From the IMG/VR virus record IMGVR_UViG_3300005095_000015, positions 1-64,000 of that record: a DNA stretch of 64,000 nucleotides; one strand, written 5' to 3'. The stretch comes from a virus. The position numbers were made by a program, and so were the translations under genes. Under the pieces are notes generated by a model. It ran no database searches. It had not been told where the DNA came from and worked only from the letters and a program-made list of their open reading frames with translations. This document shows positions 1 through 64,000 of the stretch, one piece after another; the stretch's first letter is position 1; every line of letters starts with the position of its first letter.

Positions 1-344
1 TCTTTGAGAAGATCAAGAAGAACTGGAAAGAGTTTGGTTTAGATAAAAGCCCATCGGATACAATGGCAAAGCAGCTTGTGCTATTGCAGCCAGAGTATCA
101 AGAAGCCTATCAGGAATACATTAGAGCTAAGAAGAATGTAGAGGTGTTGAAAGCAGCTAAGACAGCTTTTGAGCAAAGGAAAAAGGCTTTAGAAAATATC
201 ACTATGCTTTGGGTGACCGGTTATTATGCTGAACCTTATGTTCCAAAGGAAGCTAAAGAGAAAGCTGAAGAGTATAACAGAAAGTTAGTTCAAGAAAAAC
301 TTACTGCAAGCTTGAAGAGGAGAGCGGCAAAGAAGGGGGATTAA
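1..344 (+). CDS. UvsY-like recombination mediator (5' truncated by window edge)
   Basis: Frame is open from base 3 (FEKIKKNWKEFGLDKSP...); helical/coiled-coil; lies upstream of SSB and RecA genes. Confidence 0.5.
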   Translation, partial: FEKIKKNWKEFGLDKSPSDTMAKQLVLLQPEYQEAYQEYIRAKKNVEVLKAAKTAFEQRKKALENITMLWVTGYYAEPYVPKEAKEKAEEYNRKLVQEKLTASLKRRAAKKGD

Positions 345-345
345 G

Positions 346-507
346 ATGCTTAAAGGTATTTTGATTGTGGGAGCAGTAGTGGCTAGCCCTTTTGTTTTGT
401 ATACAATTGCTCGTGTCGTTTCGTCAGCAGTTTTTAGAAGTTATTTTGAATTGAAGCATCAGCAGGGTAGAGATGAGAAGGTCAAAATTAACGAGAAAAT
501 ACACTAA
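346..507 (+). CDS. small membrane protein, 53 aa (not in ORF track)
   Basis: MLKGILIVGAVVASPFVLYTIARVVSSAVF..., hydrophobic N-terminus, fills the gap between neighbouring genes. Confidence 0.6.
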   Translation: MLKGILIVGAVVASPFVLYTIARVVSSAVFRSYFELKHQQGRDEKVKINEKIH

Positions 508-524
508 CTAAGGAGGTGTTTATT

Positions 525-1604
525 ATGCCTAAAGTCGATCGCAAAAAACTGAGGGAACAATTACTTAAACAAGTTGAGCGTTCTTACCAGTCAAGAGATA
601 GCTTTGCTACAGGCAAGTCCATCTTCAAACCTGATATTGGATATCCATTCTGGAACTGTAAGGAAGGAACACATATTATTGACATTCTTCCGTTTGTAGC
701 AGGCGAGAATTGCCCTAATGCTAAGCCAGGTGAGGCAACCTACCTACTTGATTTATGGGTTCACTACAATGTAGGCCCTGATGACAGTCAGTACATCTGC
801 CTTGCTAAAACCTATGGTAAGCCTTGTCCCATTTGTGAATACAGAAAAGAGCTTGCTAAGCAGGGTGATGTAGATAAGGAAGAGTTAGATGCTTTGAGAC
901 CCAAACGCAGAACAGTCTATGCTATAATCTGTTATGACACCAAAGAGGAAGAGGAGAAGGGTATTCAAATTTGGGAAGTTGCCCACTTCTTTATGGAAAG
1001 GCACCTTACAGAGCTTGCTAAGAATCCCAGGGGTGGTGGATTTGTTTTATTCAGTTCTCCTTGGAAGGAAGAAGGTAAAAGCATACAATTTACTAAGAGA
1101 GGGCGTGGTGCAGGTAATGTAGAGTTTATTGGGCATAAGTTTGTGGATAGGGACTATGATATCCCGGAGGAGATCCTTGAGCAAGTACCAGTGCTCGATG
1201 AACTCATTCACATACCTACTTATGAGGAAGTGTACGAGGCGTTCTTTGGAAAATCCTCCGTGTCTGATGAGAGAATGAGTGAGTCAGTAGTAAAAGAGGA
1301 AGTGGTAGAAGAACCTATTGAAGAGGAAGTTGAGGAGAGACCAAGGCATAGAGCTGTTTCTAAAAGGGCATCGAGAAAAACCACAGAAAAAGAGGATATT
1401 CCTGTAGATGAATTTACTGAAGAAGCAAGCAGAGAGGCAGATGAGGGATCACCTGAGTGCCCAGGTGGTGGTGTGTTTGGTAGGGATACTGATGAGTTAG
1501 ATTATTGTACTGAGTGTGAGTTTTACGATGACTGTTTAGAGGAATACGAGCGTAGGGAGGCTGAAAGGAAGAAGAGAAGACAGGCAAGGAGGTTGCGTAG
1601 GTAA
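525..1604 (+). CDS. T4 gp32-like single-stranded DNA-binding protein
   Basis: HYNVG...C...GKPCPICE Zn motif, acidic linker, C-terminal Cys4 motif; SD AAGGAGGTG precedes ATG 525. Confidence 0.7.
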   Translation: MPKVDRKKLREQLLKQVERSYQSRDSFATGKSIFKPDIGYPFWNCKEGTHIIDILPFVAGENCPNAKPGEATYLLDLWVHYNVGPDDSQYICLAKTYGKPCPICEYRKELAKQGDVDKEELDALRPKRRTVYAIICYDTKEEEEKGIQIWEVAHFFMERHLTELAKNPRGGGFVLFSSPWKEEGKSIQFTKRGRGAGNVEFIGHKFVDRDYDIPEEILEQVPVLDELIHIPTYEEVYEAFFGKSSVSDERMSESVVKEEVVEEPIEEEVEERPRHRAVSKRASRKTTEKEDIPVDEFTEEASREADEGSPECPGGGVFGRDTDELDYCTECEFYDDCLEEYERREAERKKRRQARRLRR

Positions 1605-1613
1605 AAGATGTTA

Positions 1614-1665
1614 GGGCAGGAGCGGTAAGCGTTGTCCATCTGGGTTTGTGTCTCAGCTCCTGCCT
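1614..1665 (+). promoter_or_regulatory. intergenic stem-loop between SSB and recA
   Basis: GGCAGGAGC (1615-1623) pairs with GCTCCTGCC (1656-1664); 32-nt loop; no U tract. Confidence 0.5.
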
Positions 1666-1686
1666 GTAATGTTAAGGAGGTAGACA

Positions 1687-2736
1687 ATGGCTGAGCTTAG
1701 AAAGAGAAAGAAGGCAAAACAGGACGAAGTAGAAGAGGCTGTCAAGGAAGTAGAAGAGGCTGTCAAGGAAGATGGTTTCGAAGAACATAAACCTGTTTGG
1801 GATAAAGTAGTCTCTACAGGTTCAACCTTACTTGATCTTGCTATTTCGGGTAAGCGTATAAGAGGTGGCGGTCTACCTGGCGGTATTTTGGTTGAGATAT
1901 TTGGGCCTGAGTCATCAGGAAAGACCGCAGTTATAGCGGAGATAGCAGCCAGTGCTCAGGCTCGAGGTGGCGAAGCTTTATTTCTTGACCCAGAGGCAAG
2001 GTTTGATAGAGAGTATGCGAGGATATATGGAGTAGAGATAAATGAAAAATATTATTATAGGCCTGATACGGTTACTGAGACTTTTGAGATTATCCGTAAC
2101 TGGAAGCCAAGCAAAGATGATGTTATTAATGTAGTAGCCTGCGATTCTTTAGCAGCTCTTTCTACACAGATGGAGCTTGATGATGGTGATAAGATGGGAA
2201 TGCGGCGGGCTAAAGAGTTTAGCCAAGAGTTAAGAAAGGTTTGCAGGCTTATTGCCAATAACAATTGGCTTGTTGTTTGTAGTAATCAATTGAGGCAAGG
2301 TGATAAAGGCGAAATTACCCCAGGTGGTAAAGCTATTCCATACTATTCAAGTTTGAGAATAAGGATAGCTGCTGAAGAAAAGCTCATCAAACAAGTTACT
2401 TTACCTTCAGGTAAGACAATAAAGAAAGTGATAGGCATCAAGTCTAAATTTCTTATTAAGAAGTCGTCGCTCGATGATCCATTCAGGGAAGGTTACCTTT
2501 ACATAATTTTTGGTTACGGTATAGACGATGTTAGGGCAAACCTTCAGTATATCAAAGATATGGAGAAGCTTACCAAGTATAGAGCAGTAGATAGGGAATT
2601 TCGGCGTATGGATGACGCTATAAGGTATATTGAGGAGAATGATTTATACGACGCTTTAAGGGAAGAAGTTATAAACCTTTGGGAGAGTATTGAGAGCAAG
2701 TTTGAGGTGAAGAGGAAACCTAAGCCGAGGAGATAG
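1687..2736 (+). CDS. recA: RecA/UvsX recombinase
   Basis: STGSTLLDLAI, Walker A GPESSGKT, DSLAAL, NQLR, TPGGKAIPYYSSLRI. Confidence 0.92.
   Translation: MAELRKRKKAKQDEVEEAVKEVEEAVKEDGFEEHKPVWDKVVSTGSTLLDLAISGKRIRGGGLPGGILVEIFGPESSGKTAVIAEIAASAQARGGEALFLDPEARFDREYARIYGVEINEKYYYRPDTVTETFEIIRNWKPSKDDVINVVACDSLAALSTQMELDDGDKMGMRRAKEFSQELRKVCRLIANNNWLVVCSNQLRQGDKGEITPGGKAIPYYSSLRIRIAAEEKLIKQVTLPSGKTIKKVIGIKSKFLIKKSSLDDPFREGYLYIIFGYGIDDVRANLQYIKDMEKLTKYRAVDREFRRMDDAIRYIEENDLYDALREEVINLWESIESKFEVKRKPKPRR
1726..1771 (+). repeat. 21-bp tandem duplication in the recA 5' end
   Basis: GAAGTAGAAGAGGCTGTCAAG x2, encoding EVEEAVK twice. Confidence 0.9.
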
Positions 2737-2739
2737 TTA

Positions 2740-2991
2740 ATGCGCAGCAAGGTATATTTAGTAGTTGAGCAAAAGCCTGATTATGCAGTTTTCTACGGCG
2801 GGACTGGTAAGGCAGGAGAAAGTGTGGTGTTGAAAGGTGTGTTTGCTGATAAACAGCAGGCAGATCAGTTGTATAGCAAGTTGGTTAAAGGTTCTGGTTG
2901 TGGGTGTTCGGGGAAGTTTTCAATTTTTGAGGTAGATCCTGACAAGGAAATAGATGTTATGTTAGCCTATGTGTGGTGTGATAGGAGATAA
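2740..2991 (+). CDS. hypothetical protein
   Basis: ORF packed in the operon. Confidence 0.55.
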   Translation: MRSKVYLVVEQKPDYAVFYGGTGKAGESVVLKGVFADKQQADQLYSKLVKGSGCGCSGKFSIFEVDPDKEIDVMLAYVWCDRR

Positions 2992-2994
2992 GCG

Positions 2995-3243
2995 ATGAAA
3001 GTAGCGCTAAGGCTTAAAGTGAAGTGTTGTAACTGCCTGAATAGCTATTTCCGACTCCGAGGCAAGTACTATGATTGTGTGGATGGTATATGTGTTCTTT
3101 GTGGAGAGCCGAAAGAGTTAGGTGATATTCTTGCAGATCTTTTGAGTGAGGGTGTTTTAAAATCGGTGGAAGTTCTTGGCATGGCTTATACTCTAGATTC
3201 TTTTGCGGAGCTGGAGGCTCAGGGTGGGCAAGAAAGGAAATAA
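2995..3243 (+). CDS. small Cys-rich (CxxC pairs) protein
   Basis: CCNC...CVLC. Confidence 0.5.
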   Translation: MKVALRLKVKCCNCLNSYFRLRGKYYDCVDGICVLCGEPKELGDILADLLSEGVLKSVEVLGMAYTLDSFAELEAQGGQERK

Positions 3244-3775
3244 AGGAAAGGGTAAACACAAAGGCTCTCAATTTGAGAGGGATGTCTGTAGAATCTTAAC
3301 CAAATGGGTTACTGGCAAGGAAGATCCAGTTATCTTTTGGCGCACTGCTGGTAGTGGTTCTCAATTTACGGTTAAGAAAGGTGAGTCCCCTATGTGCGGA
3401 GACATTATGGCAGTTGATCCAAGAGGTGAGCCTTTTATAGATTATTTTTGTGTTGAGTGTAAAAATTGGAGAAGAATACCTATAATGGCATTCCTTACAG
3501 GACAAGAAGTTGGTTTGCTTAAGGAGTGGTGGGAAGAGCTTGTAGGTAAATGTAGTTGGGCAGACAAGAAACCTCTTTTAATATTCAAAGAAAATTATCA
3601 ACCTATTTATGCTCTTATGCAGACTTCTGAGTTTTTCGAGTTGTCTGACTGGGTAGGTAAACCCGAGAGATATTTTCAGGTCAAGTTACCTTGGGTTGAT
3701 GGAGTGCTTATGGCTTTGGTTGAGTTTTTGGATTGGGTTGATATTGGTATATTTGAGCAACTTAGAAAGGAGTGA
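3224..3775 (+). CDS. Holliday junction resolvase (Hjc-like PD-(D/E)XK nuclease)
   Basis: KGSQFER...GSG...GDI...VECK...PLLIFK; GTG 3224 follows GGAGG. Confidence 0.8.
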   Translation: MGKKGNKGKGKHKGSQFERDVCRILTKWVTGKEDPVIFWRTAGSGSQFTVKKGESPMCGDIMAVDPRGEPFIDYFCVECKNWRRIPIMAFLTGQEVGLLKEWWEELVGKCSWADKKPLLIFKENYQPIYALMQTSEFFELSDWVGKPERYFQVKLPWVDGVLMALVEFLDWVDIGIFEQLRKE

Positions 3776-3779
3776 TTTG

Positions 3780-3808
3780 TTTCATCTCTAAGTGGAATTG
3801 GTTATAAT
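3780..3808 (+). promoter_or_regulatory. phage promoter, motif A copy 1
   Basis: TTTCATCTCTAAG-N10-TATAAT. Confidence 0.8.
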
Positions 3809-3827
3809 ATACAGTAGGAGGGCGGAC

Positions 3828-4934
3828 ATGATTAGAAAAATTACGATTGAAAACTTTCAATCCCATAAGCATACTGAGGTAGAGTTCTGTCCCGGTGTAA
3901 ATGTTATTACCGGACGCTCCGATTCAGGTAAGAGTTCAATTCTCAGAGCTTTGCAATGGGTTTTATGGAACCGTCCAACAGGCTTTGCTTTCCATTCTTA
4001 CTTTGCTAAGAAGGAACCTACTAAGGTAAAGGTTGAGTTTGATGATGGTTCTGTAATAGAGAGGATAAAGAGCAGTAGAGAGAACAAATACATAGTTAAC
4101 GGAGTAGAGCTTAAGGCGCTTGGCTCTCAGGTACCCGAAGAGGTTTTGCAGACACATAAATTAGAAGATTTTAATCTACAAACACAATTTGAAAACTATT
4201 TCTTACTTCAGGATTCTCCGGGTGAGGTTGCAAGGAAACTTAACAAAGTAGTAGGGCTTGATATTATTGACGAGTTGGTTAAGCGTGCTAATAGTTATGT
4301 AAATTCATTTCGTTCTCAGATTTCCGAATCGGATATTCGCATAGAGGAGCTACAAAAGGAAATAGAAGGTTATTGCTATTTAGACGAGATAGAACCTTTA
4401 CTTGTTCAAGTTGATGACTATTTGCATGAGCTTGAGCAGTTAGAGAGCGAATTAGATGAGCTTAAGCAGTTGGTAACGGATTTGGAAGAGTTGGAGAGAA
4501 TGCTTGCAGAGTTTGTTGATATTGAGACTTTAGAAGAGAAGTTACAACAGTTAGAGTCTTTGGAATGTGAATTACAGCAAGTTACGGAAGAACTTACAAG
4601 ACTCAGCGGTGTAGTGAGGGAGATCGAGTTAGTCGAGCAGGAGTTGCTGGAGTTTGAAGAGTTTGGAGACTTTGCTGAATTAGAAGAGGAGATGGATGAG
4701 ATTCTTTCGTTAGTAGAGAGGATACAGAAAATAGAGGAAAAGTTGGAAGGGTTGCAGGGTTGGGTTGAGGATTGGTTAGATGTAAGTGCTTTGTTGAATC
4801 GAGCAGATGAGTTACTTAGGGATTATGTTGGGGAGTATTTGGAGTCGATAGAGACTGCTGGTGTTTGTCCTGTATGCAAGTCTTCTATTACTAAGGATTG
4901 TATCGAGGAGATTAAGGAGGAGCTTTTATCATGA
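3828..4934 (+). CDS. SbcC/Rad50/gp46-like ATPase, N-terminal half
   Basis: IENFQSH, Walker A GRSDSGKS, coiled coil, ends just after zinc hook CPVC; no Walker B. Confidence 0.85.
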   Translation: MIRKITIENFQSHKHTEVEFCPGVNVITGRSDSGKSSILRALQWVLWNRPTGFAFHSYFAKKEPTKVKVEFDDGSVIERIKSSRENKYIVNGVELKALGSQVPEEVLQTHKLEDFNLQTQFENYFLLQDSPGEVARKLNKVVGLDIIDELVKRANSYVNSFRSQISESDIRIEELQKEIEGYCYLDEIEPLLVQVDDYLHELEQLESELDELKQLVTDLEELERMLAEFVDIETLEEKLQQLESLECELQQVTEELTRLSGVVREIELVEQELLEFEEFGDFAELEEEMDEILSLVERIQKIEEKLEGLQGWVEDWLDVSALLNRADELLRDYVGEYLESIETAGVCPVCKSSITKDCIEEIKEELLS

Positions 4935-5830
4935 AAATCCTTTGCTTTGGAGACATTCACCTACGCTACCGTAAACCTGAGAACAGACTTGATGATTATT
5001 TCGAAACTCAGTTCAAGAAGTTACGCTGGGCTTTTGACTTAGCGGTAAAGGAAAAATGCAAGGTTGTAATCATGCCCGGTGATGTCTTTGATACAGCTAC
5101 AGCAAGCTATGCTGTTACAAGCAGGTTTATGTTTGAGCTTTACAAGTATCGTAAGGAGTTCAGGGTTTTAGCTGTTTATGGACAGCATGATTTACGGTTT
5201 CACAGCACTCAAAGGGAAAACACACCACTTTATGCGGTGGCTTCAGCGGGGCTGATTCACATTCTAAGTTCTAAACCTTTTACCTTATTCGGTTGCAACT
5301 TTTACGGGGCTTCTTGGGAAGAGGAGATTCCAAAGGTTGAAACTCAGAGTCCTAATGTCTTAGTGACACACAGAATGGTTATCAAGGACGAAAAGCTTTG
5401 GTCGACCCAGGACGAGTTTGAGACTTCTTATCAGTTGCTTAGGCGGACTAAGTTTGACCTGATCGTTTGTGGTGACAATCATACTTTCTTTGTAGATAAT
5501 TACGAGGGTAGGTGGTTGGTAAATTGCGGTTCTTTATGCAGAATGAAGGTAGACCAGGTTGGACATAAACCAGCAGTCGTTATTTATGATACGAAGACAA
5601 GAGAAGCTAAGATTCATTACATTCCCGTAGAACCGGCTGAAAAAGTACTTAATCTAAAGGTTTATGAGAAGAAGGAGAAAGATTTGGCAATAGAGGCTTT
5701 TGTAGAGTCTTTGTCAAGCGCTGAAGAAGTAAGTTTGGATTTTCTTTCTAACTTATGGGCTTATGTGGAGAAAAACAAAGTGGAGCAGGGTGTGGTTGAT
5801 GCTTTGAAGGAAATGTTGAGGGAGGAGTGA
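4931..5830 (+). CDS. SbcD/Mre11/gp47-like metallophosphoesterase nuclease
   Basis: DIH, PGDVFD, GQHD, GDNH, NCGS motifs. Confidence 0.88.
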   Translation: MKILCFGDIHLRYRKPENRLDDYFETQFKKLRWAFDLAVKEKCKVVIMPGDVFDTATASYAVTSRFMFELYKYRKEFRVLAVYGQHDLRFHSTQRENTPLYAVASAGLIHILSSKPFTLFGCNFYGASWEEEIPKVETQSPNVLVTHRMVIKDEKLWSTQDEFETSYQLLRRTKFDLIVCGDNHTFFVDNYEGRWLVNCGSLCRMKVDQVGHKPAVVIYDTKTREAKIHYIPVEPAEKVLNLKVYEKKEKDLAIEAFVESLSSAEEVSLDFLSNLWAYVEKNKVEQGVVDALKEMLREE

Positions 5831-5831
5831 T

Positions 5832-6299
5832 ATGGCTGCAGTAATAACTAAAGTTGAAGAGTACAACACACTCGAAAGATGGTATCCGATTGCGTCTCAA
5901 GTCGCTCTTCTTTGTTGTTTAGGCTCTTGTTTAGGACTGACTGATTATACGGAAGACAAAAGAATGATCGAAAGAGATACGAAGGCTTTTAGGGAGGGCG
6001 GTAAGTGGTACAGGGTTACTGTGAAGGCAGATAATGTTCAAGACGATGCTGTGGCTTTGGCTTTTTGGCTGAGGGAGATGTACGAGAAGTATTCAGAGCT
6101 TGAATTTTGGCTGATTATGCATGATAAGATTGATTCTCGAACCAGATGGTACGAGATAGCCACTACCCCTAAAGATTACAAGTTAGACGCATCCAGGATG
6201 GTAGCTTATTGTAAGGAGTGTGGTGTTTTTGTTCCTTTGAGAGATGTTGGTGAGAATTGCCCTAAGTGCGGAAGACCTTTTAGGTATGGATGGATGTGA
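5832..6299 (+). CDS. hypothetical protein with C-terminal Zn ribbon
   Basis: CKECG...CPKCG. Confidence 0.55.
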   Translation: MAAVITKVEEYNTLERWYPIASQVALLCCLGSCLGLTDYTEDKRMIERDTKAFREGGKWYRVTVKADNVQDDAVALAFWLREMYEKYSELEFWLIMHDKIDSRTRWYEIATTPKDYKLDASRMVAYCKECGVFVPLRDVGENCPKCGRPFRYGWM

Positions 6300-6598
6300 T
6301 GGTTTATAAATTTGGGGGCGATGCAATGATACTTGAGCTAAGAAAAGGCAGGCCTACCGAGTCTGGAATTTACTTAGTGTTCTATGGCAGGTGGGAGTCT
6401 ATTCACGGGCATTTTGATGAGTTTATTATTTACAGAGGTGTGGTTACTTGTTTTTCGGATAGATTCTATGAAACGAACGGTGGTTCTGAGCATAGGTATT
6501 TGAATTCTGACGATTTTCTTATACTTGCTCATGTCAGGTTGCCTTCGGATAAAGAATTGTCTGAATGGTTACAAGGCTATGAAGGGGGTGTAGAATGA
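6290..6598 (+). CDS. hypothetical protein
   Basis: ORF in operon. Confidence 0.5.
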   Translation: MDVMVYKFGGDAMILELRKGRPTESGIYLVFYGRWESIHGHFDEFIIYRGVVTCFSDRFYETNGGSEHRYLNSDDFLILAHVRLPSDKELSEWLQGYEGGVE

Positions 6599-6834
6599 AA
6601 GAAGTCTTAAGTGAACTCAACAGTCTTAGACGCAAAATTGAGAAAATGAAAGCAGAGAAGGCAAAGCTTGAGGGCAGAAAAGCTGAGCTTCTGAAAAGGC
6701 TTGAGGAGTTCGGTGTTAAGTCGCCAGATCAGGCTAAGAAGAGGATTTCAGTGTTAGAGAGAAAGGCTGAGAGCTTAAGGGAAGAGATTGAGGAGAGGTT
6801 GGAAGAGTTAAGGCAGAAGCTGGGAGGTTATTAA
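6595..6834 (+). CDS. short coiled-coil protein, possibly the middle piece of split SbcC
   Basis: Heptad pattern; stop overlaps the start of the SbcC C-half (TAATG). Confidence 0.55.
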   Translation: MKEVLSELNSLRRKIEKMKAEKAKLEGRKAELLKRLEEFGVKSPDQAKKRISVLERKAESLREEIEERLEELRQKLGGY

Positions 6835-7451
6835 TGAGTTTGCAAGCGGAATTTAGTCAGTTAAAGTCCAGATTTCTTGAGTTGAAAGCAAGAAGAGACT
6901 TACTTAAAGAACAACTTGAAAAGGAAAAACAGAGAAAACAGGAGCTTGAAACCAAACACGAAAACTTTACCAAAGCTCGTTCTATAATCCAAGAAGTAGC
7001 AAGGCAAACCCAATCTAAACTTGAGCTTAGAGTATCTTCTCTTGTTACCACGGCCTTATCAGCAGTCTTTCCTGATCCTTACAAGTTCGAAACTGAGTTC
7101 GTTACGAAGCGTAATAAGACGGAATGTGAGTTTTGGTTTACAAAAAGTAAAGAGAAGATGAAGCCTCTTGACTCCTCAGGCGGGGGTCCTATAGATGTAG
7201 CTTCTTTTGCATTGAGACTTGTCTTTTGGTCATTGAGGAAGACTCGTCCAGTTCTTGTCCTTGATGAAACCTTCAGGTTCGTTTCTATGGATCTGCAGTA
7301 TAAGTGCAGTGAAATGCTCAAGATGTTGTCAGAAAAGCTCGGTGTTCAAATTATACTTGTATCTCACTCTCCTGAAATTATACAATCAGCAGATAAGGTG
7401 TTTAGAGTAGAAAATAGAAATGGTGTGAGTTATGTTGAGGAGGTGCAATAG
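6834..7451 (+). CDS. SbcC/Rad50-like ATPase, C-terminal half
   Basis: Coiled coil, signature SSGGG, Walker B VLVLDE, H-loop LVSH. Confidence 0.85.
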   Translation: MSLQAEFSQLKSRFLELKARRDLLKEQLEKEKQRKQELETKHENFTKARSIIQEVARQTQSKLELRVSSLVTTALSAVFPDPYKFETEFVTKRNKTECEFWFTKSKEKMKPLDSSGGGPIDVASFALRLVFWSLRKTRPVLVLDETFRFVSMDLQYKCSEMLKMLSEKLGVQIILVSHSPEIIQSADKVFRVENRNGVSYVEEVQ

Positions 7452-7717
7452 TGGAGAGAGTTAGCAAAGGTATGGTGGATGTGTTAAGAGAGGTGTCTCC
7501 TAGAAATAAGCGTGAGGAAGACTTGGTTGTGCAATCAGTGTTTCGCTTAATGTATTTGATGTCAGAAGCAGCTCCGGGCGAGACTTTACGCTTAGGTATT
7601 TACAAGGTAGAAAAAGTAACTGATGATTTGCTTTCGGTTTCTGTTGCTCTTAGTGAGAAGGAATCTGTTGAAGCAGGACTTGAGCGACTTGCAGAGAAAG
7701 GTCTTATCTCATTTTAG
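7451..7717 (+). CDS. hypothetical protein
   Basis: ORF in operon. Confidence 0.5.
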   Translation: MERVSKGMVDVLREVSPRNKREEDLVVQSVFRLMYLMSEAAPGETLRLGIYKVEKVTDDLLSVSVALSEKESVEAGLERLAEKGLISF

Positions 7718-7728
7718 GGGGTTAATAT

Positions 7729-9009
7729 ATGCCTTGTTTTGATTTTGTAGAGCTTGAGCGAAAACTACAAAGTGCTTATGATAATTACATTGCTAATACA
7801 GAATCAAAAAAGTGCAAAGAAGTTCTTTTTCTTGCCATTCAAGAGCTGACGAGAGCAATTGTAGAAGTAGAAGGTAGGAAGGCCCAGCGTGATGATCCTT
7901 TTAGGGATGTTGATAAAGAGTATTTGGTTTATGAATATTCGTTGTATCTGTTTCAGCGGATTGTTGAGGGTAGGTTTGTGCTTCCTGATTTAAAAGGTAG
8001 AGATAAGTTTGCTTGGACAGCTTATATTAGAATTAACTTACAGCATATCCTCTGGACTCTTTATAGGGAACAACCAAGGGAGGTGCCTTTCAAGGATATA
8101 GCTATTCTGCTTGGAGATCTTATTGCTGAGAGAGAACAGGTAACAGTTAGTTCTTTACTTGATGAATTTAGTGTATTAGATGTTGAAGCTGGAAAATTTT
8201 ACTACACAATTGAAGAGAATGATGATGGTGTAGAGTTGCGTGTGTATAGGGAAGATTTGTTGGTTAAGTTAGCAAACATATTAAAAACTTTTTATTCAGA
8301 GGCTGAGATTAGAAAGTATCTATCGTTGTTAATTTCTCTACCTAAGTCAAAGTGGAGAGAAGATAAAGAGTTATATAAGTTTGTTGGTATTTTAACCGCT
8401 CTTTATAAACGGTATTTTGAGGAGTATAGTATTAAGAAGCTGCAAGAGGTGGATATTGATTCTGTACTTCGTTCAACCTTGTTTCTTGCTACAATTCTGA
8501 GTTCAGATATAGACAATCGTTTGTTTGTCGGTCTTGATTTACAAAATCTTTACCGTCTTGCTGTGCTTTGTGGTGGGGAAAGTATAATTGTTCCAACGGT
8601 TGAGGAGATAGAAGACCTTGTTGCTGCTGCTTATGTGGTTTGGAGGATGTTGAGAGAAGGAGAGAGTGTTGAGGATGCCAGGGTGAAGTGTCGTAACAAG
8701 TTAAGTCTTCGTGCTAATCCAGTTCGTGTTGATAAATACATTAAATCGCTTAGTAAGTTTCTTTCAGTTAATTTTCGTGAAACGGGTTCGGAACAAAACC
8801 TTACAGTGATAGGTATGCTTTTGGCTGTTATTACTTCTTTGCATAAGACTACTCAGCAGGTGCTTGAAGAGATAGAGAAAGCAACTGAGTCCGAGAGGGA
8901 CATCAGAAAATTGGTTGAGGTTTACAAAGAGCTTTCCTCTATGCTTCAGACAGTTCAGGATTCAGTGATCAATATGCGGAAGTTGATACACGATAAGACA
9001 AAGAAGTAG
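7729..9009 (+). CDS. hypothetical helical protein, candidate transcription factor
   Basis: LCGGESIIVP resembles the Mor-family GGxxxYIP motif; N-terminal part weakly sigma-like. Confidence 0.3.
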   Translation: MPCFDFVELERKLQSAYDNYIANTESKKCKEVLFLAIQELTRAIVEVEGRKAQRDDPFRDVDKEYLVYEYSLYLFQRIVEGRFVLPDLKGRDKFAWTAYIRINLQHILWTLYREQPREVPFKDIAILLGDLIAEREQVTVSSLLDEFSVLDVEAGKFYYTIEENDDGVELRVYREDLLVKLANILKTFYSEAEIRKYLSLLISLPKSKWREDKELYKFVGILTALYKRYFEEYSIKKLQEVDIDSVLRSTLFLATILSSDIDNRLFVGLDLQNLYRLAVLCGGESIIVPTVEEIEDLVAAAYVVWRMLREGESVEDARVKCRNKLSLRANPVRVDKYIKSLSKFLSVNFRETGSEQNLTVIGMLLAVITSLHKTTQQVLEEIEKATESERDIRKLVEVYKELSSMLQTVQDSVINMRKLIHDKTKK

Positions 9010-9038
9010 TTTCATCTCTAAGCTAGGTTTGCTATAAT
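9010..9038 (+). promoter_or_regulatory. phage promoter, motif A copy 2
   Basis: TTTCATCTCTAAG-N10-TATAAT with extended -10 TG. Confidence 0.8.
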
Positions 9039-9057
9039 AAAATAGGGAGGGTTAGTT

Positions 9058-9267
9058 ATGGTAAAGAAGAACAAACCAGATTTAACAGGTTGGGTTGATG
9101 TGGTGGAGTTGAGAGACGGTATTTTGACAGGGAAAAAGTTTGTGCAGGTATCAAGTGTTTTGTTTCCTAGTAAGCAGGAGTTGATTAAAGCGCAGCCTAA
9201 TGCTACACCGGCTTACATAGAGATATATCTTAGGGAAAAGCCTGATTTAGTAGAGATGAATGAGTAG
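9058..9267 (+). CDS. hypothetical protein
   Basis: SD GGGAGG, directly downstream of promoter. Confidence 0.55.
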   Translation: MVKKNKPDLTGWVDVVELRDGILTGKKFVQVSSVLFPSKQELIKAQPNATPAYIEIYLREKPDLVEMNE

Positions 9268-9314
9268 GATCAAATCAAGAAAGCATGATTGCGGTAGTAA
9301 TGAGGAGGTGATAA

Positions 9315-10217
9315 ATGATCCTTTTAGTTGATGGCAACAGTGTAGGTTGGACGGTATGGCATGCTTTGCCTAAGTCGATTAAGGAATCAGATGATATGGG
9401 CTTGGTTTGCGGTGTATGGAGGCATGCTTTCCTTACCAAACTTATAAAGCTGGTGAAGAAGATTGGGAATGGTAGAGCGGTGTATACATTAGTTGTATGG
9501 GATGGTAAGAAAGGAGCTAAAAATAGAAGGGTTTTGTGTGAGCAGTACAAAAAGAAAAGATCCGAGGAAAGGAGAAAGGCAAAGGAAAGGAAGGACGATG
9601 TAAATCTAAGATATTTTGAAGCAGTGAAGATTTTTAAGAAAATGCTTAAAGAGACGCAGACAGGGCAGAAGCTTTTTATCAGGATTGACGAACTGGAAGC
9701 AGATGATTCCATAGCGGCTTTGTGTGTAGTAACTGATCCTGATACGCCGGTTGTTGTCTACAGTGGTGATATGGATTTGCTTCAGTTGCTTCAGTATAAA
9801 GGGGTAAGGGTTATTGCGCCTAGAGATGATAAGGAGTGGGATGCTCAAAGAGTTATGACAAGGTTTTGGGTAAAGCCTGAATACCTTTGGGTGTATAAAG
9901 CTGTAGTAGGTGATCCTTCAGATGAGTGGGTGGGGATTAAAGGTGTGGGTGAGAAGAAGTTTAAAAAGGTGATACAGGAGAAAGGTATCCACGGGGTATT
10001 CAAAGAATGGCAGGATAGGGAGGAGTTTAAGCTTGGTGAGAAGCTTTGTAAGTTGCCTGCAGAGTGGTTGTTGGAGCAAGTGTTTGGTGGAGCCTGGGAA
10101 TCAGTGTTTTTAGAAATGTTAGACAACTTTCTACAGGTGGAGTTAGATCCAGCAGAGATTGCTTTAGCTCTTGACTTGAGAAAACTTTCCACAGCCGATT
10201 TGCAATATCTTATGTAG
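9315..10217 (+). CDS. 5'-3' exonuclease / T4 RNase H-like flap endonuclease
   Basis: LLVDGN, VWDG, EADD, SGDMD, H3TH motif GDPSDEWVGIKGVGEK. Confidence 0.88.
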   Translation: MILLVDGNSVGWTVWHALPKSIKESDDMGLVCGVWRHAFLTKLIKLVKKIGNGRAVYTLVVWDGKKGAKNRRVLCEQYKKKRSEERRKAKERKDDVNLRYFEAVKIFKKMLKETQTGQKLFIRIDELEADDSIAALCVVTDPDTPVVVYSGDMDLLQLLQYKGVRVIAPRDDKEWDAQRVMTRFWVKPEYLWVYKAVVGDPSDEWVGIKGVGEKKFKKVIQEKGIHGVFKEWQDREEFKLGEKLCKLPAEWLLEQVFGGAWESVFLEMLDNFLQVELDPAEIALALDLRKLSTADLQYLM

Positions 10218-10482
10218 GAGAGTGTAATGTTTAATCTCAAGGTTTATTGTACTTTGTATGATGGTAAAGTGAAGATTGTCGAGTACCATCCACTTATTAC
10301 TAGAACCTTTCCTACAAGGAAAGAGTTACAAGACTACTTAGAGATGTGTTTTGCAGAAGCTTGCGATCAGGTCAAGTTTGAACAAGGAACTTATCAAGTT
10401 GAGTGTGACTATCCTATACCTATGCAGGACAGAAAAATCAAAGTGAAATACAAGTTCACTATAACGGAGGAGGGCAAGAAGT

Positions 10483-12609
10483 ATGGAAAAAGTAGCAGCC
10501 GAATTCCAAGTAAAAAAGAGGAACGGAAGCATTGTCTCTTTCGATTACTGGAGAATCTACCACGCCGTTAAAAAGGCTTTTAACTCAGTAAATCTCAATT
10601 CTTACTTATCTCCTCAGCAGGAACATGAAGTAAAGTCCGTAGCTGACACAGTTTTTACTAAGCTTTATTCCGAGTTTTTTAAGTATGGCTCAATTCCTCA
10701 TGTGGAACGGATTCAGGACATAGTTGAGACAACCTTGATGGAGAAAGGATTTCCCGAGGTTGCCAAGGCTTACATACTTTACCGTGAAAAGAGAAGACAG
10801 GCAAGAGAGATTAGTGAAGCTTTAGTGGACGGAATAAATCTTATAGATGATTATTTGGAAGAGGAAGATTGGAGAGTAAGAGAAAACTCAAATATGACTT
10901 ATTCACTACAAGGACTTAACTTTCATGTATCTTCTTCTATTGTAGCTCGCTATTGGCTTACCAAGATATATCCAAAGGAGGTGGCGGAGGGTCATCAGAA
11001 TGGTGATTTTCACATACATGATTTGGGCTGTTTATCAGCTTATTGTGTGGGTTGGGATTTGTATGATCTGCTTCTTAGGGGTTTTGGCGGTGTTAGAGGA
11101 AAGATAGAAAGTAAACCAGCTAAGCATTTTAGAAGTGCTTTGGGTCAGGTAGTTAATTTCTTTTTCAGTCTTCAAGGAGAAGCAGCGGGGGCTCAAGCAT
11201 TTTCTAATTTTGACACTTTACTTGCTCCTTTCATTCGCTATGATAAATTGACTTATCCTGAAGTAAAGCAAGCACTGCAAGAATTTCTTTTCAACATGAA
11301 TGTACCTACGAGAGTCGGGTTCCAGACACCTTTCACGAATCTCACATTTGATCTTAAACCTTCCTCTATTTATGCTAATATGGCTGTTATTGTAGGAGGG
11401 CAGGCTAAGGATGAGACTTATGCTGAGTTTTGTGAGGAAGTGATAATGATAAATCGTGCCTTTTGTGAGCTTATGATGGAAGGTGATGCGAAGGGCAGGA
11501 TCTTCACCTTTCCAATCCCGACCTATAACATTACGAAGGACTTTGATTGGGACAATTCTGAGTACACACCTCTTTGGGAAATGACGAGAAAGTACGGCAT
11601 TCCTTACTTTGCTAATTATGTGAATTCTGATATGGATCCAGCGGATGCTATGAGTATGTGCTGCAGGTTGAGACTTGATAAGAGAGAGATACAGAAAAGG
11701 AACAAAACGCTTCAGAAGAGAGGCGGTGGATTGTTTGCGTCTAACCCTTTGACTGGTTCAATAGGTGTTGTTACTATTAATCTCCCTCGTATAGCCTACT
11801 TATCATCTTCTGAAGATGAATTCTTTGAAAGGCTTACCGAAGCAATGGAGCTTGCTAAGACTTCTTTGGAGATTAAGCGTAAAGTAGTCGAGGAGCTTAC
11901 CGAAAGAGGTTTATATCCATACTCCAAGGTTTATCTTGAGTCAGTAAAACAAGCAACTGGTAAGTATTGGACAAACCATTTTTCTACTATAGGTTTGGTA
12001 GGTATGCATGAGATGTGCCTTAACTTTCTCGGTCTACCTATCTATGATCCTGATGCTAAGCAGTTTGCTATAAAAGTGCTTAAGTTTATGAGAGAAAAAA
12101 TTTTGAAGTTTCAAGAGGAAACCGATAATCTTTACAATCTTGAAGCTACTCCTGCAGAAGGTGCAAGTTACAGACTTGCTAAAGTGGATAAGAAAAAATT
12201 TCCTAACATTAAAACATCTGGTACAGATGCTGTACCTTACTATACAAATTCTTGTCATTTACCGGTAGACTACTCTGACGATGTTTTTGAAATATTGACA
12301 CATCAGGATGATCTTCAGGTGCTCTTTACCGGAGGAACCGTCATCCATCTCTATATAGGAGAAGAGATCTACAGTGCTGAGCTTGTAAAGGAAATGGTTA
12401 AGACGATTACTCAAAACTTCCGTTTACCTTACTTTAGTATCACCCCAACCTTCTCTATTTGTCCTGTTCATGGTTACATACCAGGCAAGCATGAGTTTTG
12501 TCCTTATCCACACACAGAGGAAGAGCTTAAGAAGTATGGTATAGAGATTGAGGTTGGGGATAAGTTTTTGAGCAGGACAAGTCCTAATACTTATAAAGTA
12601 AATATGTAG
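10483..12609 (+). CDS. nrdD: anaerobic (class III) ribonucleotide reductase large subunit with ATP cone, lacking the glycyl-radical C-terminus
   Basis: VKKRNG ATP cone, HIHDL, AYCVGW, MCCRL, EATPAE, YYTNS, CPVHGY..CP; no RVxGY motif. Confidence 0.92.
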   Translation: MEKVAAEFQVKKRNGSIVSFDYWRIYHAVKKAFNSVNLNSYLSPQQEHEVKSVADTVFTKLYSEFFKYGSIPHVERIQDIVETTLMEKGFPEVAKAYILYREKRRQAREISEALVDGINLIDDYLEEEDWRVRENSNMTYSLQGLNFHVSSSIVARYWLTKIYPKEVAEGHQNGDFHIHDLGCLSAYCVGWDLYDLLLRGFGGVRGKIESKPAKHFRSALGQVVNFFFSLQGEAAGAQAFSNFDTLLAPFIRYDKLTYPEVKQALQEFLFNMNVPTRVGFQTPFTNLTFDLKPSSIYANMAVIVGGQAKDETYAEFCEEVIMINRAFCELMMEGDAKGRIFTFPIPTYNITKDFDWDNSEYTPLWEMTRKYGIPYFANYVNSDMDPADAMSMCCRLRLDKREIQKRNKTLQKRGGGLFASNPLTGSIGVVTINLPRIAYLSSSEDEFFERLTEAMELAKTSLEIKRKVVEELTERGLYPYSKVYLESVKQATGKYWTNHFSTIGLVGMHEMCLNFLGLPIYDPDAKQFAIKVLKFMREKILKFQEETDNLYNLEATPAEGASYRLAKVDKKKFPNIKTSGTDAVPYYTNSCHLPVDYSDDVFEILTHQDDLQVLFTGGTVIHLYIGEEIYSAELVKEMVKTITQNFRLPYFSITPTFSICPVHGYIPGKHEFCPYPHTEEELKKYGIEIEVGDKFLSRTSPNTYKVNM

Positions 12610-12614
12610 TTTGT

Positions 12615-12643
12615 TTTCATCTCTAAGTTTCTCCGGTTATAAT
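12615..12643 (+). promoter_or_regulatory. phage promoter, motif A copy 3
   Basis: TTTCATCTCTAAG-N10-TATAAT. Confidence 0.8.
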
Positions 12644-12735
12644 ATAATGTGAAGGAAAGCAGTTCAAGGAGGTGAAAGCGGCTATAACAAGAATAGTGGT
12701 TGAAGGGTTGAAAAAGGTTAAGGTAAAGTAAGGAG

Positions 12736-13591
12736 GTGAGAATGCCTTGGTGGAAAATTGTTTGGTGTGTAGGTGGTGTTATAACTTTCTTGATTTTGCT
12801 TGTCTTCTTTTTCTCTTTTTGGAAGGAAGAGCTTCGTTTGAAAGGATATCTAACTTTAGGTGAGATTGTAATCTCTTTGTTCATTGTAGCCTTAGTTTCT
12901 TTTTGTTGGGTTGCTGTACCTGCGGCTTTTCTGTTTTGTTTATCGGTGTATCCAGTATATTGGTTGCTTAGTAAAGTATTTAGTGTGAAGGTAATAACGA
13001 GGAGGAACTAAGGATTGGTAGGGTTAAGATTATAAGAAGGGGGTTTGTTATGAGTAAAGAGTCTAAAGGTTGGATTTGTCCTAAGTGCGGGATTGCTTTG
13101 GCACCGTGGATGAGTTTTTGCCCTTTTTGCTCTCGTATAGGTGAACGAAGAGTTGATGAAGGAGAATCAGTAGTTCAACCTCCTGATCCGAACATCAAGC
13201 CTCCAGAATTTGAAGAAGTTAGTGAGGGCGAAGCTCCCGATCCTTTGGGTTGGGCAGCGAATAAGTTAAGTCTTAAGCGCAAGATTGAAGAAGTTATGGA
13301 CAAGGCTAAGAAGTCGAAGCGCGAAGTAATTTATCGCAGTATTCTTTAAATTGGGGGTAGTCTATGAGCGACTTTCCTTTTGAAACTATAACAAAGGACA
13401 ATGGTGAGTTACTTGTTAAGTTTGACGAAGAGAATGTTAAAAGGTATTTAGATTGGGCAGTGGAAAAGTGGAGAAAGCGTTTGAACGATGCACAGCAGAA
13501 CAAAAGCAAAGTTGGCGAACTAATTGCAAATTGTTATATTGATGCTTTTCTTTCAGTTAAATGTTCTCTGTTTGGGAGGGAATGGTTATGA
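12736..13591 (+). other. three small accessory ORFs: membrane protein 12736-13011, Zn-ribbon protein 13050-13349, hypothetical 13364-13591
   Basis: ORF track; hydrophobic helices; GWICPKC...CPFC. Confidence 0.55.
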
Positions 13592-13791
13592 ATTGGATGA
13601 ATCCTGTTGATATTACTAATCTGTCTCATCCGTTGAATCCTGCCAACCCTGTAGGTTTAGCAATTTACTCAAGGCATGCAAGTAAAGCGTCTAATTGTGC
13701 GGCTTCGAATGATGGAGTCTAGATTATCCTTTTGGTAGTTTTGTTTATGATTGCTATTGGGTTGTTTTTGAAAGTTGCTGATAAGTGGTAA
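13588..13791 (+). pseudogene. small membrane protein gene interrupted by in-frame TAG at 13720-13722
   Basis: MNWMNPVD...NDGV*IILLVVLFMIAIGLFLKVADKW; good SD; transmembrane helix follows the amber codon. Confidence 0.55.
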
Positions 13792-13804
13792 GGAGGAAAA
13801 TCAC

Positions 13805-13987
13805 ATGATACCTACTTACGCCGAGTTTCTTATCAAGTTTAAAGATTTGCTTTACAACTATCCATTGATTGTCATTTTACATGCATTTGAAGATTACCTG
13901 ACCGGTGGAGAGAATGCAGCTAAGCAGGTATTTATTGAGTATGATAAAATTTTAAATACAACTGAAAGGAGGTGTAGTGATGAGTAA
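13805..13987 (+). CDS. hypothetical protein
   Basis: SD AAGGAGG before ATG 13805. Confidence 0.55.
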   Translation: MIPTYAEFLIKFKDLLYNYPLIVILHAFEDYLTGGENAAKQVFIEYDKILNTTERRCSDE

Positions 13988-14135
13988 GAAGGTTGTTGTA
14001 GTACCCTGCGAAGTTTACTCTAGGGTAGTAGGTTATTTTAGACCAGTGCAGAACTGGAACAAAGGCAAGCAGCAGGAGTTCAAGGAGAGGAAGACCGTAA
14101 GGTTAGATTCTTTTAAAAAACAGTTGTCAAAGTAA
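13980..14135 (+). CDS. stand-alone glycyl-radical domain of class III RNR, 51 aa (not in ORF track)
   Basis: MSKKVVVVPCEVYSRVVGYFRPVQNWNKGKQQEFKER matches the canonical NrdD C-terminus; SD AAGGAGGTG. Confidence 0.9.
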   Translation: MSKKVVVVPCEVYSRVVGYFRPVQNWNKGKQQEFKERKTVRLDSFKKQLSK

Positions 14136-14152
14136 ATTAGGAGGGACTAGGT

Positions 14153-15115
14153 ATGATTACTCTTCGTCAGTTTTTAAACCACTCTCGCCCCGCTTTTGAC
14201 AAGCTATTTCAAACAAGAATGGTTTATTCAGCTCCTGATAGTTTGTTACTTTCAGCTTTAGGTGCTCGTATTTGTTATTCAGCAGATCATCCTATCAAAC
14301 TTCTTCGTAAAGATCCCCGTGTAAATTCTTTGGAAGACCGAGTAAAGTTTCTCACTCGTCTTTACCAAGCTAAACATTTCTCAGTCTTCGCTCATTCCCC
14401 ATTCTTTTTTGTAGAACCAGCAGAAAGAAAGCCTTTGATTTTGTTTAAGTTGTGGTTTGTAGATAAAGGGGCAGATAGATACTACTGTGGTAACTTTAGG
14501 CATTTAGCCGAGGCATGCAAGTTTAACAGTTTATCAGCAGAAGCATTCGAGCTTTATTTGAGACATGTTTCTGATTTAGCTCAGGGTGTAGATATTAGTT
14601 TGTGGGTTTCTTGGGAGTTTGATGATGAGCCTACAGTAGTTGAACTTAGTGATTATGGCTATGGTGAAGATTTAGAGAAATCTTGTGTGCTTTGTTTCTA
14701 CATTGATTCTTTTCCTTGGGGTTGGTTTAGTTTTATAATACATGGAGCATCTCGAGTATTTAGCCATCAACTTGTTCGTCATACTTGGTTGAACTTTAGT
14801 CAGAGGAGCCATCGTTATACGAAAGTAGATAGAGTTGTTAAGCCTTGTTTGGCTGAAGACCTTCACTATAGCTTTGACGAAGCTGTATGGCTCTCTATTA
14901 GGACATATCATACTTTGGTTGAACTGGGTACTCCCAAAGAAGACGCTCGCTTTATAGCTCCTACTGGTACAGCTACTACTATCATGGCTTCAGGTCCGCT
15001 CTTTGTTTGGCAAGACTTTGTAGAAAAACGCAATCATCAGCGGGCTCAGTGGGAAATACGAAGATTCGCTCAGATAGTCGATCTTTGCATCAAGAAATGC
15101 TGTCCAGTATTATAG
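14153..15115 (+). CDS. thyX: FAD-dependent thymidylate synthase
   Basis: HFSVFAH, SRVFSHQLVRH..FSQRSHRY, EDARF, AQWEIR. Confidence 0.9.
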   Translation: MITLRQFLNHSRPAFDKLFQTRMVYSAPDSLLLSALGARICYSADHPIKLLRKDPRVNSLEDRVKFLTRLYQAKHFSVFAHSPFFFVEPAERKPLILFKLWFVDKGADRYYCGNFRHLAEACKFNSLSAEAFELYLRHVSDLAQGVDISLWVSWEFDDEPTVVELSDYGYGEDLEKSCVLCFYIDSFPWGWFSFIIHGASRVFSHQLVRHTWLNFSQRSHRYTKVDRVVKPCLAEDLHYSFDEAVWLSIRTYHTLVELGTPKEDARFIAPTGTATTIMASGPLFVWQDFVEKRNHQRAQWEIRRFAQIVDLCIKKCCPVL

Positions 15116-15128
15116 AGGAGGTGAGCTT

Positions 15129-15410
15129 ATGCCTCTTATTAGTTACAGGTGTCCGTACTGCAATGGTAAAGGTTCTTACCAGACTGTGTGTATGTTGTGT
15201 GAAGGTACAGGAAAGTTAGAAGAGAACGGACAAGAGGTGATTTGTTATAATTGCAATGGGAATGGTTACATTGAGCCTAAGTGTGATGTATGCCACGGTA
15301 AAGGCTTTATTGTCATGGATGTGGATGAGCACTTTGTAGATGCAATTGATTTGTATTCGTCCTATGAGGTTTGGGAAGTTTTTAAGATCAAGAAGTCTGA
15401 TTTGCCATAG
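15129..15410 (+). CDS. DnaJ-type zinc finger protein
   Basis: Four CxxCxGxG repeats. Confidence 0.75.
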   Translation: MPLISYRCPYCNGKGSYQTVCMLCEGTGKLEENGQEVICYNCNGNGYIEPKCDVCHGKGFIVMDVDEHFVDAIDLYSSYEVWEVFKIKKSDLP

Positions 15411-15421
15411 GAGGGTTTGAT

Positions 15422-16225
15422 ATGTTAAAGGTGGGAGATAAGGTAAAAGTAAAGACTTTTGAAGAGCTCAGTAAAAATGCTAAGGATGTGCTTGGTGATA
15501 ACAAATTGTTTTTTGGTTTTTCGATTCCGTATCTTACTTCTGAGATGCAAAGGTTTTGTGGTAAAGAAGTGACTATAGCTGCATGCCTGGGGAATCGCTT
15601 GTATTGGATTGAAGAGGATAATCATAGTCATACTTGGCATGAAATGTTTTTTGAATCACCTGAAGTGCTAGCAGAGGAACTAGATGAGGGAGTAAAGAAG
15701 GTGTTGAAAGACATTGTTGATAGATCAGATGTGTGTATAAAGAGCTTTGCTGGGGTTAAGCATGATGAAGGTAAAGCCCGCTTTGACCTCATTCCTCCAG
15801 AACCTCTCTGGGAACTTGCCAGACTTTATACCAAAGGTGCTGAGAAGTACGGAGACAGGAACTGGGAAAAGGGAATGAGATGGGGAAAGGTATTTGCTGC
15901 TATGATGAGACATGCTTGGAAGTGGTGGCAGGGTGAGGAGTATGATCCAGAGGACGGGCAACATCATCTTGTCTCAGTGGCTTGGTGTGCTTTTGCTCTT
16001 TATACTTACTATGTAAGAGGGGTAGGAGAGGATGACAGAGTGAAATCCAGAAAGAATTGCCCTGTCTATGAGCAAAGCAATTTCATTACCCATACTTGGG
16101 CTGATTGTCCTGGCGTATTTTCTATTCCTGATTATGAGGCTGGTGATTTGAAATGTAATGAATGCGGCGCTTCGTTGAGAGGCGAGATAGAGAATTTTGT
16201 TTCATCTCTCAGGTACAGAGGTTAA
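15422..16225 (+). CDS. dATP/dGTP diphosphohydrolase (DUF5664) domain protein with extra N- and C-terminal segments
   Basis: KHDEGKARFDLIP...GAEKYGDRNWEKG...MMRH...DPEDGQHHL. Confidence 0.8.
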   Translation: MLKVGDKVKVKTFEELSKNAKDVLGDNKLFFGFSIPYLTSEMQRFCGKEVTIAACLGNRLYWIEEDNHSHTWHEMFFESPEVLAEELDEGVKKVLKDIVDRSDVCIKSFAGVKHDEGKARFDLIPPEPLWELARLYTKGAEKYGDRNWEKGMRWGKVFAAMMRHAWKWWQGEEYDPEDGQHHLVSVAWCAFALYTYYVRGVGEDDRVKSRKNCPVYEQSNFITHTWADCPGVFSIPDYEAGDLKCNECGASLRGEIENFVSSLRYRG

Positions 16226-16228
16226 AAT
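16200..16228 (+). promoter_or_regulatory. phage promoter, motif A copy 4 (variant)
   Basis: TTTCATCTCTCAG-N10-TAAAAT, same spacing as the other copies. Confidence 0.7.
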
Positions 16229-16263
16229 ATAAAGTGAAGGAAAAATAGATCGAGGAGGAAGGG

Positions 16264-16865
16264 ATGGTTGAGTGGGAGAAAATATTGAAGGTAGACAGAG
16301 GATATCAACTTTTGATAGATGGCTTTACTTTTTATCAAGGTATTTATCGTGGTACAGTTGATGGCTTTTTGTTGTTCGCTTGGTATCATTGCGTAACTTT
16401 TCCGGAGGAAGAAAGAAAAGGTAAGGTTCAAATATATCCTATCTATGTGCAACCAAGTAGTCTTTCAGTTGCCTCTTTATCACCTTCTGCAAAGGAAGAG
16501 TTTGAACGGTTTACAAATGAAGAACTTTATGAAGTGGAGGAGCTGTTATGATAGTATTGGTTTTTACAAGTTTTGGAATGTTTATAGGTAAGGATGGTGG
16601 GTTAGATACAGAGAAGAGATTAGAAAACCCTTGTTTAGTTTTACAGTTACAAGCTATGTCTGATGGGAGAATATCATCGGGTTTAGTCCCTTTGGAGACA
16701 AAGTGGCTTAGGTTGAACTGTGACTTTGCGTTTTGTCCTGCACCTAAGCATTTTGAGGAAAAGTATTTATCAGCAGTTACTGGGATAGCAGTGGCAGATC
16801 ATTTAGATGTGAATCAGGTAAATCATTTTCTTAGCTCTTTGAAAAAGTTCAAGGGTGAGGGGTAA
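16264..16865 (+). other. two small hypothetical ORFs (16264-16551, 16548-16865)
   Basis: SD sites and overlapping stop/start codons. Confidence 0.55.
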
Positions 16866-16867
16866 GA

Positions 16868-17509
16868 ATGCGAAGAATATGTTTAAACATTCTCGTTCCT
16901 TCATTCATAGTATTTACAGCTTTTGGCTCGTTGTTTTTCCTGAGAGGTGTGGATAAACATCACGGTGTAAAAGTGGTGAGTAAGAAATCAGTAAGTAAGG
17001 CGTGCAAAAACAAACAGCAAAGAATTAAACAAATTCTTTATAAGAAAGCCTTGAGTTATTCTAAATCTTATGTACCGAAAAGTTTGGTGTTTTCTATAGT
17101 TGACCAGTGTCTAAAGGTTAATCATAGTCTATTGGTTCTTTCTATCATTACTGAGGAATCACATTTTGACATATTTGCAAGAAGTAGAAGTGGGGCGGTT
17201 GGGTGCGGGCAGATAAAGTGGAAGTTTTGGAAGGAGAGACTCAGAAGTGTTGGAATCAACTCGTATCGTGATATGTTTGATCCTAAACTTTGTGTGCAAG
17301 CTGTCAACTTTGTTTTTTCTTATTATTTAAACAAGGTTAAAGATCCTGTCAAAGCATTACAACTCTATTATTGTGGAGAGAATAATCCAGATTGCAAGGT
17401 AGGTAGGTACTATGCTGATAAGGTTTTAGCTACTTATGCGAGGTATAGTTTTGCATTGAGGCAGGGGGTTGATGATGAAAGAGAAATATTGGCATTTGGT
17501 AAAAGATAA
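16868..17509 (+). CDS. lytic transglycosylase (SLT family) with N-terminal membrane anchor
   Basis: EESHF...ARSRSGAVGCGQI...MFDP...ALQLYY...YADKV. Confidence 0.8.
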   Translation: MRRICLNILVPSFIVFTAFGSLFFLRGVDKHHGVKVVSKKSVSKACKNKQQRIKQILYKKALSYSKSYVPKSLVFSIVDQCLKVNHSLLVLSIITEESHFDIFARSRSGAVGCGQIKWKFWKERLRSVGINSYRDMFDPKLCVQAVNFVFSYYLNKVKDPVKALQLYYCGENNPDCKVGRYYADKVLATYARYSFALRQGVDDEREILAFGKR

Positions 17510-18015
17510 GCGGTTTGAGAACTGTGCTGAGTATCAGAGACCACCTTGGTGCGATTACAAGGAAGCACTTGATTATAGAATAGGATGCTGGAGATTAATA
17601 GATGGATCAATTACAAATAGTATGCAGTGTATAGGGTGCCCTCATTATAAATATAAAAAGCAGGAGGTGCAAGATGTTTAAAAGAGCTCTGCTTTTAGTG
17701 TTATTTCTGTTTGTATTTTGTGTTGGTTTGAGTAAGGCAGATCAGGTATTTTCAATTACAGAGTCAAGAGTTACTAATTGTTCGTATGGTTATGCTTTGC
17801 TGAGTTATTGTTTTTGGAAGAGTGATGAGTATACCTCTTGTAAGGATGTAACAACGAACTTTGCTTCTTTTGTGTACAAGTTGACTAATGATAATACTAT
17901 GGCTTCTACACTGGAGGATAGTTGTTATGATATATGTATTAGAGCAAAGAGCAACCCTATTCTTGGGTTAAAGCGTTTAGTTGATTACGGTTCCTCTTGC
18001 TATTTGGGTAGATAG
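17469..18015 (+). other. two small Cys-rich ORFs (17469-17681; 17674-18015 with signal peptide)
   Basis: MFKRALLLVLFLFVFCVGLSKA-D signal-peptide-like N-terminus. Confidence 0.55.
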
Positions 18016-18028
18016 AGGAGGTGTATAA

Positions 18029-18808
18029 ATGAGTATGTGGAAAGGGTATTTTGTATGTCCAAATTGTGGCAAGCAAAACCCTTTATTGCAGTGGATGATT
18101 AAGGAAGGGGATTCGCTGATTTTAGAGTTTGAAACTACTTCTGATGAGCGGTGCTTAGTGTTTGCTTGCCCGCATTGTGGTGCGAAGGTAAGATTTGGTA
18201 TAAAAAAGGATGATGGGGGTAAGTCGATGGAAACAGTAAAAGCGGGAAGGGATCTAATTAGAGAGGATGTAAATGATGAATTGATTAGGGCTGTGGAGTA
18301 TTCGAATGGAAGTCTGGAGGTTAGGAAGGAAATTCCTTTTAATGAGAGTTTTGAAATTAATTCTCGTCCTTCTTGGCATGAGTACTTTATGGAGATTGCA
18401 AAGTTAGTAGCACGCAGGAGCACATGTTTAAAACGCAAGGTAGGTGCGGTAGCTATTGATCCTCAATCAAAACAGATACTTGCTACTGGTTACAATGGTG
18501 CAGCATCAGGATCAAAGCATTGCTCTGAGCTTGGCTGTCTTAGGAGAGATATTCCTTCAGGTGAGCGATTTGAGCTTTGCAGAGCCGTTCATGCTGAGGC
18601 AAATTTGCTATGCCAAGCAGCGAGGCGCGGGGTTAGTTTGATAGGTGCTTGGGTTTATTGTACACATAAACCTTGTTATTGGTGTATGAAGCAGTTGATA
18701 AATGCAGGAATTACCAAAGTTATTTATGAGCAAGATTATCCTCACGATAAGCTTGTGGAGGAATTAATTAGTCAGAAGTTGATTCAAGTTGAAAAATACG
18801 GAGGGTAG
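18029..18808 (+). CDS. dCMP deaminase with N-terminal Zn-ribbon extension
   Basis: [28 protein letters not shown]. Confidence 0.9.
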
Positions 18809-18811
18809 GTA

Positions 18812-20722
18812 ATGGTTTACTTCTTCTATAACCAACAACCGCCTTCAACGATGTTTGATCTTAACCATGGGTACAATCTACTGCTAGCGCCGTTGACTCT
18901 GGACGCAATGAAAGAATGGTTATCAAAGTACAAGAGAAAAGTAAAGTTTATAACATTGCCTGATTATTTGGAACAATCAAAGCGTTTCTATTTTTGTGTT
19001 ATGAGCGAGTTTCCTTCGTATATTTATACTAGGTTGCCGAAGGGTATATCCTTGAAAACGGACGATGTCATAATTTATACGATAGGTGTTAAGGATAGTT
19101 ATTTGTTTCCTGAAAAATTGTTTGCTTCTCTACTTGATGGTAAATTTAGAATCAATTTGTTGAAAGTCAAAGAAGTATACGAAAGGTTTTGAGGAGGTAT
19201 GGTAATGGGTTTTACTGGATGTATTGGTGAGTTGTGGAAAGAAGTAAAAGAGAAGTATAGAAATGAGTACCTTAGAAGGCTAGCAATTCTTTACCACATT
19301 AGGGAACTTTATGTTAAGGAGGAAGCAGCCCTTGCAAAGGATTCCTGTGCTTTTAAAGAAGATGCTTGGTTGAAAGAGTTAGCAGACCTTTACATCCTGC
19401 TGGAAATGTATAAGGAGCTTGATGAGGATTTTGCAAGGAAGGTTAAACTCAGAAGAATGCGCTTTATTGAGAAGCTTCAGCAGGAAAAGAAAACATCTAT
19501 CATTATAGACGAAGATGATGGGTATCAGGATTAAGAGGAAGACATGCTAGCGCAGCGTTACAAGATGGTAGTGGTGAAGAAAAGGTAGTTGAGTGTAAAT
19601 CTGAGGAGGGAGCCATGAGTGAAAAGAAATCTTGTATTCAGTTAGATGTGCCTAAAGAGGTTGTTGTTAGTAACTGTACATTTAAGCAAGGAGTATTTTG
19701 GGAGAAAGAAGCTGTTGAAGCGGTAACTCTTGTAGCAAAAGCCTTGCTGAATCTCACTGAGCTCTTCAAAATGCAGAGTAGTACCTTTGGTCCTGCAATT
19801 GAGATAAAGATGGGACAAGGTTTGGACAGCGAAGATCAGGAAACCCAGGAAGAGAAGGAGGCAGAAGATGCCGAGAAAACCAAATGACAAGTTACTCCCT
19901 TATTCAGCTTACAGTAGAGAGCTTGGATCGTCTGAAGGAGCTGTTTTGGTATTTGCAAGGAACAGTAGAGAGGCTAAAAAGGTTGTTGCGCGGAACTGTT
20001 TGGGCTGGCTTGTTGGTGATTATACCGATATTGCTGTCAGGAGATTAAGAGAGTACGAAGATTATCTTTACACCTTAGCCGATCAAGAGAAGCTTGCCAA
20101 GAATGAGCCTCATGTAATAGACAGTCCACCTTTTTGTAAGCTGTGCGAGAGGTGGGGTACTCCTTTGGACGAGGAAGGTATTTGTGAAGATTGTAGAGAG
20201 GACCTGGTTCATTTGTATTGGAACTGTTGGGGTGAGCATAAGAAGTTTCTCGGAGTCAGGAAGGTCGGCAAGGAGCATTACAAGGTCTTTCCTTTTAGTC
20301 TTAGCGATCCCTGTGCTCAGGATATTTTTAGTAGAGGTGTGTATGGTAATATGTCTTTTGCTGAACATATCGATGAGCATGGTGCTTTGGTAACCATAGA
20401 AGAGTTCAATAAATTCGCAAACAGACACTTTATCGGTTATGCGGGCTGGATCTATAAGGTAGAGCTTCAGCAAAAGTTCGAGTTCTACGAGCTAAAGGTT
20501 ACTTATTACGGTCATGGTTTTGGCCAGGCTAAGGTGTTTCGTTCAGTTGCACCTTTGAAGATCGGAGATCTGATTATACAACCAACTTTTGATGGGACTT
20601 ATGCAATTATCTCTAAGTCGACTCCTTTTAGTGCTAAGGTGACTTTGGCTGATCTGCAAGAAGCTGTTAGGAGACTTAAGCTTGCTTCTACAATGAAAAA
20701 AGAGGAGATTGAAAATGGGTAG
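18812..20722 (+). other. four hypothetical ORFs (18812-19192, 19199-19534, 19615-19887, 19868-20722)
   Basis: SD sites and tight packing; no recognisable function. Confidence 0.55.
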
Positions 20723-21101
20723 TTTGGATCGTTGGTTTAAAATAGCCATCGTCGGTTCAAGACTGTTCAATGATTGTCGCTATATTTACAAAGTACTCAC
20801 AGAAACAGTTTTACCCGAGTTACAGGTAGATTCTAAACAGGTTCTGATTGTTACAGGAGGAGCGAGAGGTGTAGATTCTTGTGCTGAGTATATCGCAAAA
20901 GAGGTTCTCAAGTGTCCCGTACTCGTATTTCCAGCAAACTGGTTCAAATACGGTAAGAAAGCTGGAATGATAAGAAATACTTATATAGCAGAGGTAGCGG
21001 ACATTGTTTTAGCTTTTCCTACCAAGGAGTCACGAGGCACTTGGGATACAGTAAACAAAGCAAAAAGACTTGGAAAGAAGGTTTTTATGTTTGAAGTTTA
21101 G
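20715..21101 (+). CDS. SLOG/YspA-like (DprA-related) nucleotide-binding protein
   Basis: IAIVGSR, IVTGGARGVD, AGMIRN, SRGTWDT. Confidence 0.8.
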   Translation: MGSLDRWFKIAIVGSRLFNDCRYIYKVLTETVLPELQVDSKQVLIVTGGARGVDSCAEYIAKEVLKCPVLVFPANWFKYGKKAGMIRNTYIAEVADIVLAFPTKESRGTWDTVNKAKRLGKKVFMFEV

Positions 21102-21119
21102 TTTTTAGGAGGCAAGCCT

Positions 21120-21188
21120 ATGAGAATTGCAGTTGTAGGTGTACATGATGTAGGTAAAACAACTGGGAGTGAATCGAGTCTTTTATAA
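21120..21188 (+). pseudogene. 22-codon remnant of a P-loop kinase gene
   Basis: SD AGGAGG, then MRIAVVGVHDVGKTT (Walker A) followed by an early stop. Confidence 0.6.
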
Positions 21189-21442
21189 GTTGGTGGAAGT
21201 AGTTCATCCTATTGCAGGACAGTTTGCGAGCGTAAGTAAAAGCTATTTGTTACTTGCTCGTTATCTTGATACAGGTTTTATTGTGGCTGAGGAACAGGTA
21301 GGTTACTTAGTGGAAGCGGTCAAGTCTTTGATTCAGGAGAAGGAACAAGAATTGTCAGATCTGAAAGGTTTGCTAAGTAAAGTCGAGACTTTCACTTACA
21401 GGTAAGGAGGAAAGCTATATTTATTTGGAGTACTGGAAGTAG

Positions 21443-21471
21443 TTTCATCTCTAAGGTGCAAAGGTTATAAT
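21443..21471 (+). promoter_or_regulatory. phage promoter, motif A copy 5
   Basis: TTTCATCTCTAAG-N10-TATAAT. Confidence 0.8.
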
Positions 21472-21704
21472 TTGTAATGAAGGTGGGTAATGACAAGGTT
21501 TGTAGGCAGAGCAGAGATTAAGTTGATTAATCGTCCAGCTAAGCTTGTGCCAATTCGTTTTATGGAGTTTGATAGGGGAGGAGAATTGAAGTACATTGTC
21601 GTGGAGTATCCATTGGATGAACAACATACCCAGCTATTGCAGTATGATTATGGTTCGGAAGCTTGGAACGAGGTTGTTAAAGGAATTGTTTTGAAGGAGG
21701 TTCT

Positions 21705-22469
21705 TTGATGGAAGAGAAAGAAGCTAAGATAAGATCACTGAGAGGTAAATATAAAGATGTTTTAAGCCCAACTATTGGTTTATCGGATCTGTTTGCAGAA
21801 GCAAGGAAAGGCACATCCTACAAGACGCATCGTTTGCTTCTTGAGCTTACTGCTCAGTTGTATAACCGAATGATTGAGCTCAAGCTTGACTATCCAAAGC
21901 TGGCAAAGCTTACAGACATTTCAGAGTCGAAGCTCTCTACAATCTTCTCCTGCGGACACGATGTAACTATAAGAGATCTTATTGCAGTGGCAGATGCGCT
22001 TGGTTATGATCTGTGTGTCAGCTTAATTGATCGTATGGAAGAGGATGACGAGGATGTTTATGGATCAGAAAAGAGCAAGAACAAGGTAAAGGAAGTAGCA
22101 GTTATCAGTCCTGATTTTAAAGAACGCTTGTCCAGACTAAGAAAGAGTTGTGAATCCTTTTTAGGTTGCCAGATGAACTGCCACGAGACATGGGTTATGC
22201 TCGGCGAGGTAAAGGGAGGCGAGGTTTTTGAGATTGTTGACTATTATGAAGCCCCTTGTGGTAACAAGATTCCTGTGGTCGATTGGGAAGGGTGGAAGTG
22301 TCCGGTTTGTAGGGCTTTGCTATGGACTGGCAGAAAAGAGAAGGTAGATGATGTTAATTGTTATTCAGAAGAGATTGTGCCAAGATGCCCGAGGTGCGGT
22401 TCTCCGATGGAAGAGTTGCCTAACGGAGAGTATTGTCCCAATTGTGGGTGGATTGATGTTGATGTTTAG
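21705..22469 (+). CDS. XRE-type HTH protein with C-terminal Zn ribbons
   Basis: LAKLTDISESKLSTIF...VTIRDLIAVADALG; CPVC, CPRC, CPNC. Confidence 0.65.
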   Translation: MMEEKEAKIRSLRGKYKDVLSPTIGLSDLFAEARKGTSYKTHRLLLELTAQLYNRMIELKLDYPKLAKLTDISESKLSTIFSCGHDVTIRDLIAVADALGYDLCVSLIDRMEEDDEDVYGSEKSKNKVKEVAVISPDFKERLSRLRKSCESFLGCQMNCHETWVMLGEVKGGEVFEIVDYYEAPCGNKIPVVDWEGWKCPVCRALLWTGRKEKVDDVNCYSEEIVPRCPRCGSPMEELPNGEYCPNCGWIDVDV

Positions 22470-22705
22470 GAGGAAAGAGACTTGAAGTCGATGAGCAAAG
22501 AGCCAAGGAATTGTCTCAAACAGAAACAGGCTATTATGTCTGGGCTTACTGGCCAAGTGAACAAAAGTTTAAAGCAACAGACATTATACACCTGAAAAAG
22601 GAAAGCTTAGAGCAGTGGCTTAGTAAGTATGACAAAGAGAACCTAATCCGTATTATTCTGGGTCTGTTAGGTTATCCTAATGGGGCTTGTTGAGGGCAGA
22701 TAGAG

Positions 22706-24613
22706 ATGGATCTTACAAAAACCTATATCAAAATGAGCAAAAAGGCTAAGGAGATTCAAGAGAGATGGATTCCTATGGTAGGTGACTTTATTTGGCTTGG
22801 AGCTAATTACATAATGGATGAAGCGGCTTGTAGGATTATCACAAGTCACGAAAATGCATTGAAGCTTCGCTTGCGTCCTAATAGAAGTGAGGTTTGGCTT
22901 CCGAAGCAAGATCAACTACAGGCTATGGTTGTGAATCCGAAGCTTGGTATAGCTGAACTTCTCTCTATTGCTTTGATGATGAACGAAAATCCAGATTATT
23001 GGTACTCTTTTGACTCCTTCGAACAACTTTGGCTTGCTATAGTAATGTATAAGAAGTATGGTAAGGTTTGGGACAATGAGAAGGAAGAATGGGTAGGGGG
23101 GTAAGTTATGAAAGAATGGCAAAGAGTTAAAGAAAAAGTAGAGCACATTGGAGACTGGGATGATATTGAATATGCAATGAGCTCAGCAGGTTTGATAGAC
23201 GCAAGCGAAAGGGTCACTGAAAGGCAAGTAAGGCAAGCAGGTTTATTGCGTGTATACGGAAATGATCCAGAAAGAGACTGCAGGGTAGCTTATAAGCACA
23301 TAGGTGAAAGTTTGTCGGATAACGCATTTGTAGGTGCTATTGAGGTTAAGGATGGTAAAGAGTGGTTGGTTGTTTATAAGAAGTATTCAGATAGTTTTGG
23401 CGAGGTAAAGATAACTTGGGATAAGATAGAAGAGATTTACTCTTTAGTAAACAAGAGGGAAAACAATGTTTGAGCAAAAGTTAACCTTTATAATAAAGGA
23501 TAAAGAGTTTAGAGACAAGTTCGAACCTATCATTTTCTATGAAGAACCTTTAATGTTTGTGAATTCTACTGGCGAGGTTTTGTTGTATTTTTATGACAGT
23601 CATATAATGCACCTCATAGTTACAGAGTGGGTAGTTATTTATAATTCTAAACTTATTTTACGATACATACAAAACAGAATTTCTTTAAGAAAGTTACTTC
23701 TTTCAAAACATAGTAGGGTTTTCTATGCTGAAAGTGTTGATGAAGAAAATTTCTTTGTAGAGAGGAAGATTGGTAAAGATGAACTGCAAAACAGTTTTGT
23801 TTTGCCTAAAGAAGATAGTTATTTAAGAAATCTTTATATGTTTAAAAATAAGTCGCAAAAGTTTATTCGAGCTAAACGATTTCGTAGAAAAAGATTAAAA
23901 TGTTTTGACAGGATTCAAGATATACTGTCTTACAAAGTAGGATAAGATTAGTATTAAGTATAATATCATTACTTTGTTGGTAAAAGGAGGGATAAGCTAT
24001 GCACTTAACTTCTTGGCAAGTGTACCTTTGGCTGAAGCTGGATAATTTGAATTTGCTGTTCGGCTTCGCAGCGTGCTTTTGCTTTCTTTATGCCCTTGCA
24101 GTGCTCTTGTTAGCCTCTGGAACAGCTGATCATTGGGAGGAGTTTCTTGATCTGGCAAGAAAGTTGAGGTTCAAACTAGCAGTTCTCTTTTCAGTACTAT
24201 TCTTTGTACTATACATATTCTTACCATCTACTAAGCAGTTTGCTCTTATCTATATCTTACCGAAAGTAGCTAATAGCAAAACAGTACATGCACTTCTAAC
24301 TGAAGGTGATGATACAGGTAAGCTGTTGATTCAGTATGCTAAGCAAGAGCTTGAGAAGGAATTGAGAGAGACTTTGGGTGCAAACAATTACAAAAAGGAG
24401 TAAGTTATGTGTCGTGTGTATGTAACTCCTCAGTATGTTATAGTAGATGATAAGTGGCTGAATCAGTATAGGAAAGAGATTGAACTTTTTGGTATGCCAG
24501 AGTGTGTGGTGTGTGGGAAACCTTTAAGGAAAGGCAGTTTAGTAGATCATTTTTATCCTTTCTACAATGACTTTAACTATCACAAAAGGTGCTTGAAGAG
24601 GGTAAAAGGATAG
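22706..24613 (+). other. accessory ORFs 22706-23104, 23108-23473, 23466-23945 (AT-rich, DUF6575-like FYEEPL), 23999-24403 (membrane), 24407-24613
   Basis: ORF track and SD sites. Confidence 0.5.
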
Positions 24614-24711
24614 ATAGTATCCTTTATCTTTTTGAGATTATCAGCATCATCAAATCATCTACCCCATTTTACCATCAACTATTCCGCTCTTTTCAAACCA
24701 TCACTTCACTT

Positions 24712-24728
24712 CCGCTTTTCTTAGTGAA
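24712..24728 (+). promoter_or_regulatory. late-region motif B copy 1
   Basis: CCGCTTTTCTTAGTGAA, 35 nt upstream of the terS start. Confidence 0.6.
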
Positions 24729-24763
24729 AATGCAAAGTAATCACTGTCACTATGGGGTAGTTC

Positions 24764-25279
24764 ATGGCAAAAAGACTCAGGCGCAGGAAGAAAGCAAAGA
24801 AACAACTGCCGACAACCAAAGCAGCTGAGGTTGAAGTAGTTGAAGCTAAGCCAAGAAAGGCACCAACTACCCAAGACCTCATCAATGCTCTTACCAGTGG
24901 TGTGATGGCGCTTGAGGCTACTCTCTTTACCCAAGCCTCAGCGGAGTGTAACAGGTTACAAAAGCTTTCCTCAGCGCTTACGACTTTGGAGAGACAGTTA
25001 TTTGATCCTGAAGTACTAGAAACTTTAGACCTAAAGGAAAAACTTACCTTATATAGAGAGGCAAGAAAGTCGCAGGAAACGATTCTTTCTTTTCTACAAC
25101 ATTTACACTCTATGTCACTTGGCACTAAGGATGTGCTTGCGTTTGTGGATCAGCTTGAGAAGGAGAGAAGCAAAGCTGAAGAGGGTGGTAAACAAGAAGA
25201 AACAAATCAGCAAAAGCTACAGCAGTTCAAACAGCTTGTAGCTGAAGTTCTTTTAAAGAAGAGACTATCCAGTAGTTAG
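24764..25279 (+). CDS. putative terminase small subunit
   Basis: Helical 171-aa ORF abutting the terminase large subunit gene. Confidence 0.6.
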   Translation: MAKRLRRRKKAKKQLPTTKAAEVEVVEAKPRKAPTTQDLINALTSGVMALEATLFTQASAECNRLQKLSSALTTLERQLFDPEVLETLDLKEKLTLYREARKSQETILSFLQHLHSMSLGTKDVLAFVDQLEKERSKAEEGGKQEETNQQKLQQFKQLVAEVLLKKRLSSS

Positions 25280-27103
25280 ATGATGATGATGCTCAACGGT
25301 GTTGATCTTGATTGGAAGCAGGTAAAGGAGCTTTTAGAGAATCTTTCACCTGAAGAGCTTGAAGAGCTTCTTTTTGAGCTTGATGACTACGAAGAAAAAC
25401 CAGTAGATATAGAAACTTTTGTTACTCACCCTGACTTTCTTGGTAACTATTTTGAGGGTGGGTTCAGGAAGTTCTGGCTTGAAAGACTAAAAGAAATCTA
25501 TCCTACACCTTATCACAGCCCTTACTGGCTTGTGATCTTAAGAGGAGCAATTGGGCTTGGTAAAACTACCTTGGCATGTACAGGTATTGCCTATGACATT
25601 TATAGACTTCTTTGCATGAGAAGTCCTCAAAAGGCGTTGGGTGTTATTGAGTCGACAAAAATTGTTTTTGCTATAATGAACATGACGCTTGGCTTAGCTA
25701 CTGATGTTGTTTGGGATAAGTTATCAAGAATGTTTGGTACTTCACCTTGGTTTACATCCCAAATGGCTAAAATGCCAAGAATCAATAAAGAATCTTTATT
25801 TCCAAAAAGGATTGACATATTTGTAGGTTCAAGAATAGGACATACTTTAGGTAAGGATGTAATTGGTGCTATCATAGATGAGGCGAATTTTGAGGTGTTG
25901 AAAGGACAGGTTCAAGAGACTTTTACTTCACTGCTTAGAAGAATTCAGTCCAGATTCATGCAAGCTGGAGGGGTTATACCAGGGCGTATTTGGATTGTGA
26001 GTTCTGAAAGTGAGAAAGGTGCAGCATTAAACAAGTTGGCTGATCAATATAGGAAGAAGAGAGGTGTTTGTGAGATAAAAGCTGCACTTTGGGAAGTCAT
26101 ACCTGAGCGTTACAGTGGTAGGTTTTTTAAAGTATTTGTAGGGAGTGAGACAAGACCTCCTGAAGTTATTACAGAGCAGAATCAGAAGTTGATTGAGCTT
26201 GAACCAGATAGGATCATCGATGTGCCGATTGAACATTGGGATGATTTCACAACTGATATTCACGCTGCATTGAGAGATCTTGCCGGCTATTCTACCAGCT
26301 CCTCTTACAAGCTGTTTAGGCTTAGGCACAAAGTAGTAGAAGCTCTATCGGTAACTAATATCTTTCCTGATGAGATAAGCCTTGATTTTGATGATGAAGA
26401 GGATCAGATTCAGAACTACTTGCTTTACCCAGACTACTTCCGTAATCCACTGGAAAAGAACATACCGCGCTGCATACACATTGACATAGGTTTAAGTGGA
26501 GACAGACTTGGTATTGCAGCAAGTTTTGTTTCAGGGTTTAAGGAGAGGGTGGTAAGAGATCCTCATACCTTTGAGGAGTCAGTTGAGGTAGTGCCCATAG
26601 TAGTGACTGAGTGGTGTTTGGGTATCAAAGCTAAGCCGGGGCAGCAAATCCCACTTTACAAGATAAGGCAGTTCCTCAACTGGCTCTCTATGCTTGGCTA
26701 TCCGATTGATACTGTTACCTGCGACGGGTTCCAGAGTGCTGACATGTTACAATGGGTAAAGAAAGCAGGTTTTACCGCTGATCTTTACTCAGTGGACAGA
26801 ACAAGTCTGCCTTATCTGCAGTTCAGATCAGCGATATATGAAGGTTTACAGGTTATGCCAAGGAATGAGATTTTGAAGAAGGAGTTACTTGGGCTTGAAC
26901 TTAGTCCTGATGGTAAGAAGGTAGATCATCCTGATAAGTTTAGTGATGGTGAGAAGGGAAGTAAAGACATTGCTGACGCAGTGTGTGGGAGCAGTTGTGT
27001 AGTGAGAGAAAGAGCTGATAACTATAAGATGTTGTTTGTCAGAACCTACGAAGAGTCAATGAGCAGTGAACTTAAAGAAATGTTCTGGGGAGAGTATCAA
27101 TAA
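25280..27103 (+). CDS. terL: terminase large subunit
   Basis: Walker A GAIGLGKT, Walker B IIDE, nuclease motifs HIDIG, DGFQS, KVDHP...SKDIADA. Confidence 0.9.
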   Translation: MMMMLNGVDLDWKQVKELLENLSPEELEELLFELDDYEEKPVDIETFVTHPDFLGNYFEGGFRKFWLERLKEIYPTPYHSPYWLVILRGAIGLGKTTLACTGIAYDIYRLLCMRSPQKALGVIESTKIVFAIMNMTLGLATDVVWDKLSRMFGTSPWFTSQMAKMPRINKESLFPKRIDIFVGSRIGHTLGKDVIGAIIDEANFEVLKGQVQETFTSLLRRIQSRFMQAGGVIPGRIWIVSSESEKGAALNKLADQYRKKRGVCEIKAALWEVIPERYSGRFFKVFVGSETRPPEVITEQNQKLIELEPDRIIDVPIEHWDDFTTDIHAALRDLAGYSTSSSYKLFRLRHKVVEALSVTNIFPDEISLDFDDEEDQIQNYLLYPDYFRNPLEKNIPRCIHIDIGLSGDRLGIAASFVSGFKERVVRDPHTFEESVEVVPIVVTEWCLGIKAKPGQQIPLYKIRQFLNWLSMLGYPIDTVTCDGFQSADMLQWVKKAGFTADLYSVDRTSLPYLQFRSAIYEGLQVMPRNEILKKELLGLELSPDGKKVDHPDKFSDGEKGSKDIADAVCGSSCVVRERADNYKMLFVRTYEESMSSELKEMFWGEYQ

Positions 27104-27120
27104 CTGGAGGTTGGTTAGCG

Positions 27121-27375
27121 ATGTACTCAAGAGAAGTTGTGGACACGATTACTGGTATAGAAGAAACCGTGATTACTTGTCCTTATTGTGAGATGGAATT
27201 TGTAGTAAAGCTGCTTACACGCACATCGGAAGACGATCCTGATATATTTGACGCACTTGAGATATTAGGAATTTCCTATGATTCGGATAGAGAGTATGGT
27301 GTTTTCTTTTACAAGCAAGTTCCTGAGTTCTGTCCTTACTGCGGTGAAAGGTTAGAGTGGGAGAATGATGAATGA
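27121..27375 (+). CDS. Zn-ribbon protein
   Basis: CPYC...CPYC. Confidence 0.6.
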   Translation: MYSREVVDTITGIEETVITCPYCEMEFVVKLLTRTSEDDPDIFDALEILGISYDSDREYGVFFYKQVPEFCPYCGERLEWENDE

Positions 27376-27875
27376 CTAAAGCTAAGATGCTTTTGATGAT
27401 AGTTGAAAGCTTAGAGTGGATCTACAATCCAGAAGAAGTTAGCAGCAGAATGCACCGTAAGTATGTATCTAAAGACTACATGTTTAGAGGTGTTGGTAAG
27501 ATAGGAGAGGTTGTACATGTGTTGAAAGGTGGGAAGACTGGTGGGTTTTGGTCAAACATTTTAGAAGAGTCTTACATCTCATCTGCTCTGTTTATAGCAC
27601 CTAACTTAAGTCCGGTAAGCAAACCTCTTCCAGAGATACTAGCAAGTTTAAAACTGCCTTTGAGTAAGTTAAAGGCTATTTACCTTGCTCCTAGTGTGAT
27701 TGACTTTATCTCGCTTGTGAGAATTTATCCTTTACCTACTAAAGAAGAATTTGCCAGTTTTTATTTCAACAAAAGCATAGCCTCACAGTATTATAACGAG
27801 GTGTATTCAAAGGTGGAGAAAGTGTTAGGCTTGTCGCTTGATTTTCTTAAGAAACTAAGCAGAGGTAAACTATGA
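27372..27875 (+). CDS. putative internal head protein (leader family)
   Basis: MTKAKMLLMIVES leader. Confidence 0.45.
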   Translation: MTKAKMLLMIVESLEWIYNPEEVSSRMHRKYVSKDYMFRGVGKIGEVVHVLKGGKTGGFWSNILEESYISSALFIAPNLSPVSKPLPEILASLKLPLSKLKAIYLAPSVIDFISLVRIYPLPTKEEFASFYFNKSIASQYYNEVYSKVEKVLGLSLDFLKKLSRGKL

Positions 27876-29320
27876 AAGCTAAGCAGATTTCGTTAAATGA
27901 GTCTTTTGCTATTCAACAGCAGCTTGCCAAGGAATACTCAGACAGAGTCAAAGAGGCAAAATCAGCACTGGAAGACTATCAACTTAGGCTTGCTCTCATC
28001 TCTGCACTTACCCGTGTAGCCAAGAAAAGAGCTGAGATAGTAAAGCAGGTTGATGAGGTTAAAGACTTTTATCTCGTAGATGCTATACTTCAGCAGTACA
28101 TCGAGGATGCACTCGCTCCTGACATCTCTACAGGAGACATACTCAGTGCTTATTCTAACAAATCATTAGTTGATAAGGAGATAAAAGAGCTCGATGATAA
28201 GTTTAAGTTTGATACTCTGATTCAAGACATAGCTTACGACTTACTTGCTTACGGTGAGTATACTTTGAAGACCGAAGTAGCGAAAGGTAAAGGTATAGTC
28301 GATATAAGAGACGATGTAGATCAGGCCTCAGTCTTTGCCATATCACGCAGAGGTGAAATAGAGAAGTATCTTGTCCGTGAGATTGATCCTCAAAAAGGCG
28401 AAACAGTCAGGCTTGTTGAACCTTGGCAGTATGTAAAGTTCATCTTAGCTGGACGCAAGGTCAGGCTTGATCTACAGGCTGAGCTAGGTGCTCGTTACAA
28501 ACAGCTTAAAGATAAAATACCTCGTTTCATTAGAGTAGGCCGCAGTTTAATTTACTCTATTATTCCCAAGGTGAGAGAGCTTCAGGTACTAGAAACTCTT
28601 GTTCCTGCCTCAAAGCTTAACAAATTAACTCAAGGCTCTGTTATCGGCGTAGCTGTCCCTACCAACATGCGCCCCGAAGATGCGTTCAAAGTAGCAAAGA
28701 GAGTTGAAGAGTTACTTAACAAGCGTATAGGAGTGAATCCTGATACAAACACCCTGGCAGTTGAAAAAGCAATCGCTGCTGCGGGTAGGTTGAGAGTAGT
28801 TCCTATCTTCGGGGATAAGGGACAGCTGCAGAAGTTTGATTACAAGATGGATGAGCCAGATGAGTTGATGTCTTCTATTGAGGATTTAAGGAGAACAATT
28901 TGCAGTGCCATAGGGGTGCCTTATGAGATTTTGTTTGGAGGAGACGGTCCTAAGAGTGACATATTGAAGAGGTATGCAAGGTATTTGAGAAGACTTAGAG
29001 CTATTCAGCGTGCGATAGCTGATGGAGTAAGACAGATTATTTACATACACCTTATCAACAAAGGAGTTAGTTTTACTCCAGCTGATGTACAGGTTGAGTT
29101 CAGGAATAAGCTTATTGAAATTGACAACCTTGATACCCTTGAGTTTTTAGACTCAAGCATCCAAATGCTTACAAATGTAAGAGACTTCGTACTTGACTTG
29201 GCTGGTGACGGTAGTCCATTTGCTGATAAGGTGGACTTAGAAAAGTTTGCTGAGTTCTTAAATAAGCAGTTTAGTGTGATTGGGTTGAATGGAGTAATAA
29301 AAGTTGGGGAGGAGCAGTGA
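27872..29320 (+). CDS. portal protein
   Basis: 482 aa downstream of terL; LLAYGE, GRSLI, AIGVPYEIL portal-type motifs. Confidence 0.8.
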   Translation: MKAKQISLNESFAIQQQLAKEYSDRVKEAKSALEDYQLRLALISALTRVAKKRAEIVKQVDEVKDFYLVDAILQQYIEDALAPDISTGDILSAYSNKSLVDKEIKELDDKFKFDTLIQDIAYDLLAYGEYTLKTEVAKGKGIVDIRDDVDQASVFAISRRGEIEKYLVREIDPQKGETVRLVEPWQYVKFILAGRKVRLDLQAELGARYKQLKDKIPRFIRVGRSLIYSIIPKVRELQVLETLVPASKLNKLTQGSVIGVAVPTNMRPEDAFKVAKRVEELLNKRIGVNPDTNTLAVEKAIAAAGRLRVVPIFGDKGQLQKFDYKMDEPDELMSSIEDLRRTICSAIGVPYEILFGGDGPKSDILKRYARYLRRLRAIQRAIADGVRQIIYIHLINKGVSFTPADVQVEFRNKLIEIDNLDTLEFLDSSIQMLTNVRDFVLDLAGDGSPFADKVDLEKFAEFLNKQFSVIGLNGVIKVGEEQ

Positions 29321-29660
29321 TGAGTAAAGCATCTATGTTACTTGAGCAGTTTGACGCTGTCTTGGAGGAGAAAGGTATAACAATGCCCCTAAAGGACTGT
29401 TAAAGAAAGCCTTCTACAAAGATTTATGCCTGATTTGTTTCAAAGTTGTTAGAGGTAAGAAAAGTGCACATTTACTTGAGCATTGGGTAGATGCTGGGTG
29501 TGCATATGGAGACAAAGCAGACAAGTGTACAGTAGAAGATTTGCGTAACTGGTATCTTAAGAACAAAGTTAACTTCCCAGCTGATAAAAAGCGAATCAAA
29601 GCAATCGTCGATGATTTGAAAAAGAAAGGTGTAGATATTAAATTACCTAAAGACTTTTAA
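29320..29660 (+). pseudogene. leader-family protein split by a -1 frameshift near 29365-29400 (not in ORF track)
   Basis: MSKASMLLEQFDAVLEE... stops at 29403; the -1 frame (ERYNNAPKGLLKK...LPKDF) is open to 29660. Confidence 0.6.
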
Positions 29661-29673
29661 CGGAGGAGTAGTG

Positions 29674-29883
29674 ATGGGTAAAGCGAAAGAGTTATTAATT
29701 CACTTACTAGAGACAAGGAAACTCAAAGAGTTTGAAGTTATTTGTCCTAAGTGTGGTAAAGGTTTTGCGCTTTCAGAGAAAGTTCTAGATATTGATTATG
29801 AGATGCATGATGAGTGCGGCCAAGTTATTCGTGGTATAAATGTCATTTGTCCGTTTTGTAAGTACAAACAAAAGTTGATTTAG
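29674..29883 (+). CDS. Zn-ribbon protein with leader
   Basis: MGKAKELLIHLLE; CPKC, CPFC. Confidence 0.55.
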   Translation: MGKAKELLIHLLETRKLKEFEVICPKCGKGFALSEKVLDIDYEMHDECGQVIRGINVICPFCKYKQKLI

Positions 29884-29907
29884 AATATCTAAACGGAGGA
29901 GAAAGGT

Positions 29908-30543
29908 ATGAGCAAAGCCCAAAAGCTACTTGAACAGTTCAACTCTCTTATCCCCTACACCGAAGCTGATGTAGCTCAGGCTTTTAATGCTAAACTCCAG
30001 GAGCTTGGCATTGACGGAGTAACTGTTGACGAAGTGATCGTGGGTTATGAGGGGGATGTACTTGTGGAGTTTGCTGACAACGAAGGTGATGCTGTATCTG
30101 TACTCTTTGGGTATGATCCACAGGAAGGACCTTTTGCTATGGTAGTCAGCGATGATGACGAGCAAATAATCATCGACTTAAGTCCTTTAGAACCACCAAT
30201 TATCAACACTCAGACTGGAGTTTTTCTTGACCTTGTAAACCTTGACTGGGTAAACCTCAGCACTATCAAAACCTTACTCCAGGCGGGTGATGTCGGGACT
30301 AACGAAAACTTCGATCCTAACAAAGTAGATGCTATTGATGAGGTAGTTTACAAGAAGGTGATAAGGCATGGTAAGGTTGTTAAGATTCCTGTGTTGAAGA
30401 GAAAGAAAAGACATCATCTTACAGCTGCTCAGAAGAGAGCATTAGCTTTGGCAAGGAGAAAGGCACACAGTGCTGAGGCTGAGAGGAAGAGGAAAATGAG
30501 CTTGAAGGTAAGACAGAGAATGGGCTTAGATAGAAGTGCATAA
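29908..30543 (+). CDS. prohead core protein, T4 gp68-like C-terminus
   Basis: MSKAQKLLE leader; acidic body; basic tail RKRKMSLKVRQRMGL. Confidence 0.55.
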   Translation: MSKAQKLLEQFNSLIPYTEADVAQAFNAKLQELGIDGVTVDEVIVGYEGDVLVEFADNEGDAVSVLFGYDPQEGPFAMVVSDDDEQIIIDLSPLEPPIINTQTGVFLDLVNLDWVNLSTIKTLLQAGDVGTNENFDPNKVDAIDEVVYKKVIRHGKVVKIPVLKRKKRHHLTAAQKRALALARRKAHSAEAERKRKMSLKVRQRMGLDRSA

Positions 30544-30558
30544 GAAGGTGACTAAGCT

Positions 30559-30777
30559 ATGAACATAGACCACTTAACAGCCATAGCGGTACTCAGTGTA
30601 ATCCAAGCCCGTTACCGTGACAAAGCACCGCCTGACAAGGATGTTCTTGTAAACTGGCTTAAAGAGGAAGGTTCAGAGGCAACCGCAAGCTTCATCCAAG
30701 CTCTGCCTTCCTCTACCTATCGTCAGGTGTTACAAAGTATCCGCAGAGTGAAAGTAAGCGCAAGGGGCAATAGGTAA
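30559..30777 (+). CDS. hypothetical protein
   Basis: SD plus ORF. Confidence 0.5.
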   Translation: MNIDHLTAIAVLSVIQARYRDKAPPDKDVLVNWLKEEGSEATASFIQALPSSTYRQVLQSIRRVKVSARGNR

Positions 30778-30796
30778 CCTAATCATGTCATGTTTT

Positions 30797-30813
30797 CCGC
30801 TTTTCTTAGTGAA
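30797..30813 (+). promoter_or_regulatory. late-region motif B copy 2
   Basis: CCGCTTTTCTTAGTGAA, intergenic, directly before an SD. Confidence 0.6.
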
Positions 30814-30832
30814 GAGTAAGGAGGAAGTATAG

Positions 30833-31573
30833 GTGAAGTTCCAGCGCCTTGAAGACAAAAAGCTCTTCTTACTTGAGCTAGGCAGAACTGACTTGCTTGA
30901 ATCAGTAACTGATGATTGGCAACCTGATGACGAGTTAGTTGAACTGTTCCTCAAGCGCAGAAAGAAGTTGATACAAAGGCTAAAAGACTTCCGCCGTTCT
31001 CAGATACAGAAAGCAAACTGGCGCAGATATAGGTGGAAGTACCTAAAGGGCATAAGAAGGTTTCATCGTTCAACTAAAGGTAAAAGATTCCACAGAGCTT
31101 TAGGCAGGTTTTTAGCTACAAGGATTTTTAGACCAAGTGAGAGCTTAACCACATTTGAAGCCGCTGAAGCCTTAAAAGCATTGAACAGTGCAAAGACTCA
31201 TGCTTATATAGAGCTTGAGTATTACATGCCACTTGAAGATGAGCTTGACTACATTTTCTTTATTGAAGAGCTTGTTCCTATGATAGACAGAGCTGAGAAA
31301 CACCTCATTAGCAAGACTTCACTTTTAACCGAGGATAAGGTTGAGCTAAGTGATGAGGATTTTGAGTTTTTACTCAGACTCGTTGAACCAAATGCTCTTA
31401 TGAAAGCCTTGGCTGAGCAGTTGGGCAAAGAGGTTGAAGAGGTTCAGAGGCTTTGGAACAAGGCTAAGGAGATAGTTGAGAAAGAGCAAGGTAAGCGCGA
31501 AGAGGAATCAGGTTGTTATCTATCTGTAGCTCAAGTGTTTACCAAGTTAGCAGAAGGAGGTAAAGATGAGTAA
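30833..31573 (+). CDS. head-region protein with Arg/Lys-rich segment
   Basis: WRRYRWKYLKGIRRFHRSTKGKRFHR; SD AAGGAGG. Confidence 0.5.
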   Translation: MKFQRLEDKKLFLLELGRTDLLESVTDDWQPDDELVELFLKRRKKLIQRLKDFRRSQIQKANWRRYRWKYLKGIRRFHRSTKGKRFHRALGRFLATRIFRPSESLTTFEAAEALKALNSAKTHAYIELEYYMPLEDELDYIFFIEELVPMIDRAEKHLISKTSLLTEDKVELSDEDFEFLLRLVEPNALMKALAEQLGKEVEEVQRLWNKAKEIVEKEQGKREEESGCYLSVAQVFTKLAEGGKDE

Positions 31574-32474
31574 AGTAGAAGAATTACTGTCTTTAATCTT
31601 TGAACTATCTGAAAGCAAACAATCGGAAGGGTTTCCGATTGTTCAAGTAGCTGAGTTGGATTCTGGAAGCATTAGATTTCTTAGCAGTTCTGCTAGGCTC
31701 AGTGCTCCTGGCAAAGTTACTACAGTTGATACCAGCGAGTTAGAACCTTATGTTGATAAGCTTTATTATGTCACGGCTATCAAATCTGACATCTCAAAGT
31801 CAGAGTTAGCGAAGAAGATCCTTGAGGAAGCAAAATACTTTTTCATTCCTGGGTCCAAAGAAGGAAAAGGTCAAGTATTTTGTTTTGGTGAAATGGAAGA
31901 TGTTAAGTATAAGAAGATAAACACAAATCTTGGTATAATTATAGAGAAGTTCCAGAAAGAAAAAGACGGGCTCAAGCTTTCATTCTCCCTTTTGAAAACA
32001 AAAGCCACAATCTATAGGATTGACGATATCTACAATCACCTTGCTTTCTGGGCAAACCTAAGAGATGTTTTTAAGTTATGTAGAATAAGCAATTGGAAGG
32101 AACTTTACGACCAGAAAGTTGCAGAGTTCCAGAAAGAGATAAAGAAATCCCAAAAGAAAACCAAAAAGAAGAAGAAGGGAGGCAAAGTCCTTTGCTACAA
32201 ACTAATTCAAATCAAAGGGTTCAGTGATTTGAAAAAAGTTGATTATGATTGGATGGAAGACGAGGGAGTCGATTGGACAGATCTTATAGATTGTTGGGTG
32301 GAGGCTCCTAACGAGATGCGTACCATAGATACAAGAAAAGCAAAAGCAGTTAAAGTTACCTACGCTTACTACGATAACAGGGCAGATGCAATTGGTAAAG
32401 TTGAAGTTACTGCGTACAAGAAAGGTTCAAGTTACTACATTCCTGTAGAGACAGTTGATAACATAACTGGGTAG
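31566..32474 (+). CDS. putative internal head protein (leader family)
   Basis: MSKVEELLSLIFELSES leader. Confidence 0.45.
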   Translation: MSKVEELLSLIFELSESKQSEGFPIVQVAELDSGSIRFLSSSARLSAPGKVTTVDTSELEPYVDKLYYVTAIKSDISKSELAKKILEEAKYFFIPGSKEGKGQVFCFGEMEDVKYKKINTNLGIIIEKFQKEKDGLKLSFSLLKTKATIYRIDDIYNHLAFWANLRDVFKLCRISNWKELYDQKVAEFQKEIKKSQKKTKKKKKGGKVLCYKLIQIKGFSDLKKVDYDWMEDEGVDWTDLIDCWVEAPNEMRTIDTRKAKAVKVTYAYYDNRADAIGKVEVTAYKKGSSYYIPVETVDNITG

Positions 32475-32488
32475 GACTGGAGGAAGTG

Positions 32489-32764
32489 ATGAGTAAAGCT
32501 AAAGAGCTACTTGAATCGATCAGCCGATTGAAACTAAGTCGTGATTTTGAGCTTGATATTGAGGAGTTGTTGAAAGACTTAGCAGACGACACTGTTGATG
32601 AGCTAAAGCATCAAGAGTTACTTGATGATAACTCAGTAGACGAAATGGATCTTGAAAAAGCTTTTGAAGAGGTAATAAGAGACAACACTGAAAAAATAAC
32701 CAAAACTTTACTGAAAGGCGTCATCGAAATTTTATCGTCTGAGTACAAGATCAAGGTGGAGTAA
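32489..32764 (+). CDS. acidic putative internal head protein (leader family)
   Basis: MSKAKELLESI leader. Confidence 0.45.
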   Translation: MSKAKELLESISRLKLSRDFELDIEELLKDLADDTVDELKHQELLDDNSVDEMDLEKAFEEVIRDNTEKITKTLLKGVIEILSSEYKIKVE

Positions 32765-32794
32765 AACATTAAGATAGAGATAGAGGGTAAAGCA

Positions 32795-34141
32795 ATGGCT
32801 GAGCGTTTAATTGACATCTTCCAACCAGAGATCAACTTTACGGTTGAGGAAGCCAGAGGCGAGGTTGACGGTAAGCACATACTTGCTAAGGTGAAGGGGC
32901 AGTTCTTTGTTCCTGAAGGTGTTTCTCGCAATCGTCGTTACTACTCAAAACGCCTCTGGGAGAAGGCAATAGCAAAGGTAAAGCCTAAACTAGAGAACAG
33001 AACCTTGTTTGGTACTATTGGGCATGAGCAGGAACTTACTGACACAGCTTTACTTGAAGGTAAAGTGAGTCACATCGTTACCAACCTTTATATTGATGAG
33101 AAGGGGAGAGGTATTGGTGAGGCTCTTATCCTTAACACACCAGCTGGACGCATCCTAAACACCTTACTCAGGGCAGGTTCAAAGCTTTATGTTTCAAGCA
33201 GAGCTGAGGGTAAGTATAGTGGAACTAAAAATGGTGTTCCAGCTGTTGATGAGGATGCATACGACTTGAAAGGTTTTGACTTTGTTATAGATCCTGGCTT
33301 TCTTGAGGCTCAGCCCACTTTGGTTGAGTCTTTACAGAAGGATCTAAGTTACTGTTTTCCAAATCTTTGCAGAACCAAAGACGAAAAACAATCTGAAGGA
33401 GGTAGTGAAATGCCTGACACCGCATTACTCGAAGCTAAGGTTAGGGAGAATTTAAAGCTACAGGAAGACTTGAACAAGGCTTTAGAGCAGCTTGAGGAAC
33501 TCAAGAAGCAAGTTGCAGTGCTTGAGAGCAAGAACAAAGAGCTTGAGAAAGAGGCTGAAGTGAAGAAAGAACTCGAAGCAAAGGTAAAAGAACTCTCTGA
33601 CAAGCTTGAAGCTTACGAGAAGCTTGGCTCTGTTGATGAGTTAAGCAAAGCACTTGACGAAGCTAAGAAAGCTTTAGAAGCTTATAAAGAACTCGGTACT
33701 CCAGAGGAGATACAGGAAGCATTAGACAAGGCAAAAGAAGCACTTGAGGCTTACAAGGAACTTGGCTCACCTGAAGAGCTTGATGAGGCTATAGAGAAGG
33801 CAAGGGAGTTGCTTGAGAAGTACAAAGAACTCGGTACTCCAGAGGAGATAGAACAGGTATTTGAAAAGGCCGAGGTTCTTATCTCTGAGTCTCTTGAAGC
33901 AGCTAAGGAGAAGAAGATTGAAGAGCTGGCCAATGAGCTCGGTGTGGCTAAGGAGATGGTTGCTAAAGTGTATGACAAGATGAGTGAGGGAGAGATTAGA
34001 GAGTTTTTCAAAGAGTTTTCTGAGCATCTCAAGATAAAGGAAAAGTACGAAAAGAAAGACGAAAGCAAAGAGCACGAGCCAGCAAAGAAACCTTTATGGG
34101 AGAGCAGAGGCGAAAGACTTTTGTCTTATTTCAGCAAGTAA
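32795..34141 (+). CDS. prohead protease (T4 gp21-like) fused to coiled-coil scaffold
   Basis: SRNRRYY, GTIGH, VSH, NTPAGRIL, VSSRAEG, FDFVIDPG; repetitive helical C-terminal half. Confidence 0.85.
   Translation: MAERLIDIFQPEINFTVEEARGEVDGKHILAKVKGQFFVPEGVSRNRRYYSKRLWEKAIAKVKPKLENRTLFGTIGHEQELTDTALLEGKVSHIVTNLYIDEKGRGIGEALILNTPAGRILNTLLRAGSKLYVSSRAEGKYSGTKNGVPAVDEDAYDLKGFDFVIDPGFLEAQPTLVESLQKDLSYCFPNLCRTKDEKQSEGGSEMPDTALLEAKVRENLKLQEDLNKALEQLEELKKQVAVLESKNKELEKEAEVKKELEAKVKELSDKLEAYEKLGSVDELSKALDEAKKALEAYKELGTPEEIQEALDKAKEALEAYKELGSPEELDEAIEKARELLEKYKELGTPEEIEQVFEKAEVLISESLEAAKEKKIEELANELGVAKEMVAKVYDKMSEGEIREFFKEFSEHLKIKEKYEKKDESKEHEPAKKPLWESRGERLLSYFSK
33410..34141 (+). CDS. nested in-frame scaffold protein from an internal start
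   Basis: AAGGAGGT followed by in-frame ATG at 33410 (MPDTALLEAK). Confidence 0.65.
   Translation: MPDTALLEAKVRENLKLQEDLNKALEQLEELKKQVAVLESKNKELEKEAEVKKELEAKVKELSDKLEAYEKLGSVDELSKALDEAKKALEAYKELGTPEEIQEALDKAKEALEAYKELGSPEELDEAIEKARELLEKYKELGTPEEIEQVFEKAEVLISESLEAAKEKKIEELANELGVAKEMVAKVYDKMSEGEIREFFKEFSEHLKIKEKYEKKDESKEHEPAKKPLWESRGERLLSYFSK
33608..33883 (+). repeat. four 69-bp (23-aa) scaffold repeats
   Basis: EAYKELGTPEEIQEALDKAKEAL-type units; exact 27-bp match between 33686 and 33824. Confidence 0.85.
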
Positions 34142-34156
34142 GAGTGGAGGTAGACG

Positions 34157-34507
34157 ATGAGTAAGGCTAAGAAGTTACTGGAGTTAATAGAGGGGTTATC
34201 TGAGAGTGAGAAAGTGGAATTAACCTTTTGGCGTTTATTGGAAGTAACTACTCCTGACGGTGTGCAGGTTGTCTTAGCAGTATACCGAGACAAACAAGGT
34301 AACAAGTATCTAAGCTGTTGTGGATGGGGTACGGACGAAGGTTACAAGCTAAGAAACGATTATCCTGAAGTCGAAGTAGTTTATGACGGCAAAGATGCTG
34401 ACGGTGACGATCTTTACAAAGGAGAGAAAGGTATCTACTTTTCTAAGGTGAAAGATCCAAGGAAAGCAGCTAAGGAAGCCTTTGGTGGAAAGGCTAAGTA
34501 TCTTTAG
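34157..34507 (+). CDS. putative internal head protein (leader family)
   Basis: MSKAKKLLELIEGLSES leader. Confidence 0.45.
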   Translation: MSKAKKLLELIEGLSESEKVELTFWRLLEVTTPDGVQVVLAVYRDKQGNKYLSCCGWGTDEGYKLRNDYPEVEVVYDGKDADGDDLYKGEKGIYFSKVKDPRKAAKEAFGGKAKYL

Positions 34508-34586
34508 TTAGACTGCCTCCCTGCACTTCAGGGACTGAGCAGAGAACTTCAATCCAAAACTAAGACTTGAGAGGAGGTTGTTAGCA

Positions 34587-35993
34587 ATGGCTGACATGGT
34601 AGAAAGCAGAGTTAAGAAGATGGAACAGGAGGCAGAGATACTCTACGAGCGTTATCGTCCACAGATGGACTTGTTTGAAAAATCCATTGTAGCTCAACTC
34701 AGAGGAGGTTTACAGCCTTACGATGTGTACGCATTAGGAAAGCAACTCGAGGCATTCGATGTTTACAAGCAAATTTGTGAAGAGGACGGTAATGTTAATC
34801 AGCTTGGTAGAATTCCTGACATTGCTTACGATGTCATCACAGTGGCTTACGGAACATCTGTAATACCTGTTATTGCTTCTGTTCAGCCTGTGGATGACGA
34901 GAGAGGAACTGTATACTTCAAGAATGTAAAGGCTGGAACTACGAAGGGTGCAGTAACTGAAGGTGAGACCTTAGCGTCTCCGACTTCTGGTGCAACTACG
35001 CCTTCTGGTTATGCTTCTAACTACATTGAGGGTGAGGTTGTAGGAACTGGAGATACCGCTGGAACCACAACCTTCAGTGCAACCTTAGCACAGGCACCTG
35101 TTAGGTCTCAGACTGTAAAGGTAACTGTTTCTGGAGTTGCTAATGTCTTTGGACAGGATGATGGAAACGGAAACATCATAGGTGCAGGTGTAAGTGGTAC
35201 TATTGATTACACTACTGGTGCAATTACTCTTAACTTCCTCAATGCTCCACCTGCAGGAGCACAGATTCTTGTAAGCTATCAGACCAACTACGAGCTCGCA
35301 GAGGACATTCCTTCCATCTCCACATTCTGGGACAGCACTTCTATAATGGCAAGGGTCTATGCACTCAAAGGTACAATTGGAATGCTCCAGAGCTTCGGAA
35401 TGAGAAAGAGGTTTGGAATTGTTGCTGAGGACGAGCTTGCAAAAGACCTTGTTGCAGAGATCAATGCAGAGGTAGGAGGAGACCTCATCAGAAAGCTCAA
35501 TGCAAACGCACCTGGGTCTGTAACCTGGAGCAAAACTCCTCCAGCCGGTGTTTCCTACTATGAGCATAAGCAGACCTTTAAGGATGCATTAGCAGATGTT
35601 GAGTCTACCTTAGTTGGACAGGCTGGAAGAGGTGTGATTAGTACTCTTATCGCTGGAAGAAATGTGGCTGCAGTAATTCAGACTTTACCTGGATTTACTA
35701 AACTTACTGATGGTTCCACAATAGGTGCACACATCTTTGGAACGCTTGACGGAATGACAGTGGTAAGAGTAACTGATGCATCTGTGCTTGATCCTAATAG
35801 AGCAATTGCAATCTATAAGGGAGCTAACCCATTTGAGGCTGCAGGAGTGTATGCTCCTTATATGCCACTTACAGTAACTACAACCTTACCTGCAGGAAAG
35901 AATCCTCTTGGTAACCAGAGAGCTGCTGCTGTTTGGGCTGGTGTTGAGGTGCTCGTACAGAACTTTGTTGTTGCTCTTGTTATGACTTCTTAA
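34587..35993 (+). CDS. major capsid protein (T4 gp23-like) with inserted beta domain
   Basis: SVQPV, LVAEINAEV, GVYAPYMPL motifs; SD GAGGAGG before ATG 34587; followed by a terminator. Confidence 0.88.
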   Translation: MADMVESRVKKMEQEAEILYERYRPQMDLFEKSIVAQLRGGLQPYDVYALGKQLEAFDVYKQICEEDGNVNQLGRIPDIAYDVITVAYGTSVIPVIASVQPVDDERGTVYFKNVKAGTTKGAVTEGETLASPTSGATTPSGYASNYIEGEVVGTGDTAGTTTFSATLAQAPVRSQTVKVTVSGVANVFGQDDGNGNIIGAGVSGTIDYTTGAITLNFLNAPPAGAQILVSYQTNYELAEDIPSISTFWDSTSIMARVYALKGTIGMLQSFGMRKRFGIVAEDELAKDLVAEINAEVGGDLIRKLNANAPGSVTWSKTPPAGVSYYEHKQTFKDALADVESTLVGQAGRGVISTLIAGRNVAAVIQTLPGFTKLTDGSTIGAHIFGTLDGMTVVRVTDASVLDPNRAIAIYKGANPFEAAGVYAPYMPLTVTTTLPAGKNPLGNQRAAAVWAGVEVLVQNFVVALVMTS

Positions 35994-36003
35994 TTCCTGA
36001 CTT

Positions 36004-36037
36004 AACCCAGCCTGCCTAAAGTGGCGGGCTGGGTTTT
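36004..36037 (+). terminator. Rho-independent terminator after the capsid gene
   Basis: AACCCAGCCTGCC-TAAAGT-GGCGGGCTGGGTT followed by TT. Confidence 0.85.
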
Positions 36038-36070
36038 ATGTGTTTACTCCAGCTATCTAAGGAGGTTACA

Positions 36071-36448
36071 ATGGCAAAGGTTAGAATTGTAAACAACACC
36101 AAAGGGCCTATCAGGATTAATAAGGTTGGGCGTTCTCCTCTGATTATTAGCCCAGGTGAGATGGTGGTAGATGTTAGTGTACTAGGACCTTACAATGACG
36201 CTCTTCTAGTTTGGCAAAAGGCAGGGGTTATACAGATTTTACCTGTTGAGGAAGAGATTGAGAAGTCAGCAGAAGTTAAAGTAAAAGAAGTGCCTACAAA
36301 GGTTGAAGCTGAAGCAGATGAAAAGGCAGAACAATCTGTAGCTGAAGAGCAAGAAGTAAAAGAAGAAGTTAAACCTGAAGAGGATAAAGAGGAAAAGAAG
36401 GAAAAACCTAAGAAGCGTGTAGTAAAACGCTCTAAGCGTAATAGATAA
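36071..36448 (+). CDS. hypothetical virion-region protein with E/K-rich tail
   Basis: SD AAGGAGG before ATG 36071. Confidence 0.55.
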   Translation: MAKVRIVNNTKGPIRINKVGRSPLIISPGEMVVDVSVLGPYNDALLVWQKAGVIQILPVEEEIEKSAEVKVKEVPTKVEAEADEKAEQSVAEEQEVKEEVKPEEDKEEKKEKPKKRVVKRSKRNR

Positions 36449-36462
36449 AAGGGTAAAGCGAA

Positions 36463-37095
36463 ATGATCCCCCTTACCGAACTTTGGGAAAGATTATTAGA
36501 TGAGTCAGGACAGTACTTGTATGAGAACTTACCTGACACTACCTACGATCCAGCTAAGTTTGAACCTTTTGTTAAACGGGTTCTGTCAATCTACAGCCAG
36601 TACCGTCCTATAGAGAGAACCTTCAATATAAGTGTAACAAACTTAAAGTTCGACTTTACTGATCACACTTACGGCGTACCTGAGTGGATCTCCAGAGCAG
36701 TTTGCGTTAGTTTTCCTTACGCACCGTTGCTTTGGAATATGCAAAAGAGCCCGGTAAGCCAACCACCTGAAATGCCTTGGACTTACAGAAAACCTATACT
36801 TTACACCTCAGCAAATGGAGAGTTTGAGGTCACAGCAGTCTATCACCACAGCATAGAGCAAGATACAGCTGGTAACTATTACTTACCAACCATAGACTAC
36901 AATGATGATTTATTCTTCAAACTCCTACTCGGTAAGTTTTTACAGAAGTTAGGTAGGTCAAGAAAAGCTTTCACCTTAAACGACTTACCCATAGCTTCAG
37001 ATGCTGCTGATTTGGTAAGTGATGGTAGAGATTTGGAGCAGGAAGCATTGCAAGAGCTCGGTGAGCTTAGCAAGTGGTATTTAGCGTGGGGTTAA
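36463..37095 (+). CDS. putative head-tail adaptor (neck) protein
   Basis: Position; C-terminal DAADLVSDGRDLEQEA resembles adaptor proteins. Confidence 0.5.
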   Translation: MIPLTELWERLLDESGQYLYENLPDTTYDPAKFEPFVKRVLSIYSQYRPIERTFNISVTNLKFDFTDHTYGVPEWISRAVCVSFPYAPLLWNMQKSPVSQPPEMPWTYRKPILYTSANGEFEVTAVYHHSIEQDTAGNYYLPTIDYNDDLFFKLLLGKFLQKLGRSRKAFTLNDLPIASDAADLVSDGRDLEQEALQELGELSKWYLAWG

Positions 37096-37101
37096 GGTTA
37101 A

Positions 37102-37848
37102 ATGCATGCAAAAGAGGTTTTAGCATTGGTAGAAGCAATAAAACCTAAACTTACTCTTTACGATCTGTATAAAAATACAGCTGAGTTTCAAAGAAGACAG
37201 CCTTCACGGATAGGAAGAGTTCCTCCGCCTCATCAGGAGCTAAGGATACTTGAATGGAGTGTAGTTCCTTTTGTGGGAACTAAAAGCTTGCTTGTTACAG
37301 CATTGGTTGAGCCAGGAACTCCAGGAAGACTTCCCAAAAAAGCAATCATCAAGTTTTACAATGTTGAATTTGCTGAAAATCCTGCTGAGGTAAGGCACGA
37401 TCCCGACTGGTATAACTTTGTGAGCTATGTGAAGATTCCTGTTAGAACAGGTGGCTTTGTTACTGAGCCGCAGGAAGTAGCTTTCAAAAAGATAAATGCT
37501 AAGTGGTGTCCAGTACAGGTTAGATGTAACTGTGAAGATTTTTACTTCAGGTTTGGTTGGTACTTGAAAGAGTTTGGTTCTTTTTATGGTAAAGGACCTA
37601 AACCTTACCAGAGGAAAACTACCTGGTGGCCGTCTCAGAACAGATATCACATACCTGCAATGTGCAAGCATCTATGGAACCTAGCTAGGGCTTTAGAAAG
37701 AGCAGGTGTACTTTATGGGTTACCACCAATTAGACACAATGCGCCACCACCTAATGTAAGCAAGCCTACTACGGGTGGTAAGGTTGAAATGAGTGCACAA
37801 GCGTTTGTTAAGTTTATGCAGAAGATTTTAAGCGGAGATGTTAAGTAA
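37102..37848 (+). CDS. SWIM-type zinc finger protein with leader
   Basis: VRCNCEDF...MCKH; N-terminus MHAKEVLALVEA. Confidence 0.6.
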   Translation: MHAKEVLALVEAIKPKLTLYDLYKNTAEFQRRQPSRIGRVPPPHQELRILEWSVVPFVGTKSLLVTALVEPGTPGRLPKKAIIKFYNVEFAENPAEVRHDPDWYNFVSYVKIPVRTGGFVTEPQEVAFKKINAKWCPVQVRCNCEDFYFRFGWYLKEFGSFYGKGPKPYQRKTTWWPSQNRYHIPAMCKHLWNLARALERAGVLYGLPPIRHNAPPPNVSKPTTGGKVEMSAQAFVKFMQKILSGDVK

Positions 37849-38252
37849 TGAGTGTTCTAGATGTGCTTGAGAATTACTTAGAGATAGTAAGCAATGTTCT
37901 TACTAATACTTTTGGCAAGGTTTACGGAGTAGATTTTGAGCTGTATAGAGCTGATCCAGTTGATCCTTATACAGTATATGGAGCTGATCCCGATGAAACT
38001 TCTTACAACCTTGTTACGACTGCTAAGGGAATACTTGTTCCTGCTTATGGCTTCGTTGATTATTCAAGTGAGGAAGCTGGTGTACTTGACGAGGCTTATC
38101 TCTATGCATCTGAAAACCTACAGCCTGGTGATATTGTGAAAATCCTGCGAAGTGATACAGCGACAAAGCGCTATAGGGTCTACGCAATGGAAGCTATTGG
38201 TATCACATCTCCTGTGATAAAGAGGTATAGGTTGAGACCTTTGGTGGATTAG
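37848..38252 (+). CDS. putative head closure protein
   Basis: Position and size; LQPGDIV beta pattern. Confidence 0.45.
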   Translation: MSVLDVLENYLEIVSNVLTNTFGKVYGVDFELYRADPVDPYTVYGADPDETSYNLVTTAKGILVPAYGFVDYSSEEAGVLDEAYLYASENLQPGDIVKILRSDTATKRYRVYAMEAIGITSPVIKRYRLRPLVD

Positions 38253-38256
38253 CACT

Positions 38257-38892
38257 ATGGCTGCAACTGTTGCGTATGTAATGAAACATTGGGCAGATCT
38301 GGTTGCTGAGGTTGAAGGTGTTAAAGTGCTCTATGCTCCTGACCTTAGCCTGCCTGATCCTATAAAGAGTGTTCGCAGGTTGCAGGTTAAGACTATTGCT
38401 GGTGTACCTATGCTCAGCGGCGGTGAACCTTTTATCGTTTTTTCGAGGAGACCTCTTACAACCAGCGATACAGCACAACCAAGAATATTCAAGGTGAGTG
38501 GTCCTGTTGACACCACAGGAAGTGTTGCTATCTACAAAGCAAAGATGGCAAGCTGTGATTTTCAGTGCCTTTATCTTAGCAAAGACATTCGCAAAGTTGA
38601 AGAGTTTGAGCTTAAGTACATCACTCAGTCAGGCATAACTGAGAAAATGACAATGGAAGTCGATTACGGAGATCCAATAGGTATTATCAACTACAGCTTG
38701 CAATGGAAGGAGATTGACGATTTGCAGATCACAGGTGATGGGTTAGATGTAAAAGCTTTGAGTTTTACCTGTACGGTAAGCGGTTGGTTTGTATCGGCTC
38801 CAGTTGATACAGGTAAGATAATAACTGAAATTGATATATTTTACAAAGACTATGTAACTGAAATTGACATAGACTACGACATAGTCACTTAG
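38257..38892 (+). CDS. putative tail terminator/completion protein
   Basis: Position before the sheath gene; FTCTVSGW C-terminal strand. Confidence 0.45.
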   Translation: MAATVAYVMKHWADLVAEVEGVKVLYAPDLSLPDPIKSVRRLQVKTIAGVPMLSGGEPFIVFSRRPLTTSDTAQPRIFKVSGPVDTTGSVAIYKAKMASCDFQCLYLSKDIRKVEEFELKYITQSGITEKMTMEVDYGDPIGIINYSLQWKEIDDLQITGDGLDVKALSFTCTVSGWFVSAPVDTGKIITEIDIFYKDYVTEIDIDYDIVT

Positions 38893-38905
38893 AGGAGGAG
38901 AGCTG

Positions 38906-39100
38906 ATGGCTAAAAAGAAGGCAAGAAAAGCCAAAGAAGTCAAACCTATAGTTCTCGTTTCAAGAGTAGATTACCCAATCAGATTATCACTTTCTGATGG
39001 AACTGCACTTATGCTCTCTCCAAGAGCAAAGGTAACACTTCCCAAGGGCACTGAACCTGCAGGGGAGTTACCAAGTGGTGTGATCAAGCTGAATGTGTAA
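38906..39100 (+). CDS. small hypothetical protein before the sheath gene
   Basis: SD GAGGAG. Confidence 0.55.
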   Translation: MAKKKARKAKEVKPIVLVSRVDYPIRLSLSDGTALMLSPRAKVTLPKGTEPAGELPSGVIKLNV

Positions 39101-39122
39101 AACTTAGGTGGAGGTGAAAGAT

Positions 39123-40889
39123 ATGGGAGCTCCTGCAGTAACACTAAGAGAACAAGACATATCTACCAGGGTACCAAGTTTCCCTGGTATTTACGGTGGA
39201 ATTGTTATTCCAGCTAAGAAAGGACCAGTAAACAAGCCAACACTTGTTACTAATGAATCAGACTTGCTTAAGTATTTTACTCCTAACGAAAGAATAGAGG
39301 TTGGTTACGATCTTAGCTACTACTCTGCTCTAGCTTTCCTTCAGAAGAGTAATAAGCTTTGGGTGGTGAGAGTTGTTAACGGTGCTAAGTACGGTGGAGC
39401 TCAGATTGTAACTAGTACTTCAACTAACAGTAACTATCAAGCTGTCCAAGCTATAAGCGATTTAACCGCTTTCGATTTCGGTGCAAATGCAAGCACCTGG
39501 TCTCCTGGTACAGCTTACACTGTAGGACAAGAGGTTGTGCCAACTACTGCTAATGGTTATTATTATGTATGTGTCACTGCTGGTACTTCTGCCTCTGTTG
39601 AACCAACCTGGCCAACCACTTTGGGAGACACTGTAACAGATGGTGGTGTAACTTGGCTTTGTGTCGGAACATTAGATAGCTGCTTACTTATAACAGGAGC
39701 AAATGAAGGTGCTTGGAATAATGACATAGGTATTACCATTATAACTGATCCTGATGTAGTGAAAGTTGATAACGCTTTTATAGTACAGGTGTATAGGAAA
39801 AACGGAGATGTTGTGGAGCAAGTTGAAGAGTTTCTCTGCTCCAGAACCCCAGGTGCTAAGGATGGTTATGGTAGAAACATCTATGTAGAAGATGTGACCG
39901 AAGGTTCTAATTACATTAGAATTCGGAATAATCCAACTATTGACTCAACTGTCTTACCAAAGGCTCAGGATACAATTCTTTATCTTGCTCAGGGGACAGA
40001 TGGTGATGCAGTAACGAGTGCTCAGATGATAGCTGGTGCTGACTTGCTAGCTAACCCCGATGATGTCCCTCTTACTTTGCTTATGGATGGTGGCTGGGCT
40101 GTACCAGAGTATCAGCAAAAACTTTACAGTGTAGCTGAGTCGAGGAAAGATTGCGTAGCTATTTTGTCTACTCCTTATGACGCTGAAGACAGTGCTGATT
40201 ATCTCAATGAAATTGTAAACTATAGAAAAGTTGACCTGAATGCAAACACAAGCTACGCAGCAATCTTTACTCCGCATCTTAAAATCTATGATAAGTACAA
40301 TGACAGGTACATCTATGTGGCACCTGACGGCTATGCGGCTGCAGCTATCTCTGAAACCGCTTCTAACTATGAGATTTGGTTTGCTCCTGCTGGACCAAAG
40401 AGAGGTGTGCTCAATGTACTTGATGTGAAGAGAAGATTTGCTCAAGGTGAAATGGATTATCTCTACGATAACGGTATCAACCCAATTAGGTTCAAGCCAG
40501 GTAAGGGTATAGCGATTTGGGGACAGAAAACCTTGCTCAGTACTCCAAGCGCACTTGACAGATTGAATGTAAGATTGCTGTTTATAGTTATTGAGCCTGC
40601 TATTAAGGAAGCTCTTGATGGATTTTTGTTTGAGGTGAATGATGAGGCAACAAGGGCTTTGGTAACAGCTATGATACAATCTTATATGGACGGTATTAAG
40701 GCAAGAAGAGGAGTATACGATTATTACATTGTTTGTGACAGTACAAACAACACACCTGAAGACATAGACAATCACAGACTTAATGTTTGGTTGTTTGTGA
40801 AGCCGATCCAGGTTGCTGAGTACATACAGTTCACCACTATTATCACAAGAACAGGAGTTGACTTCAAAATAGCAGCACAAACACTGTAA
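39123..40889 (+). CDS. contractile tail sheath protein with CBM-like insertion
   Basis: KGPVNKP, GAWNN, WFAPAG..RG, INPI, WGQKT, RLNVRLL, FEVND, CDSTNNTP. Confidence 0.92.
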   Translation: MGAPAVTLREQDISTRVPSFPGIYGGIVIPAKKGPVNKPTLVTNESDLLKYFTPNERIEVGYDLSYYSALAFLQKSNKLWVVRVVNGAKYGGAQIVTSTSTNSNYQAVQAISDLTAFDFGANASTWSPGTAYTVGQEVVPTTANGYYYVCVTAGTSASVEPTWPTTLGDTVTDGGVTWLCVGTLDSCLLITGANEGAWNNDIGITIITDPDVVKVDNAFIVQVYRKNGDVVEQVEEFLCSRTPGAKDGYGRNIYVEDVTEGSNYIRIRNNPTIDSTVLPKAQDTILYLAQGTDGDAVTSAQMIAGADLLANPDDVPLTLLMDGGWAVPEYQQKLYSVAESRKDCVAILSTPYDAEDSADYLNEIVNYRKVDLNANTSYAAIFTPHLKIYDKYNDRYIYVAPDGYAAAAISETASNYEIWFAPAGPKRGVLNVLDVKRRFAQGEMDYLYDNGINPIRFKPGKGIAIWGQKTLLSTPSALDRLNVRLLFIVIEPAIKEALDGFLFEVNDEATRALVTAMIQSYMDGIKARRGVYDYYIVCDSTNNTPEDIDNHRLNVWLFVKPIQVAEYIQFTTIITRTGVDFKIAAQTL

Positions 40890-40890
40890 C

Positions 40891-40964
40891 GCCGGCGTAG
40901 CTCAACTTGGCAGAGCAGGGGATTTGTAATCCCTTGGGTGTGGGTTCAACTCCCTCCGCCGGCT
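40891..40964 (+). tRNA. tRNA-Thr(UGU), CCA not encoded
   Basis: Acceptor GCCGGCG/CGCCGGC, D arm GCTC/GAGC, anticodon arm GGGGA-TTTGTAA-TCCCT, T loop TTCAACT; one T-stem mismatch. Confidence 0.9.
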
Positions 40965-40990
40965 CTTAATCCAAGAGGAGGTGTTTAACG

Positions 40991-41509
40991 ATGGCAGTAA
41001 CTATAGACCAAATTAGAAACTTGGGAGACTTTCTCCCAGTTTACAAGTGGGATGTGCAAATTTCCAAAGTGCCGAATGGTGTCACTATTGACTCAAATGC
41101 CTTAAACTTTAGAATGCTTACCTCTGAAATACCAAAGATGACAGGCCAGTCTATTGAGATTAACATAAAAGGACACAAGGTGAAGCAGCCCGGTATTTAT
41201 AACTATTCTAACACCTTGAACATGACCTTTGCTGAGACAGTCGATGCTACAATACTTGACTTTATTAAACAGTGGAGAGAGTTGTGTTGGGAGACCAAAA
41301 CGGGTAAGCAGAAAAAGTCAGAGGATGTAAAGGCTGAGTTCCTGATGTTTTTGCTTAACAGACAAGACGAGGCTGTTTGGAAGTTTAGACTAATTGGCTG
41401 CTATCTTGAAGACTACGACTTAGGTTCTCTTGATGGTTCCTCTAGTGACATAGTTAGACCTTCCATTACCATAAGCTACGATTACTTTGAGGATGAGAAG
41501 GTAGCATAA
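40991..41509 (+). CDS. tail tube protein (T4 gp19-like)
   Basis: Follows sheath; gp19-type pattern ending ITISYDYF. Confidence 0.8.
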   Translation: MAVTIDQIRNLGDFLPVYKWDVQISKVPNGVTIDSNALNFRMLTSEIPKMTGQSIEINIKGHKVKQPGIYNYSNTLNMTFAETVDATILDFIKQWRELCWETKTGKQKKSEDVKAEFLMFLLNRQDEAVWKFRLIGCYLEDYDLGSLDGSSSDIVRPSITISYDYFEDEKVA

Positions 41510-41519
41510 GGTTTGAGCG

Positions 41520-42008
41520 ATGCCAGTATCTATAGATAAAGTTCGCAACATAGAATGGAGCAGGAGTTATCTTTGGGATGTTAAGTTTCCTGATGCACCT
41601 GCTCCGTTCAATGACTGGTTTCCGGCTATAGATGTTGAGCTCAACCTTGCAACTCTTAATTCTTACGAGTTTCAAGGTGGTGCGTCCACTTATAAGGTAC
41701 CTCAGCTTTCATCAGCATTTGACTTAAAAATAACCTATGTTGATGATATCAATGACAGTTTGACTAGATGGATTAGTGATTGGATAAATGCTGATATTCT
41801 TTCAGAGAATAACACTTTGAAACCGTTAAAACAGATTGTAAAAATGGTTCAGATTATGACTTTAGACCTCGACAGGACTCCACTTCATGTCTATTCACTC
41901 TGGGTGTATCCTGAAGGCAGCATCTATTTTCACGGCGATTCAAATGCAGATCCTCATACTTACACAGTTGATTTTGTAATAGTTGGTAAGGCAAAAACTA
42001 CTCATTAG
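41520..42008 (+). CDS. tube-fold baseplate/tube initiator protein
   Basis: Tube paralog (SIDKVRNIEW...WDVKF). Confidence 0.55.
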   Translation: MPVSIDKVRNIEWSRSYLWDVKFPDAPAPFNDWFPAIDVELNLATLNSYEFQGGASTYKVPQLSSAFDLKITYVDDINDSLTRWISDWINADILSENNTLKPLKQIVKMVQIMTLDLDRTPLHVYSLWVYPEGSIYFHGDSNADPHTYTVDFVIVGKAKTTH

Positions 42009-42020
42009 AGAGGTGCTTAA

Positions 42021-42800
42021 ATGAGATTAGAGAGAGTAACTCAAGAGCAGAATGTCCAGCAAACCACTGTTCAGTCTTTACCTAAGTTTGAAGTTACAAC
42101 TTTGCCTTCCCGAGGTATCCCTTATCCTAATGGATGGAAGATCTATTACTATCCTTATACTTACGGAGATTTGTTAAAACTTTCTCAATCTAAACTTGAT
42201 CCTGTGTCTGAAATAGAAGAGGTTTTAAAAGGTATAGAGTGTCAAGGTTTTGATAAGTATGATTTGACTATTTTTGACTTTCAATATCTATCTATTTTAC
42301 GACAGCTTTCCTTCTCTGATGATATCCAGGTTTTACTTGAAGCTCCTTGTCCTAGCTGTGGACAAATGGTTCAGAAGGCGGTATCTGCAAGCTCCGTACA
42401 GTACAGTGAGCTTGAAGTTCCCCAACTACCAGTAGTGGTTGAGATTGCTGGACAAGAGCTGGAGTTCTGCCCTCTTACTGTGGGAAAATTTGTAGAAGCA
42501 GTAAAGGTAAAGAAACATACAGATTTGATTTACCTCTTTGCTTTACAAGTTAGTAACCTTGACATCAATAAAGCGTATAGCCTTATCACTAATGCCTTTG
42601 GTGAGGATTTAGTAAAGCTAAAAACAGTTGAGGAAGTGCTTGACCACGGTTTACTACCAGTTGAACTGATCTGCAAGTGCGGCCACAAGTTTAGTGTGTT
42701 GTTTGGGAGAGATGCTGAGAACTACTTTTTTCGTCCCACATTTACCAACAAAAGAGCTGCTGGAACTTGGCTACGATTTGGCAAGGTATCAAATAGTTGA
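42021..42800 (+). CDS. baseplate hub / tail assembly chaperone (T4 gp26-like)
   Basis: LPSRGIPY, DFQYL..LR, CPSCG, CKCG...FFRP. Confidence 0.65.
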   Translation: MRLERVTQEQNVQQTTVQSLPKFEVTTLPSRGIPYPNGWKIYYYPYTYGDLLKLSQSKLDPVSEIEEVLKGIECQGFDKYDLTIFDFQYLSILRQLSFSDDIQVLLEAPCPSCGQMVQKAVSASSVQYSELEVPQLPVVVEIAGQELEFCPLTVGKFVEAVKVKKHTDLIYLFALQVSNLDINKAYSLITNAFGEDLVKLKTVEEVLDHGLLPVELICKCGHKFSVLFGRDAENYFFRPTFTNKRAAGTWLRFGKVSNS

Positions 42801-42894
42801 TTTCTATCATGTACAGTTTCTTGATGCAGGTATTCTCAGAGCTTTGCATGCAATGCTCATGAAGGAGTTAAAGGGAAAAGAAAATGCTCGGTGA
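42727..42894 (+). CDS. overlapping chaperone extension, probably reached by frameshift
   Basis: +1 frame ORF with no SD; TTTTTTCGT at 42726; abuts the tape measure start. Confidence 0.5.
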   Translation, partial: FFVPHLPTKELLELGYDLARYQIVDFYHVQFLDAGILRALHAMLMKELKGKENAR

Positions 42895-44521
42895 AACCTT
42901 TAACAGAGTTAAAGGTAGATTTGTTTCAGTTGTAGCTACCCCTTTGTCAAAACTTAAATCATCAGGGCTATCAAGTACATTTGCTCCAGGGGTGGCTGAG
43001 AAGTATCATAATGAGCTGGTAAATACTCTAGTCCAAGCAAAACAAACTGCTTCAATTCTTACTTACAATCAAAAGATACTTCAGGAGCTTGCTATAAAGG
43101 GAGATAAGCAGGCTATTGAAACGCTTAAGGTGCTAGAAAGCGTAAAGGAAACCAATACGATATTTGACAAGATTCTGAACCGTGAAAAGATTAGTAAAGA
43201 GGAAGCTGATCAGCTCGTTAATGTGCTAGAGAGGTTCACCGAGGTATTGCAAAACTTTGATAAGAATTTGGAAGTCAATCTAGGGCAGATTCTTGATGCA
43301 TACAAAGAGCTTATTAAAGATGAGAGAGTTTCAAGAGAAACAAGAGAGCAGATTGTTGAAGAGATTAAGCAGGTTGTAAAAGAGTCGCAGTTAACAGACG
43401 AAGCTGCTGAAGCTATTCTCAAGGCAGGAACAGATGAGTTTGACAGAATAAGCCTTGCTTTAGATAGGTTGAGTTCTGATGCTACTAATAAAAAGATGTA
43501 CGCTACATTGAGAGACTTAAACAAAAAATTTGATTTGTCTGTCCTTGAGAATAAAGAGCTTAAAGATTTACTTGAATCTGAAGTTGAGAAAGGTAAAAGT
43601 TTCAAAGAAGCGTTTCTTGAACATCCCGAAATCTTCTCTACAGCTAAAGATGTTTCCCGGTCCTTGGTTGCTTACGAAGCAGGAAGGATGTTCGGTCCAG
43701 TTGGACAGCTTATTGGCTCAATGTTTGGTGATAAATTTATAGAGTGGGTTGGTAAAGGGTTGTTTCGTGTTTTTAGTAGAGGTAGGATTGCTGGTTTGTT
43801 TGATAAAGTATTAGAGAAGATTCCTTTCGGCGGAAGGATAGGTGGTGTTGTAGAAGGAATGATACCTGCAGCTGGTGGCTTGGCTTCCGAGGCGGGAATC
43901 TTTGGCAAGATATTAGGTAAAGTTAAAGGACTTGGTGGTCTATTTAGCCTTGGTAAAATAGGAGATCTCCTGGGTGGTGTTACAAAGCTCGGTGGTGGAT
44001 TAGTAAAAGGACTTGGTTCAGTTATGGACTTTGTACCTGGCTTAGGACAGCTCTTAGCAATAGGTACAGGTTTATTTGGTGCTGTGAAGGGCTTCTTTAA
44101 TGCCAATCAGATAGCAGGGCATAAGGTAGGCTTAGGTGGTAGGTTAGGTGCAGCTGGTGCATCAGCTTTGTCTGCTTTGACGCTTGGATTGATTTCACCA
44201 AAGAGCATTTACAAGTTTGGGGAATCTGTCATTGGTAAGATTTCAAACTTCTTTGGTTCTTTGTTTGGTGGAAGTACAGAAGCCAAAGCTCAAACGAAAC
44301 CCAAGTTAGTCCAAGAGAGTGCTACAGCAGTCAAGCAGATACAGCAAGCTAAAGGAGCGAAAACATTACCGATTGATAAATCAGTAAAGAAAGAATCGCC
44401 AGCGGCTGGAGTAAGAGCTGAAGCTCCTACAGCTCAGTTTAACCTTACATTAGCAGCGCAGAGAAAGTTCTACATTGATGACTACGGAATAGCTTTTGCT
44501 AATATGGTATTATTTGGGTAA
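42884..44521 (+). CDS. tape measure protein
   Basis: Helical N-half, Gly/Leu-rich amphipathic C-half; position after the chaperones. Confidence 0.7.
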   Translation: MLGETFNRVKGRFVSVVATPLSKLKSSGLSSTFAPGVAEKYHNELVNTLVQAKQTASILTYNQKILQELAIKGDKQAIETLKVLESVKETNTIFDKILNREKISKEEADQLVNVLERFTEVLQNFDKNLEVNLGQILDAYKELIKDERVSRETREQIVEEIKQVVKESQLTDEAAEAILKAGTDEFDRISLALDRLSSDATNKKMYATLRDLNKKFDLSVLENKELKDLLESEVEKGKSFKEAFLEHPEIFSTAKDVSRSLVAYEAGRMFGPVGQLIGSMFGDKFIEWVGKGLFRVFSRGRIAGLFDKVLEKIPFGGRIGGVVEGMIPAAGGLASEAGIFGKILGKVKGLGGLFSLGKIGDLLGGVTKLGGGLVKGLGSVMDFVPGLGQLLAIGTGLFGAVKGFFNANQIAGHKVGLGGRLGAAGASALSALTLGLISPKSIYKFGESVIGKISNFFGSLFGGSTEAKAQTKPKLVQESATAVKQIQQAKGAKTLPIDKSVKKESPAAGVRAEAPTAQFNLTLAAQRKFYIDDYGIAFANMVLFG

Positions 44522-44527
44522 AGGACA

Positions 44528-45145
44528 ATGGCTGAGATAACTACATTCATAGAGCAAGAGCTACTGAATAATCCTTACTACAGGGTGTTAATTAACACTC
44601 CTGCAGGTGTGGTGAAAGGTTTTGTGATGACTGAGTTTCAGTTCTCTGCCCAAGCTGAGTACTCATCACCTTTTGAAAATATGGGACAGAGCGAAACTCT
44701 CAACATGGCAGCAACTGCTGTCTCAATGGCAACAGGTAAAGGGCAGTTTATGTTAAAGTCTTTGAGAACAACTGTAGCTACCTGGACAGGTACACAGAAA
44801 CCAACCTTTACACTACCTTTATTGATGATTTCACTAAATGGAGAAGATGTCAAGCAAGAAGTAGCTAAACTACTCAAAGGAGTATTTCCTACAGGAGTTG
44901 ATAAGTTGACTGCTCCTTATGGTTACGCAGTTGATGCTGAAGGTAATGTAAAGAGTGGAACTATATCGGTTCAGATTGGACAATGGTTTTATGCAAGGAA
45001 TCAGATATTACGCAGCGTTGATGTTCAGTTTTCCAAAGAGGTTTTGAACAACGGGCTACCTCTCTATGCAAGCGTAACTATCACTTTTGAACCATATAGA
45101 CTGCCTAATGCAGATGAAATACTTAGGTATTTTAAGGTGAGTTAG
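44528..45145 (+). CDS. baseplate tube-cap protein (gp48-like)
   Basis: Position; C-terminal GLPLYASVTITF. Confidence 0.5.
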   Translation: MAEITTFIEQELLNNPYYRVLINTPAGVVKGFVMTEFQFSAQAEYSSPFENMGQSETLNMAATAVSMATGKGQFMLKSLRTTVATWTGTQKPTFTLPLLMISLNGEDVKQEVAKLLKGVFPTGVDKLTAPYGYAVDAEGNVKSGTISVQIGQWFYARNQILRSVDVQFSKEVLNNGLPLYASVTITFEPYRLPNADEILRYFKVS

Positions 45146-45147
45146 TT

Positions 45148-45504
45148 ATGGCTGGATACTTTTACATAAATCTAGGCTATGATTCGCCGGTAAGATATGA
45201 TGAAGCAAAGTTTATGGAATACGATACCGATGTGTACGATTCTCTCACTTCGTACTTTTTGGATGTACTAAGAAAACTACCGGTTCACGGTGAGTATGTA
45301 GTGGTTGATGAGGAAGGAAGACCTGATCTGCTGTCTCACAGAATTTATGGATCTACACAGTACTGGTGGATATTACTTGTGTACAACAATCTGGTAAGTC
45401 CTTTTGATGTACAAAGCGGAATGACTATAAGATATCCATCTATTGACGACTTAGAAGCTCTCTTCTTTAAACTAGCTGCCTTACAAAGAGGTAAGACCTT
45501 ATGA
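45148..45504 (+). CDS. baseplate wedge protein, gp53/LysM-like
   Basis: RPDLLSHRIYGSTQYWWILLVYN. Confidence 0.8.
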   Translation: MAGYFYINLGYDSPVRYDEAKFMEYDTDVYDSLTSYFLDVLRKLPVHGEYVVVDEEGRPDLLSHRIYGSTQYWWILLVYNNLVSPFDVQSGMTIRYPSIDDLEALFFKLAALQRGKTL

Positions 45505-46631
45505 TAGGTGTAGAAGGACAATATTTACTTAAAGTAAGTTTAGGCGACCTGGATGATTTCCTTAAAGAGGAGGATTTGATATCTTTCACCTTGATAGAGG
45601 AAGTTGGTAATGTATTGCCACAGTTTGAGTTAATGTTTACTACCGCTGACGCTGATATTCTCTCGTACATAAGTGAAGGGAATAAACTGCAAATCTCTTT
45701 AGGAAGTCATCATTTAGAGCTACTTCCATCACCTTACATGATATTTAGTAAACAGATAGCAAAGGCTGGGCATCAGTTGTTTAGATTGAAATTGGTTGGC
45801 TTATATGACGCTCCTAGATATCTTTCTGAAGACAAAAGTCGTGCGTTTAGCGGAAACTCAAGTGAAGTTATTGTACAAATAGCTCAAGAAAATGGTTTTA
45901 CAGTAGACAACCAAGCAACGACTAACGATGCTCAGAACTGGTTGCAGTCTTCTATTTCTGATAAGCTGTTTGTAAATAAAGTGTGGTTGCATTCGTGGAT
46001 TGATAACTCGGTGCTTACTCTTGCTATAACATCTGATGGTTCTTTTCTACTCCGTGATATTAGAAAGCTCGCTACAGAAGATGAAAAGTGGAAATTTGTA
46101 CCTAATGATCCTAGAAGTGACAAAGAACATTCCTACGGCGGTGACTATGTGGTGATATCAGAGACAGGATTTTTGAATCAATATGCAGGCTACGGAAGAC
46201 AGTTTGAGCAGATAAGCCTTTTAGATTCTACCATAGAGACTGTTGTGCCTGATATCTCACCAATCTTTGGACTTTCGCAAGCATTGGATAGGTTTGCTGA
46301 GCTGGTGGGTAAGAGGAAAAGTGTTCAGCTTCCTGTTAACGATAATGTGCACAGTAACTACTGGAAAGCTTACTTCAACAATTTAGCTTTTTTATCATCC
46401 TTAAGCTCAACGAGAATACAGCTTACGGTTGCAGGTTATTACTTACCAGTGCGCCCTTTAGACCTAGTTCACTTTTATGAGTATGATCCTAATAACAAAA
46501 TCTCAGTTGGTGCTTATTCAGGTTTGTATGTTGTAACTAAGGTGTCAAGAGTTATTACCAACAAGTCCTTTCAAACACATATAGAGATAAGTAGGGAAGT
46601 ATTGAACTTCCTTAAAGGAGATATAGGGTAA
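45501..46631 (+). CDS. baseplate hub protein (gp27-like)
   Basis: Position; SGLYVVTKV C-terminal motif. Confidence 0.6.
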   Translation: MIGVEGQYLLKVSLGDLDDFLKEEDLISFTLIEEVGNVLPQFELMFTTADADILSYISEGNKLQISLGSHHLELLPSPYMIFSKQIAKAGHQLFRLKLVGLYDAPRYLSEDKSRAFSGNSSEVIVQIAQENGFTVDNQATTNDAQNWLQSSISDKLFVNKVWLHSWIDNSVLTLAITSDGSFLLRDIRKLATEDEKWKFVPNDPRSDKEHSYGGDYVVISETGFLNQYAGYGRQFEQISLLDSTIETVVPDISPIFGLSQALDRFAELVGKRKSVQLPVNDNVHSNYWKAYFNNLAFLSSLSSTRIQLTVAGYYLPVRPLDLVHFYEYDPNNKISVGAYSGLYVVTKVSRVITNKSFQTHIEISREVLNFLKGDIG

Positions 46632-47299
46632 TGTTTATCAAGTTACCTGAAGTGTTGAAAAAGAGAAACCCATTAGAGACAATCTGGCTTGGAACAGTGG
46701 TAGATAATAATGATCCAAAGAGGCTCGGCAGAGTAAAAGTTTCTATTCCTGGGCTGTGGGACGGTATAGAAACCGATGACTTACCTTGGTGTAGTCCTAT
46801 TAACCCTTACGGACTCGGTGGAAGTTCGAACTGTTCTTGGTTCTCTGTACCTGAAGTAGGAAGCGAGGTTTTAGTTTGCTTTCCTTACAAGGATCCGCAC
46901 TTTCCTTTTTACTTTGGTTACTTCCAAACAAGTAAAACACACCAAACCAAGTTTGATGCTGACTATCCAAATAGTTATGGTTGGGTTGATAGCAAAGGAA
47001 ACTACTTATTAGTAGATAAGTCGAGTGGGCAGGTAACGGTCAATCACTTCAGCGGCACAACCATAACGATAGATAGCAGTGGTAATGTGTCTATACAGAT
47101 AGTGGGAAATGATACAGTGAATATAAGTGGGGATTGTAGCTTAACCGTTCAAGGATCTGCTTCGGTTAAGGCTAGCGGAGGGGTAACTATTGACGGAGGA
47201 TCAGGTTCTTTATCTGGAGTTGTAACCCAGCAATGTATTTGTCCATTTACAGGTGCTCCTCACAGCGACTATTCAGGTGATGTCAAAGCAAGTAAGTAG
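46631..47299 (+). CDS. baseplate central spike (gp5/gpV OB fold plus beta-helix)
   Basis: VVDNNDPKRLGRVKV, LPW, VPEVGSEV; no lysozyme domain. Confidence 0.85.
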   Translation: MFIKLPEVLKKRNPLETIWLGTVVDNNDPKRLGRVKVSIPGLWDGIETDDLPWCSPINPYGLGGSSNCSWFSVPEVGSEVLVCFPYKDPHFPFYFGYFQTSKTHQTKFDADYPNSYGWVDSKGNYLLVDKSSGQVTVNHFSGTTITIDSSGNVSIQIVGNDTVNISGDCSLTVQGSASVKASGGVTIDGGSGSLSGVVTQQCICPFTGAPHSDYSGDVKASK

Positions 47300-47310
47300 G
47301 AGGTAACGCA

Positions 47311-47523
47311 ATGGCAATGAGTGCTTCAAGTCTAAAATCAAGGATAGTTACAAATCTAACCAATGCTGGATTTGATGTTACAGCAACCGGTAAAGACGGC
47401 ATAACTTGGATGGATAAGTTTCTCGATGCTATCTCCCAGGCGATTATCGATGAGATAACATCAAATGCTGAGGCAGTAGGACAAGACAGTAACGGTGATA
47501 CTCACGATCTTTCAATAATCTAA
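47311..47523 (+). CDS. small baseplate-region protein
   Basis: SD AGGAGG. Confidence 0.5.
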   Translation: MAMSASSLKSRIVTNLTNAGFDVTATGKDGITWMDKFLDAISQAIIDEITSNAEAVGQDSNGDTHDLSII

Positions 47524-47539
47524 TCGGTAGAGGTTAGCA

Positions 47540-47911
47540 ATGCCTATTTATTCAGATATAAATGTGCTGCCTGAAAAAGGTAAAAGCCCTGTTGTTTACG
47601 ATGTAGAAGCTGTATACCAAAGCATAGAGCATATACTATCCACCAAACCGGGAGAAAGGCTTTTCCTACCTGACTTCTATGCAGAGCTTGAATCTTTGCT
47701 TATGGAGCCTATAGATGATGAAACCTCTTTTAAAATTCTTGATACCATCCTTGGTGCAATAGAGAAGTGGGAAAACAGGGTGTATTTGCTTTATGCAGAA
47801 TGTCAAGTTACTCCAAAGCCTGACGAGCATGCATACGATGTTAAGCTCGTATTCAGAATAAGAGGCATAGAAGGACAAACATTTGAGTATAGAGGGGTGT
47901 TGAGGAAATGA
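47540..47911 (+). CDS. baseplate wedge / sheath initiator (gp25-like)
   Basis: SIEHILSTKPGERLFLPDF, IEKWENRV. Confidence 0.85.
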   Translation: MPIYSDINVLPEKGKSPVVYDVEAVYQSIEHILSTKPGERLFLPDFYAELESLLMEPIDDETSFKILDTILGAIEKWENRVYLLYAECQVTPKPDEHAYDVKLVFRIRGIEGQTFEYRGVLRK

Positions 47912-49683
47912 TAAATCTAACTTCGTTATCATTTGAGAAGATAAAAGAAGACCTGCTTAACTACTTACAATCACGCCCTGACTATGAGAGGTGGAAAGAC
48001 TTTTTTGAATCCTCTACAGGTACGATATTGATCGAATTGCTTGCGGGGCTAGGTTCTTTTCTATCTCATCTGCTTACTGTTGGTAGAAGAGAGGCTTATC
48101 TATTTCCTGCTATGCTCAAGTCTTCAACAATAGCAATGGCACAGTTTCTTGGTTACTCAGCGTTTAGAGGTAAAAACTCAACAGCCACTCTTACCATTAC
48201 ACCTGAGTATACTACCTCCGTAGCTCGATTTTCCTCTATCGGAACTTACAATGATTATGATTTGGTTATTTTAAGTGATGTATTTTTGACAGAAGGACAG
48301 AGCCAAAATGTAGAAGTTGTAATAGGTAAGAAAGGTGAAGAGACTTTATCAATAGACACAAACGGTATTCATCGATTCTCTACCGCTTTTCTTAGTGAAG
48401 ATGTCCGTCTCTTGCTTGACGGAGCTGAAGTGGAGTTAGGTACTTCGTTTGAAGATTTACTCAACGATAAGTGGTTGCTTGTTACTAACCCTCTAGAAAG
48501 TGTCGATGCAGTATATCTCGGAGAGATTACAGGTACTCACGAGTTGACTTTAGAGTATATCTTGTTTGCTCAAGTAGATAGTATAGACATTTCAAAAGCT
48601 CAATGCTACTACGGTACGATAGAAAGCCTTGTTGATTTCACTCGATATCAATCACCCGAGTCAATCGATAAAATTAAATCAGTTGCTCCAGCATATCACG
48701 ATTTGCAAAAGGTAATAAGAAGTAGAGAGGATTATGTAAAGCTGGTTAAACAGTTATTACCAAACGCTGTTGATGTTGCAGGTAATGACCCTTCACCACC
48801 AGAAGTTCAAATCTCTTATGTATTAGAGGATGAGAGCTTGTTGAGTGACGATGACAAGACAAGTTTGCTTAACGAACTTGACAAGTACAGACCTTTCGGT
48901 TTACCTGTACCAACGATTGTTGATCCTAAGAAGTTGAACTCTGAAATCATAGCACAGCTGAAAGTTTATTCAGGTTCAAACATGGATGAAATCAAAAGCA
49001 CTGTTCAAAGCGTAGCTGGTTCTTTTAGTAAGAAACTCGGTATCACGGTGGATGTCGATGAGATTGAGTCAATGATCGAATCAGATAGTGCTGTTAAGGT
49101 GGCTAGGGTGCAGTGGAAAGTACTCGGTGAGTTTCTAGGCGCTGGTAGCACCGCAACTTCAACCTTCACTGTTAGGTTCCCTCCCGTGGTTAGTGGTAGT
49201 GATATGGTGTACATAGATGGAACTCCAGCTAAAGAGATTACTTCGAGCGTGACAGGAGAAGTGGTTGGTACTGGCAGCACAGCAGGAACTACTGTTTTTA
49301 CGGCTACTTTAGCTAATACCAACATCAAACCTAGCACAGTAACCGTTCACTATACCATAGGTACAACAAACTACACGGCAGCCGATGATGGAAACGGAAA
49401 CATAACAGGAACTTACTTGACAGGAACGATTAACTACACGACTGGTGACATTTCACTGACATTTTCCAGTGCTCCTGATGCTGGAACCAACATAACAGTT
49501 GACTATCTTTACTTTCCTTACTGGTACACAATGAACTACACGACAGGAGAGATCACCTTCAAATCTCCACCACCTGCTGGATCTTCTATAACTGCTGATT
49601 ACATAACAACTTTAAACGAGGCTCAGCTAGAGTGGAATGAGTACACAACGATGAGTTATCAAATCTCAGTTGAGGTCGTATAA
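47908..49683 (+). CDS. baseplate wedge protein (gp6/J-like) with nested insertion domains
   Basis: SLSFEKIKEDL, ESIDKIK, REDY. Confidence 0.8.
   Translation: MINLTSLSFEKIKEDLLNYLQSRPDYERWKDFFESSTGTILIELLAGLGSFLSHLLTVGRREAYLFPAMLKSSTIAMAQFLGYSAFRGKNSTATLTITPEYTTSVARFSSIGTYNDYDLVILSDVFLTEGQSQNVEVVIGKKGEETLSIDTNGIHRFSTAFLSEDVRLLLDGAEVELGTSFEDLLNDKWLLVTNPLESVDAVYLGEITGTHELTLEYILFAQVDSIDISKAQCYYGTIESLVDFTRYQSPESIDKIKSVAPAYHDLQKVIRSREDYVKLVKQLLPNAVDVAGNDPSPPEVQISYVLEDESLLSDDDKTSLLNELDKYRPFGLPVPTIVDPKKLNSEIIAQLKVYSGSNMDEIKSTVQSVAGSFSKKLGITVDVDEIESMIESDSAVKVARVQWKVLGEFLGAGSTATSTFTVRFPPVVSGSDMVYIDGTPAKEITSSVTGEVVGTGSTAGTTVFTATLANTNIKPSTVTVHYTIGTTNYTAADDGNGNITGTYLTGTINYTTGDISLTFSSAPDAGTNITVDYLYFPYWYTMNYTTGEITFKSPPPAGSSITADYITTLNEAQLEWNEYTTMSYQISVEVV
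48383..48399 (+). promoter_or_regulatory. late-region motif B copy 3 (intragenic)
   Basis: CCGCTTTTCTTAGTGAA inside the wedge gene. Confidence 0.5.
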
Positions 49684-49685
49684 AG

Positions 49686-50324
49686 ATGAAGAAGCCTTGC
49701 AAAGATTACCTTCCTGATTATTTGAAAGAGAACGATTTCTTTGTATTGATAACGGACTTACTTGACTGGCTATTTGATGAGGAGTTGAGTATCGAGAATC
49801 TATCCCCATCCGAAAAGTACAATCTCGATGTAACTGATGAGGACGGACTTAAAGAGATAATGGCTGAGCTTGGTTTTGATTACATCAGTGATGTGGTAAA
49901 TTTAACCAAAGAAGAGCTGAAAACTTTAGTTCAGCACACCTTTTTACTTCACTATCTTAAAGGAACTAGAACAGGACTTGAACTTGCCTTAAAACTACTT
50001 GGAATAGAACACACAGTTGAAGAGTGGTTTGAAATGGATCCTCCTGGTGATCCTTATACCTTTAACCTCGTCATTGATATGCCGCTTAACCAGGTGCCTG
50101 AGCAGGTGCTTGATAAGCTTAGAACATTCTTTCGCTCCTATGTGTTTCCAAAGTGGATCATGTTCCTCACTTGGTACGGAGATATAGCTCAGGTAAGCGG
50201 TGCTTTTGGTGGATTTTCAAAAACCGAAGTGAGTGCAGAGTTTACCAGTTACATACCAGTACCAAGTGGATGGTTAGGAACTAGTGTTACTTCAATACCT
50301 GTAACTTTCGAGGCTACTTTGTAG
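49686..50324 (+). CDS. baseplate protein (P2 gpI / gp7-like)
   Basis: KGTRTGLELALKLLG...EEWFE...PYTF. Confidence 0.75.
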   Translation: MKKPCKDYLPDYLKENDFFVLITDLLDWLFDEELSIENLSPSEKYNLDVTDEDGLKEIMAELGFDYISDVVNLTKEELKTLVQHTFLLHYLKGTRTGLELALKLLGIEHTVEEWFEMDPPGDPYTFNLVIDMPLNQVPEQVLDKLRTFFRSYVFPKWIMFLTWYGDIAQVSGAFGGFSKTEVSAEFTSYIPVPSGWLGTSVTSIPVTFEATL

Positions 50325-50337
50325 GAGGTAGGCTGAT

Positions 50338-51366
50338 ATGGCAATCATAGGAATAATCACAAACGCAGGACTTGAAGCTGCTCAGAAGGCTGCAACTAAC
50401 GAAGGTTGGTACCTAAAACCAGTAAAGTTTAGCGTGAGTGAGCTGTCTGGTACTTTGGATCCGTCAAGAACTGAACCTTACACTGAATGGTACAGCGGAC
50501 CTGTATCACCACCAACAATCCGTTCAGCTTCTTACATAGAATTTCCTTGCCACATACCACCTGATGCAAGCACTAGCAGTAAGAACATAGCCGAGATTTA
50601 TCTCTGGGTAGAAGATCCCGAGAATGCTGGTCAGTACATACTGTTCGGTATAGGACAACCAGATAATCCGATTCCTTACTATCCTGACTCAGATATTACG
50701 CTTAGATTGAGCATCATCATTCAAAATGTTAACCTTACTGAACTCTTTGAATTTAAGTACAGCCAGGCTTACGAAATCTCTGAGCACAATTCTGATCTTT
50801 ATGCTCATCCAGATATTCAAGACGCACTTGAGAAGGCAGGAATCTATGTAAGACCAGATAAGGATTTTAAGTACGCTGGGCAGTACTGGGATCAGTATGC
50901 AGTGTTCGATAGTACAGTATCCGACGGTGATGTTGTTTACAAAGGAAATGACGGAAAGTATTACCCAGCACTTGCTGATGGTAGTGAGAAGTCAAATGTA
51001 GTTGGTGTCGCTGATTTGAATAGAGGGTTGGTCATAGTTCAGGGGCTTATCCAGACCGCTTATACAACTTATCCAGCCAATGCAATGGTTTATCTCTCTG
51101 ACACTCAGCCAGGCAGACTTACGACGGAACAGACAATTGTACCAATCGGTGTTTGCCTTGGCAATGGAGTGATCCTGGTTGCTGGTAGGGGCGGGGGCGG
51201 TGGATCGATAGGTTTGCCTTACAGGACAAAACTTAGCTTGACTTCCAAGTTCACTGTACCAAGTGACTACGGCTGTGTTGTTCCAGATAGGTTTGTGGTT
51301 GATACTGGCGGTGAGCTAATTGTAGAAGATGGTGGCGTGTTTATAGTAGTTGATAACGAAGTGTAA
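50338..51366 (+). CDS. tail fibre / tailspike adaptor protein
   Basis: N-terminal ITNAGL baseplate-attachment pattern; EHNSDLYAHPDI. Confidence 0.6.
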   Translation: MAIIGIITNAGLEAAQKAATNEGWYLKPVKFSVSELSGTLDPSRTEPYTEWYSGPVSPPTIRSASYIEFPCHIPPDASTSSKNIAEIYLWVEDPENAGQYILFGIGQPDNPIPYYPDSDITLRLSIIIQNVNLTELFEFKYSQAYEISEHNSDLYAHPDIQDALEKAGIYVRPDKDFKYAGQYWDQYAVFDSTVSDGDVVYKGNDGKYYPALADGSEKSNVVGVADLNRGLVIVQGLIQTAYTTYPANAMVYLSDTQPGRLTTEQTIVPIGVCLGNGVILVAGRGGGGGSIGLPYRTKLSLTSKFTVPSDYGCVVPDRFVVDTGGELIVEDGGVFIVVDNEV

Positions 51367-51385
51367 AGGTAGGAGGTGCTAAGAT

Positions 51386-53515
51386 ATGAGCACTTTAAAG
51401 GATAATCAGCTTTTAGTCCAAGATGTTATAACTAAAGGTATTGTGAGAGACATCAGAGCATACAATGGGTCTTTAACCGATGCTATAGCTGATATAGGTA
51501 GTGATGAGGTAACTCTACTCATCTCTGAGCCTATTACGGTCAATCAGGATTTGACTGTACCTGAGAATATATGTTTGAAAGTATTGAAAGGCTGTCCCAT
51601 TACAGTTGGGGTTAAAGCTCAGGCAAACGAAGTTATAGGTACAGGAAGCACAGCAGGTACTACATCCTTCAGTACCACCTTAAGTGATCCGCCTGTTGTT
51701 TGGAAATCGGTAACAGTGTCTTGGATAAGTGGAGGTGTAAGCTATACAGCAACTGATGATGGTAAAGGAAATATCAGCTCTCCCTATGTAAGTGGAACTA
51801 TTGACTATGATTCAGGAGCAATCTCTCTCACTTTTAGCACTGTTGCAGTTCCTGATGCAGGAACTAATATAATGTGTACTTATACTCCTGCTCATGTACT
51901 GACTATCAATGGAGCAATAGAAGCTGGACTGTGGCAGATATTCGACGGTCAAGGCAAAGTTACCGGCAATCCAAAGATCGAAGCCGTTTATCCAGAGTGG
52001 TTTGGAGCTAAGGGGGATGGGATGACGGATGATGCTCCTGCAATACAGAAAGCTATAGATTTTTGTGCGCAAAATCAAAAGGCTAAAGGCAGTTGTATTA
52101 AGCTTTCACGAAACCATTATAGGATAACTTCAAATATTTGTGTAAAAACCGATAATGTAACGATTGAAGGAGAAGGAGGCGGAAACTGGCAGAGCTCGGA
52201 TATCAACAATTTTGACTCTGCCGAGACTGTTATTGAGTACACTGGTGCAGATTACGCTTTTGTATGCGGAGACAACAGTGGAAGGACTTTCAGTGGTATA
52301 TGTTTTAGAGGTTTTAAGCTACTTTTGACGGGTGGGGGAGGTGGGATAAACTATGTTCGGTTATGTCATGGTAATTGCAATGTCGAAAATGTAGCTTTTT
52401 ATGGAAATGACGCTACTCCTTATTCGGGAGTTGGTATACGATATGGTGATATGTGTCAAAGTAATAGGGTTATAAACTGTTCTTTTTGGTATCTTGACTA
52501 TGGCGTATACCTTTATGGGTTGAATGACAATTTGGTCTTCATTGGTAATAAATTTATAAGGACAGGGACAGCTGGAATAAAACTTGGTGATTCAGCTTCT
52601 ACTTATACTGCTGGCAACAGTTTTCTTATTATAGGGAATCATTTTGGTAAGAATGGTAAAGCGGGAGTTTGGGTGTTCAAGAGCCCAAAGCCTGTTGCTA
52701 TCATAGGAAACTACTTTGAGAACTCAACAGACCTTGATGAAAGAGCGATAATAGTAGGGGATACTGGATACACAGCCTACTCTGTTGAGATAAGAGGGAA
52801 TGTTATATCGGGCTCTGGAATTTCAAATTATGGAATAGAATTGATAAATGTTGATGGTTGTGTGATCGAAAGCAACGCTCACATGGCGTATCTTGCGAAG
52901 TTTATACTTGTGTCTGGAGGGTCTGATGTAAGAAATGTTGTAGTAAGAAATAATTCTCGATTTTCTGGGAGTTATGGAGATTTGTCTGCCTATGATGGAG
53001 TTGTTGAATGGAAACCGAGCTCTACGAGTAATACTATCTATCTGAATACTCTAGGAGCAATTGTTTTAGCTGCAAGAGTGACGGGGAATAGCAACAACAA
53101 CTTTGCTGTTACTGCTGATGGTAAGTTAGAATGGGGGGATGGTATTAATCCTTTAGATATCGTTCTCTATAGGGCTGCTACAAAAAGACTGAACTTAATT
53201 GGGCACTTGCGAACGGAAGGGGGGGCTTTTTCTTCTGTGATTCAAACTTTTGTTGACGGAGATACTACCCCAAGTGTGGCCAATTCTAATGTATTTAGGA
53301 CAGCAAATACTTCAGCGACTTCAATTATACAGTTCGATGACGGTATAGATGGTCAAGAAATAACAGTTATTTTTGGCGATTCTAACACCACTATCGTTCA
53401 CAACAGTACAGCTGCTACTTATCCTATCTTGCTTAAAGGAGGCGTAAGTATTACACCTTCTACTAATACAGCTATAAAGTTTGTTTTCAGTGGAAACCGT
53501 TGGATAGAAGTGTAA
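51386..53515 (+). CDS. tailspike 1 (pectate-lyase-like beta-helix)
   Basis: PEWFGAKGDGMTDDAPAIQKAID; IGN/GN beta-helix repeats. Confidence 0.8.
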   Translation: MSTLKDNQLLVQDVITKGIVRDIRAYNGSLTDAIADIGSDEVTLLISEPITVNQDLTVPENICLKVLKGCPITVGVKAQANEVIGTGSTAGTTSFSTTLSDPPVVWKSVTVSWISGGVSYTATDDGKGNISSPYVSGTIDYDSGAISLTFSTVAVPDAGTNIMCTYTPAHVLTINGAIEAGLWQIFDGQGKVTGNPKIEAVYPEWFGAKGDGMTDDAPAIQKAIDFCAQNQKAKGSCIKLSRNHYRITSNICVKTDNVTIEGEGGGNWQSSDINNFDSAETVIEYTGADYAFVCGDNSGRTFSGICFRGFKLLLTGGGGGINYVRLCHGNCNVENVAFYGNDATPYSGVGIRYGDMCQSNRVINCSFWYLDYGVYLYGLNDNLVFIGNKFIRTGTAGIKLGDSASTYTAGNSFLIIGNHFGKNGKAGVWVFKSPKPVAIIGNYFENSTDLDERAIIVGDTGYTAYSVEIRGNVISGSGISNYGIELINVDGCVIESNAHMAYLAKFILVSGGSDVRNVVVRNNSRFSGSYGDLSAYDGVVEWKPSSTSNTIYLNTLGAIVLAARVTGNSNNNFAVTADGKLEWGDGINPLDIVLYRAATKRLNLIGHLRTEGGAFSSVIQTFVDGDTTPSVANSNVFRTANTSATSIIQFDDGIDGQEITVIFGDSNTTIVHNSTAATYPILLKGGVSITPSTNTAIKFVFSGNRWIEV
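51989..52042 (+). repeat. 54-bp exact repeat shared with 59716-59769
   Basis: TATCCAGAGTGGTTTGGAGCTAAGGGGGATGGGATGACGGATGATGCTCCTGCA. Confidence 0.9.
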
Positions 53516-53530
53516 AGGAGGTAACTAACC

Positions 53531-55420
53531 ATGTCAGTAAAAATAACCTCTGACTACATCAGCACTCCAAACATCATCGATATCCGCCAGTACAGCACCT
53601 TATCCGAAGCTCTAACCCTCATAGGTTCCAACGAAGTTACCCTGCTTATTGCTGAGCCTTTTACAGTAGAGGAGAATGCAACAGTTCCTGAAAATATTTG
53701 TCTGAAGTTTACCAAGGGTGGAAAGCTTGTAATCAGTGCTGGATATACAGTTACAATAAATGGCGGGATTGAAGCTGGATTGTGGCAAATATTTGATGGA
53801 GATGGAAAGGTAACAGGTTCACCTAAAATCGAAGCTGTTTATCCAGAATGGTTCGGTGCAGTTGGTAATGGAGTTACGGATGATACATCCGCTTTTAACA
53901 AAGCAATTGATTTCGCTAAGACTTGTAATTTTGCTAAAGTTGAGTTAAGCGAAGCAGTTTATGTAGTGAGTAGTACACTATCACCATTGAATAATTCCTT
54001 TAATTCAATATCAATCGTGGGTAGAGGAAGATCGACAACTATAGATGGATCTGCAATTGGAAGTGAAGTTCCAATCTTTCAGCTAGTAGGAGGTTCCGGT
54101 GTCGTGACTTTGGGGTATATACAAGATCTTACAATCAAAGGAAGTGGAGCGGAAATAGGAATTGAAAATAAAGGATGTTGTGGTTTCAAATTTTACAGAG
54201 TAACTTTCAAAGGTCTTAAATATGGTATAGTATTCAGCAACGATATCGCTGCTGGAACATTCACAGAATATTCAGTTGCAGAGGAGTGTTCTTTCGAGTC
54301 AGATGTAGAAACAGCTGTCTTTTATAAGAGAGGAGCTGGTGATCCTAGCTTTCATGGTAGTGGTCTTAGAAAGTGCACGATAAATAATGGAGACACAATA
54401 ACAGCTCCTTCGATACGGATAGGGGATGCTATCGATACAGGTATTGTTTTGTATAACGCACCGTTGGACTTTCAAGTATGGACTCGCAATACTTATAATA
54501 TTATTGAAGCAAACGCATCTTTGATAACTACTTACGGAACAATTACAATAGAAAGATTCAATGGTACACCAACTCTTTGTAGTGGAACAACAATACACCA
54601 TGCAGGAGATGTATTGTTATGGGGTTCCACAGAAGGTGTGAAACTGGGGGATTTTGTCTTATGTGATCGACTTTGGACAAATTCAGACGGATCAATCAAC
54701 GCATTTGAAAAAACTACAAATTACTATGCAGAAACAAATGCTAATGAAAGTGTAACTTTATGTAAAGTAGACGAAGAAGGTAGTTTAATTTTTGTTCATT
54801 TAATTTCCAACAATTACGACAAAAAGTATTTGATTTGTGCTCACAAAGATAACTATGGTGGGGTTGGTGATGCTGGTTTCTTTCACGAAACAGTAACAGC
54901 CTTTGGTAGTGGGAGTGCAGTGGCCAGTAGCACTGTTGATACAACAATACACGAATTTTTTCTATCTCAACCAGCAATCTTGCAGCGAATAGATGCTTAC
55001 TTTCAATCTGCTTTTGCTCAGTATAATACGGCAGATTCAGCAGAGATTTTGATATTAAAAGGAACATCTGAAGTTGCATCACTCTCTTTGACACCAGGAA
55101 GCAAATATAATGCAAGTTGGGTGAATGTTGATCTTTCTACAGGAACTTACCAAATTGTTATTCGTGTAACATCTGCTGGAACAACTGCAGCAACACCTCC
55201 ACAATCAGGGAACATAACTCTTCGTTTAGTTCATCCTTACATTACACTTAATTCGTTTGATGTTGCAGGCTTAGGAGATCCCACTTTTAGCATAGACAGC
55301 GCAGGAAATCTGATAGTATCAAACCCAAACTGGGCAACTACCGCTGTCAATGTTTCTATCCGTGTAGTAAAAATAGGTACTATGCGTACTCCTTATTTTA
55401 ATAATTTTGTACAACAGTAG
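53531..55420 (+). CDS. tailspike 2 (beta-helix)
   Basis: Same N-terminal anchor; PEWFGAVGNGVTDDTSAF. Confidence 0.8.
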   Translation: MSVKITSDYISTPNIIDIRQYSTLSEALTLIGSNEVTLLIAEPFTVEENATVPENICLKFTKGGKLVISAGYTVTINGGIEAGLWQIFDGDGKVTGSPKIEAVYPEWFGAVGNGVTDDTSAFNKAIDFAKTCNFAKVELSEAVYVVSSTLSPLNNSFNSISIVGRGRSTTIDGSAIGSEVPIFQLVGGSGVVTLGYIQDLTIKGSGAEIGIENKGCCGFKFYRVTFKGLKYGIVFSNDIAAGTFTEYSVAEECSFESDVETAVFYKRGAGDPSFHGSGLRKCTINNGDTITAPSIRIGDAIDTGIVLYNAPLDFQVWTRNTYNIIEANASLITTYGTITIERFNGTPTLCSGTTIHHAGDVLLWGSTEGVKLGDFVLCDRLWTNSDGSINAFEKTTNYYAETNANESVTLCKVDEEGSLIFVHLISNNYDKKYLICAHKDNYGGVGDAGFFHETVTAFGSGSAVASSTVDTTIHEFFLSQPAILQRIDAYFQSAFAQYNTADSAEILILKGTSEVASLSLTPGSKYNASWVNVDLSTGTYQIVIRVTSAGTTAATPPQSGNITLRLVHPYITLNSFDVAGLGDPTFSIDSAGNLIVSNPNWATTAVNVSIRVVKIGTMRTPYFNNFVQQ

Positions 55421-55433
55421 GAGGTAACTAACC

Positions 55434-56018
55434 ATGAAACCGCTTTGGTCTGATTGGCGTAAAGTTGGCTTTTCTTTGATGAGATGGGGAATTAACATTG
55501 CCAAGCCTTTACTTACAAACAACCAATTTTGGCTACTTGAAACAGTAACCTCCGATACTCAGCTTGAGCTTGCAAGGAAGCTTACCATCACTCAAGTTAC
55601 CGCAAACGAACTTTCACAGCTCACCAAGCGGCAGCTAAATGTTGAGGCTTGGTGTTGGGATAGTAAGTATAACTGTATTAAACTAACCGATTTTCAGGCA
55701 ATCATAGCTTCCGACTTTACCAACCGAATGAAATGGCTCGCTGAGACCTGGGATTGTGATAACTTCGCATCATTATTCTCCTCACTTATGAGCCTTATCT
55801 ACAACTTCAATGGAGCAGGCATAGCACTTGGAGCTGTTGTAAATAAGCAAACGAAACAGATAGAAGGTTACCATGCCTACAACTGCGTGATACTTGACAC
55901 TAACAACACCAAGAAACTCTATCTCTACGAACCACAAGCCGACATACTTAAGCCAGCAGCAAAAGAAACAGACATGGAATGGGGTGTTTATAGAACCGAT
56001 TTAGTTATCTATCACTAA
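55434..56018 (+). CDS. papain/transglutaminase-fold cysteine enzyme (agglutinin C-terminal-like)
   Basis: WDCDNFA...HAYN...YEPQ catalytic triad pattern. Confidence 0.65.
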   Translation: MKPLWSDWRKVGFSLMRWGINIAKPLLTNNQFWLLETVTSDTQLELARKLTITQVTANELSQLTKRQLNVEAWCWDSKYNCIKLTDFQAIIASDFTNRMKWLAETWDCDNFASLFSSLMSLIYNFNGAGIALGAVVNKQTKQIEGYHAYNCVILDTNNTKKLYLYEPQADILKPAAKETDMEWGVYRTDLVIYH

Positions 56019-56028
56019 GGAACCAAAG

Positions 56029-56700
56029 ATGACAACCTTCATCATTCTAGGTTTACATAGAAGTGGCACCTCGCTGACAGCTTGCTTGTTGCATCATCTA
56101 GGTGTTCATCTAGGTGACACCCTCATCGGTGCTAATGAAGGTAACCCCAAGGGACATTATGAAAATATTGACATAACTCTTACCCACGAAGAGTGGTTGA
56201 GAGAGCTTGGCGGTTCTTGGTGCGAGGTGCCCTCTGTTGCTAAGGTTTGTAATAGCCTGGAGCGATTTGTTCCAAAGGCAAAGGAATTGGTTGAAAAACA
56301 TAAGAAGGATGGGTTATGGGGATGGAAAGATCCAAGGAACACTATCTTTTTACCTGTTTACTTAGAACTCTATCAGCAAGGACTTTTAGGGAATCTAAAG
56401 GTAATGGTCTGTACACGCAACTTTGTTTCTGCAGCAAGGTCAGTTTGTATAAGAGATAAATTTGATCAGCAAAAAGCATTCAAAGTTGTGTTTGCTTACC
56501 TCGAACACCTACAACATAACTTAAATCTGCTTTTCTTAGAAAAGATACCAGTGTTGTTTGTTGAATTTGAAAAGTACTTCAATCCAAAGTTTGCCAGAAG
56601 TCAGGTAGAAGAGATTGTGAGGTTTGTGTTAGGAAGACGGGATGTACAGCTTACTGATAAACTACTAACCTTGATTGATCCTACTCTCTGGAGGAGTTAA
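56029..56700 (+). CDS. sulfotransferase-family protein
   Basis: ILGLHRSGTS PAPS loop, NPKGHYE, WGWKDPR, RNFVSAARS. Confidence 0.8.
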   Translation: MTTFIILGLHRSGTSLTACLLHHLGVHLGDTLIGANEGNPKGHYENIDITLTHEEWLRELGGSWCEVPSVAKVCNSLERFVPKAKELVEKHKKDGLWGWKDPRNTIFLPVYLELYQQGLLGNLKVMVCTRNFVSAARSVCIRDKFDQQKAFKVVFAYLEHLQHNLNLLFLEKIPVLFVEFEKYFNPKFARSQVEEIVRFVLGRRDVQLTDKLLTLIDPTLWRS

Positions 56701-57416
56701 TGGATAAGGTAAGAGTGGTAATACCTACTGCTTTCAAGCATGAAAATGTTAGCTATGCAATACATTCCTTCATTGACCATAATGCACCTTGGATTGATAG
56801 CTTAGAAGTAGTGAACAGGGGAACATTTGCTGAGAACTGCAATTACGGAGCTGAGAAGTGTAGAGCTCCTTGGTTGCTTTTTCTAAACGACGACACTTAT
56901 ACGAGAAACTCTATCCTGAAGTTGATGCTAGACACCGCTAAGCAGTTTGATGCTCAAGTTGTAGGTGCTTATTTACAGTTCCCTGATGGTTCAATCCAAC
57001 ACTACGGAGTGTATTACACAGACGCTGGTTTACCTTTTCACTTGTTTTACAAACAGTACTTAGAAAGTGCTCTGCATTTTGGTGTGAAGCCTAGATTGGA
57101 ACCACACCTTGTTCCTTCTGTCACTGGAGCTTGCATCCTGATTAGAACTGAGCTTTTCTTTGACCTTGGTGGATTTGACACAGTATTTGTTAACGGATTT
57201 GAAGATGTAGATTTTAATCTAAAAGCCTTAAATGTTGGAGCAAAGATAGCTCTTTGCACAGAGACAAGTATTGTGCATTACGAGAAGGTTTCAAGGGGCG
57301 ACCCGAATAAAAAGAACAAAATGGATAACAGATTCCATGAGAACTTAAAGCTATTGACAAATAGATGGGACAGAAATAAGGTTCGTAGACTTGTCAAGGA
57401 GTATCAACCGTGGTAA
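56700..57416 (+). CDS. GT2-family glycosyltransferase
   Basis: FAENCNYG, FLNDD, VTGACILI, GGFD..F.NGFEDVDF. Confidence 0.85.
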   Translation: MDKVRVVIPTAFKHENVSYAIHSFIDHNAPWIDSLEVVNRGTFAENCNYGAEKCRAPWLLFLNDDTYTRNSILKLMLDTAKQFDAQVVGAYLQFPDGSIQHYGVYYTDAGLPFHLFYKQYLESALHFGVKPRLEPHLVPSVTGACILIRTELFFDLGGFDTVFVNGFEDVDFNLKALNVGAKIALCTETSIVHYEKVSRGDPNKKNKMDNRFHENLKLLTNRWDRNKVRRLVKEYQPW

Positions 57417-58045
57417 GGATTCTTATCCATACTCCTGTAGTGAAACCAAATTGGCTGAATATTATTTCGACTTTAGAACTTAGGAAACCTGTAAGGTTTG
57501 CTTGGTACATCACGAAGGGGCAGGATAATCAAAATATCTATGATATAAGGGGGCAAGAGACAGATGGTAGGTGGAGAAAGTTTGTTGCTGACAAGATGAA
57601 CAGAGCTAGAGAGTTGGTTCTTTCTGAAGGCTACGATTACATGCTCAACATTGAGCATGACCACATGTTTACACCAAATACTTTAGAGTTGCTCCTCAAA
57701 CACGCAAAGCCTGACATCTATATCTCAGCTCTCTACAGACCAAGACCAAGCAGAAACCCAAGATCAGTGTACTGTTTACATATAAAAGCTCAAAGAGGTG
57801 GAAGGTTTCCTGATAAAGAGTTTGTTGACAGTAATGAATTAATCAAAGCGTTTACCGTGGTATTTGGCTTCACCTTATTTGGCAGAAAGGTTCTAGAGAG
57901 GTTAGATTTTGATGAGGGTTTAGACGGAACATTTGCTTGGAAAGCTGAAAGAGTAGGTATAAAAAGGTATGTCTTAACTACCGCAAGAATAGCTCACATA
58001 GACAGAGACGGGAAGGTGTATTGGGCATGGTTAGACGAATCTTAG
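57410..58045 (+). CDS. GT-A fold glycosyltransferase
   Basis: GYDYMLNIEHDH, FGFTL, HIDRDG. Confidence 0.7.
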   Translation: MVRILIHTPVVKPNWLNIISTLELRKPVRFAWYITKGQDNQNIYDIRGQETDGRWRKFVADKMNRARELVLSEGYDYMLNIEHDHMFTPNTLELLLKHAKPDIYISALYRPRPSRNPRSVYCLHIKAQRGGRFPDKEFVDSNELIKAFTVVFGFTLFGRKVLERLDFDEGLDGTFAWKAERVGIKRYVLTTARIAHIDRDGKVYWAWLDES

Positions 58046-58467
58046 TTTCAGCTAAGGTTACCTTTACCATTACTGCTTTCTTTCTCACAGTTTTGTCATT
58101 GGATGCAAATGGATTTTGGGTAGATTACTTGTTTGTAGAGGACAAGGAGGTGCAAACAGTTTACCGAACAGCTAAGAACTACGATTACTTGCTTTGGTTA
58201 AGAGAAGATTTGCTTCCTTCTGCGGATTGCTTACATAGGATGGTTGCTAAGGGACACCCTGTAGTGACTGGTATTTGGAGAGGATGTGAGCATAAAGATA
58301 CAGAGGTTGAACTAGGCTGCTTGCTAATTCAAACAAACTTACTCTCTACTATAGATTTGAAAAGCAAATTTGTTAAGCTACCAGTTAATCCCTTCATTGC
58401 CAAAGATGTTGTTTGCGGTTTAATCTCAGACAACGGGTCAGTAGTTTACCCTAGAGGTGAGCTATGA
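58027..58467 (+). CDS. degenerate short GT-A-like protein
   Basis: YDYLLWLRED, PVVTG, GCLLI. Confidence 0.5.
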   Translation: MVRRILVSAKVTFTITAFFLTVLSLDANGFWVDYLFVEDKEVQTVYRTAKNYDYLLWLREDLLPSADCLHRMVAKGHPVVTGIWRGCEHKDTEVELGCLLIQTNLLSTIDLKSKFVKLPVNPFIAKDVVCGLISDNGSVVYPRGEL

Positions 58468-59075
58468 CAAAGGTACTTATCCATGTACCTATCTTCAATA
58501 ATTGCCCGCAGTTTTGGGAAAGTTTTTGGAAGTTAGACATTGAAGGGCTTGAAGTTGACTACTTTTTCACTAAGACAGATAAAGTCAAGACAAGGCTAGA
58601 TGATAAAGGCAACTATGATGCAAGAGATGTAGGAGTAAACTTACCCTGGAAAATGGAGAAGGCCAGGAAAGCCGCATTGGAAGGTGGTTATGATTATTTG
58701 TTTAATATAGAAGACGATCACATCATACCCAGTGACGCTTTAAAGAAGCTGCTTAGCTTCGGCAAAGATGTCATTTCAGGAGTTTACAGGTTGAGACCAA
58801 GCAAGTTTCCAGCCAAGCCTATTGCTGCTACGAAAACAGATAGAAAGTCTTGGGTTACAGTTGAGGATTTAGAAAAGACTCCTTTGCTAGAGTGTCATCT
58901 CGTGCCTTGGGGATGCTTATTACTCAGCAGGAGGGTACTTGAATCTGTTTCATTTGAAGGTGCTTTAGACGGGTTGTTCGTGGATAGGCTTGACAAAGCT
59001 GGATTCAAAAGATGGCTTGCAACTGAGGTAAGGTTGGGACATATAGATAGAGATGGAACTATTATTTGGGTTTAA
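58464..59075 (+). CDS. GT-A fold glycosyltransferase (paralog of 57410)
   Basis: GYDYLFNIEDDH, DVISGVY, WGCLL, HIDRDG. Confidence 0.75.
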   Translation: MTKVLIHVPIFNNCPQFWESFWKLDIEGLEVDYFFTKTDKVKTRLDDKGNYDARDVGVNLPWKMEKARKAALEGGYDYLFNIEDDHIIPSDALKKLLSFGKDVISGVYRLRPSKFPAKPIAATKTDRKSWVTVEDLEKTPLLECHLVPWGCLLLSRRVLESVSFEGALDGLFVDRLDKAGFKRWLATEVRLGHIDRDGTIIWV

Positions 59076-59088
59076 GGAGGTGTAAAGT

Positions 59089-61176
59089 ATGGGAAGAGCT
59101 AAACTCACAGCAACTGGACTTAACTATGTAGATGACAATCAGATAGAGCATACTGTGGTGGACTTAACTAAGCAGAGCTTAATCTCTAAGTTTCCGCTTG
59201 TCGATATAAGGGCTTACGGAGCCAAAGGAGATGGAGTGTATGATGATGCTCAGGCTATAACAGCCGCTCTTAATGAGATAGGGGCAAACGAATCTACCTT
59301 GCTGATACCTATTCCTATCTATCTTATGTCAGATGTAACTATCCCTGAAAATGTATGCTTAAAGTTTACCAAGGGCGGAAAGTGCGTAGTTGAAACGGAA
59401 GATATAAAGAGTGAACAGATTGGAGTAGGAGATACTGCTGGAACAACAACTTTTTATTTGAGCAGAACACCTGTGCTCAAAGATTCTGAGAAGATTTATG
59501 TAGATGGTGTTTTGCAAACAAGAGATACAGATTACGCAATTGATTATGAGACAGGAGAGATTGTGTTTACTACTGCTCCCTCGGCTGGAGCTGTTATTAC
59601 AGCTGATTACACACACAGATTCGTGTTGACAATAGATGGAGGGATACAAGCTGAACTCTTTCAGATCTTCTCTGGAAACGGAAAGATAACAGGTTCTCCA
59701 AAGATTGAGGCGGTGTATCCAGAGTGGTTTGGAGCTAAGGGGGATGGGATGACGGATGATGCTCCTGCATTTCACAAGTTGATAGAATTTGCTGAGAATG
59801 CGGTGAGAAGAATAGCATTGCAGAGCAAAACTTACTTATTGGCCTCGTACCAAGTAAGCACTTACATTCTCTACATTACATTCCCCGTTGTAATAGAAGG
59901 AAATGGTACAGTTATCAAGAAAGGACAGACTGGCTACTGTATAGTGATCGAAGGAACTGATGTCAGTCCTTTGGATTTTGTAGAAATATCAAATCTCGAA
60001 ATTGATGGAAACTCTTTAGGGCTACAATGCCTGACGATAAATTATGCTAAAAAAGTGATTTTAAAGAATGTTAAGGCTCACAATACAAGTTCTGACGATT
60101 GTATTTCTATTGCAAGAACAGAACAGGCTGATTTGACTAACATAGAAGCATACACAGCGGGGGCTTGGCCTTTGTTCTTCTATATGGTCGACGATGTCAG
60201 AATAAACGGATTCAGAGGATACAACTCTGCGAACAATGTAGATGTCATAGATGTTAAAGGAAGTTCCAATATTTTTATCAGAAATGTTGTAATAACAGGA
60301 TCTGCAAGGTACGGTATTAGAATCCGCAACAATGGAGTCAAAGTTTTAAAAACCTTGCTCATAGAAAATGCCGATATAACAAGTGACTGGGATGGTATTT
60401 CGATAGAAGCTGATCAAACTGACGGAACAACATCCGATATCTACTGTGTCATGTTAAACAACATCGCAACGAAGCGTATAGAGGCTACGGGATATTCAAC
60501 TACTCCAATTAAGTGCATCTATGTTAATAACCTGAAGGCAGAAGACTGGGGTGGAGACTATGCAACCGCCTTCAACTACGCCGAGCTTGTTAAGATAGAA
60601 AATAGCTACTTCGACATAGGATTCTACGGAATTTGTAATGCGCAGAATTGTAAACTGGTTATTGTTGAAGGTAATGTCATCAAGAATATAGGAGCAGGTA
60701 GTACGATAACAAGACCTGTTATTAGAATATACAACACGGAACATTTATATGTCAAAAACAATTTAGTAGAAGGTGGAACTTATACAGGATACTTAGTGGA
60801 AGATGACAGTACTTCAAAGATCGTACCGGTGTTTGAAAACAACAAGCTCTTTAATGTTCCTTCTTTGTTCAATGGTGACTTATATGTTTCCTTTCCTGAT
60901 GGAGACACAGCTCCCTCAGTTGCAAATGGAAATTACTTCAAAACGGTCAATACCAACACAGCAGGGACAGCTATCATTGAATTTAAAGACGGAATCCCCG
61001 GGCAGCGCATTACTGTAATCTTTACTGATGGGCTTACGACAGTAGTACATAATTCAGCTTCCGCTACACATCCTATTATTCTCAAAGGCGGAATTAACGC
61101 AGCTCCTCCGGCTGATTCAACTATGGAATTTGTATTTGACGGTAGCAAATGGTACGAAGTAAGTAGGAGCTTTTAA
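59089..61176 (+). CDS. tailspike 3 (beta-helix)
   Basis: YGAKGDG, PEWFGAKGDG; C-terminal domain shared with tailspike 1. Confidence 0.8.
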   Translation: MGRAKLTATGLNYVDDNQIEHTVVDLTKQSLISKFPLVDIRAYGAKGDGVYDDAQAITAALNEIGANESTLLIPIPIYLMSDVTIPENVCLKFTKGGKCVVETEDIKSEQIGVGDTAGTTTFYLSRTPVLKDSEKIYVDGVLQTRDTDYAIDYETGEIVFTTAPSAGAVITADYTHRFVLTIDGGIQAELFQIFSGNGKITGSPKIEAVYPEWFGAKGDGMTDDAPAFHKLIEFAENAVRRIALQSKTYLLASYQVSTYILYITFPVVIEGNGTVIKKGQTGYCIVIEGTDVSPLDFVEISNLEIDGNSLGLQCLTINYAKKVILKNVKAHNTSSDDCISIARTEQADLTNIEAYTAGAWPLFFYMVDDVRINGFRGYNSANNVDVIDVKGSSNIFIRNVVITGSARYGIRIRNNGVKVLKTLLIENADITSDWDGISIEADQTDGTTSDIYCVMLNNIATKRIEATGYSTTPIKCIYVNNLKAEDWGGDYATAFNYAELVKIENSYFDIGFYGICNAQNCKLVIVEGNVIKNIGAGSTITRPVIRIYNTEHLYVKNNLVEGGTYTGYLVEDDSTSKIVPVFENNKLFNVPSLFNGDLYVSFPDGDTAPSVANGNYFKTVNTNTAGTAIIEFKDGIPGQRITVIFTDGLTTVVHNSASATHPIILKGGINAAPPADSTMEFVFDGSKWYEVSRSF

Positions 61177-61221
61177 GAAACAGAGAGTATAGTAAATTAA
61201 CAACCACAAGGAGGTGTTACT

Positions 61222-61401
61222 ATGAAGTTTAACTTTACAGTTATTTTAGCAGTAGTGATGGCAATTGCAACTAAGCTCCAGCAGGCAACCGAAGATAATC
61301 AGATTACAGTGAACGAGCTTTTTGAAATTGCTCAGGGAGTTGTACAAGCACTTGGCATTGGGGATCATGTAGTTGTTAAGTTTGACAAGAAGGAGAACTA
61401 A
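61222..61401 (+). CDS. small hydrophobic protein, 59 aa (not in ORF track)
   Basis: SD AAGGAGGTG; MKFNFTVILAVVMAIATKL... Confidence 0.65.
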   Translation: MKFNFTVILAVVMAIATKLQQATEDNQITVNELFEIAQGVVQALGIGDHVVVKFDKKEN

Positions 61402-61608
61402 ATGTTTTCCTTTGCTGAAGCATTAAAACTTCTAAACAAAGCTGTTAACATTCTACTCAAGGTCTATCGTAAGTACCAACTCAAGGAAGTGGAGGAAACT
61501 TATGAAAAGATTCACGAGGATCCTGCTAATGCTTTTGCTGAGCACTTCGATACTAAGCTGCGCAAGATGCCCAAGACCTCCAGCACAGATGATTCCTCCG
61601 AAGCCTAA
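61402..61608 (+). CDS. putative i-spanin-like protein
   Basis: Overlaps the lipoprotein ORF out of frame (Rz/Rz1 layout); membrane anchor is weak. Confidence 0.4.
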   Translation: MFSFAEALKLLNKAVNILLKVYRKYQLKEVEETYEKIHEDPANAFAEHFDTKLRKMPKTSSTDDSSEA

Positions 61609-61723
61609 CATTCATCCTTACAGCTGGAATGGAGGTATTTGCCTAGACAAGCAGGACACAGAGAACTTGTTGAAGTACATTGTTCAACTTGAAAACTGTT
61701 GCAAGGCTTGTATTACACAATAA
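61502..61723 (+). CDS. putative o-spanin lipoprotein
   Basis: MKRFTRILLMLLLSTSILS-C lipobox, Pro-rich linker, Cys residues. Confidence 0.65.
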   Translation: MKRFTRILLMLLLSTSILSCARCPRPPAQMIPPKPNIHPYSWNGGICLDKQDTENLLKYIVQLENCCKACITQ

Positions 61724-61744
61724 CTCAAAGGAGGTGATTAAACT

Positions 61745-61966
61745 ATGAACGAAACAAAGAAATGGTGGCAAAGTAAGACAATTTGGGGAGCAATAGTTAC
61801 TATACTTGCTATAATCTACGGACTTACAACAGGACACATGCCCTCCCAAGAAACCCAGCAAGCCATAACAAACAACATTGGACAGATTGTCTCTGCCATA
61901 GTTGCCATTATAGGCGCTATTACTGCTATAATCGGACGGCTTAAAGCTGATAAGATTATAAAGTAG
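61745..61966 (+). CDS. putative holin
   Basis: KKWWQSKTIWG plus two transmembrane helices. Confidence 0.55.
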   Translation: MNETKKWWQSKTIWGAIVTILAIIYGLTTGHMPSQETQQAITNNIGQIVSAIVAIIGAITAIIGRLKADKIIK

Positions 61967-61979
61967 CTTGCTAATTCAA

Positions 61980-61999
61980 AGCCCGCTACCCAGCGGGCT
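61980..61999. terminator. GC-rich hairpin
   Basis: AGCCCGCT-ACCC-AGCGGGCT; short U run on the - strand only. Confidence 0.5.
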
Positions 62000-62022
62000 A
62001 CTCCCCTAAAGGAGTTAGAGCG

Positions 62023-62325
62023 GTGAATGAATTTCAGTTTTTCGATAAGCATCCCTTTCTCGCAGGATTTGTGCTTATACTATGCATCCCACTTGCTTTA
62101 ATAGTAAAAAACTTGCTTAAGTCTACAGGTATCGATTTGCAAAGATTTATTGAGAAGTTAACAAAAGTGGAATCAAACATAGACTTATTAGAAGAGAAAC
62201 TGTCAAAGGAGTCTGACCTTGGTAAGTTGAGACACGAGCAAATTCTTTCCTCTTTGCGTGAGATAAAGGAAGAGATCAGAGAGCTGAAGTCATCTATAAA
62301 TAAAGGTAACTTCGGAGGACTGTAA
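62023..62325 (+). CDS. single-transmembrane coiled-coil protein (holin-like)
   Basis: N-terminal transmembrane helix followed by heptads. Confidence 0.45.
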   Translation: MNEFQFFDKHPFLAGFVLILCIPLALIVKNLLKSTGIDLQRFIEKLTKVESNIDLLEEKLSKESDLGKLRHEQILSSLREIKEEIRELKSSINKGNFGGL

Positions 62326-63143
62326 TGCAACTTTGTAAACAGTGCAAAAAGCACTGCCTACCCATCAGTTTCTCAGACTACATAACTCAGTACTTCGGAT
62401 TATTAGATGAGAATATAATTGTTCCTGACATAGAGATAGATAATGGTTTATTCAAACGAATGGCTAGGTTATCTTCAGCTACAGCTTCAGGACTTAGCTA
62501 CTTCTACTCACTAAAAAGCGAAGTGATGAAGCAAATCTATAGCAGCACTATGTTTTTTCATGCTAGCACACTTTACCTGATTGATATAGGTGTTGAATTG
62601 ATTCTCGACTGGTACAAGGTTATCTCTGCTTGGAACAAGTTTCTTGGTATTAGGGATGAGAAGTGCAGGAATTTTAATTCTTTCTTAGTGTCGTCGTTTA
62701 AAGAACTGATTACGAAGGCAATAAAAGTGAAGAGAAAGCTCGGTGATGTATTGTCAGAGAGAGGGCAACTCATTGCCGAGTATACGATAAAAAGCCATAG
62801 CAAAGTTGGTGAGCAATGGTTTTACCCAAAGTTAAAAGAACTCGATCCTAGTAAGAGCGAGGATTTTTATGTAAATTTTGTTTACGAAGTAACATCTTTG
62901 CTTTCAACCTTTATCAATGTATTTATAGGTGTTGCCTTGAGTGCTGATCAGCTATTAGAGAACAAAAGGATAATTTACACACAAGGATTTGCCCATCTGT
63001 TTTTAGACGGTGTTGATGTAGTAAAGATTTTAGTTAACACTATAGGGATTGAACCTAGAGAGGTTAGAGTGCTCAGACCTGACATATTGACCACAGCAAG
63101 GATAAATGTAGCTGAGCTGGGTTTGCATAGCCATGTGTATTAG
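62325..63143 (+). CDS. hypothetical protein
   Basis: 272-aa ORF with overlapping start/stop codons. Confidence 0.55.
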   Translation: MQLCKQCKKHCLPISFSDYITQYFGLLDENIIVPDIEIDNGLFKRMARLSSATASGLSYFYSLKSEVMKQIYSSTMFFHASTLYLIDIGVELILDWYKVISAWNKFLGIRDEKCRNFNSFLVSSFKELITKAIKVKRKLGDVLSERGQLIAEYTIKSHSKVGEQWFYPKLKELDPSKSEDFYVNFVYEVTSLLSTFINVFIGVALSADQLLENKRIIYTQGFAHLFLDGVDVVKILVNTIGIEPREVRVLRPDILTTARINVAELGLHSHVY

Positions 63144-63618
63144 AATCGCTGCATTTAAGGGAATAACTCTTACCTCTAAAATAATCAGGTTCTGGACTAG
63201 AAGCTGTTACTCACATGTTGCTTATGTGTTTGATGAGGGAATTATAGAAGCGTGGAAATTTAAAGGTGGTATGAGATGGGGTTACTCCGATTGGAGCTTG
63301 CACACTCCAGGCACTCCAGTTGAGATTTGGGAGAAAGAAGTTACCCCCGAGCAAAAGGCTATAGTTGAAGGTGTGCTTAAGGCTATGGCTAATGCTAAGA
63401 CTAAGTATGACTGGAAAGGGATTCTGGGTTTTGTGGTTAAGTGTGATGATTGGAAGGATAAGTACTTTTGTAGTGAGGGTGTTGCTTATGCATTGGTCAA
63501 AGCAGGTATTTGGCCTAAAGAGTTAAACATCCATGTAATCCATCCAGGCTACTTTGTACAATTAGCCTTGGTTTCAGGATTTAAAAAGATAAAAGAGTTT
63601 ACAGTAGGGAGGTGTTAG
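63133..63618 (+). CDS. permuted papain-like NlpC/P60 (YiiX-type) amidase
   Basis: YSHVA...KYDWKG...YFCSE, His before Cys. Confidence 0.75.
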   Translation: MCIRIAAFKGITLTSKIIRFWTRSCYSHVAYVFDEGIIEAWKFKGGMRWGYSDWSLHTPGTPVEIWEKEVTPEQKAIVEGVLKAMANAKTKYDWKGILGFVVKCDDWKDKYFCSEGVAYALVKAGIWPKELNIHVIHPGYFVQLALVSGFKKIKEFTVGRC

Positions 63619-63621
63619 GTT

Positions 63622-64000
63622 ATGGCTATAACAGTGTACACTTGGAATGGTAGTGGATGGAACGATCCTGTTACAGCTGATACTTCACTGGTTTTTACAC
63701 AGGAGACATTCCGTCAAGATGTAGTGCTTTTGTATGTCGATTACACCAAAGGCGATGAGATAGGTTTGTTTTTAACAGCCTATTTCAAGGATTCTGATGT
63801 TGATGCGTTCTTTCAAGATAGCTATGTTGCTTCTGACATTTTATCAAACCGTACGATGTCCACTCCAGTGAGTGGAACATTTAGAGTACCGATTCCAGTC
63901 GGTATGAATGAAAGCGAGGTACAGATTAACATAGAATTGCAAGGAGCAACCACTTCTCCAGGCACAGTGAAAATATGGGCTAAGCCTACAATCATAGGAG
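63622..64000 (+). CDS. hypothetical beta-rich protein (3' truncated)
   Basis: SD GGGAGGTG; frame open to the window end. Confidence 0.6.
   Translation, partial: MAITVYTWNGSGWNDPVTADTSLVFTQETFRQDVVLLYVDYTKGDEIGLFLTAYFKDSDVDAFFQDSYVASDILSNRTMSTPVSGTFRVPIPVGMNESEVQINIELQGATTSPGTVKIWAKPTIIG

Follow-up and report, generated by a model that had tools for sequence, protein, structure and literature searches.

To our knowledge, the radical glycine of every biochemically studied glycyl-radical enzyme (GRE) lies on the catalytic polypeptide, and the sole known free radical domains are GrcA/YfiD and phage T4 Y06I, which act as repair parts for pyruvate formate-lyase. A 2026 review states that spare parts are known for no GRE class but the formate-lyases (PMC13450708), and it has been speculated that spare parts for other GRE classes might exist (PMC8683613). 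GrcA/YfiD of E. coli and Y06I of T4 are small, free-standing proteins that carry the radical Gly and are activated by the enzyme's own activase (PMC8683613); GrcA replaces the covalent domain only after the latter has been cleaved by oxygen.

Class III (anaerobic) ribonucleotide reductases (RNRs) with solved structures, such as those of T. maritima (4coi/4u3e), phage T4 (1h7a) and P. copri (8p23), are single-chain NrdD proteins served by NrdG, in which an ATP-cone, a barrel, a double-Cys loop and Zn knuckles are followed by an RVVGY loop. RNRs made of two separately translated pieces are known from other classes. NrdA-a/NrdA-b of Aeromonas phage Aeh1, which arose with a mobE insertion, and class II NrdJa/NrdJb of P. 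aeruginosa and Thermus phage phiYS40 each assemble from two polypeptides without splicing (PMC3653736; PMC9669993). Here we describe a phage locus that resembles these systems, as judged from its genes, but differs in RNR class and break point, and in that its small piece has just 51 aa and bears the radical cofactor. The locus lies in a 64,000-nt stretch of viral DNA (the window; positions 1 to 64,000 of IMG/VR record IMGVR_UViG_3300005095_000015).

Anatomy of the NrdD pair

The large chain (708 aa; 10483..12609, + strand) combines an ATP-cone (PF03477 at aa 9-105 in a Pfam scan) with a class III RNR barrel, and its ORF is preceded by a Shine-Dalgarno sequence (SD), GGAGGAGGG, 7 nt upstream. 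It scores far above the cut-offs of NRDD models (PF13597, E 3e-179 and 597.6 bits vs. a cut-off of 26.2; NCBIfam NF006126, 1007 bits vs. 548) and reaches 517 bits with TIGR02487. The chain stops at position 531 of the 562 positions of PF13597, however, and its C-terminus (...CPVHGYIPGKHEFCPYPH...KVNM) is reached without the RVxGY loop, which is absent from this polypeptide. The missing part is found in a second ORF of 51 aa (13980..14135, + strand) with its own SD, AAAGGAGGTG, at 13966-13975. This small chain consists of the glycyl-radical loop, SRVVGY (Gly18 codon, 14031-14033), and a short tail after it, and nothing else. It covers positions 533-560 of PF13597 (E 2.5e-10) and 551-580 of the 581 positions of TIGR02487, such that the break is complementary to that of the body (1-531). 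Exactly one NrdD body and one peptide are present in the whole genome, and the next gene of the same array is thyX, for a flavin-dependent thymidylate synthase (14153..15115, + strand; PF02511, E 2e-34). An earlier note on this DNA had described an NrdD without RVxGY, a distal ORF with a strong SD, five ORFs between them and a promoter motif, and all of these elements are present as it described them.

An AF2 model of the large chain (mean pLDDT 79.9) found its best fold matches among solved class III RNRs (9d3x, 8p2c, 4u3e, 4coi and 1h7b). Confidence fell below 50 for residues 396-422 (Cys loop) and 655-669 (Zn region), which is expected of a chain modelled without partner and metal and is uninformative. 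Within the barrel, the double Cys of SMCCRLRL (Cys393-Cys394; 11659..11664, + strand) is invariant in 31 split homologues and, by analogy (PMC9669993), is likely to be the thiyl site on the finger loop of T. maritima-type NrdD.

In comparison with single-chain NrdD, the phage protein is interrupted within the short stretch that joins the second Zn knuckle to the Gly loop. The predicted Zn-knuckle region, C660-x2-H663 ... C673-x3-H677 (12460..12513, + strand), is situated wholly on the large chain, where it would form a self-contained Cys2His2 site. Each of the four residues is conserved in at least 90% of sequences in an alignment of split large chains (A1), and all four line up with the T. 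maritima NrdD knuckles (C..H..CPVC); the second phage knuckle reads CPYPH rather than CPxC. Beyond the knuckles the body adds a tail of ~31 aa (TEEELKKYGIEIEV...; 12514..12606, + strand), and the peptide adds a Met-led leader. Fused NrdDs lack the tail, fused relatives passing from CPxC to PCEVY within 3-5 aa, whereas every split locus of the Thermodesulfobacteria type has a counterpart; in the AF2 model it forms two short helices (679-685 and 693-698). The earlier note inferred a two-chain RNR, which is taken up below, and suggested that the peptide's Cys might complete the Zn site in trans. The latter is unlikely because C660, H663, C673 and H677 are all on the large chain. In addition, eight split Thermodesulfatator-type homologues have Val in place of the peptide Cys, and fused relatives that already possess a complete Zn site conserve this Cys as well.

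Conservation of the peptide and of the break

With a peptide profile (A2) that recovered T. maritima NrdD weakly, Gly18 aligned with the radical Gly621 in YMRIVGY of that enzyme (4coi); a phmmer search of the PDB with the 51-aa peptide alone returned spurious PsaK matches only. Gly18 is invariant in 37/37 small chains, and across the 31 split homologues 16 peptide positions, both C393 and C394, and a large part of the barrel do not vary. In the peptide core, pS was 0.8-1.2 (saturated) and pN 0.05-0.15; by these comparisons of coding sequence, the peptide is under strong purifying selection. It has no sequence relationship to GrcA/YfiD, matching PF13597 and not the pyruvate formate-lyase-type Gly_radical family (Pfam, E≤0.1), and an NCBIfam scan returned only NrdD models. 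We found 1,098 small PF13597 proteins, which bear out the earlier remark that certain bacteria have small NrdD fragments in their annotation.

Cells show this break too. The peptide was used as query to retrieve 80 cellular loci, of which 58 have the identical break and a small ORF directly downstream (Thermodesulfobacteriaceae, Aquificota, Anaerolineae and DPANN archaea), and break point, tail and leader are those of the phage. The small ORFs have their own ATG, GTG or TTG start and an SD matching at 5-6/6 positions. Most gaps between the halves lie between -35 and +63 nt, and the small ORF is seen in each of the three frames relative to the large one, which speaks against conserved recoding of any kind. 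Genomes of isolates agree, with exactly one body and one peptide each in T. hveragerdense, T. hydrogeniphilum, Thermosulfurimonas dismutans, Thermodesulfatator autotrophicus and an Aquificales MAG. As far as genome sequences can tell, the split design is widespread in heat-loving bacteria; our literature search found no paper describing a split NrdD, and the cellular forms are annotated only as hypothetical proteins or NrdD fragments. These lineages also hold a PF02867 RNR, so that their split NrdD is not provably essential, and we rejected an argument from its essentiality.

The phage body nests within an 18-row, all-split Thermodesulfobacteriaceae clade (SH-aLRT 97). It is 72-82% identical to the adjacent two-ORF cellular forms, with the highest value (82%) for locus L006, and stand-alone peptides from Thermodesulfobacterium and its relatives share 85-87% identity with that of the phage, which lacks the CGC/CCGS tail of many cellular peptides. 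The sequence relationships make it probable that the phage inherited the split from a cellular lineage in which the two ORFs are adjacent, a point that the earlier note had missed.

In two further genomes the halves are unlinked. Phage G004 has its peptide 17 kb from the body, and in Caldimicrobium (L024) a DUF2703 gene lies in between. At least 10 complete or near-complete phages carry an NrdD-type peptide alone, with neither body nor NrdG, which indicates that phages do employ it together with NrdD bodies of the host. The small chain could then be mainly a spare part or booster, overproduced as a free peptide from a phage promoter, that re-arms host or phage NrdD bodies whose own peptide has been lost to oxygen or by dissociation, the phage body being secondary. 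The close identity of phage and host-lineage peptides, a promoter-like box upstream of the segment that ends in the peptide, and the precedent of YfiD/GrcA and T4 Y06I for pyruvate formate-lyase (PMC8683613) are in keeping with such a role. We nonetheless regard it as unlikely to be the main one, as the phage keeps an intact, conserved 708-aa body, which would be wasteful were the peptide alone important. The spare-part role and a two-chain enzyme are compatible, and differ in emphasis alone.

The intervening cassette

What sets the phage apart from cells, in which the small ORF follows closely and is sometimes itself followed by nrdG, is a gap of 1,370 nt (12610-13979) that holds five SD-led ORFs and a promoter-like box, TTTCATCTCTAAG-N10-TATAAT. 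This insertion, to judge from the loci compared, is the phage-specific oddity, a reading that was likewise absent from the earlier note. One exact copy of the box (12615..12643, + strand) lies 6 nt past the large-chain stop and heads the cassette; another (9010..9038, + strand) heads the unit exo / ORF114 / nrdD large chain, for which it would serve as promoter. The motif suspected earlier of being a promoter is real as a motif, with 5 copies in the window vs. 0.01 expected, and all 10 copies of the box genome-wide are on the + strand. Its position directly after the large gene makes the note's suggestion of separate expression plausible. The distance of 1.4 kb rules out translational coupling, read-through and frameshifting as the way in which the halves cooperate.

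All five ORFs are on the + strand. The first, c1 (89 aa; 12742..13011; SD AAGGAGGTG), is hydrophobic and probably encodes a membrane protein; it has no Pfam or PHROG match, and no homologue was present in any of the fetched loci. The product of c2 (99 aa; 13050..13349) is zinc-ribbon-like (CPKC...CPFC), with zinc-ribbon Pfam matches that are all sub-threshold, and is an ORFan whose sole match among 5.8 billion clusters is itself. SD-led c3 (75 aa; 13364..13591) has no family match in Pfam or PHROG; c4 (44 aa; 13588..13722), the weakest gene call of the five, overlaps c3 at ATGA and lacks a PHROG match. The last, c5 (60 aa; 13805..13987), also without a PHROG match, contains the small-chain SD within its 3′ end and overlaps the small chain by 8 nt. 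Repeats flanking the cassette were short and at chance level, with no target-site duplication. Between the halves no convincing terminator was detected; a single weak candidate on the + strand falls within c1, and counts equalled the shuffled expectation.

Introns and inteins often interrupt phage RNR genes, T4 nrdD having a group I intron (PMC3653736), and cellular homologues of the body carry up to four inteins (at ~aa 237, 281, 393 and 560, away from the split junction). The phage halves might by the same token be rejoined by RNA splicing (group I/II intron), protein trans-splicing or translational bypass. We consider this extremely improbable. In contrast to T4 nrdD with its sunY-type intron, no intron RNA match lies between the phage halves (no Rfam family at E≤1 in positions 10000-15500), and the intervening DNA is densely coding, with SDs. 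The five ORFs carry no HEG, HNH, GIY-YIG, LAGLIDADG or Hint/intein domain by Pfam and have no PHROG match of any kind; unlike Aeh1, there is no homing endonuclease between the halves. The junction ends carry extra residues (the 31-aa tail; Met plus an 8-aa leader), as do the cellular two-ORF forms, which need no splicing, and the ~40 aa of tail and leader, devoid of a Hint domain, are far too short for a split intein. Finally, 1.37 kb far exceeds any translational bypass that we know of.

A chimeric join, by which the cassette or the split itself would be an assembly artefact, has to be considered for a metagenome-derived IMG/VR contig whose cassette ORFs are ORFans. There is hardly any likelihood of this, given that more than 50 independent assemblies, isolates included, break at this very position, and that the two halves come from one NrdD lineage. 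The cassette opens with the phage's own repeated box and matches its neighbours in strand and SD style, and the contig is closed by direct terminal repeats.

The remaining alternative is decay, in which the cassette broke co-expression and left one or both halves as non-functional remnants. A separation of 1.37 kb was seen in no other locus that we examined, and no relative was found in which the arrangement persists: ThyX queries of viral and metagenome contigs yielded no close relatives of the phage, the GenBank phage collection held distant fused NrdDs only, and one fetched locus (L093) has the NrdD pair alone in common with the phage. Decay nevertheless appears very unlikely. Both ORFs are intact with strong SDs, an insertion exactly between stop codon and SD disrupts nothing, and G004 maintains its halves 17 kb apart. 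Every position that does not vary among the 31 large-chain and the 37 peptide homologues is also retained by the phage, as follows from its being the first row in the scoring.

Activation and biological meaning

Taken together, the sequence data make it probable that the two phage genes together provide a functional class III RNR of two chains, from a pair that was acquired already split and a cassette that was inserted later. The earlier interpretation as an RNR with its radical Gly on a separately translated small chain is supported: dozens of independent genomes have this arrangement, the peptide is under strong purifying selection, and there is neither an intron nor an intein signal. The pair was most likely taken from a Thermodesulfobacteriaceae-type host with adjacent ORFs, and the promoter-led cassette of five ORFans would subsequently have entered between the large-gene stop codon and the small-gene SD. 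The two chains would be translated independently, and the small chain may dock on the Zn-knuckle/tail region such that its Gly loop enters the barrel beside the Cys loop. Host NrdG would then abstract the hydrogen of Gly18, and the complex would reduce NTPs during infection under anoxia. Of this scheme, the data show the anatomy of the genes, their conservation and place in the tree, and the selection on the peptide; binding, activation and catalysis are inferred.

A host activase is needed because the phage has no NrdG. The earlier note had reported none in the window, and profile searches of the complete 95,675-bp genome, which is bounded by direct terminal repeats, were likewise empty. The genome's only radical-SAM ORF (83.5-84.3 kb) was rejected as NrdG, being QueE-like and adjoining QueD. 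NrdG of host-type genomes scored above the TIGR02495 cut-off, and in two isolate/host-type genomes it is encoded directly 3′ of the peptide.

Since the phage body has no radical loop, the peptide would be an obligatory subunit, unlike GrcA. The glycyl-radical domain of NrdD is known to be a mobile unit able to leave the barrel (PMC11226230). More tentatively, and with the balance somewhat against it, the Gly radical may reside on a detachable, exchangeable cartridge that is activated by NrdG while free, docks, and is replaced after oxygen cleavage, sparing the 708-aa body. Phage and host chains would be interchangeable, so that phages, with a promoter of their own or with the peptide alone, could boost or re-arm dNTP synthesis.

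These findings flag a systematic annotation problem, as such peptides are labelled hypothetical or taken as NrdD fragments. An NrdD whose radical protein of 50-60 residues is always separate makes testable how an activase gains access to a buried Gly, whether the radical domain needs to leave the barrel, and whether oxygen damage is repaired by subunit exchange; the phage halves, which 1.4 kb of DNA with a separate promoter-like box keeps apart, offer a natural control and a compact pair for reconstitution. If true, the cartridge would be without precedent, outside pyruvate formate-lyase, as a spare-part or obligatory free radical subunit.

Two NrdD pieces in the phage genome

The phage record (IMG/VR, 95,675 bp, with direct terminal repeats and estimated complete), of which the window takes in the first 64 kb, carries both nrdD pieces in an array of nucleotide metabolism and replication genes, all on the + strand. 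A 5′-3′ exonuclease gene (9315-10217, +) and a 114-aa ORF (10227-10571, +) precede the large chain, a 708-aa ORF (10483-12609, +) with an ATP-cone that covers positions 1-531 of the 562 in the Pfam NRDD profile (E 3e-179). The small chain, a 51-aa ORF (13980-14135, +) followed in the array by thyX (14153-15115, +), matches positions 533-560 (E 2.5e-10). An NCBIfam scan agreed with Pfam on both pieces, and a whole-genome scan showed that they constitute the entire NrdD content of the phage. Alignment with a profile built from 37 small homologues placed SRVVGY of the peptide on YMRIVGY of T. maritima NrdD, and peptide Gly18 is therefore the counterpart of the radical residue Gly621. The two-piece NrdD described in the earlier note was borne out in every detail, including ORF coordinates, intervening ORFs, promoter-like box and absence of NrdG. 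The 114-aa ORF overlaps the nrdD start at 10483 by 89 nt in a different frame; either this overlap is genuine or the listed upstream ORF is too long.

The absence of the activase NrdG from the window was confirmed, and a search of the remaining genome for nrdG was likewise negative. A single radical-SAM gene is present in the whole genome; it was considered as a candidate and rejected, as it is QueE-like and lies next to QueD; therefore, no NrdG is encoded anywhere in the 95,675-bp genome, window included. This pair, the QueE-like gene and a QueD-like gene extended by a Zn-ribbon at its N-terminus, lies outside the window (82778-84264 of the phage genome; 524-2010 of L005, the locus fetched from it) and suggests synthesis of 7-deazaguanine by the phage for modifying DNA.

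The same division in cellular genomes

When the search was confined to lengths of 28-90 aa, PF13597 gave 1,098 small proteins; the top matches (80-90% identical) came from Thermodesulfobacterium, Thermosulfurimonas and Thermodesulfatator. Among 80 cellular loci fetched with the peptide as query and mapped for both halves, 58 were split at the identical point, a proportion that does not measure prevalence because the loci were chosen by their resemblance to the phage peptide. Twenty others were fused, and in two the fetched DNA contained a small ORF but lacked a body. Small NrdD-type radical ORFs with no accompanying body in the DNA retrieved occur in L084 (an Elusimicrobiaceae MAG) and L072 (a Chloroflexota MAG, near a contig end); these may be additional or unlinked cellular copies. 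Exactly one body and one peptide were present in each of five genomes, four from cultured isolates, and in two of the five the gene immediately after the peptide is NrdG.

Where the gene is split, the small ORF starts at a codon of its own behind a Shine-Dalgarno (SD) site matching 5-6 of 6 positions, and mostly begins between -35 and +63 nt relative to the large-ORF stop. Its frame relative to the large ORF can be any of the three and differs even between closely related loci; a conserved frameshift or read-through is therefore excluded. Split bodies terminate in CPVHG...FCPYPH plus ~25-45 further residues (TEEELxKYGxExE...); relatives with a fused gene read CPxHG...CPxC-(3-5 aa)-PCEVYSRVVGY. 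The phage halves might instead be rejoined through an intron, an intein or bypass, but there was no Rfam match and no Hint or HEG domain, the DNA between the halves is densely coding, and the junction extensions are the same in kind as those of the cellular two-ORF forms.

Large ORFs of many split NrdDs (L008, L011, L012, L014, L016, L018, L020, L021, L038, L049 and L093) contain 1-4 in-frame, intein-size insertions at sites corresponding to phage residues ~237, ~281, ~393 (the catalytic CC loop) and ~560; no such insertion is present in the phage gene. Many cellular small chains (L009, L012, L014, L016, L019, L024-L026, L032, L035, L037, L038, L041, L044 and L049) have Cys-rich C-termini (CGCG[AS], RRACCGS, RRTCGC or SCGC) that might serve in redox shuttling or metal binding; the peptides of this phage and of Thermodesulfobacterium lack such tails. 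In a Nanoarchaeota MAG (L082:8592-9050) the small radical chain is extended at its C-terminus by a domain resembling glutaredoxin (PF00462, E 2.6e-4, marginally below the cut-off), which may be a built-in reductant partner.

In a tree of bodies (74 rows, 553 columns, inteins removed), the phage sequence grouped with Thermodesulfobacteriaceae, Thermosulfidibacter and Aquificales in a clade of 18 rows, all split (SH-aLRT 97), itself nested in a 33-row, all-split clade (SH-aLRT 95). Its nearest row was L006, at 82% identity. The whole tree requires at least 5 changes of split state, and the break point has therefore been used repeatedly. Comparison of the 34-codon peptide core with eleven homologues gave pS of 0.8-1.2 (saturated) and pN of 0.05-0.15; 16 peptide positions are invariant across 37 sequences, and the barrel, including C393 and C394, is largely invariant across 31 bodies. 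By these measures, both halves evolve under purifying selection in the lineage. The phage halves might alternatively be decaying, but both phage ORFs are intact and SD-led, and the invariant residues of both halves are kept. Taken together, the split was probably inherited from a cellular lineage and is no accident of the phage.

Split class Ia (Aeh1 NrdA-a/b) and class II (NrdJa/b) enzymes have been described, as have phage nrdD genes interrupted by an intron or intein (PMC3653736, PMC9669993). A 2021 paper recognized YfiD and Y06I as the only validated spare parts and speculated that other glycyl radical enzymes (GREs) may have them (PMC8683613), and a 2026 review places spare parts in formate-lyases and in no other GRE class (PMC13450708). 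In a literature search covering a minority of subscription journals, no published description of an NrdD divided into a body and an independent radical chain was found.

The intervening cassette and unlinked halves

The phage pieces are separated by 1,370 nt containing five ORFs with SD sites (c1-c5, 12742-13987, +). A promoter-like box, TTTCATCTCTAAG-N10-TATAAT, begins 6 nt past the large-chain stop codon and forms the start of this cassette. The cassette ends with c5, which overlaps the small chain by 8 nt and holds its SD site in its 3′ end. The box, a putative promoter, occurs five times in the window (3780-3808, 9010-9038, 12615-12643, 16200-16228 and 21443-21471, all +) against 0.01 expected, and motif matches at 72305, 77432, 82713, 92118 and 95357 (+) bring the genome to 10 copies, on the + strand only. 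The five window copies would partition the early/replication/nucleotide-metabolism region into units. None of c1-c5 matched a Pfam or PHROG family or showed homology to anything in the fetched loci or in the rest of this genome, c2 was an ORFan in a search of 5.8 billion protein clusters, and no flanking repeats marking transposition were found around the cassette. An assembly chimera could also have separated the pieces, but both derive from a single NrdD lineage, the cassette bears a box that recurs across this phage genome, and more than 50 assemblies show the split.

The peculiarity of the phage is that a cassette unlinks its halves. A cellular parallel is found in a Caldimicrobium MAG, where the two ORFs are separated by a DUF2703 gene (L024:1577-2065, E 2e-38) that also overlaps the small ORF at its start. 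G004 (IMGVR_UViG_3300005573_000058, 138,661 bp) is another phage whose NrdD is split; its body (106761-110684), which carries an intein, and its peptide (127475-127564; L119:5899-6120), the latter among glycosyltransferase-like genes, are ~17 kb apart. Translational coupling or recoding is therefore not a requirement.

Of 59 viral records checked that contain a small NrdD-type radical ORF, a body was also present only in G004 and three Thermodesulfobacterium-like fragments. Across viral loci L100-L154, at least 10 complete or near-complete phage genomes encode only an NrdD-type radical peptide (47-190 aa), with no body anywhere in the record: G002, G003, G005, G006, G007, G053 and G056 are complete with direct terminal repeats, and G041, G055 and G063 are near-complete. 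G005 has two such ORFs, at 31.0 kb and 63.3 kb. NrdG above family cut-offs was absent from the 11 viral records searched (ten peptide-only genomes and G004). A subset of orphan phage proteins, 92-190 aa long (L103, L106, L126, L137, L141, L142, L148 and L151), carry their own CxxC knuckle ~12-15 residues ahead of PCEVYSRVVGY, and look like a Zn half-ribbon and radical loop preceded by unrelated N-terminal sequence.

Putative zinc site and proposed assembly of the two chains

The earlier note proposed that the peptide Cys might complete the Zn site in trans. T. maritima NrdD has C-x3-H ... CPVC, from which 13 residues lead to Gly621. Conservation across the split family is at least 90% at each of C660, H663, C673 and H677, placing all four putative Zn-ligand positions on the large chain. 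Peptide Cys10 gives way to Val in eight split homologues of the Thermodesulfatator type and to Thr in one. It is likewise conserved among fused relatives that already have a full CPxC knuckle. For these reasons, completion in trans is unlikely.

An AF2 model of the large chain alone, from a 31-sequence alignment, had a mean pLDDT of 79.9 and the class III RNR fold (top matches 9d3x, 8p2c, 4u3e, 4coi and 1h7b). Confidence was low at the Cys loop (396-422) and Zn region (655-669) in this model, which includes neither partner nor metal, and the split-specific tail was predicted to form two short helices (679-685 and 693-698). We infer a mechanism in which the two chains would be translated independently, the peptide would dock on the Zn-knuckle and tail region, its Gly loop would insert beside C393/C394, and the radical would then be generated by host NrdG. 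Cryo-EM and HDX of P. copri NrdD indicate that the glycyl-radical domain is mobile and able to exit the core (PMC11226230), which makes a non-covalent version of this arrangement plausible.

Follow-up and report, generated by a model that had tools for sequence, protein, structure and literature searches.

TAGT recurs in the virion proteins of this phage, and four of its sites are the same A-B hairpin loop of one ~90-residue Ig-like beta-sandwich, carried by the capsid, the baseplate wedge, tailspike 1 and tailspike 3. We consider it probable that TAGT is mainly the hairpin tip of a mobile Ig-like decoration domain, that its recurrence comes chiefly from paralogy and family composition, and that the loop plays a structural role.

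Distribution and expected frequency of TAGT

The initial annotation had described TAGT as a motif recurring in five virion proteins and a candidate glycosylation sequon. A six-frame scan of the window (the whole stretch of 64,000 nt that was analysed) recovered TAGT in coding frame at six sites, at the same coordinates and with flanking residues exactly as quoted there:

35055-35066, + strand: TAGT, capsid, residue 160
39576-39587, + strand: TAGT, sheath, residue 157
49279-49290, + strand: TAGT, wedge, residue 458
51650-51661, + strand: TAGT, tailspike 1, residue 89
59434-59445, + strand: TAGT, tailspike 3, residue 116
60958-60969, + strand: TAGT, tailspike 3, residue 624

A seventh TAGT of the phage lies just outside the window, and the related TSAGTT that had been reported in tailspike 2 is present at residues 547-552. 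The recurrence is confirmed: the whole 95.7-kb genome (137 ORFs, 30,423 aa) holds seven TAGT where per-protein composition predicts 0.45, and the suggested comparison of structural with non-structural proteins places all seven in virion proteins. Local shuffling gave 0.42-0.65 expected copies and none of 300 shuffles reached seven, while the anagrams TGAT, TTAG, GTAT, ATGT and TGTA occur 0-2 times each in the whole genome.

The sites are thus real, but they are not independent. Four of them share one homologous position in copies of a paralogous domain, which leaves about 4-5 independent events. In other phages, the homologous virion proteins contain 1.49 TAGT per 10,000 aa, which predicts about 1.5 for the present virion proteome, so that the residual excess is modest. 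That 4-5 events persist against about 1.5 after collapsing the paralogues nevertheless speaks against an account by paralogy. All arrangements of S/T/G/A are elevated (O/E 1.5-2), and no virion-wide excess of sequon-like words was found among the broader candidates relative to reversed controls: in the present phage [ST]-G-x-[ST], [ST]-G-S and DTG gave O/E of 1.2-1.7, no better than reversed controls or non-structural proteins.

Four sites lie in one Ig-like decoration domain

The genome encodes six copies of the domain: one each in the capsid, tailspike 1, tailspike 3 and one further protein, and two, nested, in the wedge. The copies outside that further protein are:

35025..35300, + strand: Ig-like insertion (I-) domain of the gp23-type major capsid protein (ORF 34578-35993; Pfam Gp23), with TAGT in the A-B hairpin loop
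49249..49524, + strand: inner long-type copy in the gp6-like baseplate wedge (ORF 47908-49683), 57% identical to the capsid copy (alignments A2, A5)
49126..49611, + strand: outer short-type copy of the wedge, split by the inner copy (nested insertion; hmmsearch stretches 407-439 and 541-567)
51620..51901, + strand: copy inserted in the N-terminal part of tailspike 1 (ORF 51386-53515; AF2 model, VIA-align)
59404..59640, + strand: short-type copy in the N-terminal part of tailspike 3 (ORF 59089-61176; Pfam DUF2460; alignment A2)

TAGT is in register across the capsid, inner wedge, tailspike 1 and tailspike 3 copies in four-way alignments, and the placement of these sites in inserted surface modules, as had been proposed, is borne out. 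The outer wedge copy reads GAGSTATSTF, with STA present and TAGT absent. Domain copies carry the C-terminal strands Y-x-T-G-x-I-x-F ... P-x-x-G-x-x-I-x-x-x-Y, and the invariant or near-invariant columns are G66, F72, P78, I84 and Y88 (alignments A2, A5).

The AF2 model of the capsid (pLDDT 90.5) places the TAGT loop between strands 146-154 and 162-166; in that of the tailspike 1 domain (pLDDT 93.4) TAGT forms residues 11-14 of loop 9-15, where pLDDT is somewhat lower (85 vs >95). Lying between strands, the loop appears exposed rather than buried in the predicted structure, contrary to one of the objections that had been foreseen. Judging by the topology, which comprises eight antiparallel strands, the insertion point would be at one end and the A-B loop, together with the conserved P-x-A-G-T loop, at the other.

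The nearest solved structure to the whole capsid model is the P1 major capsid protein gp23 (PDB 9ukm, chain A; Foldseek E 1e-26), with the same fold and the same insertion place; both I-domains are beta-sandwiches inserted in a gp23/HK97-type capsid protein. The tailspike 1 domain model superposes on residues 200-304 of 9ukm_A (VIA-align Z 9.8, rmsd 2.4 A over 89 residues), Foldseek gives a TM of 0.68 for the domain, and a sequence profile matches the C-terminal Y..G.I.L.F..AP..GT.I strand region of the P1 I-domain, which protrudes from the capsid surface (PMC12810830). In contrast to P1, to which identity is ~20%, the present phage has the module outside the capsid as well (wedge, two tailspikes, a fifth protein), and the A-B turn takes the longer [DS]TAGTT form.

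Pfam PF09343 (DUF2460; GTA and phage tail proteins) resembles the domain in its C-terminal beta-sandwich, the G.GDG..T.F start and P.aG..I...Y end being common to the wider family. The tailspike 3 copy scores 34.5 bits, above the gathering threshold of 30.4, with only the C-terminal part of the model matched (profile positions 112-174). The long-type copies fall below threshold; the capsid scores 14.7, the wedge 11.5-22.8, and tailspike 1 gave no match. The canonical D-G turn is replaced by [DS]-T-A-G in the present phage.

The domain family is very large (2,248 clusters at E<1e-3). In structure comparisons its neighbours were decoration and baseplate modules from many different phages, with Ig V-like structures among the Foldseek neighbours. 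Ig-like decoration domains (T4 Hoc, Big-type) occur on capsids, tails and fibres and are thought to adhere weakly to glycans. They share with the present domain a small beta-sandwich build, exposure and mobility between virion proteins, but belong to a different sequence family. The most likely function of the present domain is to decorate and stabilise the virion surface or to give weak adhesion to glycans.

A loop variant that departs from the family consensus

The family consensus of the loop is GTGDG(x)TTxF or GxGDG(x)TTxF, where a capping Asp/Asn and a Gly turn are followed by a Thr-rich strand. None of the four TAGT copies has this canonical G-x-G-D-G-(x)-T-T-x-F hairpin start. All read G-x-G-[DS]-T-A-G-T-T-x-F, that is G[DS]TAGTTxF, one residue longer than the consensus, so the earlier idea of an added insertion relative to a GxGDG start holds. 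In 157 foreign copies, D/N accounts for 77% and G for 68% at the two turn positions, after which come Thr and then Phe (83%). G stands at position 11 in 68% of these copies, as against T in 6%, and at position 13 in 6%. The loop has six residues in 113 of 151 instances and seven in nine, two of which come from the present phage. Thr after the turn is the family norm across phages, regardless of their glycosyltransferase (GT) content.

The exact variant is absent from the 157 foreign domain copies and was found in no other IMG/VR contig. A search of other viruses for G-T-G-x-TAGTT-x-F returned two matches only, both in unrelated Gly-rich fibres, and G-x-G-x-TAGTT-x-F returned 24 (HK97-type capsids, tape-measure-like proteins and others), none with the downstream motifs of the domain as judged by eye from the translations. 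Other phages have TAGT within the domain family in the P-x-A-G-T loop and the S-G-T-I strand; one instance, TAGTT in the unrelated capsid orthologue P0259, falls at the same loop of the capsid. The initial annotation had named an equal frequency of TAGT in homologues from GT-less phages as an objection to itself; the loop variant is missing from nearly all homologues.

Descent of the copies and the change in the capsid

With the loop masked, AU testing favoured a clade of the wedge, tailspike 1 and tailspike 3 copies (lnL 21.6 higher, p 0.72), and these three can be read as a single clade. On 82 columns, a clade of all four copies was not rejected (lnL 47 lower, p 0.136). No wedge relative exceeded 42% identity, and none 35% over most of the length.

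The nearest capsid relatives (78-81% identical) retain GDGATT at the loop, which makes the capsid loop the derived state, changed after the split from the 81%-identical relatives. Passing from GDGA-T to GDTAGT took one substitution and one insertion to match the paralogues exactly. The capsid domain shares 74% identity with its counterpart in the 81% orthologue and 52% with the wedge copy; the orthologue's domain is itself 51% identical to the wedge copy, so the present capsid domain shows no extra similarity. A swap of the whole domain into the capsid is ruled out by these values, a rejection that rests on the whole-protein comparison because the AU test did not reject the four-copy clade. 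Identical codons at identical residues between copies number 29 vs 26.4 expected. Codon identity is therefore at chance, which upholds the earlier reading of conservation at the protein level and rules out recent gene conversion between copies; an old short-tract conversion may have been the source of the capsid loop.

Two observations sit uneasily with an account by paralogy. The capsid loop changed to exactly the form of its paralogues while the rest of the domain came no closer (52% vs 51%), which is unlikely by pure drift, and long-type copies, short-type copies and, through its STA, the outer wedge copy share a signature that hints at phage-specific pressure.

It is rather unlikely that TAGT is a low-complexity T/A/G word recurring by coincidence in beta-rich virion proteins, with an accidental match in the capsid. 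The rate in homologous proteins of other phages, the general elevation of S/T/G/A arrangements and the TAGTT of P0259 fit such a coincidence, but the shuffles never reached seven copies, the anagrams are rare, and the capsid needed both a substitution and an insertion to arrive at an exact match.

TAGT outside the A-B loop

Outside the A-B loop, TAGT occurs in the conserved P-x-A-G-T loop and in two unrelated contexts:

39480..39740, + strand: CBM5/12-like insert in the tail sheath (ORF 39108-40889; Pfam CBM_5_12), containing TAGT
60901..61173, + strand: Phage_depo_C beta-sandwich at the C-terminus of tailspike 3 (Pfam PF25692), containing TAGT

The sheath insert, absent from a Rhizobium phage sheath, scores 24.7 bits (E 2.4e-5) against PF02839 (CBM_5_12) over residues 130-163, TAGT included, below the cut-off of 26.2. 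The last 91 residues of tailspike 3 score 31.3 bits against PF25692, above the cut-off of 25; a search for relatives of this C-terminus returned the protein itself and, besides, two weak phage matches. In the aligned C-terminal segment tailspike 3 has TNTAGTA, tailspike 1 ANTSATS and the outgroup SNSGATS, and the tailspike 3 segment is two residues longer than that of tailspike 1, as had been pointed out.

According to the explanation we prefer, the domain would be a mobile Ig-like module of ~80-94 residues, of the P1 capsid I-domain/DUF2460 C-terminal type. The recurrence of TAGT would stem mainly from paralogy of the wedge, tailspike 1 and tailspike 3 copies as one clade, together with a family constraint on composition by which small residues are retained ahead of conserved Gly-Thr pairs. 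The capsid copy would have gained the same loop secondarily, by convergence or old short-tract conversion. The other sites would be by-products: of the GTS...EP.W motif in the sheath insert, of the T-[SA]-[AG]-T segment in Phage_depo_C, and of the P-x-A-G-T loop in the same decoration-domain family.

There is a small chance that the loop is instead a shared functional tip, a weak site for one host glycan or phage partner protein, co-adapted in all copies through concerted evolution without covalent modification. The same derived loop in long-type, short-type and capsid copies would agree with this, as would the predicted position of the A-B and P-x-A-G-T loops at the end opposite the insertion point, the decoration and baseplate modules among the structural neighbours, and the carbohydrate-binding type of the sheath insert; in the wedge of one relative, CBM5/12-like repeats stand where the present phage has the decoration domain. 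However, nothing in the family is more conserved than these two loops across phages of different hosts, so a folding role fits better than host-specific binding. We know of no ligand of the decoration domain. A structural role of the loop appears the most likely.

A candidate modifying cluster among the tailspike genes

The GT cluster to which the motif had been linked is present, as judged from Pfam, a structure match and paralogy:

55434..59075, + strand: candidate modifying cluster between tailspikes 2 and 3 (lectin-like ORF, sulfotransferase, GT2, three GT-A-like paralogues; Pfam)
56029-56700, + strand: sulfotransferase (Pfam; Atlas score 0.98, TM 0.90)
56700-57416, + strand: GT2 (PF10111 27.6 bits vs 27.3; PF00535 23.9 vs 23.3)
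57410-58045, 58021-58467 and 58464-59075, + strand: three GT-A-like paralogues (32% identity, E 2e-31)

The GT-A-like paralogues carry a YDY...ExDH motif, and their Pfam support is weak. In IMG/VR they have no close relative and one distant one, in L026, the only IMG/VR phage with a homologue. L026 has neither the decoration domain nor TAGT (17.5 kb read, 5,202 aa). The loop variant occurs in no relative; those closest in the capsid are represented by fragments that lack the tailspike region.

In mycobacteriophages (Che8, Rita and others), Freeman and colleagues reportedly found O-glycosylation of virions in 2023, including the capsid and tail tube. As in those phages, the GTs here are phage-encoded, soluble enzymes with outward-facing capsid and tail proteins as candidate targets; unlike theirs, they belong to unrelated families and stand among tailspike genes with a sulfotransferase.

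The initial proposal takes the [DS]-TAGT-T loop to be an O-glycosylation acceptor, possibly for a sulfated glycan, favoured by selection in every exposed module because it would allow the phage's cluster to coat capsid, baseplate and tailspikes. We regard this as improbable. It is likewise doubtful that the longer hairpin tip became fixed on two independent occasions, in the capsid and in the tail-module lineage, as acceptor for this cassette, leaving the capsid, baseplate and two tailspikes glycan-bearing (possibly sulfated). Several results would accord with an acceptor: the loop lies between strands with somewhat lower pLDDT, the homologous P1 I-domain protrudes outward (PMC12810830), the capsid acquired GDTAGT after splitting from its relatives, conservation is at the protein level, and the variant was not found in other IMG/VR contigs. 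The sulfotransferase, GT2 and three GT-A-like genes are located in the late operon, and virion glycosylation is known in phages (PMC11256854, where it cites Freeman et al. 2023, PMID 37329881). Against it, co-occurrence of motif and cluster rests on one genome, Thr after the turn is common family-wide whatever the GT content, descent can explain three of the four loops, the virion-wide motif excess is no greater than in reversed controls, and L026 pairs a GT-A homologue with neither domain nor motif. The cluster could also act on host polysaccharide instead of the virion. The apparently exposed loop and the GT and sulfotransferase cluster among the tailspike genes nevertheless count against an account by paralogy.

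The general O-glycosylation sequon of Bacteroidota, D-(S/T)-(A/I/L/V/M/T), belongs to a system that acts on periplasmic proteins; virions assemble in the cytoplasm. Of the four loops, this sequon fits those of the capsid and tailspike 3, which have D-T-A, but not those of the wedge and tailspike 1, which have S-T-A.

Implications

Were the loop an acceptor site, virion glycosylation outside the actinophages would gain a concrete sequon that is cheap to test, the first structure-embedded one defined for a phage of this kind, and there would be a handle on the role of phage sulfotransferases. The caution to be drawn is that short sequon-like T/A/G/S words in virion proteins can stem from paralogy and family turn motifs. 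What is solid is the spread of one Ig-like module through five virion proteins of a single phage and the concerted shift of the module's most conserved turn to a form that occurs nowhere else, with the capsid secondarily included. This is an instance of loops evolving in concert or by convergence in paralogous decoration domains.

TAGT is mostly one turn of a paralogous Ig-like decoration module

The tetrapeptide TAGT lies in coding frames at 35055, 39576, 49279, 51650, 59434 and 60958, as a six-frame scan confirmed, each time with the flanking residues reported in the initial annotation, and it mostly represents one turn of a single paralogous Ig-like decoration module. The window proteins concerned are:

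34578-35993, major capsid protein, gp23-type, holding TAGT
39108-40889, tail sheath, holding TAGT
47908-49683, baseplate wedge, gp6-like, holding TAGT
51386-53515, tailspike 1, pectate-lyase-type, holding TAGT
53531-55420, tailspike 2, pectate-lyase-type
59089-61176, tailspike 3, pectate-lyase-type, holding TAGT twice

The source record is a complete phage of 95,675 bp with direct terminal repeats, the window being its first 64 kb, and a seventh TAGT lies just past the window end, in the ORF at 64007-64792. Over the whole proteome, these seven occurrences compare with 0.45 expected from per-protein composition, and seven was reached in 0 of 300 shuffles, local or global; virion proteins hold 7/7, and anagrams of TAGT occur 0-2 times each. 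In homologous virion proteins of other phages, TAGT has a rate of 1.49 per 10,000 residues, many copies sitting at the conserved small residue-Gly-Thr positions of their family. This empirical rate predicts ~1.5 TAGT for the ~9,800 virion residues of this phage, where 4-5 independent events are seen. The excess beyond it is thus modest, and pure coincidence, although we consider it an unlikely source of the recurrence, has this background in its favour. The patterns [ST]-G-x-[ST], [ST]-G-S and DTG were not enriched here over reversed controls or non-structural proteins. The most over-represented 4-mers of the whole genome are KAKE (13 vs 1.2 expected), YKEL and AKEV, which stem from an N-terminal MSKAKELLE-type leader common to many proteins.

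Four of the sites, those in the capsid, in the wedge, in tailspike 1 and N-terminally in tailspike 3, coincide in position within a homologous module of ~80-94 residues, which spans 51620-51901 in tailspike 1. A search with the capsid copy as query recovered six copies in the genome, aligned in register. Two are in the wedge, a short-type copy being split by a nested long-type one: at 49126-49611 the first strands of the short-type module are followed by an entire long-type module, beyond which the short-type one resumes. Modules are nested likewise in a foreign protein of 654 aa (P0003), where the loops have the canonical GDG form. In tailspikes 1 and 3 the module occupies the same insertion point of a common N-terminal region, and tailspike 2 lacks it. 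This region spans 51386-51640, 53531-53790 and 59089-59420 in the three tailspikes, all of which carry the junction motif ...GLWQIFDG.GK.TG.PKIEAVYPEWFGA... Among full-length homologues of the wedge, the nearest (P0272, 35% identical, on an 88,958-bp contig of another phage) has three CBM5/12-like ...SEPSWP... repeats in place of the Ig-like modules, so the wedge decoration modules appear to be swappable.

Confident AlphaFold models (pLDDT 90.5 for the whole capsid protein, 93.4 for the isolated tailspike 1 module) give the module an eight-stranded Ig V-like sandwich fold. Among solved structures it comes closest to the insertion domain of phage P1 gp23 (Z 9.8, rmsd 2.4 A over 89 residues; Foldseek TM 0.68), which projects out from the P1 capsid (PMC12810830). 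The module also matches the C-terminal part of Pfam DUF2460, above threshold for the tailspike 3 copy only. A profile of the five copies, run against 1.84 billion representatives, matched 2,248 clusters at E<1e-3; one protein often holds many tandem copies. In the tailspike 1 module model, TAGT forms residues 11-14 within a loop (9-15) between the first two strands and, judging from the up-and-down topology of the eight strands, the loop should lie at the end opposite the module insertion point. Such a location would suit a shared binding tip, a reading to which we give a low probability. A later loop, putatively at the same tip, varies in a complementary manner, on four data points only: Ser before TAGT is paired with P-D-A-G-T (wedge 49279/49480, tailspike 1 51650/51850), and Asp with P-P-A-G-A or P-S-A-G-A (capsid 35055/35250, tailspike 3 59434/59590).

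The loop is a one-residue-longer variant of the family hairpin

Across 157 copies taken from other phages, the consensus of the hairpin is G-T-G-D-G-(x)-T-T-x-F, with D or N at the capping position in 77%, G (68%) or T (6%) after the cap, G in 6% at the position of this phage's G, and Phe after the Thr strand in 83%. From G-x-G to the aromatic residue there are six residues in 113 of 151 instances and seven in nine, two of these being copies of this phage. The form G-[DS]-T-A-G-T-T-x-F is thus one residue longer than the usual hairpin, broadly as the initial annotation had correctly supposed in describing an insertion. When IMG/VR was scanned for exact patterns, no other module copy with the variant turned up. 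The outer wedge copy reads G-A-G-S-T-A-T-S-T-F, having S-T-A in common with it.

At the capsid loop, TAGTT was present in only one of 118 other orthologues, the distant P0259 (49% identical). The loops of closer capsid relatives are:

P0152, 81% identity, GTGDGATTTF
P0279 (also L050), cluster-mate of P0152, 81% identity, encoded on an 87-kb contig, GTGDGTTTTF
L008 and L051, 78% identity, ATGDGATTDF
P0154, 60% identity, DTGDGATVSF

Because the closest relatives keep the canonical form, the capsid TAGT is a derived state, produced by one substitution and one inserted Gly. P0152 itself has TAGT at another surface position (residue 123, ..GSITAGTTFAS.., where this phage has ..GAVTEGETLAS..), so the word is gained and lost in capsid loops rich in T, A and G.

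Origin of the recurrence

Where copies have identical residues, codon identity was at chance level (29 vs 26.4 expected), which bears out the earlier claim that conservation is at the protein level and leaves no trace of recent gene conversion between copies. The capsid domain and that of its orthologue share 74% identity, and the wedge copy is 52% identical to the former and 51% to the latter; by this comparison, only the capsid loop moved toward the paralogues. In a loop-masked tree, the capsid copy adjoins its orthologue. When the copies of the wedge and of tailspikes 1 and 3 were constrained to group, the likelihood exceeded that of the free search (p-AU 0.72), and the three may share an ancestral copy in which the loop was already present. 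A constraint grouping all four was 47 log-likelihood units worse, although with 82 columns the test did not formally reject it (p-AU 0.136). The most economical account is one ancestral loop variant in the tail modules and a second event in the capsid, via convergence or an old short conversion. We consider a structural, lineage-specific turn variant the best explanation, and probably the right one; the secondary change of the capsid loop is the sole feature pointing to something more.

TAGT sites outside the loop

The remaining three sites are unrelated to the hairpin loop. The sheath TAGT falls within a CBM5/12-like insert, absent from a Rhizobium phage sheath, and other phage proteins have similar repeats in which G-T-S again precedes ...EP.W. 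The C-terminal site of tailspike 3 lies within a Phage_depo_C domain, where TNTAGTA aligns with ANTSATS of tailspike 1 and SNSGATS of an outgroup; the two-residue length difference between the two tailspike C-termini can be placed upstream of TAGT. In the ORF at 64007-64792, TAGT belongs to the P-x-A-G-T loop that is conserved in this module family; the sequence there is PTAGT, as it is in a relative (P0026), and PDAGT in the wedge and tailspike 1. This ORF (L006:1393-2178) encodes a fifth module-bearing protein of 261 aa, whose loop reads TTVTTATASPI. P0026, encoded on a metagenome contig of 24.9 kb, carries a module almost identical to it, with a different C-terminal half.

The transferase cluster

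The cluster for which TAGT had been proposed as a glycosylation sequon is real, and comprises, in the interval 55434-59075 that separates tailspikes 2 and 3:

a lectin-like ORF
a sulfotransferase, scored 0.98 by Atlas and matching sulfotransferase clusters in structure at TM 0.90
a GT2
three GT-A-like paralogues (YDY...ExDH motif)

The middle GT-A-like paralogue (58021-58467) is short, at 148 aa: a central segment present in the other two is missing. It also shares 25 bases with the preceding ORF, and may be a degenerate copy. The only IMG/VR phage with a homologue of the GT-A-like paralogues had neither module nor TAGT in the 5,202 residues read. Nothing ties the cluster to the loop. The loop as a glycosylation sequon is neither positively supported nor refuted by these results, and we regard it as improbable. 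In mycobacteriophages, phage GTs are known to glycosylate virions (Freeman et al. 2023, as cited in PMC11256854); the boldest reading would thus still amount to a new form of a known phenomenon.

Follow-up and report, generated by a model that had tools for sequence, protein, structure and literature searches.

Between two tailspike genes of an uncultured myovirus lie five co-oriented genes whose predicted products are soluble cytoplasmic enzymes: a PAPS-type glycan sulfotransferase, a GT2 glycosyltransferase (GT), two GT-A glycosyltransferases, and a degenerate GT-A protein. Gene fusions, adjacency, and synteny suggest that the five are functionally coupled and act on one glycan. From the position of the genes it is plausible, if somewhat short of probable, that this glycan is placed on the phage's own virion proteins. 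The genome (IMG/VR record IMGVR_UViG_3300005095_000015) is 95.7 kb long, rated 100% complete, and has terminal repeats; the window analyzed here is its first 64,000 nucleotides. The relevant features are as follows.

Tailspike 1, 51386-53515, + strand: PF12708, PF25692, and tailspike PHROGs.
Tailspike 2, 53531-55420, + strand: adjoins O1 upstream; PF12708, PF25692, and tailspike PHROGs.
O1, 55434-56018, + strand: 194 aa; stand-alone MOA/PSL-type papain-like domain with C108, H147, and E166.
O2, 56029-56700, + strand: 223 aa; predicted minimal PAPS-type sulfotransferase, PF13469-like.
O3, 56700-57416, + strand: 238 aa; GT2-family glycosyltransferase; 1-nt overlap between its start and the stop of O2.
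O4, 57410-58045, + strand: 211 aa; predicted minimal GT-A, a paralogue of O6, with the motif NIEHDH.
O5, 58027-58467 (or start 58021), + strand: 146 to 148 aa; shortened, degenerate GT-A paralogue with LREDL.
O6, 58464-59075, + strand: 203 aa; predicted minimal GT-A with NIEDDH and H193.
Tailspike 3, 59089-61176, + strand: 13 nt 3' of O6; PF12708, PF13229, and PF25692.

The six ORFs O1 to O6 do abut or overlap on the + strand from 55434 to 59075, between tailspikes 2 and 3, as an earlier sequence-only reading had placed them. The spacings from tailspike 2 through O1 to O6 and on to tailspike 3 are +13, +10, -1, -7, -25 (or -19), -4, and +13 nt. The flanking genes, which encode pectate-lyase/beta-helix tailspikes, are thus each 13 nt away and on the same strand, in keeping with the virion-gene orientation and late-operon position that had been proposed. 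This position and gene spacing suggest that the cassette is transcribed late, along with the tailspike genes. Its GC and GC3 are those of the genome, and promoter- and terminator-like sites are not commoner at the cassette than in shuffled sequence. A search for the tyrosine-type family PF00589, positive in 14/14 control genomes, found no integrase in the complete genome. Small holin- and spanin-like ORFs with a putative role in lysis follow tailspike 3.

The first reading had listed all six genes together. That grouping stands for O2 to O6 and not for O1: because the O1 family has mixed neighbors across 24 non-redundant viral loci, with no conserved tie to either sulfotransferases or glycosyltransferases, the cassette comprises five genes plus one neighbor. 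O1 itself probably encodes an accessory protease-like protein with no relation to the cassette. Its DCDNF, HAYN, and EPQ motifs were found as quoted, and its Pfam match to PF18022 (E 5e-6) is barely above the cut-off. The match to PDB 3phz (E 4.5e-4) aligns DCDxFA, HAYN, and EPQ, and the Cys-His-Glu triad is unchanged across 10 homologues of a large, chiefly viral family. The C-terminal cysteine-protease domain of the fungal lectins MOA and PSL (PF18021/PF18022; PDB 2iho, 3phz) aligns with the catalytic Cys, His, and Glu of O1; unlike these lectins, O1 is a separate protein of ~190 aa without a ricin-B lectin domain.

Motifs, homologues, and a modeled fold identify O2 as a PAPS-type sulfotransferase. 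When scanned directly against Pfam with hmmscan, O2 gave no match even at E<=10; the family assignment was built on homologues, profile, and fold. The majority of 114 homologues carry PF13469 and/or PF00685. The family profile matched TPST1/2 best in the PDB (E 7e-12), with TPST, CurM ST, Stf1, and SULTs spanning 7e-12 to 1e-4. The segments LGLHRSGTS and WKDPR, already quoted from the sequence, contain the 5'-PSB loop (R11-S-G-T-S15) and K100-D-P-R; O2 also has R130/S138 as its 3'-PB pair, and its E45 is invariant. The pattern G8..R11-S12-G13-T14-S15 is invariant in 27 homologues, and its second Gly is not followed by Lys, whereas the kinase Walker A motif is GxxxxGK[ST]. R130 and S138 are likewise invariant and align with the matching TPST segment. 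Profile and structure comparison, the check suggested by the sequence-only reading, gave a sulfotransferase fold for the AF2 model of O2 (pLDDT 96.5). TPST2 ranked first in Foldseek, and VIA Z scores were 14.1 to 14.6 for the TPSTs, 12.7 for CurM ST, 12.1 for Stf1, and about 12 for adenylate kinases. The margin over adenylate kinases is modest, and it is the motifs that decide between sulfotransferase and kinase. A kinase was rejected on the RSGTS PAPS loop, R130/S138, and the TPST profile and fold matches, which together with the PF13469 homologues bear out the original call. The phage genome encodes no APS kinase, so O2 would draw on host PAPS. O2 clusters among viral sequences, apart from the bacterial ones (7 to 8 label changes against about 40 expected, with biased sampling).

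The GT2 call for O3 was upheld by PF10111 (27.6 bits; cut-off 27.3) and PF00535 (23.9; cut-off 23.3), both passed narrowly. Three GT-A paralogs had been proposed downstream, and the YDY motifs are present as YDY..NIEHDH in O4, YDY..LREDL in O5, and YDY..NIEDDH in O6. The proposal holds for O4 and O6, which we predict to be intact minimal GT-A enzymes, and fails for O5, which is truncated and degenerate. O4 and O6 share 32% identity (E 2e-31); the acidic motif is E83-D84-D85 with H193 in O6 and H-D-H with a His in O4, and D85 is invariant across the family. O5 matches O6 with an E value of 1e-7, is ~55 residues shorter, has the conserved C-terminal His replaced, keeps only the 'ED', and is probably non-catalytic. 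Direct Pfam scans of O4 and O6 gave no match. The family profile A4, built from 12 sequences of which 9 are metagenomic/viral-contig homologues (Anp1 matched by 5/12 and GT2 by 4/12), found STIV A197 best (E 1.3e-5) and also Mnn9 and COLGALT1. The AF2 model of O6 (pLDDT 91.3) has a GT-A fold; Foldseek gave A197 as the best match (E 7e-9, TM 0.62 to 0.66), together with COLGALT1 (TM 0.69), Mimivirus R699, LH3, and Mnn9. There were 215 PDB matches at E<=0.001, which are GT-A enzymes nearly throughout among the matches listed. The O4/O6 family is nearly all viral, and the Atlas neighbors of O6 are nearly without exception viral clusters of small GTs (Anp1/GT2). By a crude hydropathy measure (maximum 19-residue Kyte-Doolittle mean), five ORFs reach 1.1 to 1.5, and the O5 N-terminus reaches a borderline 1.97 in a stretch that aligns with beta1-alpha1 of O6. 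By this measure the cassette has no clear membrane segment, and it encodes no flippase, polymerase, or initiating transferase.

Sulfotransferases of this type recur in company with glycosyltransferases. A sulfotransferase domain and an O3-like GT2 share one polypeptide in 25 of the 53 long bacterial homologues, and a viral fusion of a sulfotransferase with an O6-like GT-A occurs in loci L023/L024. An O6-like GT adjoins the sulfotransferase in L012/13, L022, L046/47, and L048, and the gene order sulfotransferase to O3-like GT2 was found again in L036. Locus L203 has O3-O4-O5'-O6 synteny at 46 to 59% identity (O3 46%, O4 50%); its O5 counterpart has the same position, similar size, and weak similarity (E 0.002), and is without the acidic motif. 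GT families predominate among the neighbors of viral sulfotransferases, and sulfotransferase-GT islands occur on 63 viral contigs, some within virion modules. The neighbors of bacterial O2 homologues are ABC_tran (10), Wzt_C (9), ABC2_membrane (7), GT2/GT4, and methyltransferases. From the fusions and the recurring synteny, we infer that a sulfated glycan is what the cassette produces. The recurrence on 63 contigs and the bacterial GT fusions make this look like a general, uncharacterized phage function, not a one-off.

In the mechanism that we propose, O2 to O6 would act in series on a single acceptor. Using nucleotide sugars of the host, the GTs would attach a short oligosaccharide, which O2 would then sulfate with PAPS, also from the host; the sulfate may form a terminal cap, the mode of action supposed for the bacterial relatives. 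The acceptor would be proteins of the virion itself, either tailspikes or others exposed on its surface, giving a sulfated glycan coat. Consistent with this, the nearest viral relative of the sulfotransferase (L001, at 40% identity) belongs to a GT4-MT-ST-GT2-GT1-epimerase-GT9-GT2 island immediately 5' of a tail tube gene, and in some loci SU10-type capsid/adaptor genes are <=2 genes from the sulfotransferase. The lack of an integrase in the complete genome and of a flippase or polymerase in the cassette also favors virion proteins. The best structural matches of O6 are the protein-glycosylating COLGALT1, LH3, and Mimivirus R699 besides A197, a GT of STIV, a virus with a glycosylated capsid protein. 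A precedent is provided by the capsid and tail-tube glycans of mycobacteriophages, according to PMC12619734. Against virion acceptors, the islands of L047 and L022 precede genes for a DNA methyltransferase, the terminase, and the portal and do not lie among tail genes, and the bacterial relatives of the sulfotransferase lie in Wzm/Wzt O-polysaccharide clusters, with lipid-linked glycan acceptors. Ser/Thr-rich C-terminal tails were found neither on the capsid nor on other virion-module proteins >100 aa: the last 30 residues hold 2 Ser/Thr in the capsid and 5 in the sheath, and among the 35 proteins >100 aa at 27 to 62 kb the maximum is 10, in a Tail_P2_I-like protein (49686-50324), with the others at <=7. 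No mucin-like protein is encoded near the cassette. A recurrent TAGT motif was considered as a glycosylation sequon and rejected as not independent, since most of it comes from a single conserved strand in a beta module that recurs. More tentatively still, several tailed-phage lineages, the present one among them, may decorate their virions with a sulfated O-glycan, made by a portable cassette that came from bacterial O-polysaccharide synthase/terminator proteins and in which a dead O5 is kept as a non-enzymatic subunit.

The same bacterial relatives could point to the host envelope, an explanation that we regard as rather unlikely. Here O2 to O6, working in the cytoplasm, would add sugars and a sulfate cap to lipid-linked O-polysaccharide, capsule, or EPS intermediates, and the polymer seen by the neighboring depolymerase tailspikes would be changed or terminated, leading to receptor masking or exclusion of competitors. 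Indeed, bacterial O2 homologues beside Wzt_C/ABC2_membrane, often fused to an O3-like GT2, have the architecture of ABC-transporter O-polysaccharide synthases/terminators. The L047, L022, and L048 islands include a nucleotide-sugar epimerase and occupy an accessory region upstream of terminase, and in P22, Sf6, and epsilon15 genes for O-antigen conversion are found beside the one for the tailspike. However, the complete genome has no integrase and therefore there is no lysogen needing protection, and the cassette is at the presumed end of the late operon beside lysis-like genes, which leaves scant time for altering the cell surface. The absence from the cassette of a flippase, polymerase, initiating transferase, and clear membrane protein, and the nearly all-viral O4/O6 family, also argue against it. 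If the host surface were the target, a virulent phage would, unusually, be remodeling the polysaccharide attacked by its own tailspikes.

It is quite improbable that O2 works independently of the GTs as a tyrosine sulfotransferase for proteins of the virion or the host. Its top profile (E 7e-12) and structure (Z 14.6) matches are tyrosylprotein sulfotransferases, but PF13469 is broad and its main solved members are TPSTs, CurM, Stf1, and Stf9, so the first rank of a TPST discriminates little. CurM ST and Stf1 score not far below (Z 12.7 and 12.1), O2 is ~80 residues below the length of the TPST catalytic domain, and context and fusions link the family to GTs and O-polysaccharide export. Characterized phage glycosyltransferases mostly act on DNA, but decoration of modified phage bases against restriction by the GTs, possibly with O2, is very improbable, and DNA is an unlikely acceptor: the complete genome has no thymidylate-synthase-like hydroxymethylase, its 7-deazaguanine gene QueC (85013-85660, E 1e-69) is ~26 kb off among non-structural genes, we know of no glycosylated 7-deazaguanine, and the cassette sits among tailspike genes. 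In favor of DNA, PMC10829341 cites Iyer et al. 2013 on phage GT/ST-based nucleotide modification systems.

If glycan sulfation of the virion is real, the particle would carry a sulfated glycocalyx, a structure not yet described in any phage. Our literature searches found no paper describing a phage sulfotransferase-GT cassette or a sulfated phage glycan, in agreement with the sequence-only reading, which knew of no such virion glycan. To our knowledge, phage virion glycosylation of any kind is known from mycobacteriophages only. A sulfated glycan would be a strongly anionic coat that could alter adsorption, stability, aggregation, mucus/EPS interactions, and immune recognition. The cassette is compact, five genes in ~3 kb with predicted soluble enzymes, which makes co-expression feasible despite the phage being uncultured.

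TPST1/2 (PDB 3ap1, 5wri) resemble O2 in fold, 5'-PSB RSGT loop, KDP strand, and a 3'-PB Arg...Ser of equal 8-residue spacing; O2 differs in being shorter, in its 15 to 18% identity, and in a context that suggests a glycan over a peptide substrate. The bacterial sulfotransferase-GT2 proteins of Wzm/Wzt clusters belong to the same sulfotransferase family, marked by LWGWKDPR, carry an O3-like GT2 domain as well, and can be likened in function to the chain terminator WbdD. In the phage, in contrast, the domains are split into small genes and there is no transporter, Wzt CBM, or methyltransferase. STIV A197 (PDB 2c0n) is like O4 and O6 a GT-A fold protein of ~200 aa with a DxD-type motif, but it comes from an archaeal virus, is ~14% identical, and has a putative acceptor of its own. 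The seroconversion genes of the temperate podoviruses P22 (gtrABC), Sf6 (oac), and epsilon15 encode membrane proteins whose activity is periplasmic. These modules likewise set glycan-modifying genes beside the gene of a glycan-recognizing tailspike; unlike the Gtr/Oac phages, this one has no integrase and, by crude hydropathy, no clear membrane protein. Mycobacteriophage virion glycans shield particles from antibodies, and the GT genes responsible are reportedly located with virion genes. By tblastn, within BLAST sensitivity, 50,697 phage records gave no mycobacteriophage homologues of O2, O3, or O6. In Che8, Corndog, and Myrna, phage GTs modify the phage's own capsid and tail proteins, according to PMC12619734 on Freeman et al. 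2023. Our predicted case differs from that type in being a myovirus with depolymerase tailspikes, another host, an extra sulfotransferase, and no Ser/Thr-rich tails. What it shares with the mycobacteriophages is the placement of its GT genes inside the presumed virion late operon.

The phage is a myovirus, and its record of 95,675 bp has direct terminal repeats and is rated 100% complete. No tyrosine integrase was found in the complete genome. Structural genes were assigned by PHROG and Pfam scans, and between the second and third of three depolymerase-type tailspike genes lie six open reading frames (O1 to O6), all on the + strand and occupying 55434-59075 exactly as the sequence-only reading had placed them.

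Structural genes (PHROG/Pfam), the six ORFs and a downstream amidase, in positions of the record
27872, portal
32795, head protease
34578-35993, major capsid protein
39108, tail sheath
47908-49683, baseplate wedge
49686, P2-I-like baseplate protein
51386-53515, pectate-lyase/beta-helix tailspike 1
53531-55420, pectate-lyase/beta-helix tailspike 2
55434-56018, + strand, O1, protease-like protein
56029-56700, + strand, O2, predicted sulfotransferase
56700-57416, + strand, O3, predicted GT2 glycosyltransferase
57410-58045, + strand, O4, predicted GT-A glycosyltransferase
58021/58027-58467, + strand, O5, short paralogue of O6
58464-59075, + strand, O6, predicted GT-A glycosyltransferase
59089-61176, pectate-lyase/beta-helix tailspike 3
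65313, Amidase_3 protein

From tailspike 2 through O1 to O6 and into tailspike 3, the successive spacings are +13, +10, -1, -7, -25/-19, -4, and +13 nt. There is a strong AGGAGG ribosome-binding site at O1, matches resembling promoters or terminators do not exceed their frequency in shuffled sequence, and GC and GC3 agree with those of the rest of the genome. On the basis of these data, we infer that the cassette (O2 to O6) and the tailspike genes are likely cotranscribed. The tailspike genes themselves have a 164-nt segment in common (51900-52063, 53751-53914, and 59627-59790; 70 to 77% identity), and tailspikes 2 and 3 share a further 50-nt segment (80% identity), which is consistent with module exchange between them. 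A single tRNA-Thr gene (anticodon TGT; 40891-40965) directly follows the tail sheath gene. After tailspike 3, the sequences of small ORFs at 61222-62325, none with a Pfam match, show paired membrane segments of the holin type, a lipoprotein signal (LSC), and a spanin-like layout of membrane anchor plus coiled coil, features that suggest a lysis cassette.

The sulfotransferase assignment of O2 was not apparent from direct Pfam and NCBIfam scans, which were empty or insignificant, or from phmmer against the PDB, which gave only chance ClpC matches. A search of 5.8 billion proteins yielded 114 homologues, most of them with PF13469 and/or PF00685. In a 27-sequence alignment, the invariant residues (G8, R11-S12-G13-T14-S15, E45, W97-G98, K100, R130, and S138) map to the 5'-phosphosulfate loop, the KDP strand, and the 3'-phosphate Arg/Ser pair; by analogy, E45 would be the catalytic base. 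The family profile matched the tyrosylprotein sulfotransferases TPST1/2 (E 7e-12), followed by the CurM sulfotransferase, Stf1/Stf9, and cytosolic SULTs, and TPSTs were likewise the best matches of the AF2 model (pLDDT 96.5; Foldseek E 8e-6; VIA Z 14.6 over 187 residues). Homologues, motifs, profile, and fold thus bear out the original call. The alternative raised with it, a kinase, is ruled out by the motifs and the profile, since the Walker A lysine is absent, despite a Z of ∼12 for adenylate kinases against the model. The genome has no APS kinase, and PAPS must therefore be host derived. Viral and bacterial sulfotransferases fell largely apart on a FastTree phylogeny, with 7 to 8 label changes against ∼40 expected in a biased sample; O2 belonged to no supported clade, and its nearest neighbor was the sulfotransferase of a viral locus, L001 (38 to 40% identity).

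Among the glycosyltransferase candidates, O3 narrowly exceeded the cutoffs of two GT2 models, and direct Pfam and NCBIfam scans of O4, O5, and O6 gave no significant match. O4 is a paralogue of O6 (32% identity, E 2e-31), and their family profile matched A197, the minimal GT-A glycosyltransferase of STIV (E 1.3e-5), Mnn9, and COLGALT1. The O6 model (pLDDT 91.3) matched the folds of A197 (E 7e-9) and COLGALT1 (TM 0.69), as well as Mimivirus R699, the LH3 glycosyltransferase domain, Mnn9, and TarP, and nearly all of its Atlas neighbors are viral clusters of small Anp1/GT2-like glycosyltransferases. The proposal of a GT2 and three GT-A paralogues therefore holds for O3, O4, and O6, but not fully for O5, a weak and shorter paralogue of O6 (E 1e-7) that keeps the acidic motif only in part and lacks the conserved C-terminal His. 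In L203, a metagenomic relative, the gene at the O5 position is weakly similar and has lost the acidic motif, which suggests that O5 may be a retained noncatalytic paralogue.

Four independent lines indicate that these enzymes work together. The sulfotransferase family was found in at least 63 viral contigs, and the 150 genes within two positions of viral sulfotransferases are dominated by GT2 (16), Anp1 (5), and other glycosyltransferase families, along with methyltransferases, sugar-nucleotide epimerases, additional sulfotransferases, and one APS kinase. An O6-like glycosyltransferase immediately adjoins the sulfotransferase in L012/13, L022, L046/47, and L048, and L036 repeats the order of a sulfotransferase followed by an O3-like GT2. 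In 25 of the 53 long bacterial homologues, the sulfotransferase and an O3-like GT2 domain share one polypeptide (phmmer E down to 6.5e-25), with fusions of up to 2115 aa carrying one to three such GT2 domains (e.g., L072 and L073), and a 546-aa viral protein (L023/L024, 9980-11620) joins a sulfotransferase domain (residues 1 to 225) to an O6-like GT-A (365 to 543; E 6e-9). Finally, L203 keeps the order O3, O4, O5-position gene, O6 at 46 to 59% identity. We regard it as highly probable that the enzymes are real and coupled, and a sulfated glycan is the probable product.

O1, which the sequence-only reading had listed with the other five, probably does not belong to this system. It matched Pfam PF18022 (E 5e-6), PSL (3phz; E 4.5e-4), and MOA, all aligned over DCDxFA, HAYN, and EPQ, and 10 homologues share C108, H147, and E166 without exception. 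Most members of this large family are viral; they are stand-alone proteins of ∼150 to 200 aa with an invariant MOA/PSL-type Cys-His-Glu protease triad (L150-L201). The neighbors of the family vary across 24 nonredundant viral loci (ferredoxin, PhoH, helicase, endolysin, a few tail fibers, and a single glycosyltransferase), and we therefore regard O1 as adjacent to the system and not as a component of it.

No close relative of the cassette turned up in reference phages. Megablast of the cassette against 50,697 phage records gave no match, tblastn of O2, O3, and O6 against reference phages gave few matches, distant or unannotated, and a related-locus search of viral contigs with O6 or the 342-aa neighbor as the query found none. 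A first scan of metagenomes was likewise empty, and a second gave L203 and L204. L007 encodes homologues of the 63133, 64007, and 64803 genes and, after them, a sulfotransferase truncated at the contig end; in L203, a homologue of 64803 and not a tailspike comes after the cassette. Judged from these gene orders, the cassette keeps to the distal tail/lysis neighborhood while its exact partners shuffle. The 161-aa protein encoded at 63133-63618, whose homologue adjoining the L007 sulfotransferase is 54% identical, has Cys/His motifs and no Pfam match.

The substrate class may be judged from cellular relatives. The sulfotransferase family is widespread in bacteria and archaea (337 loci; Chloroflexota, Solirubrobacterales, Verrucomicrobiota, cyanobacteria, and others), with neighbors that include ABC_tran (10), Wzt_C (9), ABC2_membrane (7), GT2/GT4, methyltransferases (∼17), and sugar-nucleotide enzymes. 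Such neighbors are characteristic of ABC-transporter-dependent O-polysaccharide clusters, where terminal modifications cap the chain. This context points to a glycan rather than tyrosine as the predicted substrate, the top matches to TPSTs notwithstanding.

As to the acceptor of the glycan, our best single guess, a tentative one, is the virion, ahead of a host envelope glycan. A virion acceptor would fit the setting of the cassette among tailspike genes, a genome without an integrase, a cassette without a membrane or export component, and the likeness of O6 to viral and protein-directed glycosyltransferases. The sulfotransferase of L001 (7924-17824), the closest viral one, is part of an 8-kb island (GT4, methyltransferase, sulfotransferase, GT2, GT1-like, epimerase, GT9-like, and a 683-aa GT2) that immediately precedes a siphovirus tail tube gene, and a few loci have SU10 capsid and adaptor genes near the sulfotransferase. 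Against the virion, the islands of L047 and L022 precede the genes for a DNA methyltransferase, the terminase, and the portal, so that placement varies, and the ancestry of the sulfotransferase is in lipid-linked glycan pathways. Ser/Thr-rich C-terminal tails were not found on the capsid protein or on any further virion-module protein longer than 100 aa, nor a mucin-like protein near the cassette. DNA is an unlikely acceptor, as a hydroxymethylase was not found and the 7-deazaguanine gene QueC (genome 85013-85660, L202, E 1e-69) is 26 kb off. The QueC homologue confirms a gene of that pathway outside the window, and the Pfam TGT model detected no DpdA at E≤0.01. A virome study (PMC10829341) places sulfotransferases among auxiliary genes and refers to Iyer et al. 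2013 on nucleotide modification.

The tetrapeptide TAGT, present in 7 copies against 0.42 expected, was rejected as independent evidence of a glycosylation sequon, since a single conserved strand, G-T/V-G-D/S-T-A-G-T-T-x-F, accounts for four of them; it belongs to a homologous beta module shared by the capsid, the wedge, and tailspikes 1 and 3. This beta-rich module, with weak DUF2460/phrog_6128 matches, is inserted at 35055, 49279, 51650, and 59434 in those proteins and is also present in a 261-aa protein (genome 64007-64792); its first strand carries G-T-G-D/S-T-A-G-T-T and therefore accounts for most of the TAGT excess.

Full-text literature searches found no description of a phage sulfotransferase acting on virions, in keeping with the earlier remark that no sulfated phage virion glycan had been described. 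No homology of the cassette enzymes to those of the mycobacteriophage system was detected, which counts against a virion acceptor; the virion glycosylation of mycobacteriophages (PMC12619734) is a fitting precedent for one.
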